Source: a virus
Taxonomy: Duplodnaviria; Caudoviricetes
IMG/VR virus record: IMGVR_UViG_3300032132_000748
DNA length: 64,000 bases
Reading direction: 5' to 3' (one strand)
Part shown: in pieces, positions 1-64,000 of the stretch
How positions within the stretch are numbered: the stretch's first letter is position 1
Layout of the letters: each line of letters begins with the position of its first letter
Position numbers and translations under genes: made by a program
The notes under the pieces: model-generated
Databases searched by the model: none
What the model was told of the DNA's origin: nothing
The model's input: the letters and a program-made list of their open reading frames with translations, nothing else

Positions 1-1
1 A

Positions 2-235
2 GACGCTACCGACGCTTCAAGATCATATGATATAGAAATCCTTAGTGCTCCTTCAGGGACACCAGTCGTTTTGGCGACTCTAACCCTAGCTACTAGCACA
101 ATAGGGACTTCTACAACAGCACCTAGTGTTGCTATTGCGGCCGATGTTGAAATAGGGGCTAGAATTGTAAGAGCATCAGGTGGAGGATCCTCCACATTTG
201 GTAGTATAGTAGTGGATATAACGCTGGAGGAGTAG
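2..235 (+). CDS. 3' end of a putative virion structural protein (partial)
   Basis: Open frame from window start (DATDASRSYDIEIL...VDITLEE*) ending at TAG 233-235, 4 nt before the next ATG; Thr/Ser/Gly-rich like its neighbours. Confidence 0.6.
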   Translation, partial: DATDASRSYDIEILSAPSGTPVVLATLTLATSTIGTSTTAPSVAIAADVEIGARIVRASGGGSSTFGSIVVDITLEE

Positions 236-239
236 AATA

Positions 240-1040
240 ATGCCGACAATAACAATATTGACAAACGCTAGCCAAGGAACTGATGTTCTTATTAGAGATT
301 TAGGGATCGTAATTCCTGCTAGTGGAGGCTCTGAAACATTTACAGATAGAAATAATATCATTAAATGCAGTAGCTCAAGAAATCTACTAACCCTTGCTAC
401 CGATGATGCTCACGGAGCAGGTAGCTCTACTCTTATATTGAATGATGGTGGTGGAAATATCGCTCAAGCCGACGCAGCAGAATTTTTAGACGCAATGCCA
501 GCAGAGTATGTTGCATCTAACATAGGAACGGCCGGAGTTGGAGTTTTTGCTCAAAAAAATATAGGAACGTTTGAGTTTAAGAACGTTAATATTGGCTCAT
601 CCCAGATGACCATATCTGACGATACAGGAAATGATGAAATAGACTTAGACGTTGATGGCGGCCAAATAACTGATGTTGGAGCTTTCTCTTCGGCGGCTTC
701 AGCAGTTTCTGGGGGAGTTATAACAACAACCTCAAATACGGATGTCTTAATGACCGGAATGACAACTACACCTGGGGCGGGCACCTACTATGTAATAGTA
801 TCGGGATCAGGGTTTATGAACTCTAACAACAAGAGCTTTTTTGTAACTATTTACTTTAATGGGGTAGCAGATGCTACCTCTATTAGAGAATCTGAAGCCT
901 TGGACGCACTACCTTTCCTTTCGGTAGGTGTTGGGACAGTTGCAGCCGGTCAAACAATAGAAGCCAGATGGAGGGTTGATAACGGAACAGGATCTGTACT
1001 TCAAAACAGAAGTCTTGTTTGCGTAAAATTAACTAGCTAA
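240..1040 (+). CDS. putative virion/tail-associated beta-rich protein
   Basis: 266 aa, G/S/T-rich; GGAG RBS upstream; C-terminal domain similar to that of 1762..2340. Confidence 0.55.
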   Translation: MPTITILTNASQGTDVLIRDLGIVIPASGGSETFTDRNNIIKCSSSRNLLTLATDDAHGAGSSTLILNDGGGNIAQADAAEFLDAMPAEYVASNIGTAGVGVFAQKNIGTFEFKNVNIGSSQMTISDDTGNDEIDLDVDGGQITDVGAFSSAASAVSGGVITTTSNTDVLMTGMTTTPGAGTYYVIVSGSGFMNSNNKSFFVTIYFNGVADATSIRESEALDALPFLSVGVGTVAAGQTIEARWRVDNGTGSVLQNRSLVCVKLTS

Positions 1041-1042
1041 TT

Positions 1043-1759
1043 ATGACAACTATATATTCATATGACATAACAAATGATCTTCCTGGCGGAAAAGTAAATA
1101 CTTCTACCCTCTTAGAGGAGATACAAGCGTCGTCTATTGTTACAACACTAGAAAATATTAGCACAAGTGGAGGAACATCAGAAGACGGGTTGATAACAGG
1201 GGGGACCCTAGATTTACATTTTGCGTCTGATCTCACGGCCCCCGAGAAAACCACCTTAGACGGAGATACAGCTAATCCAGCAGGAGGTTTGTTAGCAACA
1301 ACTACCCCCAAACCCACTACACAAGGTAATATCTTTTATGGTTATGACTCTTTAGGGGGCCAAACTTTTACTTCAGCGTCAATTACACTAAATATTGATC
1401 TAGAAACGATAAGTGACGCGTCAATGATTACACTATCTAATGATGTGATCACTTTTCATAAAAGCGGGACCTTTTTCGTTATTTCTAATATATCTATAGG
1501 CCAAACGTCAAACTCTAGAACTGAGTGGCGTGGGTACATGGAGATAGACGCAGGATCTGGATTTTCAGAAGTAATCGGTACACGAGCAGCAGGTTACTCC
1601 AGAAATGGGGCACAAGACGGGTCTACTGGATCTATTTCAACCGTATTAGACATAGAAGCAAATTCTGAATTTAGGGTAAGAGTAATGAGAGAGTCTGGTT
1701 CAGGAACTCTCAGCACTATCCAATACGGATCTAGATTGGTTATAGTAAAATTGAGGTAA
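1043..1759 (+). CDS. putative virion protein with shared N-terminal module and beta-sandwich-like C-terminus
   Basis: N-terminal ~85 aa paralogous to 2404..3543 (EIQASSIVT, KTTLD, PAGGL). Confidence 0.55.
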   Translation: MTTIYSYDITNDLPGGKVNTSTLLEEIQASSIVTTLENISTSGGTSEDGLITGGTLDLHFASDLTAPEKTTLDGDTANPAGGLLATTTPKPTTQGNIFYGYDSLGGQTFTSASITLNIDLETISDASMITLSNDVITFHKSGTFFVISNISIGQTSNSRTEWRGYMEIDAGSGFSEVIGTRAAGYSRNGAQDGSTGSISTVLDIEANSEFRVRVMRESGSGTLSTIQYGSRLVIVKLR

Positions 1760-1761
1760 AC

Positions 1762-2340
1762 ATGACATATAAAAAAACTTATATAATCTCTACAGAAACA
1801 GCCAACGGAGTAGTTAGCAACACTACCCTACACGATGAAATCGAAGTTTTAGGTCTTACCGACTTCATTGGAGTTAGACCAGAAGGTCCAGATCAAATAG
1901 TAATTGAATTTGAAAATACTATTTCTGCCGGAGAATTAACGTCACTTAGTAATACGTTAGCGGGTCATGAAGGGGTAGATATACAAGTTCCTAGTCATGT
2001 AGAAGAAGAGGGAGATATAACCACTACAAGTAAATCATTTGTTATGGTTTCTGGGATGGCAATTACTCCGTATGCCGGTGATTATTTAGTTTATTTTTCT
2101 GGACAGATAAGCAACTCTTCAAAAAAGAAAACAACAAGTATGGCAATATTTGTCGATAATACAGCTCACTCTCAGTCAGAAAAGACGTTTAAAACCAAAT
2201 CAAATGGGGACGGAGCAACTTTTACTTGCATAGCAAAAATATCTGTTGATGGGAGTCAAATAGTAGAGGGAAGATGGGGAGTAACTGGAGGCACAGCAAC
2301 TATGCATGGAGGCAGACTCTTGAGTTTGGTGGAGGTATAG
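1762..2340 (+). CDS. putative virion protein (mosaic of neighbouring modules)
   Basis: N-terminus resembles 1043/2404 module; C-terminus resembles that of 240..1040. Confidence 0.55.
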   Translation: MTYKKTYIISTETANGVVSNTTLHDEIEVLGLTDFIGVRPEGPDQIVIEFENTISAGELTSLSNTLAGHEGVDIQVPSHVEEEGDITTTSKSFVMVSGMAITPYAGDYLVYFSGQISNSSKKKTTSMAIFVDNTAHSQSEKTFKTKSNGDGATFTCIAKISVDGSQIVEGRWGVTGGTATMHGGRLLSLVEV

Positions 2341-2403
2341 ATGGAGACTAATCAATCAACGAAAGAACTTGCTGCTATGGTCATAATAAGGTTATAATAC
2401 ATT

Positions 2404-3543
2404 ATGCCAACAGCTACTAAATATACATACTCAAAAGCTAGTGATTTCCCTGGCGGCGTTGTAAATACTACAAATCTCTCTGATGAGATACAGGCGTCGT
2501 CTATTGTTACAGCTCTTGATCGTATTGATACCGCAGGAGATGTAATTGATATTTGGTTCAAAGATGCACTATCTACAGCAGATAAAACCACACTAGACGC
2601 TGATACATCAGGACCTGCGGGGGGCCTAATTGCCGGGCATGACGGAGCACCTCTGGTAGAAGAAGCTACCCATGTAATTCTGGACCACAAACTAACCGGA
2701 GATAACCGTCTCCGTGTAGCTATGGAAAAATCTGACTCCACTGCATTTGATGCCTACTCCCACAACTGGGCCGATCCAACTACTTGGTATTTAAGTTCTG
2801 TTAGGGTAGTCGAGGAAGTAGCTACGGATTCCGGTGATCATATCACATACAACTTAGCAAATATAAATATCATTGATATGTATCATGGAAAATTAACAGG
2901 AGAAGATGATCTTCTCGACGCATCTTCTAATAGTTATCGAGTAACTGTCACCATAGACGATGTAGCTAAGACCGAACAAGACCCCCATTATGGGACCGGA
3001 GGAGATTATACTGTAGAATATGAAACAGGAAATATAGTAATGACTACCGCCTTAGCTGGATCTGAAGTAGTTAAAGTAACATATCACTATGCTACGGATA
3101 GTAAGTTTAAGATAATCCCAAATCCCGGAGAGAAAATAATCATTGAAGTTGCTGAAGTTCAGTTTGCTGATGATGTAGAGATAACAGATACTGTCGTGTT
3201 TCAAACATTCGGCTATGTTGACGTATTTGCTCCCCAATATTTAACAACAAATGGAGGCCCATACCCTCCCGGAACTAAAATACCGATTAGAACTTTTAAG
3301 TATAAGACGATGAGAGATTATCAAAACGCGGCCTTTAAGTCCTATCCCACTTGTCCTGCAATGGGGGGTGTTGATTGGAGAGGAATGCCTCGATCAGTTA
3401 TCGTTTTTGATTGGGATTATCAAAGAGGTATGACTTTACTTAGTTCTTACGGTATGGAAAGCCACCTATATCTAGAGCATGATGTTCCTTTTGGTGGTTC
3501 ATGGGCAACTGCAACCCTTTATTGTGGAATTGATACGGAGTAA
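2404..3543 (+). CDS. putative virion structural protein
   Basis: 379 aa; shared N-terminal module; tightly packed in the same-strand cluster. Confidence 0.55.
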   Translation: MPTATKYTYSKASDFPGGVVNTTNLSDEIQASSIVTALDRIDTAGDVIDIWFKDALSTADKTTLDADTSGPAGGLIAGHDGAPLVEEATHVILDHKLTGDNRLRVAMEKSDSTAFDAYSHNWADPTTWYLSSVRVVEEVATDSGDHITYNLANINIIDMYHGKLTGEDDLLDASSNSYRVTVTIDDVAKTEQDPHYGTGGDYTVEYETGNIVMTTALAGSEVVKVTYHYATDSKFKIIPNPGEKIIIEVAEVQFADDVEITDTVVFQTFGYVDVFAPQYLTTNGGPYPPGTKIPIRTFKYKTMRDYQNAAFKSYPTCPAMGGVDWRGMPRSVIVFDWDYQRGMTLLSSYGMESHLYLEHDVPFGGSWATATLYCGIDTE

Positions 3544-3545
3544 TA

Positions 3546-4298
3546 ATGGCATTTTTCTCAGCACCCTTAGACTTCTTCCTACAGATTAGAAAGAAAAAAA
3601 TAATGGGACACACACCTAAATCTTTAGGTGGTCTAAATCCAAGCACAGGAACCTCTTGGGAAACTATCTGGCCTGTAGGCGGGGTAATTACTTATCCGAG
3701 TTCATCCACACAACTAACTCTATCCAGCGACCATGCTGATGATACTAGTGCAGGAACAGGAGCACAAACAGCAAAAATTTCTGGATTAGATGATGAATTT
3801 AATGAAATATCTGAGGAGATTACTTTAAACGGTCAGACAGGAGTAACAACAGTTAACTCCTACTATCGAGTAAATAGTGTTTACTGTATGACAGCAGGAA
3901 GTAACGGCAGTAATAAAGGAAATGTTTACGCAGGAGAAGGAACTATAACAGCCGGAGTGCCTGCTACACCATATTGGTGTGTTCAAGCAGGAACTAATAG
4001 ATCAGGAACGGCCAGTTACACTGTGCCTATAGGTATGACACTATATATGATGAACTTAGAGCTTTCAAATACAAGCCTTACATCTGTAGCGTGTTTTAAA
4101 TTTGCTAAAACCTCTCCCGGAGGAATTCTTATGTCCTCAAATGTTTTTGCTTGTGCAAGCAATAGAGGTAAGGAACTTAGATCAGCGCCCGGTTTTGGGC
4201 CAGGAACAGATATCCAATTTATGAGTAAAGTTGATTCAGGGACTAGCACTAATTCTATATACGTCGAAACTATTTTAGTAGATAATAGGTCCGGCTAG
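3546..4298 (+). CDS. conserved phage protein, probably virion-associated
   Basis: ETIWxxGG..YP..LSS..D..GTGA..I.GLD..E.ITLNG pattern familiar from phage structural modules. Confidence 0.5.
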   Translation: MAFFSAPLDFFLQIRKKKIMGHTPKSLGGLNPSTGTSWETIWPVGGVITYPSSSTQLTLSSDHADDTSAGTGAQTAKISGLDDEFNEISEEITLNGQTGVTTVNSYYRVNSVYCMTAGSNGSNKGNVYAGEGTITAGVPATPYWCVQAGTNRSGTASYTVPIGMTLYMMNLELSNTSLTSVACFKFAKTSPGGILMSSNVFACASNRGKELRSAPGFGPGTDIQFMSKVDSGTSTNSIYVETILVDNRSG

Positions 4299-4401
4299 CT
4301 TCCAAAATAAAAGCTCTTTTGGGCTTCTAATCGTTGAAAATATAAAACCTCTTGCTAAACTACATTTCGACTTGATAAGATACCCCCCAGAAGGGGTTTA
4401 A

Positions 4402-4932
4402 ATGGCCAAAAATAAAACACAACCAAAAATCGAAGCCTTCTTGCAGGAAATGACCGCCGTATGCCAAAAATATGGCATGTGCGTAGACGCCAATGGTGGC
4501 GGTGGTCGTCGTGGCGAGGGGCAGGACCGAGGGGAAGCACGCTTTAACGAGGGGTGCCCTTTAGTTCTTTATACACAATCAGGTGAAGGACCCAATTATC
4601 GCAAGGTTGGGTATCTTTGGTATTCCTTTTTAGGGGCAGCAGAAAATCTTACCTATAACTTTGACCCAAAAAGAGGGACTCCGTATAAGGAAATTGTTAT
4701 TCCTGAGCCGGTAGAGGACCTGGATCAATTAGAAGAGATTAAAGCTGCAACACCCCTTAAACCAGAGAAAGCTAAAAAACCTGAAAAAGTTGAAATACCA
4801 CCTAAGCCTATTCTAGATGAGATGGCTGGTGATAAAAAAGAGAAAGCTGTTCAACTACCCGCCAGTGCCTTAGCTAAGGCAATCTTTAAAGCCAAAGAAT
4901 GGCAAAAAGATAACAATATTAAGGATTCTTGA
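4402..4932 (+). CDS. hypothetical protein
   Basis: 176-aa ORF preceded by extended -10 TGATAAGAT. Confidence 0.6.
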   Translation: MAKNKTQPKIEAFLQEMTAVCQKYGMCVDANGGGGRRGEGQDRGEARFNEGCPLVLYTQSGEGPNYRKVGYLWYSFLGAAENLTYNFDPKRGTPYKEIVIPEPVEDLDQLEEIKAATPLKPEKAKKPEKVEIPPKPILDEMAGDKKEKAVQLPASALAKAIFKAKEWQKDNNIKDS

Positions 4933-5204
4933 TGAAGAAAATAATTCATGTTAATCAGTTCCATATTAAATACAACCTAAAACATGAAGACAAGAAACCT
5001 ATCTTCACCGTAAAGGAAGGTAAAAAAAATACCTATTGCACCCGAGTTTTCATAGATGGGCCTAGTGTTTTAATCTATGCAGATGACGGAACCGAAGATC
5101 GGAAAAAACTGGGATGCGGGGCTAGAGCTTGGATAGAAACTGAAAGTCCTGTAAGAATGGAAAACCCAACCACTTTTCAAGAATTAAAAGCGTGTTTCAC
5201 TTAA
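4929..5204 (+). CDS. conserved small phage hypothetical protein
   Basis: IHVNQ..I..N / GPS.L.Y / L.CGAR.WIET pattern; overlaps the stop of the upstream gene. Confidence 0.6.
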   Translation: MMKKIIHVNQFHIKYNLKHEDKKPIFTVKEGKKNTYCTRVFIDGPSVLIYADDGTEDRKKLGCGARAWIETESPVRMENPTTFQELKACFT

Positions 5205-5968
5205 ATCTTAATAAAGAACCTGAACCACCTCTCGACCCAACCAATCGATATACCTGGATGCAGAAAGAGCAATATGCTCATTTAGCGAGCCAGGTCTGGG
5301 ATAATGAATACTCCCCTGAGGGAGAGCTGCTGTTCAATAGGATCGAAGGACGTTTCAAGCAACACTGTGATTGGGAGGGCTATGAAAAATTTTTCAAAAA
5401 CATCGAAGACACTTCAGATAAAACTGCCTTAGATTTTGGTTGTGGTTTAGGGAGAAATATTCTCTGTTACCACAACAGGTTCAAACAATTAGATGGAGTT
5501 GATCTCTGTGCCTCTCTTTTAGAGCAAACTGCTGTTACTCTTAAAAGAAAGGATATCAATAATTGTAAATTAATGCTTTGTAATGGGATTGATTTATCTG
5601 AGATACCTGATAACTCCTATGATCTGATTCTAAGTTCTCGATGTCTACAGCATATATGTGTCTATTCCATTAGATACAACTATCTAGAAGAATTTTACAG
5701 AGTATTAAAACCCGGAGGAAAAATATCTATTCAGATGTCTTATGGTAAGGGCAAACTAAATCAAGTGGGTTACTACAGAAACCACTGGAACGCTAGCGGA
5801 ACCGGAGGGGTTTGGGACGTCTGCATTAAAAATCCTATTTATATCAAGAAGGATCTTAAAACCTTCATCGGATTTAAAAATTTTGAGTTCGATGTAGTCC
5901 TCGCGCCTCCTTATGGGATGGCCGACGATAGACTATACATTTTCTTCCGAGCAGAAAAACCAGAATAG
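5192..5968 (+). CDS. class I SAM-dependent methyltransferase
   Basis: Motif I LDFGCGLGR; YDLILS..CLQH; RVLKPGG. Confidence 0.9.
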   Translation: MFHLNLNKEPEPPLDPTNRYTWMQKEQYAHLASQVWDNEYSPEGELLFNRIEGRFKQHCDWEGYEKFFKNIEDTSDKTALDFGCGLGRNILCYHNRFKQLDGVDLCASLLEQTAVTLKRKDINNCKLMLCNGIDLSEIPDNSYDLILSSRCLQHICVYSIRYNYLEEFYRVLKPGGKISIQMSYGKGKLNQVGYYRNHWNASGTGGVWDVCIKNPIYIKKDLKTFIGFKNFEFDVVLAPPYGMADDRLYIFFRAEKPE

Positions 5969-5973
5969 GTACC

Positions 5974-6002
5974 TTGTACTAAATCATTGTCTGTGATACC
6001 AT
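5974..6002 (+). promoter_or_regulatory. sigma70-type promoter (leaderless arrangement)
   Basis: TTGTAC-N17-TACCAT with extended TG; ATG follows 6 nt after the -10. Confidence 0.6.
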
Positions 6003-6008
6003 ACTTTT

Positions 6009-6806
6009 ATGGAAAATGTCTTAGTTAACACAGATAACATCTCTGGATTCAAAAAGCTGAAAGATAATTCAGTCAATCTTATACTTTTTAGTCCCCCATA
6101 CGCTAATATTAGAAAAAGCTATGCAGGGGCGGTTCCTACAAAATATGTAGAATGGATCACCCCTTGTCTTAAAGAATCCTATCGAGTCCTAGACACTAAT
6201 GGATCTATGATCATTAACATAAATGATAAGTGTGATAAAGGAGAGAGAATCCCTTATGCCTTTGAGATGGTCATCAAGGCCAGAGAACTTGGGTTTAAGT
6301 TCATCGATACAATTATTTGGCAGAAGAAGAATGGGATAGCAGGTGCTGGCCGCCGAAGAGCTGATTACTTCGAATATATTTTTCATCTCGCTAAATCCAC
6401 TAAACCTACTTGGAATCCTGATCCCATCAGAACACCTTATGCGCCATCTAGTGTAAACAGGTCTAAAACCCCCATTAAGAATAATGTTTCTAATAGAGAG
6501 ACTCGTGGATCAGCTAAAGAAAAAAAGATGTGGGTGCTTAACCCGCATGGCGCATATCCTAAAAACGTAATACCTTTTAAGAAAGATCGGGGTAAAGATC
6601 ATCCGGCTGCCTTTGATATAGAGTTACCCCTTCATTTTATTGCCGCTCATTCAAATCCAGATGATCTAGTGTTGGACCCTTTTGCTGGTAGGGGCACTAC
6701 TTGCGAAGCAGCTAAACGACTTGGAAGACGTTACGTAGGTTTTGAGATGAAAAAAGATTATGTGGAGCTGGGTAGAAAACTCTATACATTAAATGTTAAA
6801 ATTTAG
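6009..6806 (+). CDS. DNA N4-cytosine/N6-adenine methyltransferase (beta class)
   Basis: Catalytic SPPY precedes SAM-binding DPFAGRGTT; HPA.F motif. Confidence 0.92.
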   Translation: MENVLVNTDNISGFKKLKDNSVNLILFSPPYANIRKSYAGAVPTKYVEWITPCLKESYRVLDTNGSMIININDKCDKGERIPYAFEMVIKARELGFKFIDTIIWQKKNGIAGAGRRRADYFEYIFHLAKSTKPTWNPDPIRTPYAPSSVNRSKTPIKNNVSNRETRGSAKEKKMWVLNPHGAYPKNVIPFKKDRGKDHPAAFDIELPLHFIAAHSNPDDLVLDPFAGRGTTCEAAKRLGRRYVGFEMKKDYVELGRKLYTLNVKI

Positions 6807-6808
6807 TA

Positions 6809-7135
6809 ATGGGATATATTCTTTGGGCTTTTCTCTTTATTATCGCAGGCTTCATTCTTGAGTCTTGTGTCTGTGTCTACCACAGAGCTAGAGAAAATAA
6901 CAGAATCATGCTGTCAGCAGTTACGGGGGGAATCATCACATGTATTGGAATACTGGTTATATCTAGAATTGTTTATAGTGTGATCAGTGGACCCCTTGGT
7001 CATCTATCTCTTATATACGTATTTATTTTTGCTCTAGGAAAAGGCATAGGAACATATACTAGCTTAACTATGTGGGATAGACTGTACCCAAATAAGGCCA
7101 TAAAAGATGAATGTGGGCAAAAAAGAGGGTTGTAG
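6809..7135 (+). CDS. small membrane protein
   Basis: Three hydrophobic segments in 108 aa. Confidence 0.65.
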   Translation: MGYILWAFLFIIAGFILESCVCVYHRARENNRIMLSAVTGGIITCIGILVISRIVYSVISGPLGHLSLIYVFIFALGKGIGTYTSLTMWDRLYPNKAIKDECGQKRGL

Positions 7136-7171
7136 CCTTTACCAATACTATATATGTGATATCATCAAAGC

Positions 7172-7399
7172 ATGACTACTGGATATGAGGTTTTCCTGAT
7201 CGCTACACGCCCCTACCCTGAGAAGGCCCTGGGAACCGATGTAACGACGTTAGCCTCAAACTGTAGTAGGTATCAGCCCGGTCTTTTTTTCTACTCTGAG
7301 AGGGACGCCAGGGCTTACTACAACGAACTCCTACCGGAGACTAAGCTTACCTGTAAAATATACAGAAGCATTATAAATGTAGAGAAGGAACCTTTATGA
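7172..7399 (+). CDS. hypothetical protein
   Basis: 75-aa ORF; extended -10 TGATATCAT 6 nt upstream of ATG. Confidence 0.6.
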   Translation: MTTGYEVFLIATRPYPEKALGTDVTTLASNCSRYQPGLFFYSERDARAYYNELLPETKLTCKIYRSIINVEKEPL

Positions 7400-7761
7400 A
7401 CATTGAAGATTCAAGAGCCATCGATAACGCACTCCAAGCTGCTTATCATGAAGTATATAGTGACGAATTAGGGCCAAAAACCCAAGAGAAGTTGATGGAT
7501 AAATTTTATGATCTAATTGACGCTACAGTATTTCCTGATGGTGAGAATGAACTGGACTTTGAGTCGGGAATTGAGTTAGGAATTAAACTATCTCAAAATA
7601 CAGCTCCCGGAGTTAAGTTATACAAAACAGCGTATGACCATCAGGCTTTTTACTTTGTAGGAACTGAAGACGAGATTGTTAAAAAGATAAATACAATTTT
7701 CGATTGTTGTTGCCCTACGGATGTTTTATTACGTAGTGGTTGTCAGTGTAATGGAAATTAA
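7396..7761 (+). CDS. hypothetical protein with C-terminal CxC-x8-GCxCxG module
   Basis: Ends CCCPTDVLLRSGCQCNGN*; AAGGA RBS. Confidence 0.75.
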   Translation: MNIEDSRAIDNALQAAYHEVYSDELGPKTQEKLMDKFYDLIDATVFPDGENELDFESGIELGIKLSQNTAPGVKLYKTAYDHQAFYFVGTEDEIVKKINTIFDCCCPTDVLLRSGCQCNGN

Positions 7762-8272
7762 AACTTATTCTTGCACGGGGCATCGCCCACACAAATTAAA
7801 CCAAGAGTATGATTACGATGGTCCCTGTACGAAATACGTCTACAAAGAGATATTACGTATTTTAGCTGAAGATTCTCCAGATGTCTGTATCAGTGGGATG
7901 GCTATTGGGGCAGACACCTTATTTGCTTTAGCCGCGCTAGAATTAGAAATACCATTGATTGCAGCTTTACCCTTTATCGGTCAAGAAAATCGGTGGCCAG
8001 AAAAATCTAAAAAAATATACCGTGAAATACTTAATAATCCCTTAACAACTAAAAAGGTTGTCAGTGAAGGAGGATATTCCGCGCACAAAATGCATTTAAG
8101 GGATATGTATATGGTAGATGAAGCAGATAAAGTTTTAGCTGTTTTTAATGGAACTAAGGGCGGTACTTATTACACCGTAAAGTATGCTATTAAAAATGAT
8201 GTTGATATCATCTACGTAGACCCTGACGCATGGAAAGAAAAAGATGAGGAACAGCTATCTTTATTTGACTAA
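7751..8272 (+). CDS. SLOG family (YspA/DUF1273-like) protein
   Basis: TGHRP, ISGMAIGAD, PF.GQE.RW, RD.YMVD, GGT..TV.YA; start moved to ATG 7751. Confidence 0.85.
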   Translation: MEIKTYSCTGHRPHKLNQEYDYDGPCTKYVYKEILRILAEDSPDVCISGMAIGADTLFALAALELEIPLIAALPFIGQENRWPEKSKKIYREILNNPLTTKKVVSEGGYSAHKMHLRDMYMVDEADKVLAVFNGTKGGTYYTVKYAIKNDVDIIYVDPDAWKEKDEEQLSLFD

Positions 8273-8323
8273 GTCTTGATCACTAACATCACACAAGGTA
8301 ATCTATTACTGTTAGGTGAAATT

Positions 8324-9409
8324 ATGGACCAAATGTTACTAAGGGATATTCCCGCCCAAAAAGACTTCGAAATCGCCCACTTGCTCCGAGTAAGCGGAAT
8401 GGAACTCAAAGAAACCAAGACAGGCAAACACTATTTATCTTTAGATCTTGGAGATTCCTCTAAAGAGCTCAAGTGGAATAAAAAATGGGACTCTAGTCCC
8501 GCTGAGTATGAGAAACTTAAAAGTAAAAAGGTCTTGTTCGTCACAGGTAAGACCGATGTATATAAAGACAATATGTCAATTGTCTGTGAGAGTTTAGCTG
8601 TGCCAGAAGATGGAACCGAAACAGAATTTCTAGAAGAATTAGTCCCTAGAACGGATTATGACGTCCCCTTCCTAAAAAAGGAACTTTGGAAGTATCTTAA
8701 AAGTATCAAAAATAATTACATCAGGGAGCTTTGTTTACTTTTCCTCAAGGATCCAGAGGTCAAAGAAAAACTAGCAACAAGCGTCGCTGCTGCGGGACAT
8801 CACCACGCATATAAAGGGGGGTTGATCACTCATATCGTACGCCTCATGTATCTAGCCGAAGGTGTTTGCGACGCTTTTAATAACAATATGTATCCCAACG
8901 GTAAATACAAAGTTAACAAAGATCTACTAATATTCGGTGTTTTTGTTCACGACCTATATAAAATCAGAGAATACGAGGGAACCAGCTATGCGGCGGACGG
9001 TGGCCTCGTTCCTCACCTCCCTCTTGGAGCTATCCAAGCCAATAGGTTCATGGATCGCATCGAAGATTTCCCAGAAGAGATAAGAAAACAATTAACGCAT
9101 CTCGTGCTGGCCCACCATGGACAGATTGCTTGGGGTAGTCCCTGCACACCCCTCACTGTCGAGGCAATGATATTACACCACTGTGATAATATAGCAGCCA
9201 AGGTTGATCCTATGCTTGAAGCCCTTGATGATCTTCCTGAGGGAGAAACCTGGACTGGTCGAGTTAAGGTTTGCGAGAATAAGAAAATCTATCTTGGTGG
9301 TATGTCTATACATCAATATGATGATGATAAAGTGGTAGTGAAGAACGGAAAAGTTTGCGTAAAATGCGGGGAGCTTTGCTCTTGCGAAGAAGAAACTGCT
9401 GAAAAATAA
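8324..9409 (+). CDS. YhaM/Cbf1-like OB-fold + HD-domain 3'-5' exoribonuclease
   Basis: TKTGK.YL OB-fold start, AA.GHHHAY.GGL..H, HD (VHDLYK), LAHHG..WGSP, EA.ILH..D; start at ATG 8324 after AGGTG. Confidence 0.85.
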   Translation: MDQMLLRDIPAQKDFEIAHLLRVSGMELKETKTGKHYLSLDLGDSSKELKWNKKWDSSPAEYEKLKSKKVLFVTGKTDVYKDNMSIVCESLAVPEDGTETEFLEELVPRTDYDVPFLKKELWKYLKSIKNNYIRELCLLFLKDPEVKEKLATSVAAAGHHHAYKGGLITHIVRLMYLAEGVCDAFNNNMYPNGKYKVNKDLLIFGVFVHDLYKIREYEGTSYAADGGLVPHLPLGAIQANRFMDRIEDFPEEIRKQLTHLVLAHHGQIAWGSPCTPLTVEAMILHHCDNIAAKVDPMLEALDDLPEGETWTGRVKVCENKKIYLGGMSIHQYDDDKVVVKNGKVCVKCGELCSCEEETAEK

Positions 9410-10051
9410 ATGATCGAATACACAGATCTAATACTTAAATGTAATTCGCTATTTCATAAGTTAAACGGGCGAGCACTACTACATAATATGGTTGAGGGAA
9501 ACGTCTGTTTCTCGCATCCGTTTACGGCAAGTAGTCAATTAGACGTAGATTCTCATCCTAAACGTTTCAATTTATGGAGGTTAGCTAGAAATCGAAACCA
9601 TATTATGGAAATAGGTTTCAATGCAGGACACTCCTCATTAATAATGTTGCTCTCTAATCGAGATGCTCTCCTTACTATATTTGATCTAGAAAAACATGTG
9701 TATACAAGACCATGTTTTGAATTACTTCAAAATTTCTTTCCGCACATGAGAGCACATTATGGAGATAGCAAACAAACCGTAAGTGCTTTTACTCGTGATA
9801 ACCCAAACGCCCGGTATGATCTAATTCACATAGACGGTGCTCACGAGTTTGAAACTCTTGAGCATGATTATCAAAATGCTAAGACATTATCTCATAAGGA
9901 CACTGTAATTGTTGTAGATGATACAGATGGTCCCATAGGAAAATATATTCAAGAAAAAGTATTAATGGGAGAAATAGTAATGCTCAACCGTATTGAACAT
10001 AGACTTAAAAAAACACCCCATCATATGATTTTTAAATTCAAGGGCCGATAA
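9410..10051 (+). CDS. SAM-dependent methyltransferase (Methyltransf_24-like)
   Basis: MEIGFNAGHS, GDS, YDLIHIDGAH, IVVDD. Confidence 0.85.
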   Translation: MIEYTDLILKCNSLFHKLNGRALLHNMVEGNVCFSHPFTASSQLDVDSHPKRFNLWRLARNRNHIMEIGFNAGHSSLIMLLSNRDALLTIFDLEKHVYTRPCFELLQNFFPHMRAHYGDSKQTVSAFTRDNPNARYDLIHIDGAHEFETLEHDYQNAKTLSHKDTVIVVDDTDGPIGKYIQEKVLMGEIVMLNRIEHRLKKTPHHMIFKFKGR

Positions 10052-10234
10052 CTATTGGGCCTTACTCTTAGCCTCTAGCTTAAGACGAAATTCTAAATCC
10101 TGCTGCTTAACTTGTTCATGTTTGTATATGACATTACCAAACCAACAGAAAAATAAGGTGAATACAATAAGACCTACCCAAAATTCTATCCAACCACCAG
10201 GATTTTGATAGCGGTCTATAACTGATCTACTCAT
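10052..10234 (-). CDS. small membrane protein
   Basis: One TM helix plus charged tail; extended -10 TGTTACAAT 6 nt upstream of ATG 10234. Confidence 0.6.
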   Translation of the reverse strand: MSRSVIDRYQNPGGWIEFWVGLIVFTLFFCWFGNVIYKHEQVKQQDLEFRLKLEAKSKAQ

Positions 10235-10259
10235 ACACATATTGTAACAAAGGAATAAA

Positions 10260-10949
10260 ATGAATCATAAATTGATGAACTTACTGCTCTTTTATCTAAT
10301 CAAATTAGATCAACTAGGTGCTAAACCCCAGGAAATCGCTTCAATTCACCCAGACCCTATGCGAAGATTAGGGCACTGTATGTGGATGATTACTAAAATG
10401 AGATCATTTGACTGGAATAGTGATGAAATAAAATCAAATAGATGGCTTGGATACATCCAAGGAGTCCTTAATGCAGAAAGAGTGTTTTCTATCTTAGATT
10501 TACGAGATCACACAAGACCCCTCTATAATGATATTCCTGAATGCCCAGCAGTTATTCAACTTATTAGCGATGCACGCAGCGGCTCTATATCAACCAGCTA
10601 CATGACAGCCATAACTAGAATCAATTTTGAAGATATTGCCAAAAAACAATCTCGACCAATTAGAAACACTAAAGAGTTTGCCAGTTTTCATACCTATTTT
10701 AATAAAGGCGCAATAGCTCGAACAGTAACTGAAGTTATTTTCTATTTTAAAGAAGCACTCAAGGTTAGTATGACAGCCCCTGCTGCACGAAGGTCTGATC
10801 ATAATGGTATGATTATTAAATCACTAATTAAAATGAAAGAAACAAGATTTACTAAAATGGATGTTGAGGCGGCTAAGAAAGAAATTTTCGAAACAGCCCA
10901 AGAAGAGCTTAGTCGCCCCAATCTTGATGGATTGCCCCATAAGGATTAA
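10260..10949 (+). CDS. hypothetical phage protein
   Basis: 229-aa ORF with AAGGA RBS; KSNRWLGYIQGVL motif. Confidence 0.6.
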   Translation: MNHKLMNLLLFYLIKLDQLGAKPQEIASIHPDPMRRLGHCMWMITKMRSFDWNSDEIKSNRWLGYIQGVLNAERVFSILDLRDHTRPLYNDIPECPAVIQLISDARSGSISTSYMTAITRINFEDIAKKQSRPIRNTKEFASFHTYFNKGAIARTVTEVIFYFKEALKVSMTAPAARRSDHNGMIIKSLIKMKETRFTKMDVEAAKKEIFETAQEELSRPNLDGLPHKD

Positions 10950-11250
10950 TAGAAAGAATCAGATGAAGCCATCTTCTGTGACATATTTCCATTCTCCTAT
11001 CATCCCAATCTTCAGGAGTAGCCCGAAGACCTGCAGCTTCGACTGCACAGCCGTCAGCAATACCATTTAGGAGAACCTTATGTCCCATACGGCTTTCGCT
11101 CTCAGCTACAGACACTATAGCTAGAACAGCCGCACATAGGTTTTCCCACGAGGTAGCTATTGCGTCTTTAACATCTCCAGCGCTTTGTGCTGCGTCCCAT
11201 TCAGTTTTGTATGTGTCTCTTACTGAGAGAATATCGTGATTAAGTCCCAT
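10909..11250 (-). CDS. hypothetical protein
   Basis: 113-aa ORF filling the gap between + strand genes; overlaps the 3' end of the upstream gene by 41 nt. Confidence 0.45.
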   Translation of the reverse strand: MGLNHDILSVRDTYKTEWDAAQSAGDVKDAIATSWENLCAAVLAIVSVAESESRMGHKVLLNGIADGCAVEAAGLRATPEDWDDRRMEICHRRWLHLILSINPYGAIHQDWGD

Positions 11251-11288
11251 TGTTTGATTTTACCAAATATATAGATTATTATTCACTT

Positions 11289-11753
11289 ATGGATTTAATT
11301 TACAAGCATCCCGACGGCGGTAGTTTATGGCAATCAGGTTACCGAGATATACCCCATAATCTTAAGCTCCTTGGGATACAAGTAGTTATTTATGCTGCTG
11401 CCGAATGTCCACCACTCAACCATCATAAAGGTGCTAGATTAGAATATTTTCCTAATCACGACATGATGGTTCCAAAAACTAGCCCGCATTATAATGTTTT
11501 ACTTAATAATGCAAAAGCGGCTGTTCCTACTGTCGTTGAAGCTATAAAAAGCGGAGAAAATGTATTAGTAACCTGCTCTCAGGGCGTAAATAGATCCAGT
11601 CTCGTAACAGGATTATCAATTAGAGCACTATCAGAAATACCTGCATGGGAAATAGTTGATTTAATTAAAGAAAAACGAGAAGGAACCTTAACTAATGGAA
11701 CCTTCATGGGTATGATTATCGATACAAGTAGCCCCAATCCTTACTTAGATTAG
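11289..11753 (+). CDS. dual-specificity/tyrosine phosphatase family protein
   Basis: CX5R active site VLVTCSQGVNRS; start at ATG 11289 after TTGATT-N17-TATTAT. Confidence 0.85.
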   Translation: MDLIYKHPDGGSLWQSGYRDIPHNLKLLGIQVVIYAAAECPPLNHHKGARLEYFPNHDMMVPKTSPHYNVLLNNAKAAVPTVVEAIKSGENVLVTCSQGVNRSSLVTGLSIRALSEIPAWEIVDLIKEKREGTLTNGTFMGMIIDTSSPNPYLD

Positions 11754-11796
11754 GTTCGAAGCTTTACCCACCTCTTAAACGTACTATCATGTAGAA

Positions 11797-13746
11797 ATGA
11801 AGCCCAATTTAGCCATCTTTCTACCACCAAACCATCAGCCACACCATCCGTCTGTTCGGTTAAGGAGAATAAATCTCCGTAAACCCTTACGTAAAGCAGG
11901 AATTAGAGCAGATTTAATTTACAGGTATGAAGATCTATGGTCTTATTCAAATATTTTGATAAGTCACTTAGATGCAGAAGTAGCAGCCCGTTGCCGCCAG
12001 TGGAGATGCGAGGGTAGACGAATATTTTATTGTCATACAGAAGGCATTACCGGACTTAAATATCAAGACGAAATATTTAATTCCTGTGATTACATAGTTT
12101 GCTGCAGCACTAAGCTGGCTGAGATGACACAAGCAACGATAACTTCTAGTTTTACCAAATGTATCGTAATACCTGATATGCTGGAAGGTCCTCGACCAAT
12201 TCATAAACCACAAAAGAAGGAAAAACTAACTTGTGTTTGGACCGGCATGGGCGGAAATAGCTATTTAGTTAAAACGCTGAAACCAGTTATCGAGAAATGT
12301 GGTATGGATCTCACGATAATTAGCGAACACGATGATGCAGATCTCAAGTGGGATAGAGACACCTATCTATATGATATGGCGGAAGCCGACATAGTTCTTT
12401 GTCCACAAAATGTCGAGAGACAGCCCGCTAAATCTCACGTTAAGGTAGCAACGGCAATGGGCTTAGGAATGCCTCTGGTTTGTAGTCCCAATCCCGCATA
12501 TTTAGAAATTGTTAAACAGGGCATTAACGGTTATGTGGCTAGAACCTTGGAAGATTGGGAACAAGCGTTAACAGCACTCAAGAATCTCAATAAAAGGGTT
12601 GAGGTGGGTCGCGAAGCATTACAAACGTCAAAGCAATTCAATTCTGAATCTATAGCAAAACTATGGGTTGAACTACTAGACAAAGACAGCAAAGAGTTTA
12701 AGGTCGCATTTATAAACAACACCTTACCGCATAAGTATATGAGTTATGGTGACATCATATTAGATAATATGAGGCTTAGCGGGGTTAAAGTTGATGAATT
12801 TAGGTATGAGGATACGAAAGATTTAGAGCACGGCTATGACATTTATATGTTTACTGAAGTTAGATTTAATCCAGAAGATATCAATTACGTAGCACATCAC
12901 CCTCTTCGCGGCCCCCTACCGTCAGACGGAGGCCCCCGAGTTCTCATAACTCAAGAAAACATTGATCTAAACTTTTTTACATACTTTGATCTAGTAGTTA
13001 CCCCAAACAAACAACTAGGTTTAGATTGGGTCAGTAGGGGTTTTGTTAATGTTGCCGTTATCGAAAACTGGGACAGCATTGATCCAAAATATTTTGCCAC
13101 TCTTTGTCAAGATGAGGCATTTCTGCACGCCAGAAAAGAACATAATTTCAACCTCCACTCAAAGCACATTGATTCTTTTCATAGTTTACAGCCACCAGAA
13201 GAGCGTTGGGTCGGAGGAAATAGAGATCAACTCCACATCAACTGGACAATGGAAAACACCCACGAAGATGCTTCTATCCTAGATATAGGGAGTGCTGATG
13301 GTTGGCTCGCACTATTCTTAGCTATGCAGAATAGAGATGTATCTGCAGTAGAGTTTGTTAAAAGGGGTATTGACTGGACTAAAAAGAATGCTCAGAGACT
13401 TGGAGTAGATATTGATCTGAGGTATGGGTTCACGGAGAATGTGGATAATCTTTTTAACGACAAAAAATTTGATTACATCCTAGCGTATGAGATATTAGAG
13501 CATCTAGACTATAGAAGAGTTCCCTGGTATCTTGAGAAGATGGAGAATATATTAAATCCAGGAGGTAAGGTGTTAATCACATTACCGAAACAGGACTTAC
13601 ACGATAACCCAGAGCATTTATGGAGTCCAAGCATCAAATTGATTGACAACCTATTTGAAAATAAGCACAATTATCAGTGTCAGTGGATAGATATTCCTAA
13701 TCACGGAGTGCCTGGCAATTGGTTTATAAAATATGAAAAGAGGTAA
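11797..13746 (+). CDS. glycosyltransferase (GT-B-like) fused to a SAM methyltransferase
   Basis: N-terminal W.G, KS..KVATAMGLGMPLVCSP..Y.EIV..G.NGY; C-terminal ILDIGSADG, EILEHL, LNPGG. Confidence 0.8.
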   Translation: MKPNLAIFLPPNHQPHHPSVRLRRINLRKPLRKAGIRADLIYRYEDLWSYSNILISHLDAEVAARCRQWRCEGRRIFYCHTEGITGLKYQDEIFNSCDYIVCCSTKLAEMTQATITSSFTKCIVIPDMLEGPRPIHKPQKKEKLTCVWTGMGGNSYLVKTLKPVIEKCGMDLTIISEHDDADLKWDRDTYLYDMAEADIVLCPQNVERQPAKSHVKVATAMGLGMPLVCSPNPAYLEIVKQGINGYVARTLEDWEQALTALKNLNKRVEVGREALQTSKQFNSESIAKLWVELLDKDSKEFKVAFINNTLPHKYMSYGDIILDNMRLSGVKVDEFRYEDTKDLEHGYDIYMFTEVRFNPEDINYVAHHPLRGPLPSDGGPRVLITQENIDLNFFTYFDLVVTPNKQLGLDWVSRGFVNVAVIENWDSIDPKYFATLCQDEAFLHARKEHNFNLHSKHIDSFHSLQPPEERWVGGNRDQLHINWTMENTHEDASILDIGSADGWLALFLAMQNRDVSAVEFVKRGIDWTKKNAQRLGVDIDLRYGFTENVDNLFNDKKFDYILAYEILEHLDYRRVPWYLEKMENILNPGGKVLITLPKQDLHDNPEHLWSPSIKLIDNLFENKHNYQCQWIDIPNHGVPGNWFIKYEKR

Positions 13747-13748
13747 AA

Positions 13749-14096
13749 ATGCACGGAGATAATCATGATGGGCAGAGAGCTTTAGATATGACAATAGGAA
13801 ATTGGCATATTCTAAGAGCTGTGTGGTATCCTTATTTCAAACCAAATCCGATGGTAGCCAAATCATTTACTGTATCAGCCTGGAAAGTAGCAACAACGTC
13901 CTCTGGAGAAAAGCCGGGCCATCCGGTTTTTTTAAAAGAGATTGGTGGGGATAAAGTCTTCCACGCATCATACAAGGATCTTGGAAAAAAATTTCTACCA
14001 GAGCAACACTATAAAGATGTGCTTGCGTTTAACGGATATATCGTCGAAGATCAAGGTGATGATTTTATATCATTTGCCCGGAAACCGGCTATATAG
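13749..14096 (+). CDS. hypothetical protein
   Basis: 115-aa ORF with GAGG RBS. Confidence 0.55.
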   Translation: MHGDNHDGQRALDMTIGNWHILRAVWYPYFKPNPMVAKSFTVSAWKVATTSSGEKPGHPVFLKEIGGDKVFHASYKDLGKKFLPEQHYKDVLAFNGYIVEDQGDDFISFARKPAI

Positions 14097-14225
14097 TCTT
14101 TTCAAGAAGAAACAGATTTCCATCCCTTGACCTAACTCCTTACATTGCTAATATGAAGTTGTGAAAGACTGTATGTGCGAGTATACCCTTCTTAAAAAAG
14201 ACCTCGCTGTCAGCGAGGAGATTTA

Positions 14226-16679
14226 ATGTTCGATCGTTTTACGATAACAGCACGAAAAGTGATGCGACTGGCTCGAACCGAATGCTCAACATTTAAGCAT
14301 GGTTTCATAGGCACAGAGCATTTCCTTTTAGGATTGCTTAGGGAAGATAAAAGTATTGCAGCCGCCGTCCTCAGGACGATGGGTGTAACAGCAGACAAAG
14401 TTATCAAAGAGATTGAGATTGAGCCCTCAAATACACCACCCATGGGAGTCATCCCTTTTACCAAAAGAGCAAAACAAACTCTTGAGGCGGCTGTCGAAGA
14501 AGCGGCTCATCTACGACACAACTATATTGGCCCAGAGCACATCCTGCTAGGGCTATTAGATGACGAGAATGGTGCTGCCGTTCAAATTCTACTCAAAATG
14601 AATGTCGATATTGATGACGTAAGAAGCGAAGTACTTGAGCTTATTACAGAGACAGTGACTACGGCAGAGGATGAGGAAGAAGAAAAGACCGTAGACGCCA
14701 CCAAAAAGAAAGCAAAAGCGAAAAAAGGTAAGAGTGCTCTAGATCAGTTTGGTAGAGATCTTACAAAGTATGCTGCTGATGGAAAACTGGACCCAGTCAT
14801 TGGTCGTAAGGATGAAATAGAAAGAGTACTACTAGTCCTAGCACGTAGAAATAAGAATAATCCAATTCTTCTTGGAGAACCTGGGGTCGGAAAGACTGCC
14901 ATTGTTGAGGGTATCGCCCAACAAATCATAAACGGAAAAGCACCAGAAATGTTAGACGGTCACAGACTCATTGCATTAGACTTGGCAGCTATGGTTGCGG
15001 GCACTAAATACCGAGGCCAGTTTGAGGAAAGAATTAAAGCCGTCATGGCAGAGGCTACTAAAGAGAAAATTATTCTCTTCATTGACGAAATTCATACTCT
15101 AGTTGGGGCTGGAGGGGCTGAAGGCGCTATTGATGCAGCTAATGTCCTTAAACCAGCACTTTCTCGGGGAGAAATACGATGCATCGGAGCCACTACGCTT
15201 GATGAGTATAGAAAATCTCTAGAGAAAGATGGGGCTCTAGCGCGACGTTTCCAAAAAGTGATAGTTGACCCGCCGTCTGTAGAACAAGCAGAGCAGATTT
15301 TGCTAGGTGTGATTAATAAATATGAGGCACACCACAAAGTTAAATACTCTAAGGAAGCACTAAAGACAGCAGTAAATCTCGCTGATCGATATATCACAGC
15401 TAGATTCTTACCAGATAAAGCTCTGGACGTTATTGATGAAGCTGGTGCCAGAGTTGTTCTGGAAAAACACCGACCTAAAAAGTTGGCAGATGCAGAACTT
15501 GATCTTGAAACACTTGAGAAATCAAAAATTAATGCAGTTGCTGATCAAGAATTTGAGGAGGCTGCTTCCATCCGCGATAAAATCGAAAAGCTAGAAGAGA
15601 GTATTAAGCAACTAAAGCTTACTTGGAAACAAGAAAATAAAAAGAAACCCGTTGTTACTAAAAAATTGATCGCAAGAACAATTTCTAAAATGACGGGAAT
15701 TCCTCTCGAAAGTTTAAGTGCTTCTGAGACGGAAAAACTTCTCAAGCTAGAATCTCATCTTGGCAAAATAGTTATTGGACAAACTAAAGCCAAAGAGCAG
15801 CTTGCGAAATCTCTTCGTAAAGCCCGAGCGGGTCTTGGTGACCCAAATCGGCCAATGGGCACCTACTTATTCGTCGGACCAACTGGTGTTGGTAAAACAC
15901 TACTAGCTAAAGCTATGGCTAAGACTATTTTTGATTCGGAAGAAGCATTGATCACCATGGATATGTCTGAGTATTCAGAAAAAATCAATGTATCAAGATT
16001 GGTCGGAAGTGCCCCTGGATATGTAGGATACGAGGAAGGCGGCCAACTAACGGAGGCAGTCAGAAGAAAGCCTTATTCAGTTGTTCTTTTTGACGAAATC
16101 GAAAAAGCTCACCCGGAAGTATTTAATATTCTTCTTCAAATAATGGAAGATGGCAAGTTGACTGATTCTCAAGGAAGAAAGGTTAATTTCAAAAATACTG
16201 TTATCATACTTACTAGTAATGTTGGTAGTAGCGCTATCATAAATAAATCTTCCCTAGGTTTTGGTGGAGGTAGTGAAACGTCTGAAGAAATGATTGAAAA
16301 ACAGATAAGTGAAGATCTAAATAGAACCTTCAAACCCGAATTTTTGAATAGATTAGACGCAAAAGTTATCTTTACTCAACTAACTAAGGATGAGCTATAC
16401 GAGGTTCTGGATCTTGAACTCCATAAGGTTATTAAGAGACTCCAAGAAAAAGGCCGAACATTGGAGCTTAGTCCTGCAGCGAAAGACTTCTTACTAGATA
16501 AAGGTTACAACCCTGAATATGGCGCACGTCCGCTTAGACGTGCGGTAGGTACTTATGTTGAAGACCTTCTTGCTGAGGAAATATTAAAGGGAGCTTTCCC
16601 GGATAATGAGAAGATTCTCTTGGATAGAAATCCTGAAGATGATCACCTATTTGCCTGTAATATAGTTCTTGAAGCTTAG
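14226..16679 (+). CDS. clpC: ATP-dependent Clp protease ATPase subunit ClpC
   Basis: Double Clp-N domain, NBD1 [16 protein letters not shown]-like middle domain ([11 protein letters not shown]), NBD2 [21 protein letters not shown] ClpP-docking loop, GARPLRR. Confidence 0.96.
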
Positions 16680-16765
16680 TTGTCAGACCCTCTTGATACA
16701 CTATAACTAGTAAGAAACCTTGAGGAGATACTTCTTCGTGGTATATTGAACGTAATGGAGAGAGA

Positions 16766-17170
16766 ATGGGCACATTAGCAAAATTAGCAAATGAACTCTA
16801 TGATCTTCGAGAACAGAAGTCAGGAATTACTAGTTCCTTGAGTGAAGTTAAGAAGAAAATAGATGAAGTTGAGAAAGAGATGCTTGAGGAGCTTGCCGAG
16901 GAAGGCATGAATCGAGTAGACATTAGCGGTAAAGGATCATTCTTTATAGCTACAAGAAAATTTTATCGTATCGATGATAAGGATGCCTTCATAGCCTTCC
17001 TTGAAGAACAGGGAGATGAGGATATACTGTCGGTTCAGCACCAGACTCTGAACGGTTATGCTAAGGAAATAGCAACTAGAAAAGAAGCTGATGGTGACTC
17101 GGAATTCGAAATACCGGGATTAGTATTCCATGCGAAATCACAAATCAAAGTCAAGAAGAGTAAAAACTAA
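16766..17170 (+). CDS. conserved phage coiled-coil protein upstream of SSB
   Basis: N-terminal coiled coil; GGAG RBS; extended -10 TGGTATATT upstream. Confidence 0.6.
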   Translation: MGTLAKLANELYDLREQKSGITSSLSEVKKKIDEVEKEMLEELAEEGMNRVDISGKGSFFIATRKFYRIDDKDAFIAFLEEQGDEDILSVQHQTLNGYAKEIATRKEADGDSEFEIPGLVFHAKSQIKVKKSKN

Positions 17171-17179
17171 GGAGTTGTA

Positions 17180-18037
17180 ATGGCTAAGAAAAAATCAACA
17201 GAAATGGCTCTAGCAACAGTAGAATCATTGCTTCCAGCAAATATGGAGTTCGATCAACTTATTGAAAACCTAGAGGAAATGGATGAAGTCAATTTCCCTA
17301 GAATTTCGTTTAAGAATGGTCGATTTAAACTATCTAAAGACGACAAAGGAGCAGACGTACTTAAAGGTGTAATTCTTTTCCATGGTCGCCAGAACACATA
17401 TTGGGAGGGAACTTATGATCCCAACAATATCGTTCCTCCTGAGTGCTTCTCAGTGGATGGTAAGACTGGTTCTAAAGCACGAAATAGCAGCGGCCAATTC
17501 GGGTCTTGCCGTAGTTGTGCTTACAATCAGTTCGGCTCGGGTGCGGGTAAAGGCAAGGCTTGCCGCAACCAAAAGAAAGTTTACATACAGGTGCCAGGGA
17601 ACGCCGTTCCTTATACTTTGTTCTTAGCACCCACAAGTTTAACTGGTTTCAATGATGGATATATCATGAATAAGATTGTCCAAAAAGGCCACCAGTATTG
17701 GGCTGTTCTCACTACCTTTACCGCTTATCAAGAAGGTAACGACACTTACTTCAAAATATCATTCGAAGTAGATAGTTCCTTTGAGGGCGAAGAGAAAACT
17801 CAACTCAAAGAGTTGAGAGATTTCTGGATGCCAGCTATTAAAGCTGACAGAGCACAACTTGATGTTCCTGGCGGAGCAAGCAGTAGTAGCTCATCATCTT
17901 CGGAAGATGAATCCAGTGAGGAAAGCGAAGAGACTTCTACGAGAACGGTAGAAGCACGTAAACCGGCCCCCGTCTCTGCACCAGCAGCAGATGATGCTGC
18001 CAGTGATGAGATGGACGAGGAAGATCCTCCGTTCTAG
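17180..18037 (+). CDS. putative single-stranded DNA-binding/annealing protein
   Basis: Cys-containing core (C..C..NQFGS...GKAC), Ser/Glu-rich linker, acidic tail ending DEEDPPF; next to the primase. Confidence 0.7.
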   Translation: MAKKKSTEMALATVESLLPANMEFDQLIENLEEMDEVNFPRISFKNGRFKLSKDDKGADVLKGVILFHGRQNTYWEGTYDPNNIVPPECFSVDGKTGSKARNSSGQFGSCRSCAYNQFGSGAGKGKACRNQKKVYIQVPGNAVPYTLFLAPTSLTGFNDGYIMNKIVQKGHQYWAVLTTFTAYQEGNDTYFKISFEVDSSFEGEEKTQLKELRDFWMPAIKADRAQLDVPGGASSSSSSSSEDESSEESEETSTRTVEARKPAPVSAPAADDAASDEMDEEDPPF

Positions 18038-18061
18038 TTCTTTTAAAGTTTAGATAAAAAA

Positions 18062-18099
18062 TGGCGAGCCAGGTCCAGTATCTGGCTCGCTATTTTTTT
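18062..18099 (+). terminator. intrinsic terminator
   Basis: TGGCGAGCCAG...CTGGCTCGCTA stem followed by a T run. Confidence 0.8.
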
Positions 18100-18215
18100 A
18101 TATCATCTGTCAGTGTTGTTAAGTACAATTCAAAAGATGTTAAACGGAATTTAAAGACTTTATTGGACCCATCAATTGAAAATTTGTGGGTCCGCTTTAC
18201 TATACTAAGAGGACT

Positions 18216-20951
18216 ATGGCAGAGACGATCAAAGATATGCTCGGTAGGATGGATGACCCATCTAAGAGAATCGAAATATATACTAGCTTTATAAATAAAG
18301 CTATTCTCGACGATAATGATCGAGAAAATCTTAAAAAAGAACGAGGATTTACGGATGAGATTATAGATTTATGTCACTTCAAGAGTTGCCGTCCAGAGAA
18401 CCGAGAAATAATTGAGGATCTTAAGAAGATCTACACTGAAGAAGATCTTATCGAAGTCGGTATGCTTGAAGCAACCGACAGCGGGGTCAAACCTTGCGGA
18501 CAACTTCTTGGAATATATAACAAGAAGGGTGACTTTATAAATAATATTTGCATCCCCTACTTTAACGCCGACGGAGAGATCTATTTTCTCAGACCCCACA
18601 AATTCGGCTTTAAGGGCCTCGGGATTAATATTTATTGCCCCGCACGTGAGCTGTCTCCTGATAAGACCTGGATAATTACTGAGAGCGAGTTTAAGGCTGC
18701 AGCGACCATTCAGTTCGGCTACGCAGCCATCGGGCTCCCTGGCATCCACTCATTTGCTGAAAATCATTTCAATCGTCTCAAGGCATTTATTGAAATAATA
18801 GGCATAAGCAATGTGGTTGTCATTTATGACAATGAGATAAAAACAAACCCAGAGTATTCTAACTATAAACCCGATGTGCTTAAGCAGTGGGATACACAAT
18901 GGCGGGCTGTTGATATTTGCCGTAAGCTAATTAAGAATGTACCTGATCTCGCATCTGTTAAAGTCGGGGTACTTCCCGATGACTGGATGGAGGAAGGAAA
19001 AATAGATATTGATGGAGCATTAGCTCAAGGCCGAACTCCTAGCGAATTCAAGTCGGTCGTTTATCGAGCATTAACTTGGCGAGACTATCTTCAGAAATTA
19101 CCTCCAGTAGCTAGAAAAATCATCGCTCGAAAAGTTTATCGAGAGGACTTTCTCGAAAAGAGCGTTATTTCTAAAAAAGATAATGGCTACTTTATTAAAA
19201 AGAAGAAGAAGGTCGGTCGCGGAGACGCTTCCGAAATCATCGAAATCGAAGAGCAAATAGCAAACTTCACGATGGATATTAAAAAAGTTCTAGTCGAAGG
19301 TGACGTTCACGTTAGAGAAGTTATTTTTAATGGACAAGACGGAAGTAGATCTAAACCTCATGTGAGTAAGAGCGCAACAACTATTCTCAGAGATTATAAA
19401 GTCTGGGCAAGAGGTTGTGGAGACTATACTTTCATGGGACGACAAGAAGAGCTGGATATGGTTTGGCAACTTGAAGGAGCCATGTGCGATGGTCGAGAAA
19501 TTCTCCGGCCTGAGCAAATTGGAAAACTCAAAGAAGTCGAAGAACCTCTCTGGTTGTTTGGTAATGCTCTAATTAAAGAGGACGATGGTACTGTCCTCCA
19601 GCCAGATAAGGAAGGAATTATTTGGTCTGGATTGACTGGGTATTTACCTAGAAGTATTAAGGTCGCCGCAAAAGCAAAAACTAGTATTAAAGCAACACAA
19701 GTACCTACTGTTAACCTTCACGACAAAACAGTTGATTTGAAAAAGCTTAAAGACATCATCAATAAGATGGAAGAAATCTGGGGAACTAAAGCCGTTTGCT
19801 TAGCCGTAGGCTGGGTAATAGCCACGCTTCTTTCCGATGAAATACATCACCATTATGGATGTTTTCCTCTGCTATTTATCGGAGGTAAACGTGAGTCAGG
19901 AAAAACGACTCTAGCCCAGTGGTTGATGGCAATGGGCGGCCAGCACGATCCAGTAGGTAGTTCCTTGGAAGGAACAACCCAACCAGGGGCGACACGACAC
20001 TTAGCGTGGTATAGCTCTCTAGTTTATTGGATGGATGAGTATCGAAACAACTCTAAGGTTAAGAAGTGGGACGGATTCTTCCGTAACGCATACAACCGCC
20101 AATCACCATCTAAGGGAACACTTGGTGCTGGAGTTAGATCACAGGACATTAATGCTGGGATTCTTCTCTCTGGAGAGGAAACACCTCATGATAACGCTTT
20201 ATTGAGTCGTTGTGTAGTTATTCCTCTAGCTAAGAGAAAAAAAGATACACAAGAGCATTTCAAGGAAATAGAAGTTTTAAGAACTGAGGCAACTCTTTCC
20301 CAACTTATAATCGAAGTAATTAAAGTAAAGAAGGCAATACTACCTTCCGTCTTAAATAATATTGACGGATGGAAGAAACGCCTCTTAGACGCCGGAGTCG
20401 GCCCTCGTATTAGTTTAAACTACGCAATACCTGCAGTTTGCTACGATATGATTTTCTTACGCGATGAGTCCATGACCGTAAGAAAAGAGTTTGTTCGATG
20501 GGTTGTCGAAGAATCACATAGAACAGAGCTTGAAAAAGAGAGTGAGCACATGCTTGCAGTCTTTATGGAAGATCTAGTTTCTATTCACGAACACCTGGAT
20601 GGATTCTATACAGTTTTTGATCAAAGCAAAGAAGACAAAGGTAAAAAGCGAATAGCAATCCACTTCCCCACTTTTTATTCTAAATGGACCGAAACATATA
20701 GAAGAAAAGGGCATGAACAGTTTAAACGGGGAACTATGCTTAGTTATATACGGGAAGAGCCTTATTACATAGAAGATAATAAGCTTAAACGAATTGGAGG
20801 TAAACCAACTCGCAGTCTTGTTCTGAGCTTAGATCCAGAAGACAATCCACCTGACGGATTGCTTTACTTGGCAGAAGGCCGAGCTGGTGGTGAAGAAAGT
20901 ATTAAGGGAGCTATGGACTCTCTTTCTTCGGACGATAATGATTTGTTCTAA
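18216..20951 (+). CDS. DNA primase-helicase (Toprim-like + P-loop ATPase)
   Basis: IPYF..DG, IITESEFKA and IYDNE Toprim-like motifs; Walker A GKRESGKTT and Walker B WMDEY; start ATG 18216 after AGAGGA. Confidence 0.8.
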   Translation: MAETIKDMLGRMDDPSKRIEIYTSFINKAILDDNDRENLKKERGFTDEIIDLCHFKSCRPENREIIEDLKKIYTEEDLIEVGMLEATDSGVKPCGQLLGIYNKKGDFINNICIPYFNADGEIYFLRPHKFGFKGLGINIYCPARELSPDKTWIITESEFKAAATIQFGYAAIGLPGIHSFAENHFNRLKAFIEIIGISNVVVIYDNEIKTNPEYSNYKPDVLKQWDTQWRAVDICRKLIKNVPDLASVKVGVLPDDWMEEGKIDIDGALAQGRTPSEFKSVVYRALTWRDYLQKLPPVARKIIARKVYREDFLEKSVISKKDNGYFIKKKKKVGRGDASEIIEIEEQIANFTMDIKKVLVEGDVHVREVIFNGQDGSRSKPHVSKSATTILRDYKVWARGCGDYTFMGRQEELDMVWQLEGAMCDGREILRPEQIGKLKEVEEPLWLFGNALIKEDDGTVLQPDKEGIIWSGLTGYLPRSIKVAAKAKTSIKATQVPTVNLHDKTVDLKKLKDIINKMEEIWGTKAVCLAVGWVIATLLSDEIHHHYGCFPLLFIGGKRESGKTTLAQWLMAMGGQHDPVGSSLEGTTQPGATRHLAWYSSLVYWMDEYRNNSKVKKWDGFFRNAYNRQSPSKGTLGAGVRSQDINAGILLSGEETPHDNALLSRCVVIPLAKRKKDTQEHFKEIEVLRTEATLSQLIIEVIKVKKAILPSVLNNIDGWKKRLLDAGVGPRISLNYAIPAVCYDMIFLRDESMTVRKEFVRWVVEESHRTELEKESEHMLAVFMEDLVSIHEHLDGFYTVFDQSKEDKGKKRIAIHFPTFYSKWTETYRRKGHEQFKRGTMLSYIREEPYYIEDNKLKRIGGKPTRSLVLSLDPEDNPPDGLLYLAEGRAGGEESIKGAMDSLSSDDNDLF

Positions 20952-21019
20952 GTCAAGCTTCTTGATCGCTTGATGGGCCATGGTAATATCAAGTATGAAT
21001 TTAGTATGGAGTTTATATT

Positions 21020-21277
21020 ATGAATATAGATTTGTCAGAAATAGCTGAAGATTTTGAAGAGATTCCCGAGCCAAAAATGGAAGATTTAGTAAATATTCCA
21101 TATGATCAACAGATTTATCTGTGTCAGAAAACTCTTTCGCGTTGGCGAAAAACGAGCAAAAGTTTGGTCCGAGACTATGACGGTGAGGCGGATTGGCATG
21201 AAATGGCTGCATATGTAAACAAGACGTATGATCAGGTTTTCATGGAAACATATAATAAATATGCCAAAGCGCAATAG
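21020..21277 (+). CDS. hypothetical protein
   Basis: 85-aa ORF with GGAG RBS. Confidence 0.55.
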   Translation: MNIDLSEIAEDFEEIPEPKMEDLVNIPYDQQIYLCQKTLSRWRKTSKSLVRDYDGEADWHEMAAYVNKTYDQVFMETYNKYAKAQ

Positions 21278-21575
21278 TAAAGCTGAAAGTTTACTTACTT
21301 TTGAAAAAAAGTATCCAGTTTTAATCAAAAGAGCCTTGATATACAAAGATAAAATCATTGTATGGTCTCTTTGTGATAGAAGTCTTTTAGCTAAAAGATG
21401 GAGGAGCATCTCTCAGATTAAAATGAGAATAATGCCTCTCAAACCCCTGGAGGGCGGAGAAACACAACAGATATGGAATCATATCTGGGATATTTCCAAA
21501 CCCTTGTCTCTGGGTCCAGAGAAAGTTAAGTTACATGTGAGGATGTATGACGGTATTAGTTGGCGCGATTCATAA
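21261..21575 (+). CDS. hypothetical protein
   Basis: Overlapping-gene packing; likely start ATG 21261. Confidence 0.45.
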   Translation: MPKRNSKAESLLTFEKKYPVLIKRALIYKDKIIVWSLCDRSLLAKRWRSISQIKMRIMPLKPLEGGETQQIWNHIWDISKPLSLGPEKVKLHVRMYDGISWRDS

Positions 21576-22164
21576 GGGTTATGCCTATATTGGGGCAGAC
21601 TCTCTTTGGTCTTGGGATGAAAATTTTGTTAGAGAAAGCAAAACAAGCAAATTTTTAAATTTGAAACCTGTTAAATTTGTTTCAGATGAGGGATTAGAGA
21701 CTTTTACGAGAGATCTTTCTGAAGAGGTTTTAATAGCAAGTTCTGGTCAAGATAGATTTACTCAAATTTTAGAAAAAGTAATAATAGAAAACCCTGAATT
21801 AGCCTGTTTCACCGATAAAGCCGGAGTAATTGAATTAGCAGAAACATACCACAAAGCAGTCACTAAGCTCGGGGTTGGTGATTCAGATAACAATCAACTT
21901 CCGGATCACGATATGGGATTTCTATTAATCTCTAAATACAGTGATAGAATATGGACTTTGGAATCTGACTATTCCATTGGTGAATATGATGATTATGTTA
22001 GCGGAGGTTCTGGCAGCTTTTTGGCAGAGGCTGCTATGAGGGCTCAAAGTAAGCGAGGTCTGCACGGAGAAGAAGCGGTTTTGACTGCAATTGAAACCGT
22101 TAATGAATTGCACCCCTACTGCGGCGGGCGAATCGAAATTAGAAAAATTAAAATAGAAAAATAA
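21547..22164 (+). CDS. HslV/proteasome-beta-like Ntn peptidase
   Basis: M-T start giving an N-terminal Thr nucleophile, IGADS, SK at ~33, GSGS.LAEAAM, A...HPYCGG.I. Confidence 0.8.
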   Translation: MTVLVGAIHKGYAYIGADSLWSWDENFVRESKTSKFLNLKPVKFVSDEGLETFTRDLSEEVLIASSGQDRFTQILEKVIIENPELACFTDKAGVIELAETYHKAVTKLGVGDSDNNQLPDHDMGFLLISKYSDRIWTLESDYSIGEYDDYVSGGSGSFLAEAAMRAQSKRGLHGEEAVLTAIETVNELHPYCGGRIEIRKIKIEK

Positions 22165-22234
22165 ATTCCTAGTGTCCTAGGGGCGGCTACCTGTCGGACC
22201 CACTTGGTATCCTTAAGACACAAGGACAGAGATT

Positions 22235-22444
22235 ATGACAATGACAACAGCAAAAGAGCCAATTGAATTTTACGATGTAAAATACAAAGAGAAGATTAAA
22301 GTAGCAAGAAGTAAGTGCAGTTTGGAAGTTTTTCAAACTAAACGAGGACAAAGGACTCGTATCGTTGCCGTTATGAAGAGCAAGGACGATCCAGCCAAGG
22401 AGTATAAAATTTCGAGACTGTGCGCTAAAGACTTCGTTCTTTAG
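22235..22444 (+). CDS. small basic CC1-like putative DNA-binding protein
   Basis: EFYDVK.K...QTKRG.....A......YKISRL pattern resembles crenarchaeal chromatin protein CC1 (from memory). Confidence 0.55.
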   Translation: MTMTTAKEPIEFYDVKYKEKIKVARSKCSLEVFQTKRGQRTRIVAVMKSKDDPAKEYKISRLCAKDFVL

Positions 22445-22467
22445 TAATTCCTACTATAAGGCTTAAG

Positions 22468-22497
22468 AGAACCCGGATTCGTCCGGGTTCTTTTTTT
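22468..22497 (+). terminator. intrinsic terminator
   Basis: AGAACCCGGA-TTCG-TCCGGGTTCT followed by T run. Confidence 0.9.
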
Positions 22498-22996
22498 ATG
22501 CCCATATTCCACTAGAGAGATTAGAGGACCTATGAGTCGGAACCGAAGTGGTGTCTGTTGTGAGTGTTTCATAGAGTTCTGGCCACATCTTGTAAAGAAA
22601 ATAACCGGAAGACACCATAGTTATATAGCTAATAAAGGGTATGTGTCTTCCCACAGCTAAGGTTATCACGAAGGGTGACATATTAGCCAATCCCATAGGA
22701 AGAATATACTTATCTGCTTTATAGAGCATACGCCCTACTAGTGGCATATCTTTTTCATCTACCCTCTTAAGTAATGAAAAACGTTTTAAGTATATTTTCG
22801 CCCCAACCGTCATACCTAGTGTGATCATTAAACCAATAATATTTTTAATCTTCTCCCAACCAGTAATTTTTTCAAACGCACCTAAATCTCCGAAAGTTGG
22901 ATTTATGGCTTTCCGTAATATGGGATAATGAGGAACTACCCCAGGCAATTTCACCGATGCAAACCCGTCATATGCTCCAAAACCGATACTCTTCAT
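22496..22996 (-). CDS. putative membrane protein
   Basis: Three hydrophobic segments; extended -10 TGATATACT 6 nt upstream of ATG. Confidence 0.6.
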   Translation of the reverse strand: MKSIGFGAYDGFASVKLPGVVPHYPILRKAINPTFGDLGAFEKITGWEKIKNIIGLMITLGMTVGAKIYLKRFSLLKRVDEKDMPLVGRMLYKADKYILPMGLANMSPFVITLAVGRHIPFISYITMVSSGYFLYKMWPELYETLTTDTTSVPTHRSSNLSSGIWA

Positions 22997-23118
22997 AGGT
23001 TTAGTATATCAAACGCTAATAAAAAGATAAATTCGAATGAGAGCAACTAAACATCTTTTAGGCGTAGACTAGATGAGTCGGAGTGCCGATAATACATCTA
23101 GTTGCAGGTTTACTACCA

Positions 23119-24354
23119 ATGAAAAAGTTACATATTATTAAGACCAAAGAATTTAAGCATGTTGATGCTAAGGCTCGTGGCAAAATTCTCCCCATTTTAG
23201 AGAAGGAGACATTGAGTTGGGCGAAGAAGGCCCAGCGTAAAGCCCACAAAGCTACCATCGAAATACAGAAGGAATTTGAAAAAAATCCTGACCCAGTTCG
23301 TAATAAGTATTTTAAATATTTACGAAAACTTCTTTTGATGAAACTAGAAGCGGTAGAGAACGAGTCTTGGGACAACAACAAGAAAGCTCCTGAGCTGGAC
23401 GAAGATCTAGTCAAGTTTTTAGAGATTGAATCTCTTCGGGTTCCTGAGCATATTTCTTGTAGTTCAATTGGCATGTATGAATTTTGTCCCCGCAAATGGT
23501 TCTATAGATATGCCCTTGGAGTTAAGTATCCTAAAACCACTGCACTCCATTTTGGGTCTGCTGTTGACGATGCTATTAACTATTACTTCGAGGAGAAGAT
23601 AGCAGGCCGACAGGCGACCTTGCAGGCCACTTACGACGAGTTCTTCAGAGTCTTCGACAAAGACGCTGACGAGGTTAACTGGGGCACTGACGACCCAGTA
23701 CAACTCCGACGTAATGGACCTATTATTCTTAAAAAGTATGTCGATGAATTTGATCGAATTACAGAACCAACCGGAGTTCAGACCGAGGTTAGAATACCTC
23801 TAGATAATGGCGGTATGTTACTAGGATATATCGATATTCTTGAAGCAACCGGAGTGGTCGATACTAAGACTGCTAAAAAGAAATGGACTACTGGAAGATT
23901 TGCTAAACACCTTAAGGAACTACAGCCTAAAGCGTATTCTCTATGGTTTTTGCAGGAATTCGAAAAGATGCCAACACAGTTTAGGTATCAAATCGTTACT
24001 AAAAAAACTAATGACAAGGGCGAAGCCATCCCGGAAACTCAACTCATCGACTTTACCATAAAGAAGTATGAGCTGGAAAGTTTCCGACGCCGCATCCAAC
24101 GTATTTGGGATGATATCATTGCCAGACTTAATACTAAAGACGCTAAAGGAAATCTTCGAGGAATAGATATGTTCCCAGCACAAGCTGAATACGGCCCTGG
24201 TGAAGGACGAGGCCCCGGTTGTGTAGATATAGGGGTGCTTTGCACAAAACAATGGTGTGATTATGCGGAACTGTGTGAAAAGAACGGACTTAAAATACCC
24301 ACTAAGTGGGTATCCAAAACCGCAGAGAAAAGTGGACATCACGTCTACGATTAG
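23119..24354 (+). CDS. PD-(D/E)XK nuclease, Cas4/RecB-like
   Basis: ISCSSI..YEFCPRKW, FGSAV, E.R, GYID...VVDTKT, Q...Y; C-terminal C....C.Y..LC (1+3 Cys Fe-S pattern). Confidence 0.85.
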   Translation: MKKLHIIKTKEFKHVDAKARGKILPILEKETLSWAKKAQRKAHKATIEIQKEFEKNPDPVRNKYFKYLRKLLLMKLEAVENESWDNNKKAPELDEDLVKFLEIESLRVPEHISCSSIGMYEFCPRKWFYRYALGVKYPKTTALHFGSAVDDAINYYFEEKIAGRQATLQATYDEFFRVFDKDADEVNWGTDDPVQLRRNGPIILKKYVDEFDRITEPTGVQTEVRIPLDNGGMLLGYIDILEATGVVDTKTAKKKWTTGRFAKHLKELQPKAYSLWFLQEFEKMPTQFRYQIVTKKTNDKGEAIPETQLIDFTIKKYELESFRRRIQRIWDDIIARLNTKDAKGNLRGIDMFPAQAEYGPGEGRGPGCVDIGVLCTKQWCDYAELCEKNGLKIPTKWVSKTAEKSGHHVYD

Positions 24355-24364
24355 GAGTATTGCT

Positions 24365-24586
24365 ATGAGTAATGAAGTAAAAATTAAAATGAAAAAATCT
24401 ACCCTTATTGCACTCCAAAAATTGGCAATGCGAAGAGGCCATACTCTTGAGGAGACTTTGCAGCACGCTGCCAGTACCGAAGTGTATATGGATGAGCGCC
24501 TTCGTGATGGTTGTTCTATTCTCTGTCAGGACCAAGAAGAGAATCTCTGGCGTGTGGTATTCTCACATATGAGAACCCAGGAGTAG
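24365..24586 (+). CDS. small ribbon-helix-helix-like protein
   Basis: VKIKM..STL..L..LA..RG.T..E.L..A pattern; AGGAG RBS. Confidence 0.5.
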   Translation: MSNEVKIKMKKSTLIALQKLAMRRGHTLEETLQHAASTEVYMDERLRDGCSILCQDQEENLWRVVFSHMRTQE

Positions 24587-24640
24587 CTCATTGTGATGTC
24601 GGTGTCACCTGTTATTATCTAGTTAAAGGTTAGGTGATAC

Positions 24641-26173
24641 GTGGCTGCTCAACTACGCGACAATAAATTGGATTTCTGGATCCAAAATAATTACAACGTT
24701 CTTTTCAAGGGCAAGCATGGGGTTGGTAAGACTTCTCTAATAATTCAAGCCTTTGATAGAAACAAATTAAACTGGAAATATTTCAGTGCTTCAACGATGG
24801 ATCCGTTCGTAGACTTCGTCGGAGTACCTAAAGAGGTTAAGGACGAAAAGGGTAATTCATATTTGGATTTAATTAGGCCAAAAGCGTTTCAGGACGACGA
24901 GGTTGAGGCTATTTTCTTTGATGAATATAACCGCTCACATAAAAAAGTCCGTAATGCTGTTATGGAGCTTATCCAATTCAAGTCTATTAACGGCAAGAAG
25001 TTTAACAACTTAAAGATAATCTGGGCTGCAGTTAATCCCGATGACGACGATACAGAAGATTATGACGTTGAAAAAATTGATCCAGCGCAGTTAGATCGTT
25101 TCCATGTCCACGTAGACGTTCCTTACAAGCCTGTTCTCTCTTACTTTACTTCCCAATACGGGAAGGAAGTAGCCGAAGCGGGATGTTCTTGGTGGAGTGA
25201 ACTCCCCAAAGAAATGCAAAATGCAGTCAGTCCTCGTCGTCTGGATTATGCCCTCAACATGCATAAAAATAAAGGTGATTTACGCGATGTATTACCTACA
25301 AAAAGCGGCATTAATAAATTACTGCTCACTCTACGAGATGGTCCAATTAAGAAAAAGCTTGAGAAGCTTATCAAAGCAGGCGATAAGGTAGAGGGACAGA
25401 AATTCATCTCCCAGGAAAATAACTATGCAGCAGCCATTCAATACATAACTAAAACTAAAGCTTTTAAAGAATTCTTCTTTCCCCTCTTGGCAGAAGAGAA
25501 GATAGCAAGTTTAATTGCTGAGTCTACGGCTCTTACAAAATATTTTGCTGAAAATTGCGGAAAAGTTGCGGTATATGAGAAGGTAATAAATAGCATTATC
25601 AAAGCAAATCAAAATAGAAAATTGATAGGTAACCTCAAAAAGCACATGCCTAAATCTATCAAGCGAAGAGCTACTGGGGTTCCCTGGTCTAAGCAAATCA
25701 AAGCCCTGCACGCAAGAAAGAGATACAACACACAACAACGAACTAAAATTTATCAAGAATTGTTACTAGAGATTCCAGATAATATGACTCTTAAAGAGGC
25801 GGAAGCCACTGTTGATTTAGTCAATAGCATTATAGATAGAAGTCATGCCTTCTCTGTTTCCAGAAACTTTCCAAAGATACCTCAGATATTGAGTATTTGC
25901 TTCAGTGTAATTGCACGAGATACTCAATACGCTACCATTGATGACATCATTAATTATAGAAACTGGTATGCCATTGCTCAAAAAGTGTCAGACAAGCAGA
26001 AGATTAAAATCGAAGCTCTGGCTCCGTATGCGCCTATTATCGCTCCAGGCTCTATAGCTCCTAAGACTATCAGTGCTGGAAATATTAAAGTCAGGCAGTT
26101 GATTAAATCTGCCAACTCTCTAGAAGATCTTATAGATAGTCTCGAAGATGACGACGAGGAGCCTCCTTTTTAA
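24641..26173 (+). CDS. MoxR/CobS-like AAA+ ATPase
   Basis: Walker A GKHGVGKT, Walker B IFFDEYNR, AA.NP, DPAQLDRF, SPRR. Confidence 0.88.
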   Translation: MAAQLRDNKLDFWIQNNYNVLFKGKHGVGKTSLIIQAFDRNKLNWKYFSASTMDPFVDFVGVPKEVKDEKGNSYLDLIRPKAFQDDEVEAIFFDEYNRSHKKVRNAVMELIQFKSINGKKFNNLKIIWAAVNPDDDDTEDYDVEKIDPAQLDRFHVHVDVPYKPVLSYFTSQYGKEVAEAGCSWWSELPKEMQNAVSPRRLDYALNMHKNKGDLRDVLPTKSGINKLLLTLRDGPIKKKLEKLIKAGDKVEGQKFISQENNYAAAIQYITKTKAFKEFFFPLLAEEKIASLIAESTALTKYFAENCGKVAVYEKVINSIIKANQNRKLIGNLKKHMPKSIKRRATGVPWSKQIKALHARKRYNTQQRTKIYQELLLEIPDNMTLKEAEATVDLVNSIIDRSHAFSVSRNFPKIPQILSICFSVIARDTQYATIDDIINYRNWYAIAQKVSDKQKIKIEALAPYAPIIAPGSIAPKTISAGNIKVRQLIKSANSLEDLIDSLEDDDEEPPF

Positions 26174-27495
26174 TGGACGCCATCGAAGAAACAACCATAT
26201 CTCCTGAGGAGTGGACAGAAATAAGTTCTCAGCTTGAGATACACCATGCTCTGTTTTATCAGTTATGGCAGATGGGTAAACCACTTTTTGATAAAAGTAT
26301 ACCAACTGCGGCTGTCCGGTTTAACCCCGAAGGGCAGCTTGTTGAATTTGTATTCAATCCAGATTTTTGGAATGAGCTTACGCTTACTGAAAAGAAATTC
26401 GTAATTTGCCACGAGTCCTTGCATGTGATATTTAATCACGGTCTGCGAATGATTAACACTAAACAAGGTAAGAAGTGTAACGTAGCGATGGATATCATAG
26501 TTAATCACTCTTTAGTAGATAACTTTGGATTTAAACGTAGTGACCTATCTATGGAAGCCAAGCTTTGTTGGATGGATACAGTCTTCAAGCCCGAGATAGT
26601 GGCTAAAATACCTACACGACAAACCTTTGAATTCTATTACCTTCTACTTAAAGACCCCGATAACTTGGCGGAAGGAAACCAACCAAGCGATGCAGACGGT
26701 TCAGGTGGCGCAGGCGGTTTGCCAGAGACACTCGATGATCACAGCCAACTGCCAGGTATGTCAAATCAAGACTGGGGCGAGGTAGTAAAAAAGCTTGACG
26801 AAACTCTATCTAATGAAGAGAAGAGTGGTATCAAGGATCTTGTGGAAAAACATACTCAGCTACCTAAGGACCAAAAGCCCGGAAAAGGTCGAGGCACTCA
26901 AGGAATGGGCGCTTGGCATTTTGTATCAAAGGATCCTGTTAAGAAAAAGAAAAAATGGGAAACGGTCATTAAAAAATGGTCGAAGAAATTCCTAAAAAAG
27001 GATATCGCTAGTATTGAACAGTGGGCCAGGATGGCTCGTAGATTCGCGCTTCTCCCTACTAATTTGATGCTCCCTTCAGAGGTCGATAATGATAGCTGGA
27101 GTCAGGATAGAATCCAAGTTTGGTTCTTTCAGGACTGCTCAGGATCTTGTATCGGACTGAAAGACAGGTTTTTTCGAGCAGCTAAGAGCCTCCCAAAAGA
27201 GCGATTCGATGTAAAAATGCACACCTTCGATACCCGAGTATTCGAGGTTGATATAAATCAAGGTAAAGTTCGCGGTGGCGGGGGCACTAGTTTTACATGT
27301 ATGGAACAGTATATACAACAGTATATGAAAAAACATAAAGTGAGTTATCCCAAGGCAGTTTTTATCATTACCGATGGCATGGGAAATAATGTAAGACCCC
27401 AACAACCCGAAAATTGGTATTGGTTTTTATCATATAATTATAGATATTGCATTCCCAAGGAATCACAAATCTTTATGCTAAATGAGTTTGAGTAA
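26173..27495 (+). CDS. HEXXH metallopeptidase-like + vWA-like domain protein (DUF2201-like)
   Basis: HESLH, N.A.D..VN, LDDH, MIDAS DCSGS, GGGGT.F, ITDG; translationally coupled to the AAA gene. Confidence 0.85.
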   Translation: MDAIEETTISPEEWTEISSQLEIHHALFYQLWQMGKPLFDKSIPTAAVRFNPEGQLVEFVFNPDFWNELTLTEKKFVICHESLHVIFNHGLRMINTKQGKKCNVAMDIIVNHSLVDNFGFKRSDLSMEAKLCWMDTVFKPEIVAKIPTRQTFEFYYLLLKDPDNLAEGNQPSDADGSGGAGGLPETLDDHSQLPGMSNQDWGEVVKKLDETLSNEEKSGIKDLVEKHTQLPKDQKPGKGRGTQGMGAWHFVSKDPVKKKKKWETVIKKWSKKFLKKDIASIEQWARMARRFALLPTNLMLPSEVDNDSWSQDRIQVWFFQDCSGSCIGLKDRFFRAAKSLPKERFDVKMHTFDTRVFEVDINQGKVRGGGGTSFTCMEQYIQQYMKKHKVSYPKAVFIITDGMGNNVRPQQPENWYWFLSYNYRYCIPKESQIFMLNEFE

Positions 27496-27631
27496 ATCAC
27501 CCCCTTTTAAAAAAAGTTATACACTTAGAAAGATATTACCCCTTACTGTGATTAAAGTTACAAGAGTACAGCCCGTGTTGATCGGTTACACTTCAATTGG
27601 TAAGATACGGTAATAAAACACACGAATAAAA

Positions 27632-28630
27632 ATGAAAAATGATAAGGAGACTCCAATGAAAGTCGATCCAATACTAGATGTCTCGAATGACAGATTTACA
27701 ATGTTCCCAATTAAATACCCGAAGGTATGGGATATATACAAAGACCATGAAGCACTCTTCTGGACCGCAGAAGAAATAGATTTATCTAGTGATATAGCTG
27801 ACTGGCGAAGTTTAAATGACGGTGAACGACATTTTATTAAACATGTTCTCGCCTTCTTTGCGGCAAGTGATGGCATAGTTAATGAAAACTTAGCTATTAA
27901 TTTTTATACAGATGTCCAAATACCAGAAGCTCGTGCATATTATACTATGCAAATGCTTATTGAGACTATTCATAGTGAAACTTATTCACTATTAATAGAT
28001 ACTTACATCAATGATGAAAAAGAAAAACTTCACTTGCTACAAGCAATAGATACGATGCCTATTATTACTAAAAAAGGTGAGTGGGCACTAAGATGGATAT
28101 CCAAAAAAACCACTTTCGCAGAACGGCTTATGGCTTTTGCAGCAGTGGAGGGTATTTTCTTTAGTTCATCTTTCTGTTCAATCTACTGGCTCAAAGATCG
28201 TGGACTAATGCCTGGCCTGAGTTTTAGTAACGAATTAATTAGTAGAGACGAAGGAATTCATACTGATTTTGCTATCTTGTTGCACAACACACTGCAAAAA
28301 GAAAATAGAATTTCAGAGGAAAGAATACAACAAATATTTGGTGAAGCCGCTGAGTTGGAATGTGAGTTTGCAACAGAGGCTCTTCCTGTATCTATGATCG
28401 GGATGAACGAAAAGCAAATGCAACAGTATATCCAGTTTGTGACGGATAGGTTGCTTGTCCAGGCCGGAGCGAGTAAGCTATACAACGTGACTAACCCCTT
28501 TCCTTTCATGGAACGCATCGCACTACAGAACAAAACTAACTTCCATGAGAAGAAGGTGGCTGAGTACCGAAAAGCAGGGGTTGGAAATATGGCGGCTGCT
28601 CAGGAATTGAATTTCGACGAAGATTTCTAG
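27632..28630 (+). CDS. nrdB: ribonucleotide reductase class Ia beta subunit
   Basis: FWTAEEIDL, FFAASDGIV.EN, E.IHSETYS, VEGIFFS, DEGIH di-iron ligands. Confidence 0.96.
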   Translation: MKNDKETPMKVDPILDVSNDRFTMFPIKYPKVWDIYKDHEALFWTAEEIDLSSDIADWRSLNDGERHFIKHVLAFFAASDGIVNENLAINFYTDVQIPEARAYYTMQMLIETIHSETYSLLIDTYINDEKEKLHLLQAIDTMPIITKKGEWALRWISKKTTFAERLMAFAAVEGIFFSSSFCSIYWLKDRGLMPGLSFSNELISRDEGIHTDFAILLHNTLQKENRISEERIQQIFGEAAELECEFATEALPVSMIGMNEKQMQQYIQFVTDRLLVQAGASKLYNVTNPFPFMERIALQNKTNFHEKKVAEYRKAGVGNMAAAQELNFDEDF

Positions 28631-28639
28631 GAGAAAGTA

Positions 28640-28834
28640 ATGTGGAAAGTGTTCAAGAAACATAAGAAAAAATGGACTAAAGTTGAAGAACAAAAACTAC
28701 TTCAATTATTAGACGGATTAGTTGAAGATCTTGAAAAAGACGAAGACGAAGAAGACGAAGAAGATGAGGATAAGGAATGCTCCTGTTCGATTGCCGAGTT
28801 AATGAAAAAGGGGTGTCAATGTGGGGGTGTATGA
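28640..28834 (+). CDS. small acidic protein with C-terminal CxC-x8-GCxCxG module
   Basis: Ends CSCSIAELMKKGCQCGGV*; AGGAG RBS; lies between nrdB and nrdA. Confidence 0.75.
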   Translation: MWKVFKKHKKKWTKVEEQKLLQLLDGLVEDLEKDEDEEDEEDEDKECSCSIAELMKKGCQCGGV

Positions 28835-28898
28835 AATTATCAACCGTATTTAGTAGAGGACGTAACACGGTACATTAGGTCCGTAGTAAAGAGATAAA

Positions 28899-31421
28899 AT
28901 GCAAATTGTTAAGAGAGACGGGCGACTAGAAGAAGTTAAGCTCGAAAAAATTACTAGAAGAGTTAAAGCACAAACTAAGGGCCTTAAAAATGTGGACGCG
29001 ATGTCCATAGCCACAAAGGTTATTGCAGGATTGTATGACGGGGTTTCAAGCCGAGAACTTGATGATCTGGCCATCAAAACTGCAGCTAATTTAGCTACAA
29101 CACACCCAGACTATGACAAACTAGCCGCGAGATTGTCAGTCAGTGTTCTCCATAAAGAGACAAAAGGCAGTTTTTCAACTGTCATGGAGGATTTATCAAA
29201 AAGAACTGATACTTTTGATAGACCTCGCCCAGCAGTGGGGGAGGATTTCATGAGAGTAGTCCGTAAACACAAAAAAGCTATTGATGCTGAGATTGTTTAT
29301 AAACGAGACTATGAGTTCGACTATTTAGGGCTGCAGACACTTAAGAGATCTTATCTTCAAAAGATTGATGGTCAGATAGTGGAGAGACCGCAGCATATGT
29401 GGATGCGTGTTGCTATAGGAATTCACGGAAAAGATATCGTAGCTGCCCTAGATACCTACGAGAAGCTATCCAAAAAGATGTTTACCCACGCTACTCCAAC
29501 ACTATTTAATGCCGGAACAGCAAAACCCCAGTTAGCCTCATGTTTCCTGCTTCATATGGATGACGACTCGATTGATGGGATCTACAAAACACTAACTGAT
29601 TGTGCAAAAATATCACAATTAGCTGGGGGTATCGGAATCCATATCCATAACATTCGTGCGGCTGGGAGCCCCATTTATGGGACTAACGGAAAAAGTAATG
29701 GCATTGTTCCTATGTTACGAGCGTACAACGCCACAGCAGGATATATAGATCAGGGAGGAGGTAAGCGAAAAGGAAGCTTTGCTGTCTACCTAGAGCCCTG
29801 GCATGCAGATATTTTCGGGTTCTTAGATCTAAAACGTAACCAAGGTAAGGATGAGATGAGAGCAAGAGATTTGTTCTACGGTCTTTGGGTTCCTGATCTC
29901 TTTATGAAGCGTATTAGAGATAATGGAGATTGGACTCTTTTCGATCCAAACACCGCAAAAGGTTTGAGCGATTGTTGGGGCGATGAGTTTGATCATCTAT
30001 ATACGAAATATGAAAGCGAAGGATTGGGAATTCGAACGGTAAAGGCTCAAGATTTATGGAAGAAAATTCTAGAAATTCAAGTCGAAACTTCGATGCCTTA
30101 CATTCTCTACAAAGACGCCTGTAATGGAAAAAGTAATCAACAAAATTTAGGAACCATCAAGTCTTCGAATCTTTGCTCGGAAATAATTCAATATACTTCT
30201 CCTGAAGAAATTGCTGTCTGCAACTTAGCTTCGGTATCCCTACCTAGTTATGTCGAAGGGCAGACCCGCAAAAGATTTAATCACAAAAAACTTTACGAAA
30301 TTGTTAAGACAGTAACGAAAAACCTTAATAAAGTTATCGACGTAAATCATTATCCGTTACCGGAAACTAAAAACAGTAATCTGAAACATCGACCTATAGG
30401 GCTTGGCGTTCAAGGGTTAGCTGACGTTTTCATGAAGATGAGACTATCTTGGGATAGTTTCGAAGCCTTCAAACTTAATCGTGAGATATTTGAAACTATT
30501 TATTTCGCCTCTTTGGAAGCATCAGCAGAAGACGCCGAGAATTTTGGAGTTTACTCTAGCTACGAAGGTAGCCCTGCGAGCCAAGGAAAAATCCAATACG
30601 ACCTGTGGTTCAATAGTCGGGCAGATCGGGGCCTAGAGCTTACAGACTACGAGAAGCAGCTTAGCGGCGACTCTCCGAGGTCAGGAGAGGAACTCTACTG
30701 CACTAGCGGCAGATACGATTGGGGGAGCCTCAAATCCAAAATCCAAAAAACTGGGTTGCGAAATTCCTTAAATTTGAGTTTGATGCCGACAGCGTCTACG
30801 GCAAATATTCTTGGAAATACGGAAGGGTTTGAGCCCATACCCTCCAACATATACAAGAGAAATGTATTATCGGGAGAGTTCGTAAGAATTAATAAGTATC
30901 TTGTAAATGATCTCCAAAAGCTTGATCTTTGGAATCATGAGATGAAACAGAAAATCATTGCAGGAGAGGGTTCGATCCAACACATCGGAGAGATCCCTGA
31001 CGATATTAAAGAGCTGTATCGAACTGTTTGGGAAATTAAGCAGAGGTATATTATCGATCTTTCTGCAGATAGGGGGGCATTCATATGCCAATCCCAATCA
31101 CTAAACATCTATATGGCAAAACCAACCTACGGAAAGCTAACGTCCATGCATTTCTATGGATGGCAGAGAGGTCTTAAGACAGGCTCTTATTACATTAGAC
31201 AGCAGGCCGCGAGACAAGCTCAAAAATTCACTGTTGATCCGAACATAGAAAAGAAGCAGGAAGAGACGCAGACTCAGTTTGAAAACGCTCTAGAGGTTTT
31301 AAGGGAGCGTGACTATACTCAGGCAGAGTTAGATTTGATGTCGGAAGAAGAAATCATTACCCTTGCTAAAGGTAACTGCAATTTAGACGATCCTGAGGAT
31401 TGCATAATGTGTAGTGGGTAA
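28899..31421 (+). CDS. nrdA: ribonucleotide reductase class Ia alpha subunit
   Basis: ATP cone (VKRDG), ATPTLFNAG, SCF, SNLCSEI, CNLAS, MPTAS, KTGSYY, C-terminal CIMC. Confidence 0.97.
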   Translation: MQIVKRDGRLEEVKLEKITRRVKAQTKGLKNVDAMSIATKVIAGLYDGVSSRELDDLAIKTAANLATTHPDYDKLAARLSVSVLHKETKGSFSTVMEDLSKRTDTFDRPRPAVGEDFMRVVRKHKKAIDAEIVYKRDYEFDYLGLQTLKRSYLQKIDGQIVERPQHMWMRVAIGIHGKDIVAALDTYEKLSKKMFTHATPTLFNAGTAKPQLASCFLLHMDDDSIDGIYKTLTDCAKISQLAGGIGIHIHNIRAAGSPIYGTNGKSNGIVPMLRAYNATAGYIDQGGGKRKGSFAVYLEPWHADIFGFLDLKRNQGKDEMRARDLFYGLWVPDLFMKRIRDNGDWTLFDPNTAKGLSDCWGDEFDHLYTKYESEGLGIRTVKAQDLWKKILEIQVETSMPYILYKDACNGKSNQQNLGTIKSSNLCSEIIQYTSPEEIAVCNLASVSLPSYVEGQTRKRFNHKKLYEIVKTVTKNLNKVIDVNHYPLPETKNSNLKHRPIGLGVQGLADVFMKMRLSWDSFEAFKLNREIFETIYFASLEASAEDAENFGVYSSYEGSPASQGKIQYDLWFNSRADRGLELTDYEKQLSGDSPRSGEELYCTSGRYDWGSLKSKIQKTGLRNSLNLSLMPTASTANILGNTEGFEPIPSNIYKRNVLSGEFVRINKYLVNDLQKLDLWNHEMKQKIIAGEGSIQHIGEIPDDIKELYRTVWEIKQRYIIDLSADRGAFICQSQSLNIYMAKPTYGKLTSMHFYGWQRGLKTGSYYIRQQAARQAQKFTVDPNIEKKQEETQTQFENALEVLRERDYTQAELDLMSEEEIITLAKGNCNLDDPEDCIMCSG

Positions 31422-32014
31422 TGACACAATTTGTTAGAGCAGGTACTTTCACCCCAGCCGAGGTTCTACCTTATATACAGGTAGATCTCGGTAAGGGGTC
31501 AAAAGAACGATTAGCTGATCCGAAGGCGTACAAGTTATATTCTGGAAAAAAAGTCTGGATGGCAAGAAAACGGTATAAAGTTTTTGTAGAAAGTACTGTG
31601 TGCTGTGTTTGCGGGATGGAGGGGGAGTTCTTCGCCCTAGAGCAGCAAAAAGAAAAAAAAGACAATCACATCTGGTTTTTTCATTTATATGGAAAAACTG
31701 AGGATGGCAAAGAAATTCTATTTACCCAAGATCACGCCGTCCCTAAATCCAAAGGTGGTAGTAATAGCTTAGATAACTTACAGACTATGTGCAGCCCTTG
31801 TAATAGCACCAAAGGCGATAACATGCCGACTGAGAACGAAAAAAACGGAGTAAGAAAACAAGGAAAAAAACTACCCGCCGCTTTAAGCGTAAGTCGAAAA
31901 GAAGCAGACTGGGCAAGAAAACATCTAACAAAAATAGCGGATAATGACCCAAATAATGCCCACGCCGCTCGATTAGGGTTAAAGTTCGCTAACCTCTTAT
32001 TGGATTCTAGATGA
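31421..32014 (+). CDS. HNH endonuclease
   Basis: C..CG and TQDHAVPKSKGGSN..DNLQTMC..CN..KG. Confidence 0.88.
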   Translation: MTQFVRAGTFTPAEVLPYIQVDLGKGSKERLADPKAYKLYSGKKVWMARKRYKVFVESTVCCVCGMEGEFFALEQQKEKKDNHIWFFHLYGKTEDGKEILFTQDHAVPKSKGGSNSLDNLQTMCSPCNSTKGDNMPTENEKNGVRKQGKKLPAALSVSRKEADWARKHLTKIADNDPNNAHAARLGLKFANLLLDSR

Positions 32015-32166
32015 ACCGTAGATCAACAGAAGAGATATACTTTCATATTATTATGACCTTCATAACCTTATTTGTTTTTTGGGCTACCTGGGACTACATG
32101 CCTTGGTCTATGAAACTTAGAATTGATACCCTCGAAAATCGAATAACTGAGCTTGAGAATAAGTAG
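32011..32166 (+). CDS. small membrane-anchored coiled-coil protein (not in ORF track)
   Basis: MNRRSTEEIYFHIIMTFITLFVFWATWDY...RIDTLENRITELENK*; ATGA overlap with the HNH stop. Confidence 0.55.
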   Translation: MNRRSTEEIYFHIIMTFITLFVFWATWDYMPWSMKLRIDTLENRITELENK

Positions 32167-32216
32167 TTGATAGTTAGCATGGCTTTTATTATTTGCTAAC
32201 ATATGATAGGTAATCT

Positions 32217-33128
32217 ATGAGCAATATCTATGCAAGTTCATTTATTGATGGACCCGAACTGAACCCAGAAAACTTATTAGAATCTTTTGAAAATTACGCA
32301 GCTAATTTAGAAGAAATGGCTACTAAGTATAAAAAACTCGTTAAGTTCATTCGTACAAAGAAGATTAAAATCTTAGAGGCGCACGGGCACTCTCATGGAG
32401 GGTTTTTCCAGGTGGACGAAATTGATACAAACAGGCTTAAAAAGGCCGGTTTCGTTATTGATTTTGCAGATGAGCTTGAAGATGATGATAATATGCCAAC
32501 GTTTTACGTAGATTCTGAGCTTGAAGAGGAGATGAAGGATATAGCTGAAGAACTTGAAGCAGAATTTGAGTTCGAGGCTGACGAATCTGACGAAGAAATT
32601 CATCCCCACAAAGCTGAAATAGAGGAGACCGAGCTTTTTGCCGGTATCCTAGAACCAGATTTTGAGATACCTAAGATTTTCGAAATGGAGATTAAAGGAA
32701 AACTTGAGGATAAAGATACTTACTTTTCCTTAAAAGATGTTATAGCCGCTTTTAAGGAAGATGATGACCTAAAGGCAGGTCAGATTGGGGTTGAAATTAA
32801 AAATGTTGACGGCGTTAAATTCGATTTTAATCTATCAATTGCAGATTTAAACAGAAATCCAACTCATGTTCAGTTTGACCGAGAAGAGTGTGTATTTAAA
32901 TATCAATGCGGATCTTGCGATTCCTGGCATTTCGAATCCCTAGCCTCTGTGTATAAAAGCCTAAAAACAGCTAATGCTTTATTTAGTAATTTAATGGTTA
33001 TGACTAAAAGCTGTAAAGAAGTTTTAGTAGCTTTTGATTTTGTAGATCATGACTTACGATTGTTGCAATCATTATTACGCTTTGACTACGCTTTAGATGA
33101 CGATGATGATGATGATGATGAAGATTAA
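32217..33128 (+). CDS. highly acidic hypothetical protein
   Basis: Glu/Asp-rich with poly-D tail and one CxxC..H. Confidence 0.65.
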   Translation: MSNIYASSFIDGPELNPENLLESFENYAANLEEMATKYKKLVKFIRTKKIKILEAHGHSHGGFFQVDEIDTNRLKKAGFVIDFADELEDDDNMPTFYVDSELEEEMKDIAEELEAEFEFEADESDEEIHPHKAEIEETELFAGILEPDFEIPKIFEMEIKGKLEDKDTYFSLKDVIAAFKEDDDLKAGQIGVEIKNVDGVKFDFNLSIADLNRNPTHVQFDREECVFKYQCGSCDSWHFESLASVYKSLKTANALFSNLMVMTKSCKEVLVAFDFVDHDLRLLQSLLRFDYALDDDDDDDDED

Positions 33129-33170
33129 GATTAGGTTACTTCGACTTAATTCTAAATGGTATACTTAAGT

Positions 33171-33725
33171 ATGATTTGTAGCAAATGTGGTCACAGCGAT
33201 TCCCTCGCACTATTTACTTCAATCCTGTGCGTCAGCGACGCCTGTGAATTTTATGATGCGAGTTACGCCCTGGAGAAGGGGTATAAGCCCGAAGAAGAGA
33301 AGACACAAATTATCTGTCGTCCTCCAGACGCACTAGAGCTGGCCAGACCTGTCATTACCGTGGCTAATGATCGCTGTGCTAAATCTGGAAATTACTGCGG
33401 AACAGATACCTGGGCTATTGGTTACACCTGCAACTGTGATCCCTGCCAGAAATGGTTTCATTGCGATGACATCTTAACGGATAGATTAAGTTTCAGTAAA
33501 TACACTTACGATTTTGGCAGCACGTTCACTTGGTCAGTAAATGATATCCCCGTATGGCCTGGATCGGCAACCTGGTCATCTGATTGGATTTATTCTTCAG
33601 GCATCTCAGATTATTCGATTGCTCCCTATTACAATAATAATGAACTTGGAGTTACCGTTACCAGTTCAGTAGGAACCCTTGCAACGTTTAACGAATCTGT
33701 TTGCATAACCTTTAACATCATTTAA
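33171..33725 (+). CDS. Cys-rich hypothetical protein
   Basis: Several CxxC/CxC motifs; start ATG 33171 is 5 nt after TGGTATACT. Confidence 0.55.
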   Translation: MICSKCGHSDSLALFTSILCVSDACEFYDASYALEKGYKPEEEKTQIICRPPDALELARPVITVANDRCAKSGNYCGTDTWAIGYTCNCDPCQKWFHCDDILTDRLSFSKYTYDFGSTFTWSVNDIPVWPGSATWSSDWIYSSGISDYSIAPYYNNNELGVTVTSSVGTLATFNESVCITFNII

Positions 33726-33822
33726 CGATGTTGACCCACTCTTGCTAGAGTTATAATATTAGTAGATAAAGATTAAACCCTTGACAGAGGTGATGTAAAT
33801 CATGGCCTTGGTTTAGTTAGAA

Positions 33823-35730
33823 TTGAAGGATATTATGGGTTTATTAGACTACAATGAGGAAGAATCCTCAAAACCTTCTGTTGATTTACAGGAGGTCAAA
33901 AAGAAATTAGAAAGTGCGTCAATTATTGCGTGCGACTTAGAAACCACAGGTCTAGAGCTAGACGAGGATAGAATAACTATCGTCGCATTTGCGGCAGAGA
34001 TAGACGGCAAAGTCGAAGGATGGGCTATTGAAACCAGCGACTACCCTATTGAAACTATTCGTAAAGAGCTATTCGATATTTTCCACGATGAAACTAAAGT
34101 TTGTGTGTATCATAATGCCAACTTCGATATTAAATTTCTAAACAAATACGGAATATATACACACAACCGAATAGCCGATACCATGATTATGGCTTGGCTC
34201 AATGATGAGGATCGTCTTAGACATAGTTTGGGTAAAGATGGAACGGGCGGGGGTAAGCGTGGTTACGGTCTTAAGTGGTGTGCTCTTAAACACCTCAACT
34301 ATAAAATGTCCTCATACGACGAGGCCAGAAGCCTGTTTGGTGATTTTGAAGACTACGCGGCAGATGACGCGGTTCAAACATTAAAGCTGTTTTTTAGTTT
34401 CCGCGAAAAACTACGCAAGCTTAAGTTGATGGATTGGTTCTGGCAAGTTGAGATGCCAACGGTTCAGTGCTTGATCGAAGCTGAAACTCGCGGGGTGATG
34501 CTAGACAAAGCCCAGCTTAAGAAGATCAAAAGAGAGGCTTGGGAAACAGTAGACGGGCTAGAGGCTAGAATTTATGAGCTAGTGGGTTACAAATTCGATA
34601 TTGGCTCTCCCGCACAATGGGCAAAAATCCTCTTCGAGGATATGAAAATTGGTTGGATCAACGAAAAGGTTAATGAATTTACCGAGAGAGGTAAGAGCGG
34701 TCAGTGGTCTACCTCTAACGCTATTCTTAAGGCCGTTGTTCAGAAGGGTATAACTGTTAAGGCAGAAGACCCAAAACGAGCAAGTGATTTAGCTAGAACT
34801 TTATTGGAATTCCGAGAAATCAACACGCGATTGAACGTTTTCATTCGTCCTCTACTAGAACGTTGCCGAACAAACCCATATATTCATCCGCGATTCTTAA
34901 TCACCGGAACAGTGACCGGAAGGTTTGCAAGTCGTAACCCTAACTACCAAAACCTTCCAAGAAAGGGGGGAGTTAGAAAGTCCTTCGTAGCACGTCCCGG
35001 ATATAAGATAGTCAAAGCCGACTACGCACAGGCGGAACTTCGCTTGATGGCTCATATGTCCGGCGATGCTATTATGATCGACATCTACTCAAACGGCGGA
35101 GATATCCACCAAACAACGGCAGATGCCTGTAATGTGACAAGACAAGCAGCCAAGGCCATTAACTTCGGTCTTATTTATCGAATGAGTGCTAAGAGACTAC
35201 AGGCACAACTCGCTTTCCAGGGAATTGAATTCCAGCTAGAAGAATGTTATAAGTTCGTTCAAAGATACTTCCGAAAGTATAGAAAAGTTCGTCACTACCA
35301 TAAGAGAGTCGAGCAGACCGTTATGGATCGGCTTGATAAGAACGGACAGTATGGCTGGGTTAAAACTCTCGGAGGGCGCTACCGTAGACTTGACTCACAC
35401 ATGCTCAGTTCAGTCGAGTATGGCTACACAACAATTACCAAGGCGATAAATACCACCATTCAGGGAGGCGTCAGTGATCTAATTAAGATCGCCATGCGTG
35501 ACACCCAAAATACTTTCAAAAAGAATGGTTGGCTCGACCCAGAAAACGACGTTTGGGATGCTTACATTCAAGGTCAAGTTCATGACGAAATCTTCGTTGA
35601 ATGTAAAGAAGAGATTGCTGAAGAAGTAGCTAAGATCATCTCTTACCATATGGAAAATGCTGGAAGAAAGTATAAGATAAAAGTCCCTATGACAGCCGAG
35701 GCTGAAATAGTGGATAACCTTGCTAAGTAG
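33823..35730 (+). CDS. polA: DNA polymerase family A with 3'-5' exonuclease, no 5' nuclease
   Basis: ExoI DLET, ExoII HNANFD, ExoIII YAADD; TGRFAS.NPN.QN; motif A DYAQAELR, motif B RQAAKAINFGLIY, motif C VHDE. Confidence 0.95.
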   Translation: MKDIMGLLDYNEEESSKPSVDLQEVKKKLESASIIACDLETTGLELDEDRITIVAFAAEIDGKVEGWAIETSDYPIETIRKELFDIFHDETKVCVYHNANFDIKFLNKYGIYTHNRIADTMIMAWLNDEDRLRHSLGKDGTGGGKRGYGLKWCALKHLNYKMSSYDEARSLFGDFEDYAADDAVQTLKLFFSFREKLRKLKLMDWFWQVEMPTVQCLIEAETRGVMLDKAQLKKIKREAWETVDGLEARIYELVGYKFDIGSPAQWAKILFEDMKIGWINEKVNEFTERGKSGQWSTSNAILKAVVQKGITVKAEDPKRASDLARTLLEFREINTRLNVFIRPLLERCRTNPYIHPRFLITGTVTGRFASRNPNYQNLPRKGGVRKSFVARPGYKIVKADYAQAELRLMAHMSGDAIMIDIYSNGGDIHQTTADACNVTRQAAKAINFGLIYRMSAKRLQAQLAFQGIEFQLEECYKFVQRYFRKYRKVRHYHKRVEQTVMDRLDKNGQYGWVKTLGGRYRRLDSHMLSSVEYGYTTITKAINTTIQGGVSDLIKIAMRDTQNTFKKNGWLDPENDVWDAYIQGQVHDEIFVECKEEIAEEVAKIISYHMENAGRKYKIKVPMTAEAEIVDNLAK

Positions 35731-35737
35731 GTGCGGC

Positions 35738-36088
35738 ATGATGCCAAAAATAGGTAACAGTTACAATTTAAGCCTCCCAAAAATCATTAATGATGAAGGG
35801 CTATTAGCAGATCTTGATAACCAAGAACTGTGCCCTACGGATTTAGATCATCAAATCTGGGACTCATCAGTGACCGGAAAACCCGTTAAAGTTTATGACC
35901 TAATGGTAGGATTTCCCGAAGGGAGAGCTTATGCCCTAGTCAATTTTGACGAGCCTTGGCAAACCTTGTCTTCCTTCGATATCATGGTTCCCATACAGTG
36001 GCTATCTGAAATCCCTTCGCCCATCAAATTATGCTCTTGTGATATGGCTGTGATAATAGCCAGAGGATGTCAGTGTGGCGGATCGTAG
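35738..36088 (+). CDS. hypothetical protein with C-terminal CxC-x8-GCxCxG module
   Basis: Ends CSCDMAVIIARGCQCGGS*. Confidence 0.7.
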   Translation: MMPKIGNSYNLSLPKIINDEGLLADLDNQELCPTDLDHQIWDSSVTGKPVKVYDLMVGFPEGRAYALVNFDEPWQTLSSFDIMVPIQWLSEIPSPIKLCSCDMAVIIARGCQCGGS

Positions 36089-36293
36089 AAATGCTGTTAT
36101 AGACTTTAAGGGAACAATATATGCCATATCTAAAGGTGTGGTATACCAATTTATTGAACATGATTGGCTTGTAATAGAAACTCTTCCAGAGGGACTTTTC
36201 GTTAAAAACAAAAATGAATTATGGCTAAAGACACCCTGTAACTGTGACACCAAAGTTCTTTTCGCCAAAGGCTGTCAGTGCAATGGATGTTGA
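36075..36293 (+). CDS. hypothetical protein with C-terminal CxC-x8-GCxCxG module
   Basis: Ends CNCDTKVLFAKGCQCNGC*; GTG start inside the motif of the upstream gene, AGAGGA RBS. Confidence 0.7.
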   Translation: MADRRNAVIDFKGTIYAISKGVVYQFIEHDWLVIETLPEGLFVKNKNELWLKTPCNCDTKVLFAKGCQCNGC

Positions 36294-36395
36294 GACCTAC
36301 TTCTGGTAAACTACATACTCATGTGTAACACAATGAGTCCCATCCCAGACGACTAAATATAGAATCTTCTTACTTGTTAGCAAGAAGGAGATTCT

Positions 36396-36632
36396 ATGTA
36401 CACAGATAAAAACGAATTCAAAAAAATTCTCTGCGAATTTTGCGCAGACCCGGCTAAAATCACAAAGAAAATAAAAGCACCATACTGGCCTTTTGAAACT
36501 ATATCACTGATAGCATATTGTTATGAGTGTTATCAAGAAATAGTAAAAGGCCAGCTACCAAACGTTACTGGTCCGACAACCCAGAGCCGACGAGGGTCTG
36601 GGATCAAAAAAAGAGAACGATTGAAGGATTGA
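36396..36632 (+). CDS. small zinc-finger protein
   Basis: CEFC...CYEC; AAGGAG RBS. Confidence 0.6.
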   Translation: MYTDKNEFKKILCEFCADPAKITKKIKAPYWPFETISLIAYCYECYQEIVKGQLPNVTGPTTQSRRGSGIKKRERLKD

Positions 36633-36661
36633 TCATACTCATCACTATGATATAGTCTAGT

Positions 36662-37147
36662 ATGAGCGATTTTGATTATATCAACGTATGGGGGTCGGAA
36701 CTTCTAGCCTCTTTAAAAGAAGAGATAGTATCTTTCTGGATAGATAACAACGCTATGTCCGAAGGTGACGCTAGACAGCGGATAAGCCAGGTTGGTTTTG
36801 TAGCTAAGCATCGAGAAACTGACAAAGTAGCCGCTGTGCTATCTGTTTTTGAAACACTCAGCCCAAGAATTAAGAAAAACTTTTATGCCTATAGGATTTT
36901 TGTAGGTGAGCAGTTTCGAAAGCAGCACCTGGCAGGAAGAGTACTAAATCTGGCAAATGCTTTTTTCGAGCAACAATTCTTGTTAGGTAAAACCGAGAAT
37001 GTGGGATTACTGATTGTTTCTGAAAACAAACAATTTAATGCTTATAGAAATGAAGCTGTTTGGCCCGCAACTGGATTTACTTTTATAGGGTATACGCCCG
37101 ATGGCAGCCAAATTCGCTTAAAGTATTTTAGAGAAGCTAGAATTTAG
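36662..37147 (+). CDS. GNAT-like acetyltransferase-fold protein
   Basis: R.FV...FRKQHLA motif A-like; GF..IG near the C-terminus. Confidence 0.55.
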   Translation: MSDFDYINVWGSELLASLKEEIVSFWIDNNAMSEGDARQRISQVGFVAKHRETDKVAAVLSVFETLSPRIKKNFYAYRIFVGEQFRKQHLAGRVLNLANAFFEQQFLLGKTENVGLLIVSENKQFNAYRNEAVWPATGFTFIGYTPDGSQIRLKYFREARI

Positions 37148-38967
37148 TCTGACGCGTAGATTTCTACGAACTCAAAGCTGCAGCACCAGTGAATAGTGTT
37201 AGCTGCGGCCCCGGTAACTCTCAGTAATAGATCTGTCCCGGAAGAAGCTAAATCTACTCCCCAGGTCACCGCTGATGATTCGGCTTTTGTAAGGGAAATT
37301 GGGCTTCCTGTTAAAACCAAAGTGCCGTCATCATTGTATGCAATTGCTTGATCAAGAACGAAAGAGACGTTTTCTGTCCCAACAGTTTCACTCCTACCAA
37401 CAACATTGATATGCAAAGAATAAGCTCTGTCGTTTTCTGTGTTAAAAGTAAGGAGAGTCGTTTGGGTTGCGTCAGAGGTGGAGATGTATTTTATTATCTT
37501 ACTGCACTGGGCGCGTCCTGAGCCATCAGATCGGTTTGATCCCCAAGATTTTTGATCATCTCTAGCAGCGTTAGCATAATGACCCTGAGCAAATCCTCGG
37601 GCACCGTCTATTCGACATTCTCGACCCTGAGCAAATCCATAAGCGCCACTTACCACGTTATCTCTGCCTTGGGCAAAACCTCCGCTGACTTCAACAGCAT
37701 TGTCTTCTCCTTGGGCAAAAGCATTAGTAACGTAGTCACTCATACTATTGTCGTCTCCCTGTACTAGAGAGGAGTAAACCCCGTAACCAACGCTGTGATC
37801 ATTTCCTTGAATAAAACAGTAATTTACTGGAGATTCACCAGATTCGCCTATCGAATGTGACGTTCCTTGAATCAAGTTCGCATTACCGCCTTCTAAGTAG
37901 ATGTCAAAAGTATCACCCCCTTGAATTAAGTTGGCATACCCAATCTCACCTATATCAAAAATACTGCCCTGAACAAAGTTCGCAGTTCCTTCTTCATCAA
38001 TATCAATAAATTTACCTTGAATAAAGTTTGCATTATATCCAGTAGAAGTAATATCTGTTCCTTGAACAAAAAAGGAACTTACACTCCCACCAAGGGCAGT
38101 AATATCAATTTCAGCACCCATAGCAAAGGAGTTATCTATGTCTACTCCTAATACTACGTCATCTCCGTGAGCTATACTGTTTTCTCCGGCTACTGTGGGA
38201 GCGGTTGCTCCTTTACCTACGGCAGAGTCCGTCCCAGCAGCGTCAGTAAAGAAGCCAGCACCGCCGCCACCCCCACCACCTCCGGGACCCCCTAAATAGG
38301 AGAAGAAGGAGATACTGCCCGTAGTCCCTACTTCTAGGACCCGGCCTACAATACTAGATATAGTGCCTGCTGTGAGACTTAACATACCGGGAGTATCACT
38401 CAGATAAACACTACCGTTTTGGACAAAGGACGAAGTATCTGCTTCAAAACTCCCCTCAAGGAGAAGGGAGCCTGTTCCATCTATTTCTATATCCTCTTGA
38501 GCAACACCCAATACCACAGCGTTAACTTCAGTTGTCGCGTTTGCCAGAATTACTTCTGGAACCTGCAAGGTAGCGTCAAAACCCGACTGCCTTACAACCA
38601 TTCCTTTTGTAATAATAGACCCAGAATCATTTTTGACCGTAAGTATTTCTCTGTCAGTCAAGTATGAGGTAGATACCTCAAAAGCACTATTTAAGTCATC
38701 GTCACTGGCAAAGAATACCCCAGCTCCCTGTCCGTTGTGATATACAGAGTTTCTCGTATTTACAGGTTTGAGCCGGATAAAAGACAAAGAACCTAGTAAC
38801 GCATGGAACACTGATCCAGTAGAGAGAACTTCGCAAGGCTCTTCGAGAAGCTTACCCAAATTTTCTAGGGATTGCTTCAGAAGAGGTGTTATAGTTTGTT
38901 TTTTGAGAGTAGAGTAGTAAGTTTGATTAGGAATAACAAAATCGCCAGCGGAATAGTTAATAGTCAT
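37144..38967 (-). CDS. tail-fibre/adhesin-like protein with beta-roll repeats
   Basis: N-terminal G..YLS.TPG domain, poly-Gly linker, ~14-aa N(F/L)(I/V)QG / FAQG repeats resembling YadA-head repeats, C-terminal beta domain. Confidence 0.65.
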   Translation of the reverse strand: MTINYSAGDFVIPNQTYYSTLKKQTITPLLKQSLENLGKLLEEPCEVLSTGSVFHALLGSLSFIRLKPVNTRNSVYHNGQGAGVFFASDDDLNSAFEVSTSYLTDREILTVKNDSGSIITKGMVVRQSGFDATLQVPEVILANATTEVNAVVLGVAQEDIEIDGTGSLLLEGSFEADTSSFVQNGSVYLSDTPGMLSLTAGTISSIVGRVLEVGTTGSISFFSYLGGPGGGGGGGGAGFFTDAAGTDSAVGKGATAPTVAGENSIAHGDDVVLGVDIDNSFAMGAEIDITALGGSVSSFFVQGTDITSTGYNANFIQGKFIDIDEEGTANFVQGSIFDIGEIGYANLIQGGDTFDIYLEGGNANLIQGTSHSIGESGESPVNYCFIQGNDHSVGYGVYSSLVQGDDNSMSDYVTNAFAQGEDNAVEVSGGFAQGRDNVVSGAYGFAQGRECRIDGARGFAQGHYANAARDDQKSWGSNRSDGSGRAQCSKIIKYISTSDATQTTLLTFNTENDRAYSLHINVVGRSETVGTENVSFVLDQAIAYNDDGTLVLTGSPISLTKAESSAVTWGVDLASSGTDLLLRVTGAAANTIHWCCSFEFVEIYASD

Positions 38968-39027
38968 GTCGCTATTTTAACAAATAAGCCCCTTGCAATA
39001 TAAAAGTATTATTATACATTGAGGTGA

Positions 39028-39678
39028 ATGACCATAACCTTACTACTCCTCTACAGCTTTCTTTGGTGGCAATTTCTAGTTATCACAACACTTAGCTCCG
39101 GGTATCATCGATATTTTTCTCACCAAAGTTTTGAGGCCCCTACTTGGTATGAATATTTGGTATTACTGCTGGGGCCACTAAGTGGCACAGGCCATGCTAT
39201 AGGGTGGGCCGGAGTGCATCGAATGCATCATGCCCACTCAGATACAGAACAAGATCCCCATAGCCCGATTTTCCAAAATTTTTGGAGAGTCCTAACTTCA
39301 ACGTTTACCGTAGATCATCTACCAAGCAAATACTTTAAAGACCTTTTTAAGAACAAAAGGGTTAAGTTTTTCTACAAATATCATATCCCTATTAGACTAA
39401 TAACCTTTGTGCTAGGTTTCCTACTGTTACCTCTATTTTGGTTTTTAGCACTAATTTGCCTACCCATGTTTTGGGGCCGTTTAAGCTTTGGAGTTGTTAA
39501 TACTATTGGTCACTGGTATGCTGAGCCCCGAGCTTCTTTGCTTGCTAATATTCTTTTAGGGGGTGAGGGAGATCATAAATATCATCATGAAAATCCAGGA
39601 AGCTTTAGAATCTCTAAATACTGGGACCCTGCTGGCTGGTTTATTAGTCTAATACGTTTAAAACCTCCCGTCATTTGA
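39028..39678 (+). CDS. delta-9-type membrane fatty acid desaturase (OLE1/DesC-like)
   Basis: His boxes HRYFSH, HRMHHAHSD..DPHSP and GEG.HKYHH; TM segments. Confidence 0.9.
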   Translation: MTITLLLLYSFLWWQFLVITTLSSGYHRYFSHQSFEAPTWYEYLVLLLGPLSGTGHAIGWAGVHRMHHAHSDTEQDPHSPIFQNFWRVLTSTFTVDHLPSKYFKDLFKNKRVKFFYKYHIPIRLITFVLGFLLLPLFWFLALICLPMFWGRLSFGVVNTIGHWYAEPRASLLANILLGGEGDHKYHHENPGSFRISKYWDPAGWFISLIRLKPPVI

Positions 39679-39690
39679 TACCATCATAGT

Positions 39691-39906
39691 ATGGTCTTAG
39701 GGATTATAGGAGATTGCATGCCACAGCCGTGGGATGCTAGAAAATGCAAATGCCTTTGTCACAAGATACCAAAGATGAAGTTCTTTGAATCCCTGGCAAA
39801 GACATTTACTGAAGGATGTTGTGACTGTGAGAGGTGCAAAACCTGTGGCCGACACTTCAGCAAAAAATTATATGCACATGAGATATGGTGCGGAGCTATT
39901 CAATGA
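39691..39906 (+). CDS. Cys/His-rich small protein
   Basis: CKCLCH and CCDCERCKTC; start 39691 or 39718. Confidence 0.5.
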   Translation: MVLGIIGDCMPQPWDARKCKCLCHKIPKMKFFESLAKTFTEGCCDCERCKTCGRHFSKKLYAHEIWCGAIQ

Positions 39907-40061
39907 TGTTATTTATTTTTGGAACCCTAGTAGGTATGTTTATTTGTTTACTGATCCCCCCTCACGAATTATTTAAGAAACTTGTTGTATTTTCTTTACG
40001 AACTTCTGAGAAGGTCAGTAAAAAGGCAGCAGAATTAGCAGAGAAAGAAAAAAGTGAGTAA
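39903..40061 (+). CDS. small membrane protein (not in ORF track)
   Basis: MMLFIFGTLVGMFICLLIPPHELFKK...EKSE*; ATGA overlap, GGAG RBS. Confidence 0.5.
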   Translation: MMLFIFGTLVGMFICLLIPPHELFKKLVVFSLRTSEKVSKKAAELAEKEKSE

Positions 40062-40608
40062 AAGATGCTGCTCTAGTCCTATTTTAAGCGCAAGGGAGAT
40101 TCTTAAAAGGAATGATCGTCGAACATCAGTTGTTTATTTCTGTGATACATGTAAAACTCAATTTTTCGAACGGGTAAAAATACCCTCCCCACCACACCCA
40201 GAAGCATTACCTGGGAAAGAAGAGGCCGCCGAGAATCCTGTAATTGGAGACGAATGGCAGTGGAAATGCAAAAAAATATCTGTTATTGCAGTCACCAAGA
40301 AAAGCATAACTTGGAGAAAAGATAATAAAAAGGATAAAGGAGCTTGGGTTGTAGAGGGCAGAAATATTTTTAAAAACAGAGCACTTCAAACTTACTCTAG
40401 CCTACTTAAGCGAGGACCGGAAGTCATCCTTAAGTATAAACCTTCAAAACAGGTCCGATTGGAGAAAAAATCGTGGATTACTTGTCAGTGCGGCAAACGT
40501 GGTTTTTCTAGTAAAAAGCAAGTTCGGAACTCTACTCAAAAGCTAAATCACAATTATCGTATTTATAGATGTGAGCTTAGCTATACGTGGCACATCACTA
40601 AAAACTAG
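40054..40608 (+). CDS. basic Cys-containing hypothetical protein
   Basis: CxxC and C-terminal CGKRGF...Y.C....WH.T zinc-finger-like pattern. Confidence 0.55.
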   Translation: MSKRCCSSPILSAREILKRNDRRTSVVYFCDTCKTQFFERVKIPSPPHPEALPGKEEAAENPVIGDEWQWKCKKISVIAVTKKSITWRKDNKKDKGAWVVEGRNIFKNRALQTYSSLLKRGPEVILKYKPSKQVRLEKKSWITCQCGKRGFSSKKQVRNSTQKLNHNYRIYRCELSYTWHITKN

Positions 40609-40640
40609 TTCGAACAAGTGTCTTTAGGTATAATATTTGT

Positions 40641-42068
40641 ATGTCTGATGCTAGATTTAGAGAGATAGAAAGACGCTGGAAAGCAGAACCTAGCCCCGAG
40701 TTAGCGATGCAATACCTGCAGGAAATAGTTCGAGCAGATCGAGGAGTAGACTTACTTGATATCCCAGGCTATATACTTGCTCAAAAAGAGATAAACCGAT
40801 ATCTAGAAGATATGAAGCGCGTCCGGTTTGCAGGAAGATCGTTTCCTGGTGTAGTGATGAACTTGCTGAACGAAAGACAGCGTGCCTTTGATGCTGGCTC
40901 TTCGATGGCCATCGCCTACGGTTTGGTGAATGCACCCCTTGATATTATCACCTATGCAGAGGAAAACTACGGGTCAGACGATGAAAGACGCACTAATATC
41001 ATTCAACAGTGGTCATTACATAATGCTCTTGAAATAGCGCTCCCAGAACCTGATCTCTCTTTTGAGATTGAATATGAGATAATAGCTCTTTATTGGGTTG
41101 CTCAAGGAGCCCCTATTCGTTCAGGATCTCTCAGTAACGCCCTCACAGAAGAGGGCAGAGAAGAAACCGAAGAGGGGGTTGAGTATAAATTACAGGCAAA
41201 CACCAAGGAACCTTATTTATTTGCCGTAATACGCACTAGCCACACCACAGAAATCACTGATGAGCTTCAAGACACCACCGAAGAGATTGATACAAATCGC
41301 TACTATTCCGTGTATTACAGACTGCGAGGAGAGAAGAAAACTATGTATCGCAGACCGTTGCCGGAAGAACTGGACTGGACAGTGATTCCTAGGTCAGGTT
41401 ATATTTATGATGGAATTTCCCCAAACCACCTTGGAGTAGAATTCAACCACGGAAATCAAATTTATAGGCTATTCGGCGACCTGAACAAAGAAAGAGACGA
41501 TGCCGAATGTACACAAGACGAAATAAACTCTGCTATGGAAAATGTAGATCGCTACAGAGAGTCAATATCTCAGACCATTGATCAAACATTCATAGATGTT
41601 CATGAAGAACGAGGCTTTGCCTCAGTAACCTTATTTGATCGATTTACGGACTCTCCAATAATTGATTGGCATGATCAGGCTGTATTCGAACTAATCGATG
41701 ATGGGTTTTTTCACGGACCTTTCAATGCCAATACCAGAGGCGAGTTTCACCAATCTGTTTACGAATATGCAGAAAGTCACGGACTGTTGCCCTGGCAAGG
41801 TAGTGAGGGTGAAACAGGGCACATGAGAAACCCCACAGAGCACGCAAGGTCCTGGCATATCTCTATAGGCCCTGCCCCGTTTAAAAAGACTACCATAGCT
41901 GCCTTCGGAACATTTGAGGCGTTGAGCAAAGCCGCCCTTCATTTTGGGGTCTCTTATGATAGAGAAGACGTAGAATATGGGGTAGAAGAAGAAACTAGAG
42001 CCCCTATGCTAACTGTTCAAACTCATGATGGGCGGTGGCTTCAGATCTGGCAGAATATCCAAAGATGA
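40641..42068 (+). CDS. hypothetical protein
   Basis: 475-aa ORF; TATAAT 6 nt upstream of ATG. Confidence 0.7.
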   Translation: MSDARFREIERRWKAEPSPELAMQYLQEIVRADRGVDLLDIPGYILAQKEINRYLEDMKRVRFAGRSFPGVVMNLLNERQRAFDAGSSMAIAYGLVNAPLDIITYAEENYGSDDERRTNIIQQWSLHNALEIALPEPDLSFEIEYEIIALYWVAQGAPIRSGSLSNALTEEGREETEEGVEYKLQANTKEPYLFAVIRTSHTTEITDELQDTTEEIDTNRYYSVYYRLRGEKKTMYRRPLPEELDWTVIPRSGYIYDGISPNHLGVEFNHGNQIYRLFGDLNKERDDAECTQDEINSAMENVDRYRESISQTIDQTFIDVHEERGFASVTLFDRFTDSPIIDWHDQAVFELIDDGFFHGPFNANTRGEFHQSVYEYAESHGLLPWQGSEGETGHMRNPTEHARSWHISIGPAPFKKTTIAAFGTFEALSKAALHFGVSYDREDVEYGVEEETRAPMLTVQTHDGRWLQIWQNIQR

Positions 42069-42136
42069 GAGTACAAGAAAGAAGCTCGCCACGAATGACG
42101 AGCTTCTTCCAGAGCAGAACAGAGAAGAAAAGACAG

Positions 42137-43726
42137 CTATCCAAGTACTGTTTTAGTGTGTTCTTTTCCATCGAAGGTCCATCGAACCGATGAGCGATTA
42201 TTGTTATCGTCATCCTCAAAGGTGTCAATGTGAACGGGTCGCCTCCAAATCTTGAAGAGATTTTCCAGCGTATCCTTACCCTTTGTCGGGTCAAGCTCTA
42301 TCTGCTGGTCTTCGAATACGTGACGCATACGAAGCTCTCCTCTATGGGCGTGGTCCGCATTCTCGACCTGAATAACAGGTTGACCTCCATTAACAAGTAA
42401 CCGCAAGAAGTGATCTTTTACGTCGGTGAAATCCCTGGTGACTTCATCGTAACCGAATCGGTTTGGCTTGTAAGAGAACAACCGCTGCTCACGGCAAAAC
42501 TCTTCAGTCAAATATGTTTCGATAAACGTAACGTCGTTATGGCTTTGCCTGACTTTGAAAAGTTCAGCCTTTCCAAGACCTAATTTACGATCCCAGTTGG
42601 ACTTCTCCTCCATCGAGGTGCAACGCTCATACTCAGGACCAAATTGTCCCTTGTTCCACCGCTCCTCAATATTACGGTATAAAGCAAGACCAAGTCGGTA
42701 AGGGTTGATCGATTGTCCTTGAGCAATAGCCCTTGATTGGCTATCGCAGTAGTCAACAATTTCTGCGTCTGTGGCGAGCCGAGCGTCTGCATCACGACCA
42801 GTCATGAATTTCTGGTGGATAAACGTGGCCCAGCCCTCGTTCATTATCTTTGTCATTCTCTGAGGAGCAAAGTAATAAGCTTCCTCGCGAACCATCGCCA
42901 GAATATCTCGTTTCCATTGTTCATCTGCATGGAATTTTGCATTATTGACCAAGAACCCGAGAATATCTCTATCTGGGTTTACTGGCAACTTCTTGCGCTT
43001 ACTCTTATCATCAGCACGTTTTCTACGCTGAACTTCAAGGAATTCAGGAGTGTTGATGTAGCGATCCATGTAGGAATTAGCTTTAAGGCGTGGTAGCGGT
43101 TTCGCTTCCTCTTCCTCAGTAACCGGATCATCTTGTCGCTTAATGAGCGACATATAGGGATCAATCAAGTTTTCAAGTGACAGACAAACGTCTAACCAGT
43201 TTTCAACCTCCGAAGCCCCATGACGGTTCATAAATCGCTGAACACGACTGGCATTGTTAGCCATTTGATCAAGCATGTAGCGATCTGTAGGCCCGAACCA
43301 AGCGTTATTTCTGAAGAAATCAGCGTGCCCACAAACGTGGATCATAACTAATTTCTGCTCAACAAGAGTGTTAGTGCTCAAAAGATAGGCAATAACAGGA
43401 TTGGTGTTAATAACTAGTTCGTAGATTTTAGCGGCACCGTAGACATATTTACGGTGGAGGCTCTCAAAATCCATTCCGTAGGTCCAGTGGGACATACGAC
43501 GAGGAAAGCCTGTGTAGGCAGCAATACCATTTAGTTCTTTTGGCGTGACCTGTAAGAACTTGATTGGATCGAAGGTAAGACCATAATCCTCTGCAATTCC
43601 AAAAATCTTTTTTGCATGTTTTCTGAGATCAGCAGGCAATTCCCTATTCGGGAAACCCCTAACTGAGTTTTGGTAAACTACGGGCTTTTCATCCGTAGGC
43701 TTTGCTTTTGCTTTATGACCTGCCAT
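42137..43726 (-). CDS. spoVR: SpoVR/YcgB family protein
   Basis: G.P.R..HW.YG, KIYELVIN.NP..AYL, HV.GH.DFF.NN, YF.PQ..TKIMNEGWAT, NPY.LG; AGGAG RBS. Confidence 0.95.
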   Translation of the reverse strand: MAGHKAKAKPTDEKPVVYQNSVRGFPNRELPADLRKHAKKIFGIAEDYGLTFDPIKFLQVTPKELNGIAAYTGFPRRMSHWTYGMDFESLHRKYVYGAAKIYELVINTNPVIAYLLSTNTLVEQKLVMIHVCGHADFFRNNAWFGPTDRYMLDQMANNASRVQRFMNRHGASEVENWLDVCLSLENLIDPYMSLIKRQDDPVTEEEEAKPLPRLKANSYMDRYINTPEFLEVQRRKRADDKSKRKKLPVNPDRDILGFLVNNAKFHADEQWKRDILAMVREEAYYFAPQRMTKIMNEGWATFIHQKFMTGRDADARLATDAEIVDYCDSQSRAIAQGQSINPYRLGLALYRNIEERWNKGQFGPEYERCTSMEEKSNWDRKLGLGKAELFKVRQSHNDVTFIETYLTEEFCREQRLFSYKPNRFGYDEVTRDFTDVKDHFLRLLVNGGQPVIQVENADHAHRGELRMRHVFEDQQIELDPTKGKDTLENLFKIWRRPVHIDTFEDDDNNNRSSVRWTFDGKEHTKTVLG

Positions 43727-43766
43727 TGTAATCTCCTCTACGCCAAGTCTGCTAACTTAGGTTATT

Positions 43767-43797
43767 ACCTGTGACCGGGTAAATCCCGGCCACAGGT
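43767..43797 (-). promoter_or_regulatory. stable intergenic hairpin between prkA and spoVR
   Basis: Minus strand ACCTGTGGCCGGG-ATTTA-CCCGGTCACAGGT: 13-bp stem with one G-U, no U-tract. Confidence 0.6.
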
Positions 43798-43816
43798 CAG
43801 GGTGTAACGTTAGACG

Positions 43817-45886
43817 TTACTGGTTGGCGGGGTCGCCACGGACAAAGACACTCGCGACGTAGTTAAGCACGTCTCGTGATGACTCGTCGTTGTAGCCATA
43901 GGTATCTATGAGCCGCTGGCGAACAACCTCAATCTGCTTCTGAGTATCAGCGTCAACCACATCGGTCATCAACGTGTTAAGGTTGATCGTGTTTTTGCTG
44001 TCCTCGAAGAGTTTCAGTTCCAAAGCCTTCTGCAAACGCTCGTTGTTCCAGTATTCGAACTTCTTACCGTCAACAGCAAGAGCACCAATGTAGTTCATCA
44101 ACTCGCGGCGGAAATCATCCTTACGGGAGGCAGGAATATCGATTTTCTCTTCGATAGAGCGCATGAGCTGCTCATCCGGCTCTTCTTCCTGGCCCGTGTA
44201 TTTGTTGCGAATACGTTCACGCTGGCAGAACGCCTTAACGTTGTCAACGTAGTTAGCACAAAGTCGCGCAATTGCTTCTTCGTCCGCACAGATAGCACGC
44301 TGAACCTCGTTCTTAACGATATCAGTGTACTCTTCTTCCACATCAGCCAGGAGTGCTTCGTACTTCTGACGCTGATCCTTGTTAACAAGGGCGTGGTTCT
44401 TCAACCCGTCACGAATCTCATTCATAAGAATGAATGCGTTGACGTGACTGTATTTATCAGTCGAAAGCGCGGCTGAAAGCTTGTCCTGAATGAAGCGAGG
44501 GCTAATACCCTCCATACCTTCTCTCAGTTCCTTACCTTCATCTCGAAGCTCTTGAACGTTATCGATGGTGTAACCGGGGAGGGTTTTACCGTCGTAAAGC
44601 TTAAGCTTCTGCATCAACGTGATATTGCTGTCACGGGGATCTTTAAGACGAGTCAAGATTGCCCACATAGCTGCGATTGTTATCGTATGCGGCGCAATGT
44701 GCTTCGGAGGTGCCGAGAAATCTCGCTTGTAGATTCGCTCTTCCTCAGTAAGCTCCAAGTTGTAAGCGATATCAACCTTAATGGTTCTATCCTTGAAAGC
44801 TTCCATCAACTCGTCATTCTGGAGCTTCTTGTATTCCGGGTTGTTCGTGTGACCGAGGATGACTTCGTCAATATCGGTTTGTGCGAACTTACGCGGCTTG
44901 ATTTGCTTTTCCTGCGTAGCAGTGAGCAAGTCATACAAGAAAGCGGTTTCCAGCTTCAGCAACTCGATGAATTCGATCATGCCGCGATTAGCAACGTTGA
45001 ATTCTCCGTCGAAGTTGAATGCACGAGGATCACTGTCCGAACCGTAGATGGCAATCTTACGGTAATTGATATCACCTGTAAGTTCTGTCGCATCCTGGCT
45101 CTTTTCGTCCTTCGGCTGGTAAGTTCCGATACCCATACGGTCTTTTTCGGAGATAATCATCCGCTTAACGCGGAAGTATTTCTGAATGACCGCCTGCCAG
45201 TCGCCGTTTTCTCGCTCTAAGAAGATAGAGAAGTATTTACGACTAGCCGGATCAAGTGTTCCCTTGTGGGCAACAATCGGATAAGCGGTTTTCACTCCAG
45301 CAAAGAGTTCATCAACAAACGCTTGTCGAACCTCTGAGGGAATGAGTTTGAGAGGCTCTTCGTGCATCGGTGAATCGATCCACTCCTCTTCACCCGCAGC
45401 CGCGTCTGGATCCTTAATCTGGAAGGTGAAAAGACGACCAGCATCAGAACGTGAGTAACGCTCCAAGCCTCGCTTCAAAAGACGAGCGATTGTTGACTTT
45501 GCGGAGCCAACAGGTCCGTGCATAAGAAGAATACGGCGCTCAACACCATAACCCTCTGCACCCGCCTTGAGCAACTCAACCAGCTTATTAAGCTCTGAGT
45601 CAATACCGAATACGGCGTCCTTACCATTACCTTCTTCGTCGTCGAAGAATTTCCAGCGACGGAAAGTCTCTCGATGACGCTCGTAGTCCTCGTGCCCGTG
45701 AGACACGATCATATCGTAGAGCCGCTGATAAGCATTTCTTGCGATACCTGGATCACCGCGCAACATATCGAGATACTCGATAAAGGTGCAAACCTGATTC
45801 AGTTCTTTAAACTGCTCGGTCAGCGAAAATTTCTTCATCAAACCTGCGGCTGACCCTACAGATTTGGCTGCTTTCGCTTTAGCCAT
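43817..45886 (-). CDS. prkA: PrkA/YeaG family AAA+ protein (canonical copy)
   Basis: HGPVGSAKST, P.HEEPL.LIP, PKDEKSQD..ELTG, SD.DPRAF..DGE...ANRG..EF.E.LK, H.N..E, EAF.DR; start at ATG 45886 after GAGGA. Confidence 0.95.
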   Translation of the reverse strand: MAKAKAAKSVGSAAGLMKKFSLTEQFKELNQVCTFIEYLDMLRGDPGIARNAYQRLYDMIVSHGHEDYERHRETFRRWKFFDDEEGNGKDAVFGIDSELNKLVELLKAGAEGYGVERRILLMHGPVGSAKSTIARLLKRGLERYSRSDAGRLFTFQIKDPDAAAGEEEWIDSPMHEEPLKLIPSEVRQAFVDELFAGVKTAYPIVAHKGTLDPASRKYFSIFLERENGDWQAVIQKYFRVKRMIISEKDRMGIGTYQPKDEKSQDATELTGDINYRKIAIYGSDSDPRAFNFDGEFNVANRGMIEFIELLKLETAFLYDLLTATQEKQIKPRKFAQTDIDEVILGHTNNPEYKKLQNDELMEAFKDRTIKVDIAYNLELTEEERIYKRDFSAPPKHIAPHTITIAAMWAILTRLKDPRDSNITLMQKLKLYDGKTLPGYTIDNVQELRDEGKELREGMEGISPRFIQDKLSAALSTDKYSHVNAFILMNEIRDGLKNHALVNKDQRQKYEALLADVEEEYTDIVKNEVQRAICADEEAIARLCANYVDNVKAFCQRERIRNKYTGQEEEPDEQLMRSIEEKIDIPASRKDDFRRELMNYIGALAVDGKKFEYWNNERLQKALELKLFEDSKNTINLNTLMTDVVDADTQKQIEVVRQRLIDTYGYNDESSRDVLNYVASVFVRGDPANQ

Positions 45887-45899
45887 GGATAGTCCTCTC

Positions 45900-48236
45900 T
45901 TATTCCTCTTCAGTTCTGATAAGGAAAACAACTGCTTCCTTAAGGGATTCTAACGTGTAGCCCAGCGCTAACATGTTATTAACTGTTTTCTCGACAGTTT
46001 TTGCATGATCTGCCGGGACCACCAGTTTCCAATCTTCAGTATCCCACTTGGGAATTGAATTTTGGATTTTTTTCAATTGATCTCGCTGTTCCGTATCACT
46101 GTTTCTGCGTAGCGCATCAAGTAGATCTGAGAATAGCGTTTTGTAGGGAGGAAGCTGGCCCTTACCCAATTTATCTGAGTGTTTAGTTGCCCAAGCACCA
46201 AGCTTGCTAAAGAGAGCTTTACGACGATCCTTGAATTCGGATTTGTCGATACCCATCTTCTCTTCAACAGAGCGCATCAGGAGTTCGTTCGGGGGCTCAT
46301 ACTTTCCAGTTTGAGAGTTTTTAATCTTCTCATTCTGGGTCCAGGCTTTAACGCTATCAATGTAGCGAATAAAGAGTTCCTCGTATTGATCTTCTGAGAT
46401 CAACCCTGCAGCACTTCTTAGGTCTTGACGAAGCATTCTACAGTAGAATTCCTTTACTTCACCTAGGATTTTATCGGGAGCCAAGAAGCCCTTTTCGTAT
46501 TTAGAACCCTCATCGTTACCTTCGTGCAACTTAGTGAATTCATAGATACTCTTGTTTTCAATCACACCTTCGATGGTTTGAAACAAGGCCATAGGCGAAA
46601 GGTAGCGACGACGACGGTTGGTGTTAATAACTATCGTTTCCACGTCTCGATAAGAAGCACCACTTCGACCCTCATAGGAGGCGTCATCTATGCCACCACC
46701 CTGAACTGGAATAATACGATCACGAGTGTTTGCATACTCATTAGCAATATGCTTAAGATCTCGTTCCAGAGCATTACGATTCTTTTGAGACCAGGTGGGC
46801 GGACCACAACCTGTATCGTAGAGGTATGCCTTCTCTGTTCCTGTCAACTTCGATCCCATAGAATCTTCTGAACGCCGCAGACGAGTTAATACTGTCCACA
46901 AAGCAAGTATGCTCTTTGTGTGAGGAGCAATATGCGTCTTCGAGAGAGCTTCTTCAAGAGGAGCAGCTTCGTCGATAGTAATCGCGTGCTCATCCAAAAT
47001 TAACCCACAAGTTTCCTTAACATTACTCCATTGAAGCAAGTAAGGGACTTTAACGTAGACAAACCGACCATTAAACGAAGGCCAATCCGGGTGACGCTTG
47101 AATTTACTCAAGGTCTTTTCATTGTCCGTCGCAAAGATTACGCAATCAAGTTGGGCTGTGAAACCTGGCAGGTTAATTGTGCCCCACTCAGCAGTGTTGA
47201 GGAGGTATTTGTTCTCATCAGGGTGACGTTTAAAGATTTCACCATACTCAACGATGCCTCGGTTGGAATCAACAAGGTCGCCGTAAGGCTGGTGCATTGA
47301 TGCCATAGCAAGAGCGCGAGGAATACGGTAACTCTTCTCTAGTGTTAACTCACGAGAATGGGCGTCACCATTTCGGCAAGGATCAATTGATATAAGACCT
47401 TTACGGAATAACTTAGAGAAGTAAAACCGCTCGATTTGGACGTGACGAATTACCTTAGTCCAATCACCACCATTAGAAACAAGAAGCTGGCGAAAGATTT
47501 CTTTACTCTTTTGGCTCAACTCAGCTTCGTAAAGCGGGTGTGGTTGGGGAACTTTCAAAGCCCGGAGAAGCTTGGCACGCTCAGGAATAGGAATAAGCAG
47601 TAGAGGATTATCTTTCATGCTTGAAGGCAGCTTGAAAGTAACGTCCTCGGGATCTGTATGAGCAAGGGTATCGCTGTTGTAATCCTCGTTCTTACCTTGT
47701 CCCTTTGCAAAACCTAAAGCTTTTTCTTTCTCACCTACGTCGGAGAAAAGCCAGTTGAACGTATAAACGGCACCTTGGGGAAGTTTTGAGTATTCCTCTA
47801 CTGCCAACATGATGGAAGCGTTTAGGGAAGTCTTAGCCGAACCATTAGGTCCGTGCAAAAGAATGATTTTGTTTACACGGTTCTTAGCGAAAGAAGAAAC
47901 GTAGTTGTAAATCTGGTTTTGAGCAAACTCTTGACCGAAAACAGGGAAGAAACGATCAAAGATAGACCATCTTCTTACCATCTCTCCGGTTATTGCTCTT
48001 ACTTCATAATGACCAAAGTGATCAAAAACGTCCTTAAGGTATTGTGCCGAGCTTCGGCAATACTTCTCTGGCTCAGCTTTAACTGAGGCAATAAATTCTT
48101 GAAACGATTTAATCGTTTGATTTGTTTCAAAGCGATTCTTAATCGCGACAGAAACATTCTCCAAAACCCAATCTTCGGGCTCCGTTTGGATTTCAAAATC
48201 GTCGGCTGCTGTTGGTTTTTGACGCCTTGCCATCAC
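45900..48236 (-). CDS. prkA: PrkA/YeaG family AAA+ protein (divergent copy)
   Basis: LLHGPNGSAKT, DNPLLLIP, GDLVDSNRG..EY.E..K, V.VPY.L, HIAPH, EG..G.S.R, PNE.LMRSVE. Confidence 0.85.
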   Translation of the reverse strand: MMARRQKPTAADDFEIQTEPEDWVLENVSVAIKNRFETNQTIKSFQEFIASVKAEPEKYCRSSAQYLKDVFDHFGHYEVRAITGEMVRRWSIFDRFFPVFGQEFAQNQIYNYVSSFAKNRVNKIILLHGPNGSAKTSLNASIMLAVEEYSKLPQGAVYTFNWLFSDVGEKEKALGFAKGQGKNEDYNSDTLAHTDPEDVTFKLPSSMKDNPLLLIPIPERAKLLRALKVPQPHPLYEAELSQKSKEIFRQLLVSNGGDWTKVIRHVQIERFYFSKLFRKGLISIDPCRNGDAHSRELTLEKSYRIPRALAMASMHQPYGDLVDSNRGIVEYGEIFKRHPDENKYLLNTAEWGTINLPGFTAQLDCVIFATDNEKTLSKFKRHPDWPSFNGRFVYVKVPYLLQWSNVKETCGLILDEHAITIDEAAPLEEALSKTHIAPHTKSILALWTVLTRLRRSEDSMGSKLTGTEKAYLYDTGCGPPTWSQKNRNALERDLKHIANEYANTRDRIIPVQGGGIDDASYEGRSGASYRDVETIVINTNRRRRYLSPMALFQTIEGVIENKSIYEFTKLHEGNDEGSKYEKGFLAPDKILGEVKEFYCRMLRQDLRSAAGLISEDQYEELFIRYIDSVKAWTQNEKIKNSQTGKYEPPNELLMRSVEEKMGIDKSEFKDRRKALFSKLGAWATKHSDKLGKGQLPPYKTLFSDLLDALRRNSDTEQRDQLKKIQNSIPKWDTEDWKLVVPADHAKTVEKTVNNMLALGYTLESLKEAVVFLIRTEEE

Positions 48237-48388
48237 TAGTCCTGTCTGCTTGCTCTCTGGCCTCTGCCAGCTTTTCCCCAGTATACCTGGGGAGCCGCAA
48301 GAGGCAACACTGAAGATTTCCAGTTAATTGGGCTAAATTTTACTCTTAATACAAATTCTGGTAAAATGGTAATGAAGGTCTTAAGATT

Positions 48389-49258
48389 ATGGCTAATAGT
48401 GGCTTTAAGTGTATTTATTTGATTTGTGTTGATCATAACAACGACGTTAACCACGTTATAGGAAGAAATCCGTCTTTAAAGCGCGCGAGAACACTAGCTT
48501 CAAATGCCCGAACTAAATGGCCTGATAAAGATATCTACATTTCTGTAGAAAAGATACTAGAGAATCCGATGATATCGGAAAACGATTCACTTCCTGAACT
48601 ATCCCAACCATATCCTATGGAGGAGGAGGATACAACCTCCGATACAGAGGAGCTACGAAATCCTGAAGCTATTTGTATCTGCGGTAAATTATCGGGGGAA
48701 TGCGTTGGTTTGCTTGATTGTCGATGTAATGCCTTAGCAAAATGCAAGAATCTTGATTTTAATAGAGACAATCCTTTTGATACCAACCCTGGCTGGGGAT
48801 TAAGCAGCGAATTACCTAAAAATATGTACAGAACCTTAATTCGAGTCGAAGGTTTTAGGCGGGGGATCATAGATACAGTTATCCCTGGCTGGGATCCAGA
48901 GCAAACCGTTAGCATTAGCGCAAATGAATTACCATCAGAAGCTTTGGCTAAAATAAAAGAAGGATATAAGTATTTTTACGCTAAGGTAAACTTAGACGCA
49001 GAAAACGTTGATGATCTAGTAATAGAATTTCTTGAGATGGGACCAAAGCAAGCGCCCACAAATGAAGAAGTTTTTGGAGAAGAGTTTGCTCATTTAGACG
49101 ACGAAGACGAAGACATACCTTGGAGTGAGGAAGAAGCTGAAGCTTGGGAAGACGAAGATGATTCCGAGGAATATGAAGACGAAGATGACGATGACTTCGA
49201 TGAAGAAACAGAGAATTTCGTAGAATCAGATGAAGACGAATATGAAGATTCTGAGTAG
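48389..49258 (+). CDS. acidic hypothetical protein
   Basis: 289 aa; Cys cluster in the middle; long D/E tail. Confidence 0.65.
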   Translation: MANSGFKCIYLICVDHNNDVNHVIGRNPSLKRARTLASNARTKWPDKDIYISVEKILENPMISENDSLPELSQPYPMEEEDTTSDTEELRNPEAICICGKLSGECVGLLDCRCNALAKCKNLDFNRDNPFDTNPGWGLSSELPKNMYRTLIRVEGFRRGIIDTVIPGWDPEQTVSISANELPSEALAKIKEGYKYFYAKVNLDAENVDDLVIEFLEMGPKQAPTNEEVFGEEFAHLDDEDEDIPWSEEEAEAWEDEDDSEEYEDEDDDDFDEETENFVESDEDEYEDSE

Positions 49259-49260
49259 AT

Positions 49261-49302
49261 AAAAGAAAACCCCCGATCAAATCAATGATCGGAGGCTCTT
49301 TT
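49261..49302. terminator. probable bidirectional terminator between convergent genes
   Basis: CCGATCA-AATCAA-TGATCGG stem flanked by A and T runs. Confidence 0.5.
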
Positions 49303-49320
49303 AAAATCCTGACCTACTAC

Positions 49321-50997
49321 TTAAAGCAGCCCAGCGCTAAAATCGCGAACGATCTTAGGAGTGGCGGTATCGAAGCCAACAATATCTAGCATACCCGGAT
49401 CTTTTGGATCGGCAATGCTGAACTTGGTTGGAGTCATAGCAAGAACAACAAGTCTAGCTGGGATGCCAGTCTTATCACGATACCTTTGGAGAGCTTGAAC
49501 TGGGTGTCCAGTCTTCCCTGCGCTATTACCTCTACGGCCCCAATATCCTCCGCCAGGTTTTCCATCGTACCAGGTTTCGTTATCGGTTAGGACAACGAAA
49601 GTATCGATTTCAATACCCCTTTCTGCTGCATATACCATAGGCAACGCGCAGTTAGTAGCACCGAAAGGAATGCCAGACATCTTTTTGATAACAGCACCGA
49701 GACTATCCTTCTTGGACAAGCCAAGATCGACAAAGTCGTGACTGAAACCCATAGCAAGTGACTTACGCTCTGTACGATAAATCGTCATAGCCAAAGCCGC
49801 CGCACCAATCCGAGGAGTGATGCCGGTCATACCTGCTAATTCTGGACCACCCATTGAACCACTAACATCGACGCCCAAAAGGAATCGTTTGTTTGCTGGT
49901 TCAACATTTTCGAATGAAGCGTAGAACGCCTCATCCAAAGAATCCATAATATCTGGAATCACTTCCCAGGTCTTCTTACCCTTAACACCTCGGCCACGAC
50001 CGTAGGTATTGATTGCTACAAGAACATTCAATGGGTGGATACGAGCTTTCTTAAGTGCTTCACGATTAGTTAAGCGCTCTTGAACTAGTTGCAGGTTATC
50101 CCAACCACCTTTCTTTAGAACCCCGTTAGAAGACAAGCTACCGAGGTTTCTAATAAGAGCAGTCATACCCAAAGATGGAAGCATAGCTTCCCATACTTTT
50201 GGAGTACGCAGATTGGTTGGGATGCATTCCCAAGGAAGCTTAAATTCTTCGACTAAGCGAATTACTTCTGCTTCACTGCCTGCACGTTTTGCTCGCTCAA
50301 AGGCCCAGATTTTACGTAGACCTTCTACCTGAGGAACTGTTTCAGGAAGACCCCCTCCTTCGTTACCTTTGATAATCCATCGGTAAATAAGGCTCTTTTC
50401 CTCATCATTAGTTTTAATGTGAGAAAGACGGAAAATATCTCGGTGAGACCATCCATTACGCTGCTGATACTTAGTAACTTGGTGCGCAAGTTCCCTTGGG
50501 CTCTTATCATTGTACCAACGGTTGAAAGCTTTGCTCACAGCTTTGGACCAACCACGAAGGGCTCGAATGTTTGAAGCAAATGCGAATAGATGTGTACCTA
50601 TACGCGCAACTTTTGGCATCTCTTTGAATGCGTAAGACTTAGTCTCTGCATCGCCCATGCTTGCAGCTAAGGCAAGAACGAACAAAGCAGCATCATTCCT
50701 AGGAGCACGACCTCCCTGAGAAATTTTAACAACTTCGTTTACAACACGCTTACCGTCAGCTTTAATGCAAGCTAGAACGTTTGTAGCATTTTCTTTAGTC
50801 AGCTTTGCTTCACCTACATAGTAGGTTCCGCCTTCTGATCCGAGAATCAAGAAGCGATGTAGCTGTGACCATTTATCAACGACAAAAGAGAAACCTCCTG
50901 CGTTGTTCTTTTCCTGGTTTGTACCAAGAATCTTTTCGCTTTGTGGGGTTTTTTCTCCACGACGTGCGCGCGTCTTGATGTGATCTGTGTATTTCAT
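49321..50997 (-). CDS. rsr: Ro60/Rsr TROVE-domain RNA-binding protein
   Basis: N.AGG.SF...W..L.RFLILGSEGGTYY, KY.QRNGWSHRD..RLSH, ALIRNL, ARIHP, vWA DVSGSM, TDNET, DP.MLD.VGFD; start ATG 50997 after GGAGG. Confidence 0.95.
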   Translation of the reverse strand: MKYTDHIKTRARRGEKTPQSEKILGTNQEKNNAGGFSFVVDKWSQLHRFLILGSEGGTYYVGEAKLTKENATNVLACIKADGKRVVNEVVKISQGGRAPRNDAALFVLALAASMGDAETKSYAFKEMPKVARIGTHLFAFASNIRALRGWSKAVSKAFNRWYNDKSPRELAHQVTKYQQRNGWSHRDIFRLSHIKTNDEEKSLIYRWIIKGNEGGGLPETVPQVEGLRKIWAFERAKRAGSEAEVIRLVEEFKLPWECIPTNLRTPKVWEAMLPSLGMTALIRNLGSLSSNGVLKKGGWDNLQLVQERLTNREALKKARIHPLNVLVAINTYGRGRGVKGKKTWEVIPDIMDSLDEAFYASFENVEPANKRFLLGVDVSGSMGGPELAGMTGITPRIGAAALAMTIYRTERKSLAMGFSHDFVDLGLSKKDSLGAVIKKMSGIPFGATNCALPMVYAAERGIEIDTFVVLTDNETWYDGKPGGGYWGRRGNSAGKTGHPVQALQRYRDKTGIPARLVVLAMTPTKFSIADPKDPGMLDIVGFDTATPKIVRDFSAGLL

Positions 50998-51080
50998 GGT
51001 TAAACCTCCATTTAACTTGTATACAACCAAATACGGATGAGAGCCCTCTGGCTGTCAAAAGAAATAAGGTCTTGGGATCT

Positions 51081-51113
51081 CAGGACTTAGGCGGCCTGGC
51101 CTGCCATAAGCCT
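51081..51113. repeat. imperfect copy of the palindromic element at 51348-51379
   Basis: CAGGACTTAGGCGGCCTGGCCTGCCATAAGCC resembles CAGGACTTATGGCTTGGCCCGCCATAAGTCC. Confidence 0.55.
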
Positions 51114-51175
51114 AATTATAGGGCAAATATAATAAATTCAATGTTTCAGTAATTATTTGGTTATTGATCTGAGTA

Positions 51176-51213
51176 CAAAGAAATAGCCCGGAGCATTAAC
51201 TCCGGGCTATTTC
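51176..51213 (-). terminator. intrinsic terminator
   Basis: Perfect 14-bp inverted repeat GAAATAGCCCGGAG/CTCCGGGCTATTTC; on the minus strand followed by TTTG. Confidence 0.85.
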
Positions 51214-51276
51214 CCAACTAGCGAACGGCCAATGATTTGGCTTTACAGGATATTTGTCAGGGATCGCTCCCCTTCA
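51176..51276 (-). ncRNA. candidate ~100-nt structured small RNA (possible Y-RNA-like Ro60 partner)
   Basis: Bounded by TTGACT-N17-TATGCT promoter and a strong terminator; hairpins GGGA-GCGA-UCCC (GNRA) and GCCAA-AUCA-UUGGC; no ORF; immediately upstream of ro60. Confidence 0.45.
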
Positions 51277-51282
51277 GTCCCA

Positions 51283-51311
51283 AGCATACCCCAGGCCACG
51301 AGCCGAGTCAA
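51283..51311 (-). promoter_or_regulatory. sigma70-type promoter
   Basis: TTGACT (51311-51306)-N17-TATGCT (51288-51283). Confidence 0.7.
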
Positions 51312-51347
51312 GGGAGCCGTCAGAATTTTGACAACTAGCCGAGCCAG

Positions 51348-51379
51348 CAGGACTTATGGCTTGGCCCGCCATAAGTCCC
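51348..51379. repeat. palindromic element (possible operator)
   Basis: GGACTTATGGC-N7-GCCATAAGTCC perfect 11-bp inverted repeat. Confidence 0.6.
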
Positions 51380-51511
51380 GCAAAACCGACAAATCAGAGG
51401 TTGTTTGCTACACCTTATAGATGGGGCCTATTGAGAGGGAATATACAGAATTAATGCAGATGCTTTGGCTAATTTTCTGAAAAGATGTTAAAATCAATAT
51501 TGGAGTTTTCT

Positions 51512-52024
51512 ATGTACGTTGGCAACACTTTGGGTTCTTATGGCGGTTTATCAGATGCGTGGGGTTTTGGTGATACAAAACCCTCAATTGTTGATCCTAA
51601 GCAGTATATACCTCAAAAACATGACATTTTAAATGCTGATCAAGCATCTTTATATCTTAAGAGACCTGGCGATAGAAAGCCTCCTGCAACTAAAAATACT
51701 AAGGGAGGTGTCTATTGGACCAATACTGGTCCACAATTTTCGAATAAAAAAATAAAAATCGGCAAAAAAGCAGAGAAAGTTCCAGCACCTAAAATTAAAT
51801 TTAGACCTAACGTAGAGGTCGTCCGAGATTTACCAAAATTAGATCTCGCCCCTGTCCCCGGACAAACTCCCCCCAAAGAAGCTCCAAAAACAAAAGCCAA
51901 GGCGAAAGCTGCGGCAAAGACAAAACCCCTTGCGGGATTTGCAGATGCCAAGAAAGGCAGTATATTACCTCTCTTAATTCTAGGTTTGGTAATCATGGGA
52001 CTTGTAAGATACAATAAGTCCTAA
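51512..52024 (+). CDS. Lys/Pro-rich protein with C-terminal membrane anchor
   Basis: C-terminal ILPLLILGLVIMGLV; likely start ATG 51512 after GGAG. Confidence 0.6.
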   Translation: MYVGNTLGSYGGLSDAWGFGDTKPSIVDPKQYIPQKHDILNADQASLYLKRPGDRKPPATKNTKGGVYWTNTGPQFSNKKIKIGKKAEKVPAPKIKFRPNVEVVRDLPKLDLAPVPGQTPPKEAPKTKAKAKAAAKTKPLAGFADAKKGSILPLLILGLVIMGLVRYNKS

Positions 52025-52151
52025 TTGATTATGAATCGGGAACTTTTGGGCCATTTCTACAGCTTATCTTCTTTTATGCTCCAAAATTACTATTTAGTGG
52101 AACACATCACGCTCCTTGGGCTTGTGGTGTGCTATTTATTATAGGTGGGAT

Positions 52152-53525
52152 ATGCAACAAAACCAAAAAGATCGCGAGCCGAAAAACTCAGATCTAAAAC
52201 TTATTGAAAAAGAAAAAATTACCGATCAGATCCAACCTGATGATATGCTCTCGGTATACATGCGGCAGATGGGAAAAATCCCACTCCTTAGCCGCCCTAT
52301 AGAATTACATTTAGCAAAAAAAATCGACCATTTTCGACAAGGAGGCAGGACATTGATCCTGTCTTTTAGTCCTTTCTTTCATGAAGCTGTAGATTTAATT
52401 GATGGGGTGATACAAGGTAAGAACGCCGTGGACCGCACCTTAAAAATTAAAGATACATCCACCTTGTATGAATACGCAACAAGAAAAGAAGAATTACGAG
52501 AGAAATTAAAAGCAAATGTAGGAGAGATTTACACAACTAGCAGTCGAATTCTACTACACACTAATCCTAAAATAATAAGCTCTTATGTGAAACAAGGAGT
52601 TTCTCTTCTCGAAGATTGCGGGCTGCAAATTAAGTTCATCCATAAAATGTATAGAAGATTAATGGAGGTCACTAGAGATTCTTTTTCTGAGAGTGGCTTT
52701 AGGCTTTCTTGGAAAGAATTTGTAAAACGACGACAACTCACAAAATTATTATTTGATGTTTACGAGGATGCAAAGCAGGATTTGGCTAATGGTAATTTAC
52801 GTTTAGTTGTAAGTATTGCTAAGAAATATAGAAATAGCCAGGTCTCCTTTTTAGATATTATTCAAGAAGGTAACGCAGGATTAATGCGGGCTGTTGAGAA
52901 ATATGAATTCAGAAGAGGCTTTAAATTTTCAACATATGCTACTTGGTGGATTAGACAAAGTATAACTAGAAGTTTAAGCGACTCCTCCCGCGTTATTCGA
53001 TTACCTGTTCACATAGTAGAGCAACTCAGTAAAATTGAGAAAGCAGTTAGGAAACTCAGCCAAGAGTCTAATAACGACCCTACACCAGAACAAATAGTTA
53101 ACGAAGTAAGGGTAAACTTCAAACATCCAGATTTTTCATTAAATGATTACTATAGAATACAGAAAGTAGCAAATAGCCCTGTTTCCCTCGATAAGCCAGT
53201 TTCTGGTGATGCAGAAGAAAGTCTTTTTGGTGATCTTTTGGAAGATAAGAGCAACGAGAGTCCCGTACAGCTTGCAGCTAAAAACATGCTCAAAGAGAGA
53301 CTCCTATTAACCATAGACAGTCTTTCTGCCAGAGAAAGAGAAATCATTAAGCTTCGATTTGGTCTTGGTGATGGATATATTTATACACTAGAAGAGGTGG
53401 GTAAAATTTTCAAGGTAACCAGAGAAAGAGTTCGTCAAATTGAAGCCAAGGCTCTGAGAAAGCTTAGACATCCGAGTAGATGTAAAGATTTAGAGAGTTT
53501 CGTGGATAAAAAACAAACCACATAA
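52152..53525 (+). CDS. rpoD: RNA polymerase sigma-70 factor (RpoD-like, lacking region 1.1)
   Basis: Region 1.2 D..SVYMRQMGKIPLLS, region 2 NLRLVVSIAKKY...GFKFSTYATWWIRQSI, region 4 TLEEVGKIFKVTRERVRQIEAKALRKLRHP. Confidence 0.95.
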   Translation: MQQNQKDREPKNSDLKLIEKEKITDQIQPDDMLSVYMRQMGKIPLLSRPIELHLAKKIDHFRQGGRTLILSFSPFFHEAVDLIDGVIQGKNAVDRTLKIKDTSTLYEYATRKEELREKLKANVGEIYTTSSRILLHTNPKIISSYVKQGVSLLEDCGLQIKFIHKMYRRLMEVTRDSFSESGFRLSWKEFVKRRQLTKLLFDVYEDAKQDLANGNLRLVVSIAKKYRNSQVSFLDIIQEGNAGLMRAVEKYEFRRGFKFSTYATWWIRQSITRSLSDSSRVIRLPVHIVEQLSKIEKAVRKLSQESNNDPTPEQIVNEVRVNFKHPDFSLNDYYRIQKVANSPVSLDKPVSGDAEESLFGDLLEDKSNESPVQLAAKNMLKERLLLTIDSLSAREREIIKLRFGLGDGYIYTLEEVGKIFKVTRERVRQIEAKALRKLRHPSRCKDLESFVDKKQTT

Positions 53526-53575
53526 CATTGATATTTTAGATATTCCGCTTACCCTATTCAAATAGGAGCAGCAGA

Positions 53576-54040
53576 ATGCAACCAGTAACTCAACCTACCG
53601 TCAAAGTTCAACTTCTTTGTGATGAGGCTCAGCTTCCCGTAAGGAAGCACGCAACTGATGCAGGAATGGACATCCATTCGTGTGAAGAAATCCTAATTAA
53701 GGCATTCGATCCGAACGGCCCCGAAGAGGGGCATCGAGTTATGGTTCGCACAGGGCTAGCTTTTGGTATTCCTTATGGAACAGGAATGTTTATTTGGGAT
53801 CGTTCTGGGATGGCAGCTAAGCACGGAATACATAGAGTAGCCGGAGTATTAGACGAGTCCTACACGGGTGAGCTAAAAATTGCTCTCGTTAATCTATCTA
53901 ATAAAGACTATCTCATTAAGGTAGGAGACAGAATTGCTCAAGCTGTCATCTCCCCGGTATTACTCCCTACTTTAAAACAAGTTGATCTCTTAGAAGAGAC
54001 TATCCGAGGCTCGGGCGGCTTTGGAAGCACTGGGCGTTAA
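53576..54040 (+). CDS. dut: trimeric dUTPase
   Basis: AGMD, RSG.A, G.LD..Y.GE, GDRIAQ, RG.GGFGSTG. Confidence 0.95.
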   Translation: MQPVTQPTVKVQLLCDEAQLPVRKHATDAGMDIHSCEEILIKAFDPNGPEEGHRVMVRTGLAFGIPYGTGMFIWDRSGMAAKHGIHRVAGVLDESYTGELKIALVNLSNKDYLIKVGDRIAQAVISPVLLPTLKQVDLLEETIRGSGGFGSTGR

Positions 54041-54282
54041 TGATCGAAATCAAAGTAGAAAAAGACGAAACAAAGAAAAATAATTGGCATTTGATACTAC
54101 ACTTGGGGTTTTCATCATTCATTCCTCTCTATGGGGAGTTTTCTACCGAAGAGCAGGCCCAGGATCAAGCTGATGTTTATAACAAAGACTTAGAAAGGAC
54201 GCTTAAAGGTTGGTGTGCGGGCGAGGTTCGCGATGCAGTTAACACTAAATGGCTCCAATCAGCCTTAAAAGGAAAAATATAG
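54040..54282 (+). CDS. hypothetical protein
   Basis: 80-aa ORF coupled to dut. Confidence 0.55.
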   Translation: MIEIKVEKDETKKNNWHLILHLGFSSFIPLYGEFSTEEQAQDQADVYNKDLERTLKGWCAGEVRDAVNTKWLQSALKGKI

Positions 54283-54743
54283 TGCAACAGTTTGATGACT
54301 ATCAAAAATTTACGGAAGTAACTGTATCCTATCCTGAAGATTCTGCTATTGGCTATACTGTTATGGGCCTAATAGGAGAAACAGGCGAGTATGCCGAGAA
54401 AATAATGGATCTTACTGATCAAGTCAGTAAAGTTCAACCTGACGAAGAAGAAGCTTTTCAGGAATTAAAAGAGATTCTAGCACAAGCTATAGAGGTTGGC
54501 CATCGAGCCGAGGTTCTCAAAAAACAATTAAGAGCACGAAAAGCTAGAATCCCAAATATTATTATTTGGGGTAGCGATCAACGTGATAATCTACAAAAAG
54601 AAATGGGAGACGTGCTTTGGTATTGTACTAGAGCAACTTGCGCTCTAGGTATGAAACTATCTGAAGTTGTAGATAATAACGTTTCAAAATTGATAAGCAG
54701 ACTTAAACGTGGTGTAATACAAGGAGAAGGGGACAACCGTTGA
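54282..54743 (+). CDS. MazG-like NTP pyrophosphohydrolase
   Basis: YQ..., GL.GE.GE..E, KE.GDVLWY, N..KL..R...G.I.G.GDNR; probable GTG start at 54282. Confidence 0.88.
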   Translation: MQQFDDYQKFTEVTVSYPEDSAIGYTVMGLIGETGEYAEKIMDLTDQVSKVQPDEEEAFQELKEILAQAIEVGHRAEVLKKQLRARKARIPNIIIWGSDQRDNLQKEMGDVLWYCTRATCALGMKLSEVVDNNVSKLISRLKRGVIQGEGDNR

Positions 54744-55498
54744 TATCACGCATTGTTATAAATCTCTGTGGAAGAAAGAGAACCGGAAAAGAATCAGCAT
54801 TTAAGGTGATACAACCTTATGTAGATCGACCAGGAGAGTTTCAGTTCGCAACCCCGCTTAAAAAGTTCTGTATTGAAGTGTTGGGGCTAACTCAGGATCA
54901 ATGCTATGGAACTTCTGCGGATCGAGAAACCCCTACCAAGTATAATTGGTCCTGGGTTGATAGCGATATAAGAAAGAAATACGGAAAACCGGATGAGCAG
55001 GTTATGACTGCCAGAGATGTTCTCCAAGTGGTTGGAACAGATTTGATGCGACAGAAATTCTACAGAAATGTCTGGGCAGAAGCAGGGATTAGAGAGGCCG
55101 TTAATTCGACGGCTAATACCTGTATCTTCACCGATGGTCGGTTTCCTAATGAACTAGATTCTAGTCGAGACGCCTGGACCATGGACCAATCTTTTATGCC
55201 ATCGTCCATTGTTGTTCGATTGTATAGAGATACCGGACTCAGTGATGGCCATGATTCTGAAACAGCGCTAGATATATACGACATAGAGCCAAACCAAAGA
55301 AGAATAGCCCCAGAACACAGAAACAAGCTTATTGAAAGAGGATATCGAGAGATCAATGAGTCACTTTGGGAGTCTGATAGTAGTGAACTCCCTTTTGATT
55401 ACTTACTAGATAATAACTCTACGATAGAAAGTCTTCAAACCAACATTTTCTTTATTTTAAAGAAACGAGCAATCTTGGTGGAGCCAAGTTTGTCGTAG
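54740..55498 (+). CDS. deoxynucleoside monophosphate kinase
   Basis: G.K.TGK, FA.PLK, T.R..LQ..GT...R, TD.RF.NE, H.SE..LD. Confidence 0.85.
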   Translation: MISRIVINLCGRKRTGKESAFKVIQPYVDRPGEFQFATPLKKFCIEVLGLTQDQCYGTSADRETPTKYNWSWVDSDIRKKYGKPDEQVMTARDVLQVVGTDLMRQKFYRNVWAEAGIREAVNSTANTCIFTDGRFPNELDSSRDAWTMDQSFMPSSIVVRLYRDTGLSDGHDSETALDIYDIEPNQRRIAPEHRNKLIERGYREINESLWESDSSELPFDYLLDNNSTIESLQTNIFFILKKRAILVEPSLS

Positions 55499-55506
55499 GA
55501 GGAGTC

Positions 55507-55851
55507 TTGATAGAACTGAATATTAGAGCCGAGGATAAGTTCGGCATGGATTGGATAGGTAAGGAAGGCGATCCTTACACTATTTGTTTTACAATTGGAG
55601 GAATTACCTTCAAAAGCCCTAAGATGGCCCGCAAAGAAGCCGAAGCTATGAAAGAGGCTATCTGGGGCCTGACTCGGCACGAATGCCAACATCCTAAGGT
55701 CATACCTACTTTTGATGAAGACGCAGCTAAAGACCTAGGAACAGAAGAAATACGTAAACACTGGCCAAGGTTCTTCGGCAAGTGTCCAGATTGCGATTTT
55801 AACGGTATTATGTATGCCAGCTACGCCCACTACATTTTTGGCGACTGGTAA
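55507..55851 (+). CDS. hypothetical protein
   Basis: AGGAGG RBS; C-terminal PRF.G.CP.C...GI.YAS.AHY..GDW. Confidence 0.6.
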   Translation: MIELNIRAEDKFGMDWIGKEGDPYTICFTIGGITFKSPKMARKEAEAMKEAIWGLTRHECQHPKVIPTFDEDAAKDLGTEEIRKHWPRFFGKCPDCDFNGIMYASYAHYIFGDW

Positions 55852-56021
55852 TGAAACATTGTAGGTGGTGTTCTTTATGTTCTCCTGGGGGGAGATGCGC
55901 TGACTGGATTGTTAGCGGCGGAGAGAGTTTTTGTTGCATCAGATGCTATGAAAGATTTACAGAAGAGCACGGCCAAGCTAAGAATATACTTAGAAAACTT
56001 TTAAGACACAGATGCAAATAA
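55851..56021 (+). CDS. small Cys-rich protein (not in ORF track)
   Basis: MKHCRWCSLC...FCCIRCYERF...; coupled by TAATG overlap. Confidence 0.45.
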   Translation: MKHCRWCSLCSPGGRCADWIVSGGESFCCIRCYERFTEEHGQAKNILRKLLRHRCK

Positions 56022-56407
56022 TATCAACAGGATCAGGACCTTTTAAGGGGGATAAAACCTTTACTATGGTTCTCCCCGCAGGAACGTGGAACATTATTGG
56101 CGGGATTCAGGTCAATAGCACTGCGAGATCCTCGGGAAGAATTTCCATCCAAGAGCACCTGCACCGAACTCAAGGTGCTCGAAGGTTTCAATGGTATACA
56201 CGAAAGCGCGGGATACAGCATTTCACCCCAGGGTTTGTTTTACATCTAGATAAAGATACCATAATTGATATTAGGTTTGAAACAACGGGAGGTAGCCCAG
56301 AACTTGAAACGTATATTAGTTGCACTTTTTTGGCGGAGACAAAGCAAAAATGCAACTGCGATATGCAACTACTAATAGCACAAGGATGTAAATGTGGTGG
56401 AACGTAA
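56012..56407 (+). CDS. hypothetical protein with C-terminal CxC-x8-GCxCxG module
   Basis: Ends CNCDMQLLIAQGCKCGGT*. Confidence 0.7.
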   Translation: MQIISTGSGPFKGDKTFTMVLPAGTWNIIGGIQVNSTARSSGRISIQEHLHRTQGARRFQWYTRKRGIQHFTPGFVLHLDKDTIIDIRFETTGGSPELETYISCTFLAETKQKCNCDMQLLIAQGCKCGGT

Positions 56408-56678
56408 AAAAGCCTTAGACGAATACTTACTAGAACATATAGAAGATTATCAAAGAGCTACAATCGTATATGACATTGATGGCCCAATAGGTATCAGTGA
56501 AAGCGACAACGCTTGGATATCTTTATTAGCAGCCCAAGATAGGCATGATGATACACGAGATTTATCGTGGATTAATATATCTGAATTGAATACAGCAATT
56601 GCTTTACGAGAAGCCCTTGACCGGTTTATAGCCAAAAAAGAGAAAGAACGATGCCAGAAGGCCCAGAATGCCAATTAG
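56394..56678 (+). CDS. hypothetical protein
   Basis: GTG start inside the upstream Cys motif, AAGGA RBS. Confidence 0.55.
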   Translation: MVERKKALDEYLLEHIEDYQRATIVYDIDGPIGISESDNAWISLLAAQDRHDDTRDLSWINISELNTAIALREALDRFIAKKEKERCQKAQNAN

Positions 56679-57493
56679 TAGCCGATGCGGTCAAAGAGCA
56701 TTGTGAAGAACTCTTTGAATCGGCTGAGATAGTAGAAAATGTTCCAGGGAAACTTCACAGGTATTCCAGAAAACCCCCTAAGAACTTTTCAGAACTTCAA
56801 AATAAGCAATGGATCCTAAAAAACGCTTATACAAAAGGCAAGCTTATCTTTTTCGATATTGAAATCTATAAGACCGGAAAGAAGTGGGTAGGTCTTTCTA
56901 CTTTAGGGATGTCAGGCGACTGGAGGTTTAACTCCTCGGGTCATAAACATGCTCGACTTTCGTTCATTAGAGAACGAGGAGACCTTAGCCTAGTTGACGT
57001 TCGTTGTTTCGGAACCTTCCGGCTAGTAACCCCGGAAGAAGCTAGAGAAGCTAAGAACAAAATAGGCTGGGATTTACTTAAAGCCCCTATGCCCGAACCA
57101 GCCTGGGATCTTCTTAAACTTAACAAGAAGATCAAAGATAAACCTGTTGGGGAAATCTTGTTAAACCAAAACCTCTTTTCTGGGATTGGAAATATCTATA
57201 AATGCGAAACCATGTATGAAATAGGCATCAACCCTAAGCACACAGTAAGTTTTCTTCCCAAAGGTACGTGGAAAAAAATCAACATTACTGCCCACCAGAT
57301 TTTACAGAAAGCTTATGAGCTAGAAGGCTCTTCTATCGTTGATTTCACTGCTAACGGGGTGGAAGGTAAAGCACAGACTGTATTAAAGATTTACGGAAAA
57401 AAGAAGTGCCCTAGAGGTCACGAAGTTAGCACTATCAAACAAGGCAAAGGTTCAAATGAAAGAACTACCTGGTATTGTAAGAAGTGCTTGTAG
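56651..57493 (+). CDS. Fpg/Nei DNA glycosylase/AP lyase
   Basis: N-terminal MPEGPE, KGK, LGMSG, D.R.FG, H2TH LLNQ..FSGIGNIY..E, C-terminal zinc finger R.TWYC..C. Confidence 0.92.
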   Translation: MPEGPECQLVADAVKEHCEELFESAEIVENVPGKLHRYSRKPPKNFSELQNKQWILKNAYTKGKLIFFDIEIYKTGKKWVGLSTLGMSGDWRFNSSGHKHARLSFIRERGDLSLVDVRCFGTFRLVTPEEAREAKNKIGWDLLKAPMPEPAWDLLKLNKKIKDKPVGEILLNQNLFSGIGNIYKCETMYEIGINPKHTVSFLPKGTWKKINITAHQILQKAYELEGSSIVDFTANGVEGKAQTVLKIYGKKKCPRGHEVSTIKQGKGSNERTTWYCKKCL

Positions 57494-57500
57494 GTAACAT

Positions 57501-58391
57501 ATGCAAAAACACGAAGAATTCCAATACTTAGAGCTACTAGCCGATATAATGAACAACGGTGTAGACAAAGGTGATCGAACCGGCACCGGAAATCGATACG
57601 TCTTTTCAAGACACATGCGATTCTCTTTGCGCGATCAGTTCCCGATTCTAACTACTAAACGTGTTTACTGGCGAGGAATTGTTGAGGAATTGTTGTTCTT
57701 TCTTCGAGGGGATACCAATAGTCTCCATCTCGAAGAGAAGAAAGTAAATATCTGGAAAGGTAACACTCGACGAGAATTCCTAGACAACAAAGGTCTGAAT
57801 ATGCTACCGGAGGGTGATATAGGAACTTCCTACTCCCATCAATGGCGCAATTTTTCAGGAGAACATCCTCTTATCCCAGAAACAAAAGGGATGAAAGGGT
57901 TTGATCAAGTTAAATACGTTCTAGAAATGCTTAAAACCAACCCACTTGACCGAAGAATGATTATTAGCGGATGGAACCCTGCGCAGTTGAAGTATATGTC
58001 GCTCCCTCCTTGCCACCTGGTTTACCTGTTCAACGTTAATCCAGAGACTAATGAGCTAAATTGTCATATGACGCAACGTAGTTGTGATACCTTTTTAGGC
58101 GTGCCCTTCAACTTAAGTTCAATGGCATTAATGACTTATCTTTTTGCAGAAGTTTCTGGCTTTAAGCCGGGAGAGATAAGCTGGCTCGGGGTAGACGTTC
58201 ATCTCTACAAAGATCATATCGAGTCAGGAGTTGTCACCGAACAGGTGATGAGAGATCCTCGATCCTTCCCAACACTAAACATCAAAAAAGAACTTAACTC
58301 TCTTGAAGACATCGAAGCTCTCACTTATGAAGATTTAGAGTTAGTAGGCTACAAACCACACAAAAAACTTAAAGCCAAAATGGCTGTATAG
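57501..58391 (+). CDS. thyA: thymidylate synthase
   Basis: DRTGTG, PILTTKRV, EELLFF, RR.I..WNP, LPPCH, QRS.D.FLGVPFN, D.HLY. Confidence 0.96.
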   Translation: MQKHEEFQYLELLADIMNNGVDKGDRTGTGNRYVFSRHMRFSLRDQFPILTTKRVYWRGIVEELLFFLRGDTNSLHLEEKKVNIWKGNTRREFLDNKGLNMLPEGDIGTSYSHQWRNFSGEHPLIPETKGMKGFDQVKYVLEMLKTNPLDRRMIISGWNPAQLKYMSLPPCHLVYLFNVNPETNELNCHMTQRSCDTFLGVPFNLSSMALMTYLFAEVSGFKPGEISWLGVDVHLYKDHIESGVVTEQVMRDPRSFPTLNIKKELNSLEDIEALTYEDLELVGYKPHKKLKAKMAV

Positions 58392-58400
58392 GAGAATATT

Positions 58401-58688
58401 ATGTCATGCTACTACCCACCTAATTGGAAAAACAATTCTATAAAACAACTTCACGAAGAGATCAAACAGATACTCGCTTATGAGCCTCCGCGATATATGA
58501 CAAATTTTGGATCTAATCTATGGAAAACGCACACACCTGTTGTAATTAACGTTAATTTTGATGCTATAGGAAAAAATACTGCATATGATTTTAAAACCAT
58601 CAAAGTTGAAAATTTCTTCAAACCACGTAAATGCTCCTGTAAAACACAAACACTAATGGCCTGTGGTTGTCAGTGTGGTGGTGTCTAA
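58401..58688 (+). CDS. hypothetical protein with C-terminal CxC-x8-GCxCxG module
   Basis: Ends CSCKTQTLMACGCQCGGV*; AGGAG RBS. Confidence 0.75.
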   Translation: MSCYYPPNWKNNSIKQLHEEIKQILAYEPPRYMTNFGSNLWKTHTPVVINVNFDAIGKNTAYDFKTIKVENFFKPRKCSCKTQTLMACGCQCGGV

Positions 58689-58701
58689 TTAAAATGGACT
58701 A

Positions 58702-59055
58702 ATGAAGTTAGTCGAAATAGAATCCCCCTTTGCTGGACCCACAGTCGAAGATATAGAAAAAAATATTGAATATGCGAGAGCTTGTATGAGTGATTGTCTC
58801 CATCGAGGCGAGGCCCCCCTAGCCTCGCATATTCTATATACACAAAAAGGAATACTTGACGATACGATTCCCGAAGAAAGAAAACTTGGGATGGAAGCAG
58901 GTAAAGCCTGGTCTAAACTCGCTGAACTGGTCGTTGTTTATACTGACCGAGGCATGAGTAAAGGAATGAAGTGGGGTGTTGCGGAGGCAGAGAAGCATGG
59001 TATAACGGTTGAATACCGTAGTCTGCCGGAGTGGGTAGACTCTAATAATTCCTAG
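58702..59055 (+). CDS. conserved phage protein (nucleoside deoxyribosyltransferase-like fold)
   Basis: V.IESPFAG, N..YAR...D...RGE.P.ASH.LY, LDD..P.ER..G, S.GM..G. Confidence 0.65.
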   Translation: MKLVEIESPFAGPTVEDIEKNIEYARACMSDCLHRGEAPLASHILYTQKGILDDTIPEERKLGMEAGKAWSKLAELVVVYTDRGMSKGMKWGVAEAEKHGITVEYRSLPEWVDSNNS

Positions 59056-59129
59056 AGATCTGACGACAGGCCCTTGAGGCTCGGGCGTCTAAGGAGATAC
59101 CAGCCAAGAAGGTCTGGTAGGAGAATATC

Positions 59130-60326
<1,197 letters not shown>

Positions 60327-60343
60327 AATAGGGAGAAATCATT

Positions 60344-60374
60344 GAAATAGGTCGCTTCGGCGGCCTATTTCTTT
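60344..60374 (+). terminator. intrinsic terminator after tuf
   Basis: GAAATAGGTCGC-TTCG-GCGGCCTATTTC plus TTT; C(UUCG)G tetraloop. Confidence 0.9.
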
Positions 60375-60420
60375 GTACCGACATATCTTGTTGAAGTTAA
60401 GAAATCATATATCATGCAGT

Positions 60421-60987
60421 ATGATTAAACCTGAGAAACCTAGAAAACCAAAAAAACCAAAACCAGCAAAACCAACTCGAAGTATCACTGACATTTATTA
60501 TCTCTACCAAGTAACTGAATGGAAAGGGGAATATCCTGATGGTAAGAGTGTCACGTCCTATCAACTTATAGAAGATGACCTTATTCCGATGGCATACTTT
60601 GATAATGACGGCAGAGAAGTTTCAAAAGAAGATTATGATGATGAAACAGGTTACAGTGATTATGCTGGGGATTACGCTAAAATAGAGAATATCCAGTTAA
60701 CTGATTTGCTAAACTTGCTAAAAGAAAATAGTATCGATATTAAAGACGTTGAGGTTGATAACGAGTTTTACTACCGTAAGAACAACGGACAGTTAATCCT
60801 TCGGGTAGCCAGGCAGCTCAGTGATCAAGACTATAACAATTGGGTTAAAAATAACGAGGATCAGATGAAACAATATGAATTAGATATGGAAAAGTATCCA
60901 AAGTTCTTAGCTCAATATGAAAAACTTAAAAAGAAATGGGATATTTTTCAAACTGAAAAGAAATTAAAGGAACTAAAAGCAAAATGA
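60421..60987 (+). CDS. hypothetical protein
   Basis: KP-repeat N-terminus; ATG 5 nt after TATCAT. Confidence 0.6.
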   Translation: MIKPEKPRKPKKPKPAKPTRSITDIYYLYQVTEWKGEYPDGKSVTSYQLIEDDLIPMAYFDNDGREVSKEDYDDETGYSDYAGDYAKIENIQLTDLLNLLKENSIDIKDVEVDNEFYYRKNNGQLILRVARQLSDQDYNNWVKNNEDQMKQYELDMEKYPKFLAQYEKLKKKWDIFQTEKKLKELKAK

Positions 60988-61475
60988 GCTTATCCCTAAT
61001 CGTCGCAATGGATCCCAACCGTGTAATAGGTAAAGATAATGATTTACCTTGGCCTCGTATCAAAGAAGATATGAAATTCTTTAGAAAGACTACCATAAAC
61101 CATGTAGTAATAATGGGTAGAAAAACCTGGGACTCTATCTTTGCAGGAATTGGTAAGCCCCTCCCCAAACGAAACAATTTCGTTGTTTCGAGACAAGAAG
61201 GTTTGAAAATCGAAGGCTGTACAGTCTTTAGTTCGTTTGACGAGGCAGTAAGGATTGCGTTGGAGATTGATCCCAGTCCGATGATTATCGGAGGTTCAGC
61301 TATCTATGAGCTAGCCCTACCTAAAGTAACTTGCATGTATATTACAAAAGTAGCCAAGGAATATGAGGGAGATACTTTCTTTCCTGAGTTTGACAAGGAA
61401 GCATGGAAAGAGGAGATTATCAAAGATACGGATGAAGCTGTTTATACAAAAGCTCTAAGAAGAACTGGCCTTTAG
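60984..61475 (+). CDS. folA: dihydrofolate reductase
   Basis: LIVAM..N.VIG.DN.LPW, DM.FF, VIMGRKTW.S, PLP.R.N, IIGG..IY, GDTFFP. Confidence 0.96.
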   Translation: MSLSLIVAMDPNRVIGKDNDLPWPRIKEDMKFFRKTTINHVVIMGRKTWDSIFAGIGKPLPKRNNFVVSRQEGLKIEGCTVFSSFDEAVRIALEIDPSPMIIGGSAIYELALPKVTCMYITKVAKEYEGDTFFPEFDKEAWKEEIIKDTDEAVYTKALRRTGL

Positions 61476-64000
61476 CTCCGATCAAGCCAGGACAACCACC
61501 ATTTAATATTCTTCCTGGCGGAATGGGTCCAACCATCATCAGAGTCGTCTTCACTGACTGCGAAGATGTGGTCATAGTTTTCAACAAGAATAGCTTTCAA
61601 AGCTCGGGCTTCTGGTCCATCTTTAGGGTGGTAGCCAGAATTATAGGCACCCAAAACGTCCGATAATCTTCTTATTATAGCTTCCATGACATTAGGAAAA
61701 TACTCCCTCTTAAGCATCCTCAAGAGGGCGGCTTCATTGTTATGATGGGAGTAAGCGGTTGCTGTATACCGGCGATTGTCTGGGTGGGGTAGTTTTTCCG
61801 TCAAACGTAAAATCTCATCCCACCCAGTGGCTGCAGCCACCTCTTTATTCTGAGGCACTGCTTGAATTATTGTTTCTTTTAAAGAAGCCCAATACCATTT
61901 TTCATTATGCTGTAGACAAGCATAAAAAGCCGCATCTTGTTCAACGACATTGATTATATCTGGCAAAATAATCTCATATTGTTCTTGATCATCTAAAAGA
62001 TCCAACAAAGCTTTAAAGTTTCTTTTTTTAACTCGTGGATCTGGGTGGTTTACAAAAAAGTGACGGCACGCTTCGAAATCTTTAAAGTTTTCATCATCAT
62101 ACATCCACCTAGAGGGCGGAGATGCTCTACCTGGTCTTTCATATGGCGGTTCATCAGGATAATCCCCATTAACCCAGGTTTTCCAGTCATCAAGTTTTTC
62201 TTCTGATAGTTGACGTAATTGCGGAGGTATATCCAACCCCAGCCTTTTTACTATTTCTTTATCCTTATTTGCTATTGCTAGTGGGTCGTGTGATTGATCT
62301 CGACAACCCCAACCAGCCAATTCATAGCTATTTTTATTAGGAGCGTAACCACTTAAAACAGCTTTTATCCCGTTTGGGGTTGTATAACAGCCCTTAGCAA
62401 TTCTTGTGAATGTTTCATCTAGGTTTACCTTATCTCTATCACTGGCGTGTTTTGGACGAATTAACCCTTTGGGGTTATTTACAATTTGCAATTTATGCTG
62501 TATGATTCCATCTAATAGATCCGAATAGCCCCATATCTCTCCAATCGCACTAGAGAGATTATCTATATTACAATTTCTTCCTTTAAGAGTTTCATGTACC
62601 ATTAGGGAGGCCACTTCTTCTAGAGAAGTTTCAAATTCTTGTGATAGATCGCCACACATATTAGGTTTTTCATCCCAGGTATATCGATCTTTTTGATGAC
62701 AATGAGCGTGGGCCGTTTCATGAATAAATGTTCTCATGAATCCATCAAAATCTTTTATAGTCTTTACTCGGAGATATATTTCCTTAGTAGGCACTCTATA
62801 GAAACCAGGTATACGTTCTTCGTCTTTATACTCTCCAATATAAAAATGCAACTTAACTTCGGAAGACCGGGTTATATATTTTAGTAAGCACTTTGCTTCT
62901 TCATCTATTATTTGAAAATTTTGAGCTAAATCTTTTCTATCCTCTTCGTCTCCTACTGGAGCTGATAGGATATCATCCACGGTAAAAATTATTGTTTCAT
63001 CGGTAAGTTCAGCCGCCTTCATTATGTCTTTAGGATCTCGAATGAGTTGGTGCCTAACTAACAATTTTCTAAAACTAGGTAGAGTATCTCTAAGATCTTT
63101 AATATGGGCGTGTTCGAGAGCCTTTTGCTCAGCTACATTCTCACTCCACGAAAAGTCCTCACCGACGGCTACTAGAATAGCACTGTATAGGGCAACCGCA
63201 GCCGACCCATCTAGATATTGATCCATGGTATCTAGACATTTCCATTCCAGACTTTCATTGGTTTTCAGGTGCTCTCCATCAACCCCCCTAAACGTAGGCT
63301 GGTGAAGTCGGGTTATTAATTCATTCAGGTAAGAACTTTCCCCATTACCTAATATTAACTTAGCTAGCTCTCTTCGGGCTTCCCAGATACTTTTAAGTTT
63401 ATTGCGATCTGATCCCAAGGCGTCTCGGGTACTATCAAACCAGAAGTTGTAACCAAACAGAGCATCAAGTTGTTGAACGAAAATATCACGAACAAAGATC
63501 ATGCCTGGGATATCAAAAACCTGACGAACTTTACAGTGGTCATATTCGCCGGAACCGCCAGTAACGGTTAAAATGACCTTTTCTGGATCAGTTTTAGCTA
63601 TGGCGGGAGCAAAAAATTTCATATATTTGAGACAGTCGATTCCATCGATGGCAACGGCAGTCCCTTTAGTGATTTGGTTTGAGCGAGTAAAGATACCTAT
63701 ATAATTAAAGGCTCCTTTTCTCGCACTAACTTCTTCGATGTAGCAAAAGAAATAATCCATCCCAGCCGTTCTGATAATAACTTGATTTCCTGCGTTTAGT
63801 AGAGGAATCAAAGCAAGCTTCATACCCTCCCCGAAAACTCCTCGGAGACAGTGAATCTCTTCATCTGTTGCTCCTTTTTGCTGTCCCAGAAACATATCCA
63901 TGATGTCGATACCCTGGCCTTGGTCAACTATATACGAGATCTCTTCTTCATCTTCGAAAACTAAATCAAAACTTCCTGTTTCATCTAATGAGTTTTGTAC
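61472..64000 (-). CDS. GHKL-type ATPase with HEXXH zincin-like domain (5' end beyond window)
   Basis: Frame stays open upstream of 63901 to the window end: VQNSLDE (N-box), IVDQGQG (G1), G.FGEGMKLA (G2); FIHETAH further downstream. Confidence 0.75.
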   Translation of the reverse strand, partial: VQNSLDETGSFDLVFEDEEEISYIVDQGQGIDIMDMFLGQQKGATDEEIHCLRGVFGEGMKLALIPLLNAGNQVIIRTAGMDYFFCYIEEVSARKGAFNYIGIFTRSNQITKGTAVAIDGIDCLKYMKFFAPAIAKTDPEKVILTVTGGSGEYDHCKVRQVFDIPGMIFVRDIFVQQLDALFGYNFWFDSTRDALGSDRNKLKSIWEARRELAKLILGNGESSYLNELITRLHQPTFRGVDGEHLKTNESLEWKCLDTMDQYLDGSAAVALYSAILVAVGEDFSWSENVAEQKALEHAHIKDLRDTLPSFRKLLVRHQLIRDPKDIMKAAELTDETIIFTVDDILSAPVGDEEDRKDLAQNFQIIDEEAKCLLKYITRSSEVKLHFYIGEYKDEERIPGFYRVPTKEIYLRVKTIKDFDGFMRTFIHETAHAHCHQKDRYTWDEKPNMCGDLSQEFETSLEEVASLMVHETLKGRNCNIDNLSSAIGEIWGYSDLLDGIIQHKLQIVNNPKGLIRPKHASDRDKVNLDETFTRIAKGCYTTPNGIKAVLSGYAPNKNSYELAGWGCRDQSHDPLAIANKDKEIVKRLGLDIPPQLRQLSEEKLDDWKTWVNGDYPDEPPYERPGRASPPSRWMYDDENFKDFEACRHFFVNHPDPRVKKRNFKALLDLLDDQEQYEIILPDIINVVEQDAAFYACLQHNEKWYWASLKETIIQAVPQNKEVAAATGWDEILRLTEKLPHPDNRRYTATAYSHHNNEAALLRMLKREYFPNVMEAIIRRLSDVLGAYNSGYHPKDGPEARALKAILVENYDHIFAVSEDDSDDGWTHSARKNIKWWLSWLDRS

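Follow-up and report, generated by a model that had tools for sequence, protein, structure and literature searches.

A four-cysteine C-terminal tag shared by unrelated small proteins of uncultured phages, a possible metal-stabilized docking handle

Why do small proteins that look nothing like one another end in the same 18 residues within a single phage genome? The question arises from a stretch of 64,000 nucleotides (64 kb; hereafter the window) of the IMG/VR record IMGVR_UViG_3300032132_000748, for which an earlier note, made from the sequence alone, had reported six such endings. All six are present where that note placed them: six plus-strand ORFs terminate in CxC-x8-GCxC-x-G-x-stop, and in each the stretch from the first Cys up to the stop is 18 residues long. 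The DNA pattern for CxC-x8-GCxC matches six times in the window, against 0.01 expected from dinucleotide shuffles, and a scan of all six frames for CxC-x7..11-CxC found none besides these. The tagged ORFs, together with two other genes of the window that bear on the argument, are as follows.

7396..7761, + strand: 121-aa ORF, acidic body and tag (7705-7761)
14226..16679, + strand: ClpC-type AAA+ ATPase with Clp_N, two AAA domains and UVR (Pfam)
28640..28834, + strand: 64-aa ORF between nrdB and nrdA, tag at 28778-28834
35738..36088, + strand: 116-aa ORF directly 3' of polA, tag at 36032-36088
36075..36293, + strand: 72-aa ORF with GTG start and its own tag (36237-36293)
52116..53525, + strand: RpoD-like sigma factor by its closest relatives, used as a host clue
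56012..56407, + strand: 131-aa ORF two genes 5' of fpg, tag at 56351-56407
58401..58688, + strand: 95-aa ORF directly 3' of thyA, tag at 58632-58688

The six bodies, compared with each other, gave no match, as had been claimed, and the identities assigned to nrdB/nrdA, polA, ClpC, thyA and fpg hold; the labels "HslV-like" and "MoxR" found no Pfam match at 1e-5, and the HslV-like protein has no PDB sequence match either. Clear Shine-Dalgarno sites precede three of the six tagged ORFs. The ORFs at 28640..28834 and 58401..58688 each have an AGGAG ribosome-binding site on their 5' side, while the GTG start and Shine-Dalgarno-like site of the ORF at 36075..36293 fall within the tag of the preceding gene. 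That preceding ORF has its longest start at TTG 35720 and spans 116-122 aa. The first ORF (7396..7761) overlaps the start of a YspA/SLOG gene and has four orthologues at 39-61% identity, all four of which keep both body and tag; the ORF at 28640..28834 runs from a basic start through a predicted helix and an acidic run to the tag. Scans for promoters and terminators stayed at chance level. Four further copies lie upstream of the window on the same 859-kb contig, probably a megaphage, of which ~94 kb was examined via the regions flanking the window, bringing the total to ten. The fixed spacing and one-residue tail, proposed earlier as invariant, hold in 10 of 10 copies of this genome but not in the wider family, some members of which have x9 or x7 spacers or different tails.

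To define the tag, we aligned 293 copies, all of which contain the 15-residue core CxC-x8-G-CxC. Core position 4 is mostly D, S, P or E, position 12 is Gly in every copy, and positions 5, 8 and 9 are hydrophobic in 77%, 100% and 99%, values that the search itself partly set. A K or Q between the last two cysteines is strongly conserved across unrelated phages. Across the family, the spacer between the Cys pairs is 9 residues, rarely 8 or 10 (Gly included), the tails after the last Cys vary freely in length and final residue, some copies are internal or close to the N-terminus, and some proteins (P0026, P0062 and P0106) carry tandem double tags. At fourfold-degenerate sites the third codon positions hold at most 0.17 bit, compared with ~2 bits at fixed first and second positions, some of which were fixed by the search pattern. 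Because synonymous sites vary freely, the tag is under selection as a peptide, in agreement with the earlier note, and a DNA repeat is rejected. Pooled dN/dS is ~0.22 for body and tag alike, with synonymous sites saturated in several pairs; the bodies, too, are under purifying selection.

The tag profile matches 1,353 protein clusters at E<=1e-3, and in all 150 of the 150 best profile matches the motif lies within 24 residues of the C-terminus. Its carriers are unrelated uncultured phages of 37-938 kb, which bears out the proposal of a portable four-Cys C-terminal module on unrelated cargo proteins. Among cultured phages and plasmids, searched with short and insensitive tblastn queries, there was no real match except LR756511, which is itself uncultured. 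A pattern scan of GTDB, which demanded a GG-type tail and K/Q and so left other subtypes outside its reach, gave 17 matches; 16 look like chance, and the single real one lies on a phage-like contig within an NC10 MAG. Within the collections searched, the tag is almost confined to phage-type DNA. It also falls outside any named domain, as first suspected: searches of Pfam, NCBIfam and PHROG matched no family, Pfam returned nothing for the six window proteins at E<=1 or for 147 relatives at E<=0.001, a PDB sequence search with the profile found nothing at E<=10, a literature search for the motif found nothing relevant, and Atlas feature searches gave no usable match or unnamed viral clusters only. 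Two motifs tried as readings of the C-terminus were discarded: CaaX prenylation, because only one subtype has its Cys at the fourth position from the end and the host is bacterial, and a sliding-clamp motif, because there is no Gln where expected.

Host clues come from other genes. The sigma factor is closest to Planctomycetota RpoD, and among its nearest bacterial relatives whose source is named, most are Phycisphaerae/Planctomycetota; a capsid protein is related to a Silvanigrella phage. Judged from such sequence relationships, the likely hosts seem to span phyla.

The proteins that carry the tag are soluble and diverse: 305 bodies form 220 clusters, and a membrane helix is predicted in only 2, versus ~10% of background ORFs. 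Most have no known fold, and those that do include SH3/KOW barrels and MORN repeats (MORN_2); KOW-like starts are ~6-fold enriched in the bodies of tagged genes, and one tagged protein has a tail-collar domain. Based on the minority with SH3/KOW, MORN or CxxC-containing bodies, the body may be a binding module. AlphaFold models the tag as one helix at pLDDT 93-94, giving a predicted CxC-helix-G-CxC fold with a conserved hydrophobic stripe, in a model without metal; the stripe could equally pack on a second tag. The full-length model places an SH3/KOW barrel first, then a low-confidence linker, then the tag, and a fold search with it gave Z scores of 5.4-6.8 with mostly SH3/KOW entries in the top rows. 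Fold searches with the 30-residue tag model, which is too small for the method, returned no pdb or pdb_via_wide match and weak Atlas rows.

We favor, with moderate confidence, the reading that the tag is a helical handle stabilized by metal, through which various binding domains dock on a single partner, probably of the host. The tail would be an autonomous mini-domain whose 15-residue core comprises, in order, CxC, a helix N-cap, a seven-residue amphipathic helix, a Gly C-cap and the second CxC; in most cases a short end with Gly comes after it. Its anatomy makes metal binding likely: the two CxC pairs would hold a single metal ion (Zn is probable, Fe or Cu possible) that fixes the helix, whose hydrophobic face would then dock on a single partner common to the tags. 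Since no gene of the phages is co-inherited with the tag, the partner is probably host-encoded, and hosts that span phyla would require it to be very conserved; it is probably a host machine such as a protease/unfoldase, the ribosome, RNA polymerase or a membrane site. In this reading the diverse N-terminal bodies would serve as exchangeable target binders, much like substrate adaptors.

The best model for how such a tag might work is SEC-C (PF02810), a C-terminal module of ~20 residues that starts with CxC after a flexible linker; its carriers are unrelated proteins, and the module takes up a single metal and attaches to a partner common to them. In SecA this metal-binding domain, CXCX8CH, is C-terminal and interacts with SecB and with ribosomes; YecA and YchJ carry it as well (bioRxiv 10.1101/613315). 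The tag is likewise a small C-terminal module on unrelated proteins, but in SEC-C, which follows CXCX8C[HC], the last ligands sit side by side, a Ser is conserved and the core is basic/aromatic, whereas the tag reads CxC-x9-CxC and has a hydrophobic helix; SEC-C is cellular, whereas the tag is found almost solely on phage-type DNA. Neither the SEC-C Pfam model nor its ligand spacing was matched by the tag (293 cores, the six proteins and 147 relatives). SWIM zinc fingers, many of which have a nine-residue spacer, share with the tag two C-x-ligand pairs around a short helical spacer, and they act in protein interaction. Unlike SWIM (PF04434; CXC...Xn...CXHXXA; PMC6316741), the tag always has Cys as its fourth ligand, is C-terminal and lacks conserved beta strands before the first CxC. 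A scan for His variants gave two matches, both outside plausible ORFs, and the SWIM Pfam model was matched by none of the six proteins and 147 relatives.

A more tentative extension of the docking reading is that the tag belongs to a so far undescribed system of adaptors spread across phages. Unrelated phages that infect several host phyla would fuse the tag to SH3/KOW, MORN and hundreds of unknown folds and so recruit selected targets to a single conserved machine of the bacterium, e.g., a protease. In eukaryotic viruses, substrate adaptors combine ankyrin or MORN repeats with an F-box-like tail, and the tagged proteins may be a bacterial counterpart, which joins a variable binding domain to a single short, conserved element for docking and forms expanded arrays; the sequence and the host differ, so this is an analogy only. 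More than 1,300 unannotated protein clusters carry the tag, and a single binding experiment with the 18-residue peptide could inform them all. It was found solely in uncultured phages, including contigs of 595-938 kb that are among the largest known for phages, which may account for its lack of a name. Should it prove to be a common docking handle, phages would deploy many accessory proteins through one reused short interface; the tag might also find use as a small genetically encoded module for recruitment or metal binding.

Metal-driven self-association or stabilization, in which tags pair as homo- or hetero-oligomers or simply give small labile proteins a folded, protease-resistant end, is a rather unlikely alternative, though several observations fit it. 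It needs no partner gene, which fits both the null results for partner genes and the genomes with a single copy, and tandem tags are consistent with it. In Enterococcus hirae CopY, the C-terminal CxCxxxxCxC peptide binds Zn(II) or Cu(I) and suffices to drive dimerization (PMC12648655). Like the CopY tail, the tag has two CxC pairs at the very C-terminus, but CopY has a spacer of 4 rather than 9, forms no such helix and is tied to one repressor family; the tag is portable, on bodies unrelated to one another rather than on a DNA-binding repressor. Conservation of the three-residue stripe and of K/Q exceeds what a generic stabilizer would need.

We regard as quite unlikely that the tag is a degron or timing signal for a host protease, controlling the turnover of accessory proteins, possibly in a metal- or redox-dependent manner. 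Its place at or near the C-terminus of small soluble proteins fits this idea, which again calls for no phage partner. The tag, however, varies freely in tail length and last residue and is in some proteins internal or near the N-terminus, in contrast to typical C-terminal degrons.

The earlier note had looked to the phage itself for the receptor, naming ClpC, the HslV-like protease, MoxR/vWA, PrkA or a virion packaging receptor. This genome and LR756511, each with several tags, do have MoxR-like, vWA, SpoVR and PrkA genes in common, and the tail-collar protein would suit a virion role. Beyond LR756511, however, none of ClpC, HslV-like, MoxR/vWA and PrkA has a homologue in the 8 further records examined; homologues of the candidate genes are missing from near-complete tagged phages of 77-170 kb, and ClpC was not seen to be co-inherited with the tag in other tagged genomes. 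A comparison of 21 tagged genomes at BLAST-level sensitivity, several of them incomplete records, found no family common to all; the most widely shared is in just 11 of the 21, and the top families resemble ordinary replication proteins. Because tagged phages share no ClpC, HslV-like, MoxR or PrkA gene, a phage-encoded receptor is improbable. Nor is a functional link to DNA-metabolism neighbors supported, as no neighbor gene is conserved across 113 lineages at that sensitivity.

That the tag buffers or senses metal or redox state, in the manner of a metallothionein or as a disulfide relay (e.g., for ribonucleotide reductase), with the cargo secondary, is very improbable. The four invariant cysteines would suit such a role, one copy separates nrdB from nrdA, and ribonucleotide reductase is among the most shared genes of tagged genomes; against this, half of the 21 tagged records, including phages of 37-39 kb, have no homologue of that enzyme (some records being incomplete), the bodies are themselves selected, and a buffer does not need a conserved hydrophobic stripe.

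The commonest tail, Gly-Gly plus one free residue, resembles the ends of ubiquitin and ThiS-MoaD precursors, and the earlier note had raised trimming by one residue followed by conjugation. With the profile trained on GG-x, 143 of the 150 best matches end three residues past the last Cys, nearly all in GG-x, but in a tail-blind scan only 9 of 24 distinct matches do so, and in this genome GG is present in 7 of the 10 copies and missing from 3. The Gly-Gly comes directly behind the last presumed metal ligand, and the tag models as loop-helix-loop rather than a beta-grasp fold, with GG-x dispensable across the family. Tagged proteins match no Ubl family, and the sole full-length model has an SH3/KOW body. 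E1 (ThiF) and JAB are each found in 1 of 10 tagged records and in none of the 4 near-complete IMG/VR records, counting phage records only and ~94 kb of this genome. Both genes occur together in just one tagged record, LR756511, which has zero GG-x tags. Because GG-x is the minority in the tail-blind scan and E1/JAB are not shared, ubiquitin-like trimming is highly improbable.

Finally, a DNA or RNA signal (a recombination site or the next gene's Shine-Dalgarno site) read as protein by accident is refuted as the main explanation, as Gly-Gly is encoded by every one of the 16 codon pairs, wobble positions vary freely and conservation does not extend past the stop; only a secondary use as ribosome-binding site may exist, with a mild enrichment of GGA at the first terminal Gly (40% vs. 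29% background) and the next start at most 15 nt away for half of the tagged genes.

On checking all six frames of the window, we recovered the six C-terminal tags (CxC-x8-GCxC-x-G-x-stop) exactly where the earlier note placed them, on the plus strand and each 18 residues ahead of the stop; the same six-frame search revealed no similar motif elsewhere in the window, where 0.01 are expected by chance versus the six seen. The tags end six plausible genes (64–131 aa), tightly packed between co-oriented neighbors, three of which have clear ribosome-binding sites. The N-terminal remainders (bodies) show no mutual similarity, and none of the six proteins matched a family in Pfam, PHROG, or NCBIfam, which agrees with the earlier description of unrelated small proteins sharing a module that is not a named domain; a literature search found no paper describing the motif. 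Since wobble positions vary freely and conservation ends at the stop codon, selection is on the peptide and not on a DNA repeat, as had been claimed. Orthologues of gene 7396 retain both body and tag, and the pooled dN/dS is about 0.22 for bodies and tags alike, both of which are under purifying selection.

Pattern scans of IMG/VR contigs and of metagenomes both turned up the motif, in the latter on more than 113 stretches, where up to eight consecutive tagged genes form tandem arrays; a profile built from 130 tails matched 1,353 protein clusters (50% identity). Among the best 150 of these 1,353 matches, 143 stop three residues past the last Cys and the remainder within 24 residues, while three have two tandem tags. 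Proteins P0026 (634 aa) and P0062 (692 aa) combine KOW motifs with two tandem C-terminal tags. The tagged phages are mutually unrelated (37–90 kb, 120–170 kb, 370–390 kb jumbo phages, and megaphages; GC 27–68%) and carry from one to at least ten copies; the capsid protein of the 37–90 kb phages resembles that of a Silvanigrella phage. GTDB genomes gave a single real match, located on a phage-like contig, and searches of cultured phages and plasmids gave none. We conclude that the tags are phage mini-domains belonging to a genuine and large family that has no name.

The first scan patterns demanded a Gly-rich end, and the scan was then redone with no tail requirement. In this tail-blind scan, 9 of 24 distinct matches end in Gly-Gly plus one residue (GG-x), and the others have short unrelated tails or a charged extension, a few motifs being internal; in one low-GC sample, none of nine tags on two contigs has GG-x. 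Most spacers are x8, but at least six proteins have x9 and one has x7; the invariant spacing and one-residue tail noted earlier hold for the ten copies of this genome and not for the family. Because tails and spacers vary across the family, the real unit is the 15-residue core, from the first Cys through the second CxC, the fixed x-G-x end being a lineage-specific habit. Core position 4 is helix N-cap-like, hydrophobic residues at positions 5, 8, and 9 make a stripe, and Gly never varies at position 12. The AlphaFold model is loop–helix–loop (pLDDT 93–94), with a small predicted helix between the two CxC pairs.

This portable, peptide-selected, phage-associated module sits on varied soluble proteins. 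The 305 bodies form 220 BLAST clusters, and membrane-like segments occur in 2 of 305 versus 288 of 2,778 background ORFs, a background that includes spurious frames; judged from sequence, almost all bodies appear soluble. KOW-like starts are more frequent in the bodies (13 of 305) than in the same background (18 of 2,778). KOW motifs were assigned in two bodies and a tail-collar domain in one, the majority having no assignment. The eight-gene array is predicted to fold as SH3/KOW barrel, flexible linker, and tag. A second array type consists of MORN_2 repeats (stretches L138, L147, L156, L173, and L188); its tags are nearly identical, which suggests recent duplication or gene conversion.

Loci discussed in the text (L numbers, DNA stretches looked up; L348, L349, and L351 share the window's contig)
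L149:10833-13333, eight tandem tagged genes, most encoding an SH3/KOW barrel plus tag
L275:7616-8269 and 9065-9541, ThiF (E1-like) and JAB, near each other in LR756511, a 595-kb uncultured phage
L349:4421-6836, four more tagged genes, grouped in a block of small genes that follows an ornithine carbamoyltransferase-family gene, about 13–15 kb upstream of the window
Window 42137-48236, minus strand, two tandem PrkA-type genes with SpoVR
Window 49321-51030, minus strand, TROVE/Ro60 gene
Window 59130-60326, full-length EF-Tu

The tag very probably binds metal, because its four cysteines never vary, are arranged as two pairs, and sit on cytoplasmic proteins. Its mode of action may match that of the SecA metal-binding domain, a C-terminal metal knuckle carried by different proteins and docking on partners they share (bioRxiv 10.1101/613315), although the tag fails the SecA-family ligand spacing; its layout is also similar to that of SWIM, but without the His ligand (PMC6316741), and a His variant of the tag was sought and none found. 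The hydrophobic stripe would dock on a common host partner, a proposal to which we give an even chance. The main rival, metal-driven self-association or stabilization, has a tested precedent in the CopY tail (PMC12648655) and appears improbable.

Across 113 lineages no neighbor gene recurs except common replication genes, which lends no support to a functional tie to the DNA-metabolism neighbors, and no protein family is common to all 21 tagged genomes, the best occurring in 10–11. The earlier note had suggested a phage-encoded receptor; among nine other records, homologues of the window's ClpC, MoxR-like, vWA, SpoVR, and PrkA occur in LR756511 alone and of its HslV-like gene in none, and such a receptor cannot explain the family. 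Trimming or conjugation of a ubiquitin-like GG-x precursor is rejected too, as most tail-blind matches end otherwise and, of the ten records checked, LR756511 alone has ThiF and JAB, while none of its four tags carries GG-x. In that phage no obvious ubiquitin-like gene adjoins the ThiF and JAB genes. With no recurring neighbor, no common family, and no co-inherited receptor, the partner, if any, therefore probably comes from the host, or the tag works alone.

The window belongs to a phage-like 859-kb contig (ENA ERZ27248692 k141_839137, 858,992 bp) that now totals ten tagged genes, six in the window and four upstream. The about 94 kb read, on which this description rests, has high gene density, many small ORFs, replication and nucleotide genes, EF-Tu, and a sigma factor. 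It shares PrkA (49% identity), SpoVR, MoxR-like, and vWA genes with LR756511, where the window's PrkA/SpoVR block also occurs. We infer a megaphage, neither capsid nor terminase genes being identified in those ~94 kb. Because sigma-factor relatives (70–72% identity) lie on 938-kb and 600-kb contigs, which also carry tagged genes, the sequences suggest that these very large phages form a clade, perhaps one infecting Planctomycetota; the nearest bacterial relatives of named source, mostly Phycisphaerae/Planctomycetota RpoD (42–46%), offer a weak host clue.

A YspA/SLOG protein (window 7721-8272) terminates in QLSLFD, which we take to be a beta-clamp-binding-like motif, and a beta clamp is encoded in the same genome (L351:3962-5077), some 10 kb beyond the downstream end of the window. 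Two proteins (17180-18037 and 24641-26173), one a MoxR-like ATPase, finish with an acidic run followed by PPF, resembling the bacterial SSB C-terminal tip. In the region covering window 240-4298 and L348:931-9996, genes 1043, 1762, and 2404 encode a common N-terminal domain without a Pfam match and come after the gene of a 3,021-aa protein; their products are possibly virion proteins. An HNH endonuclease gene lies immediately 3' of nrdA (window 31421-32014).
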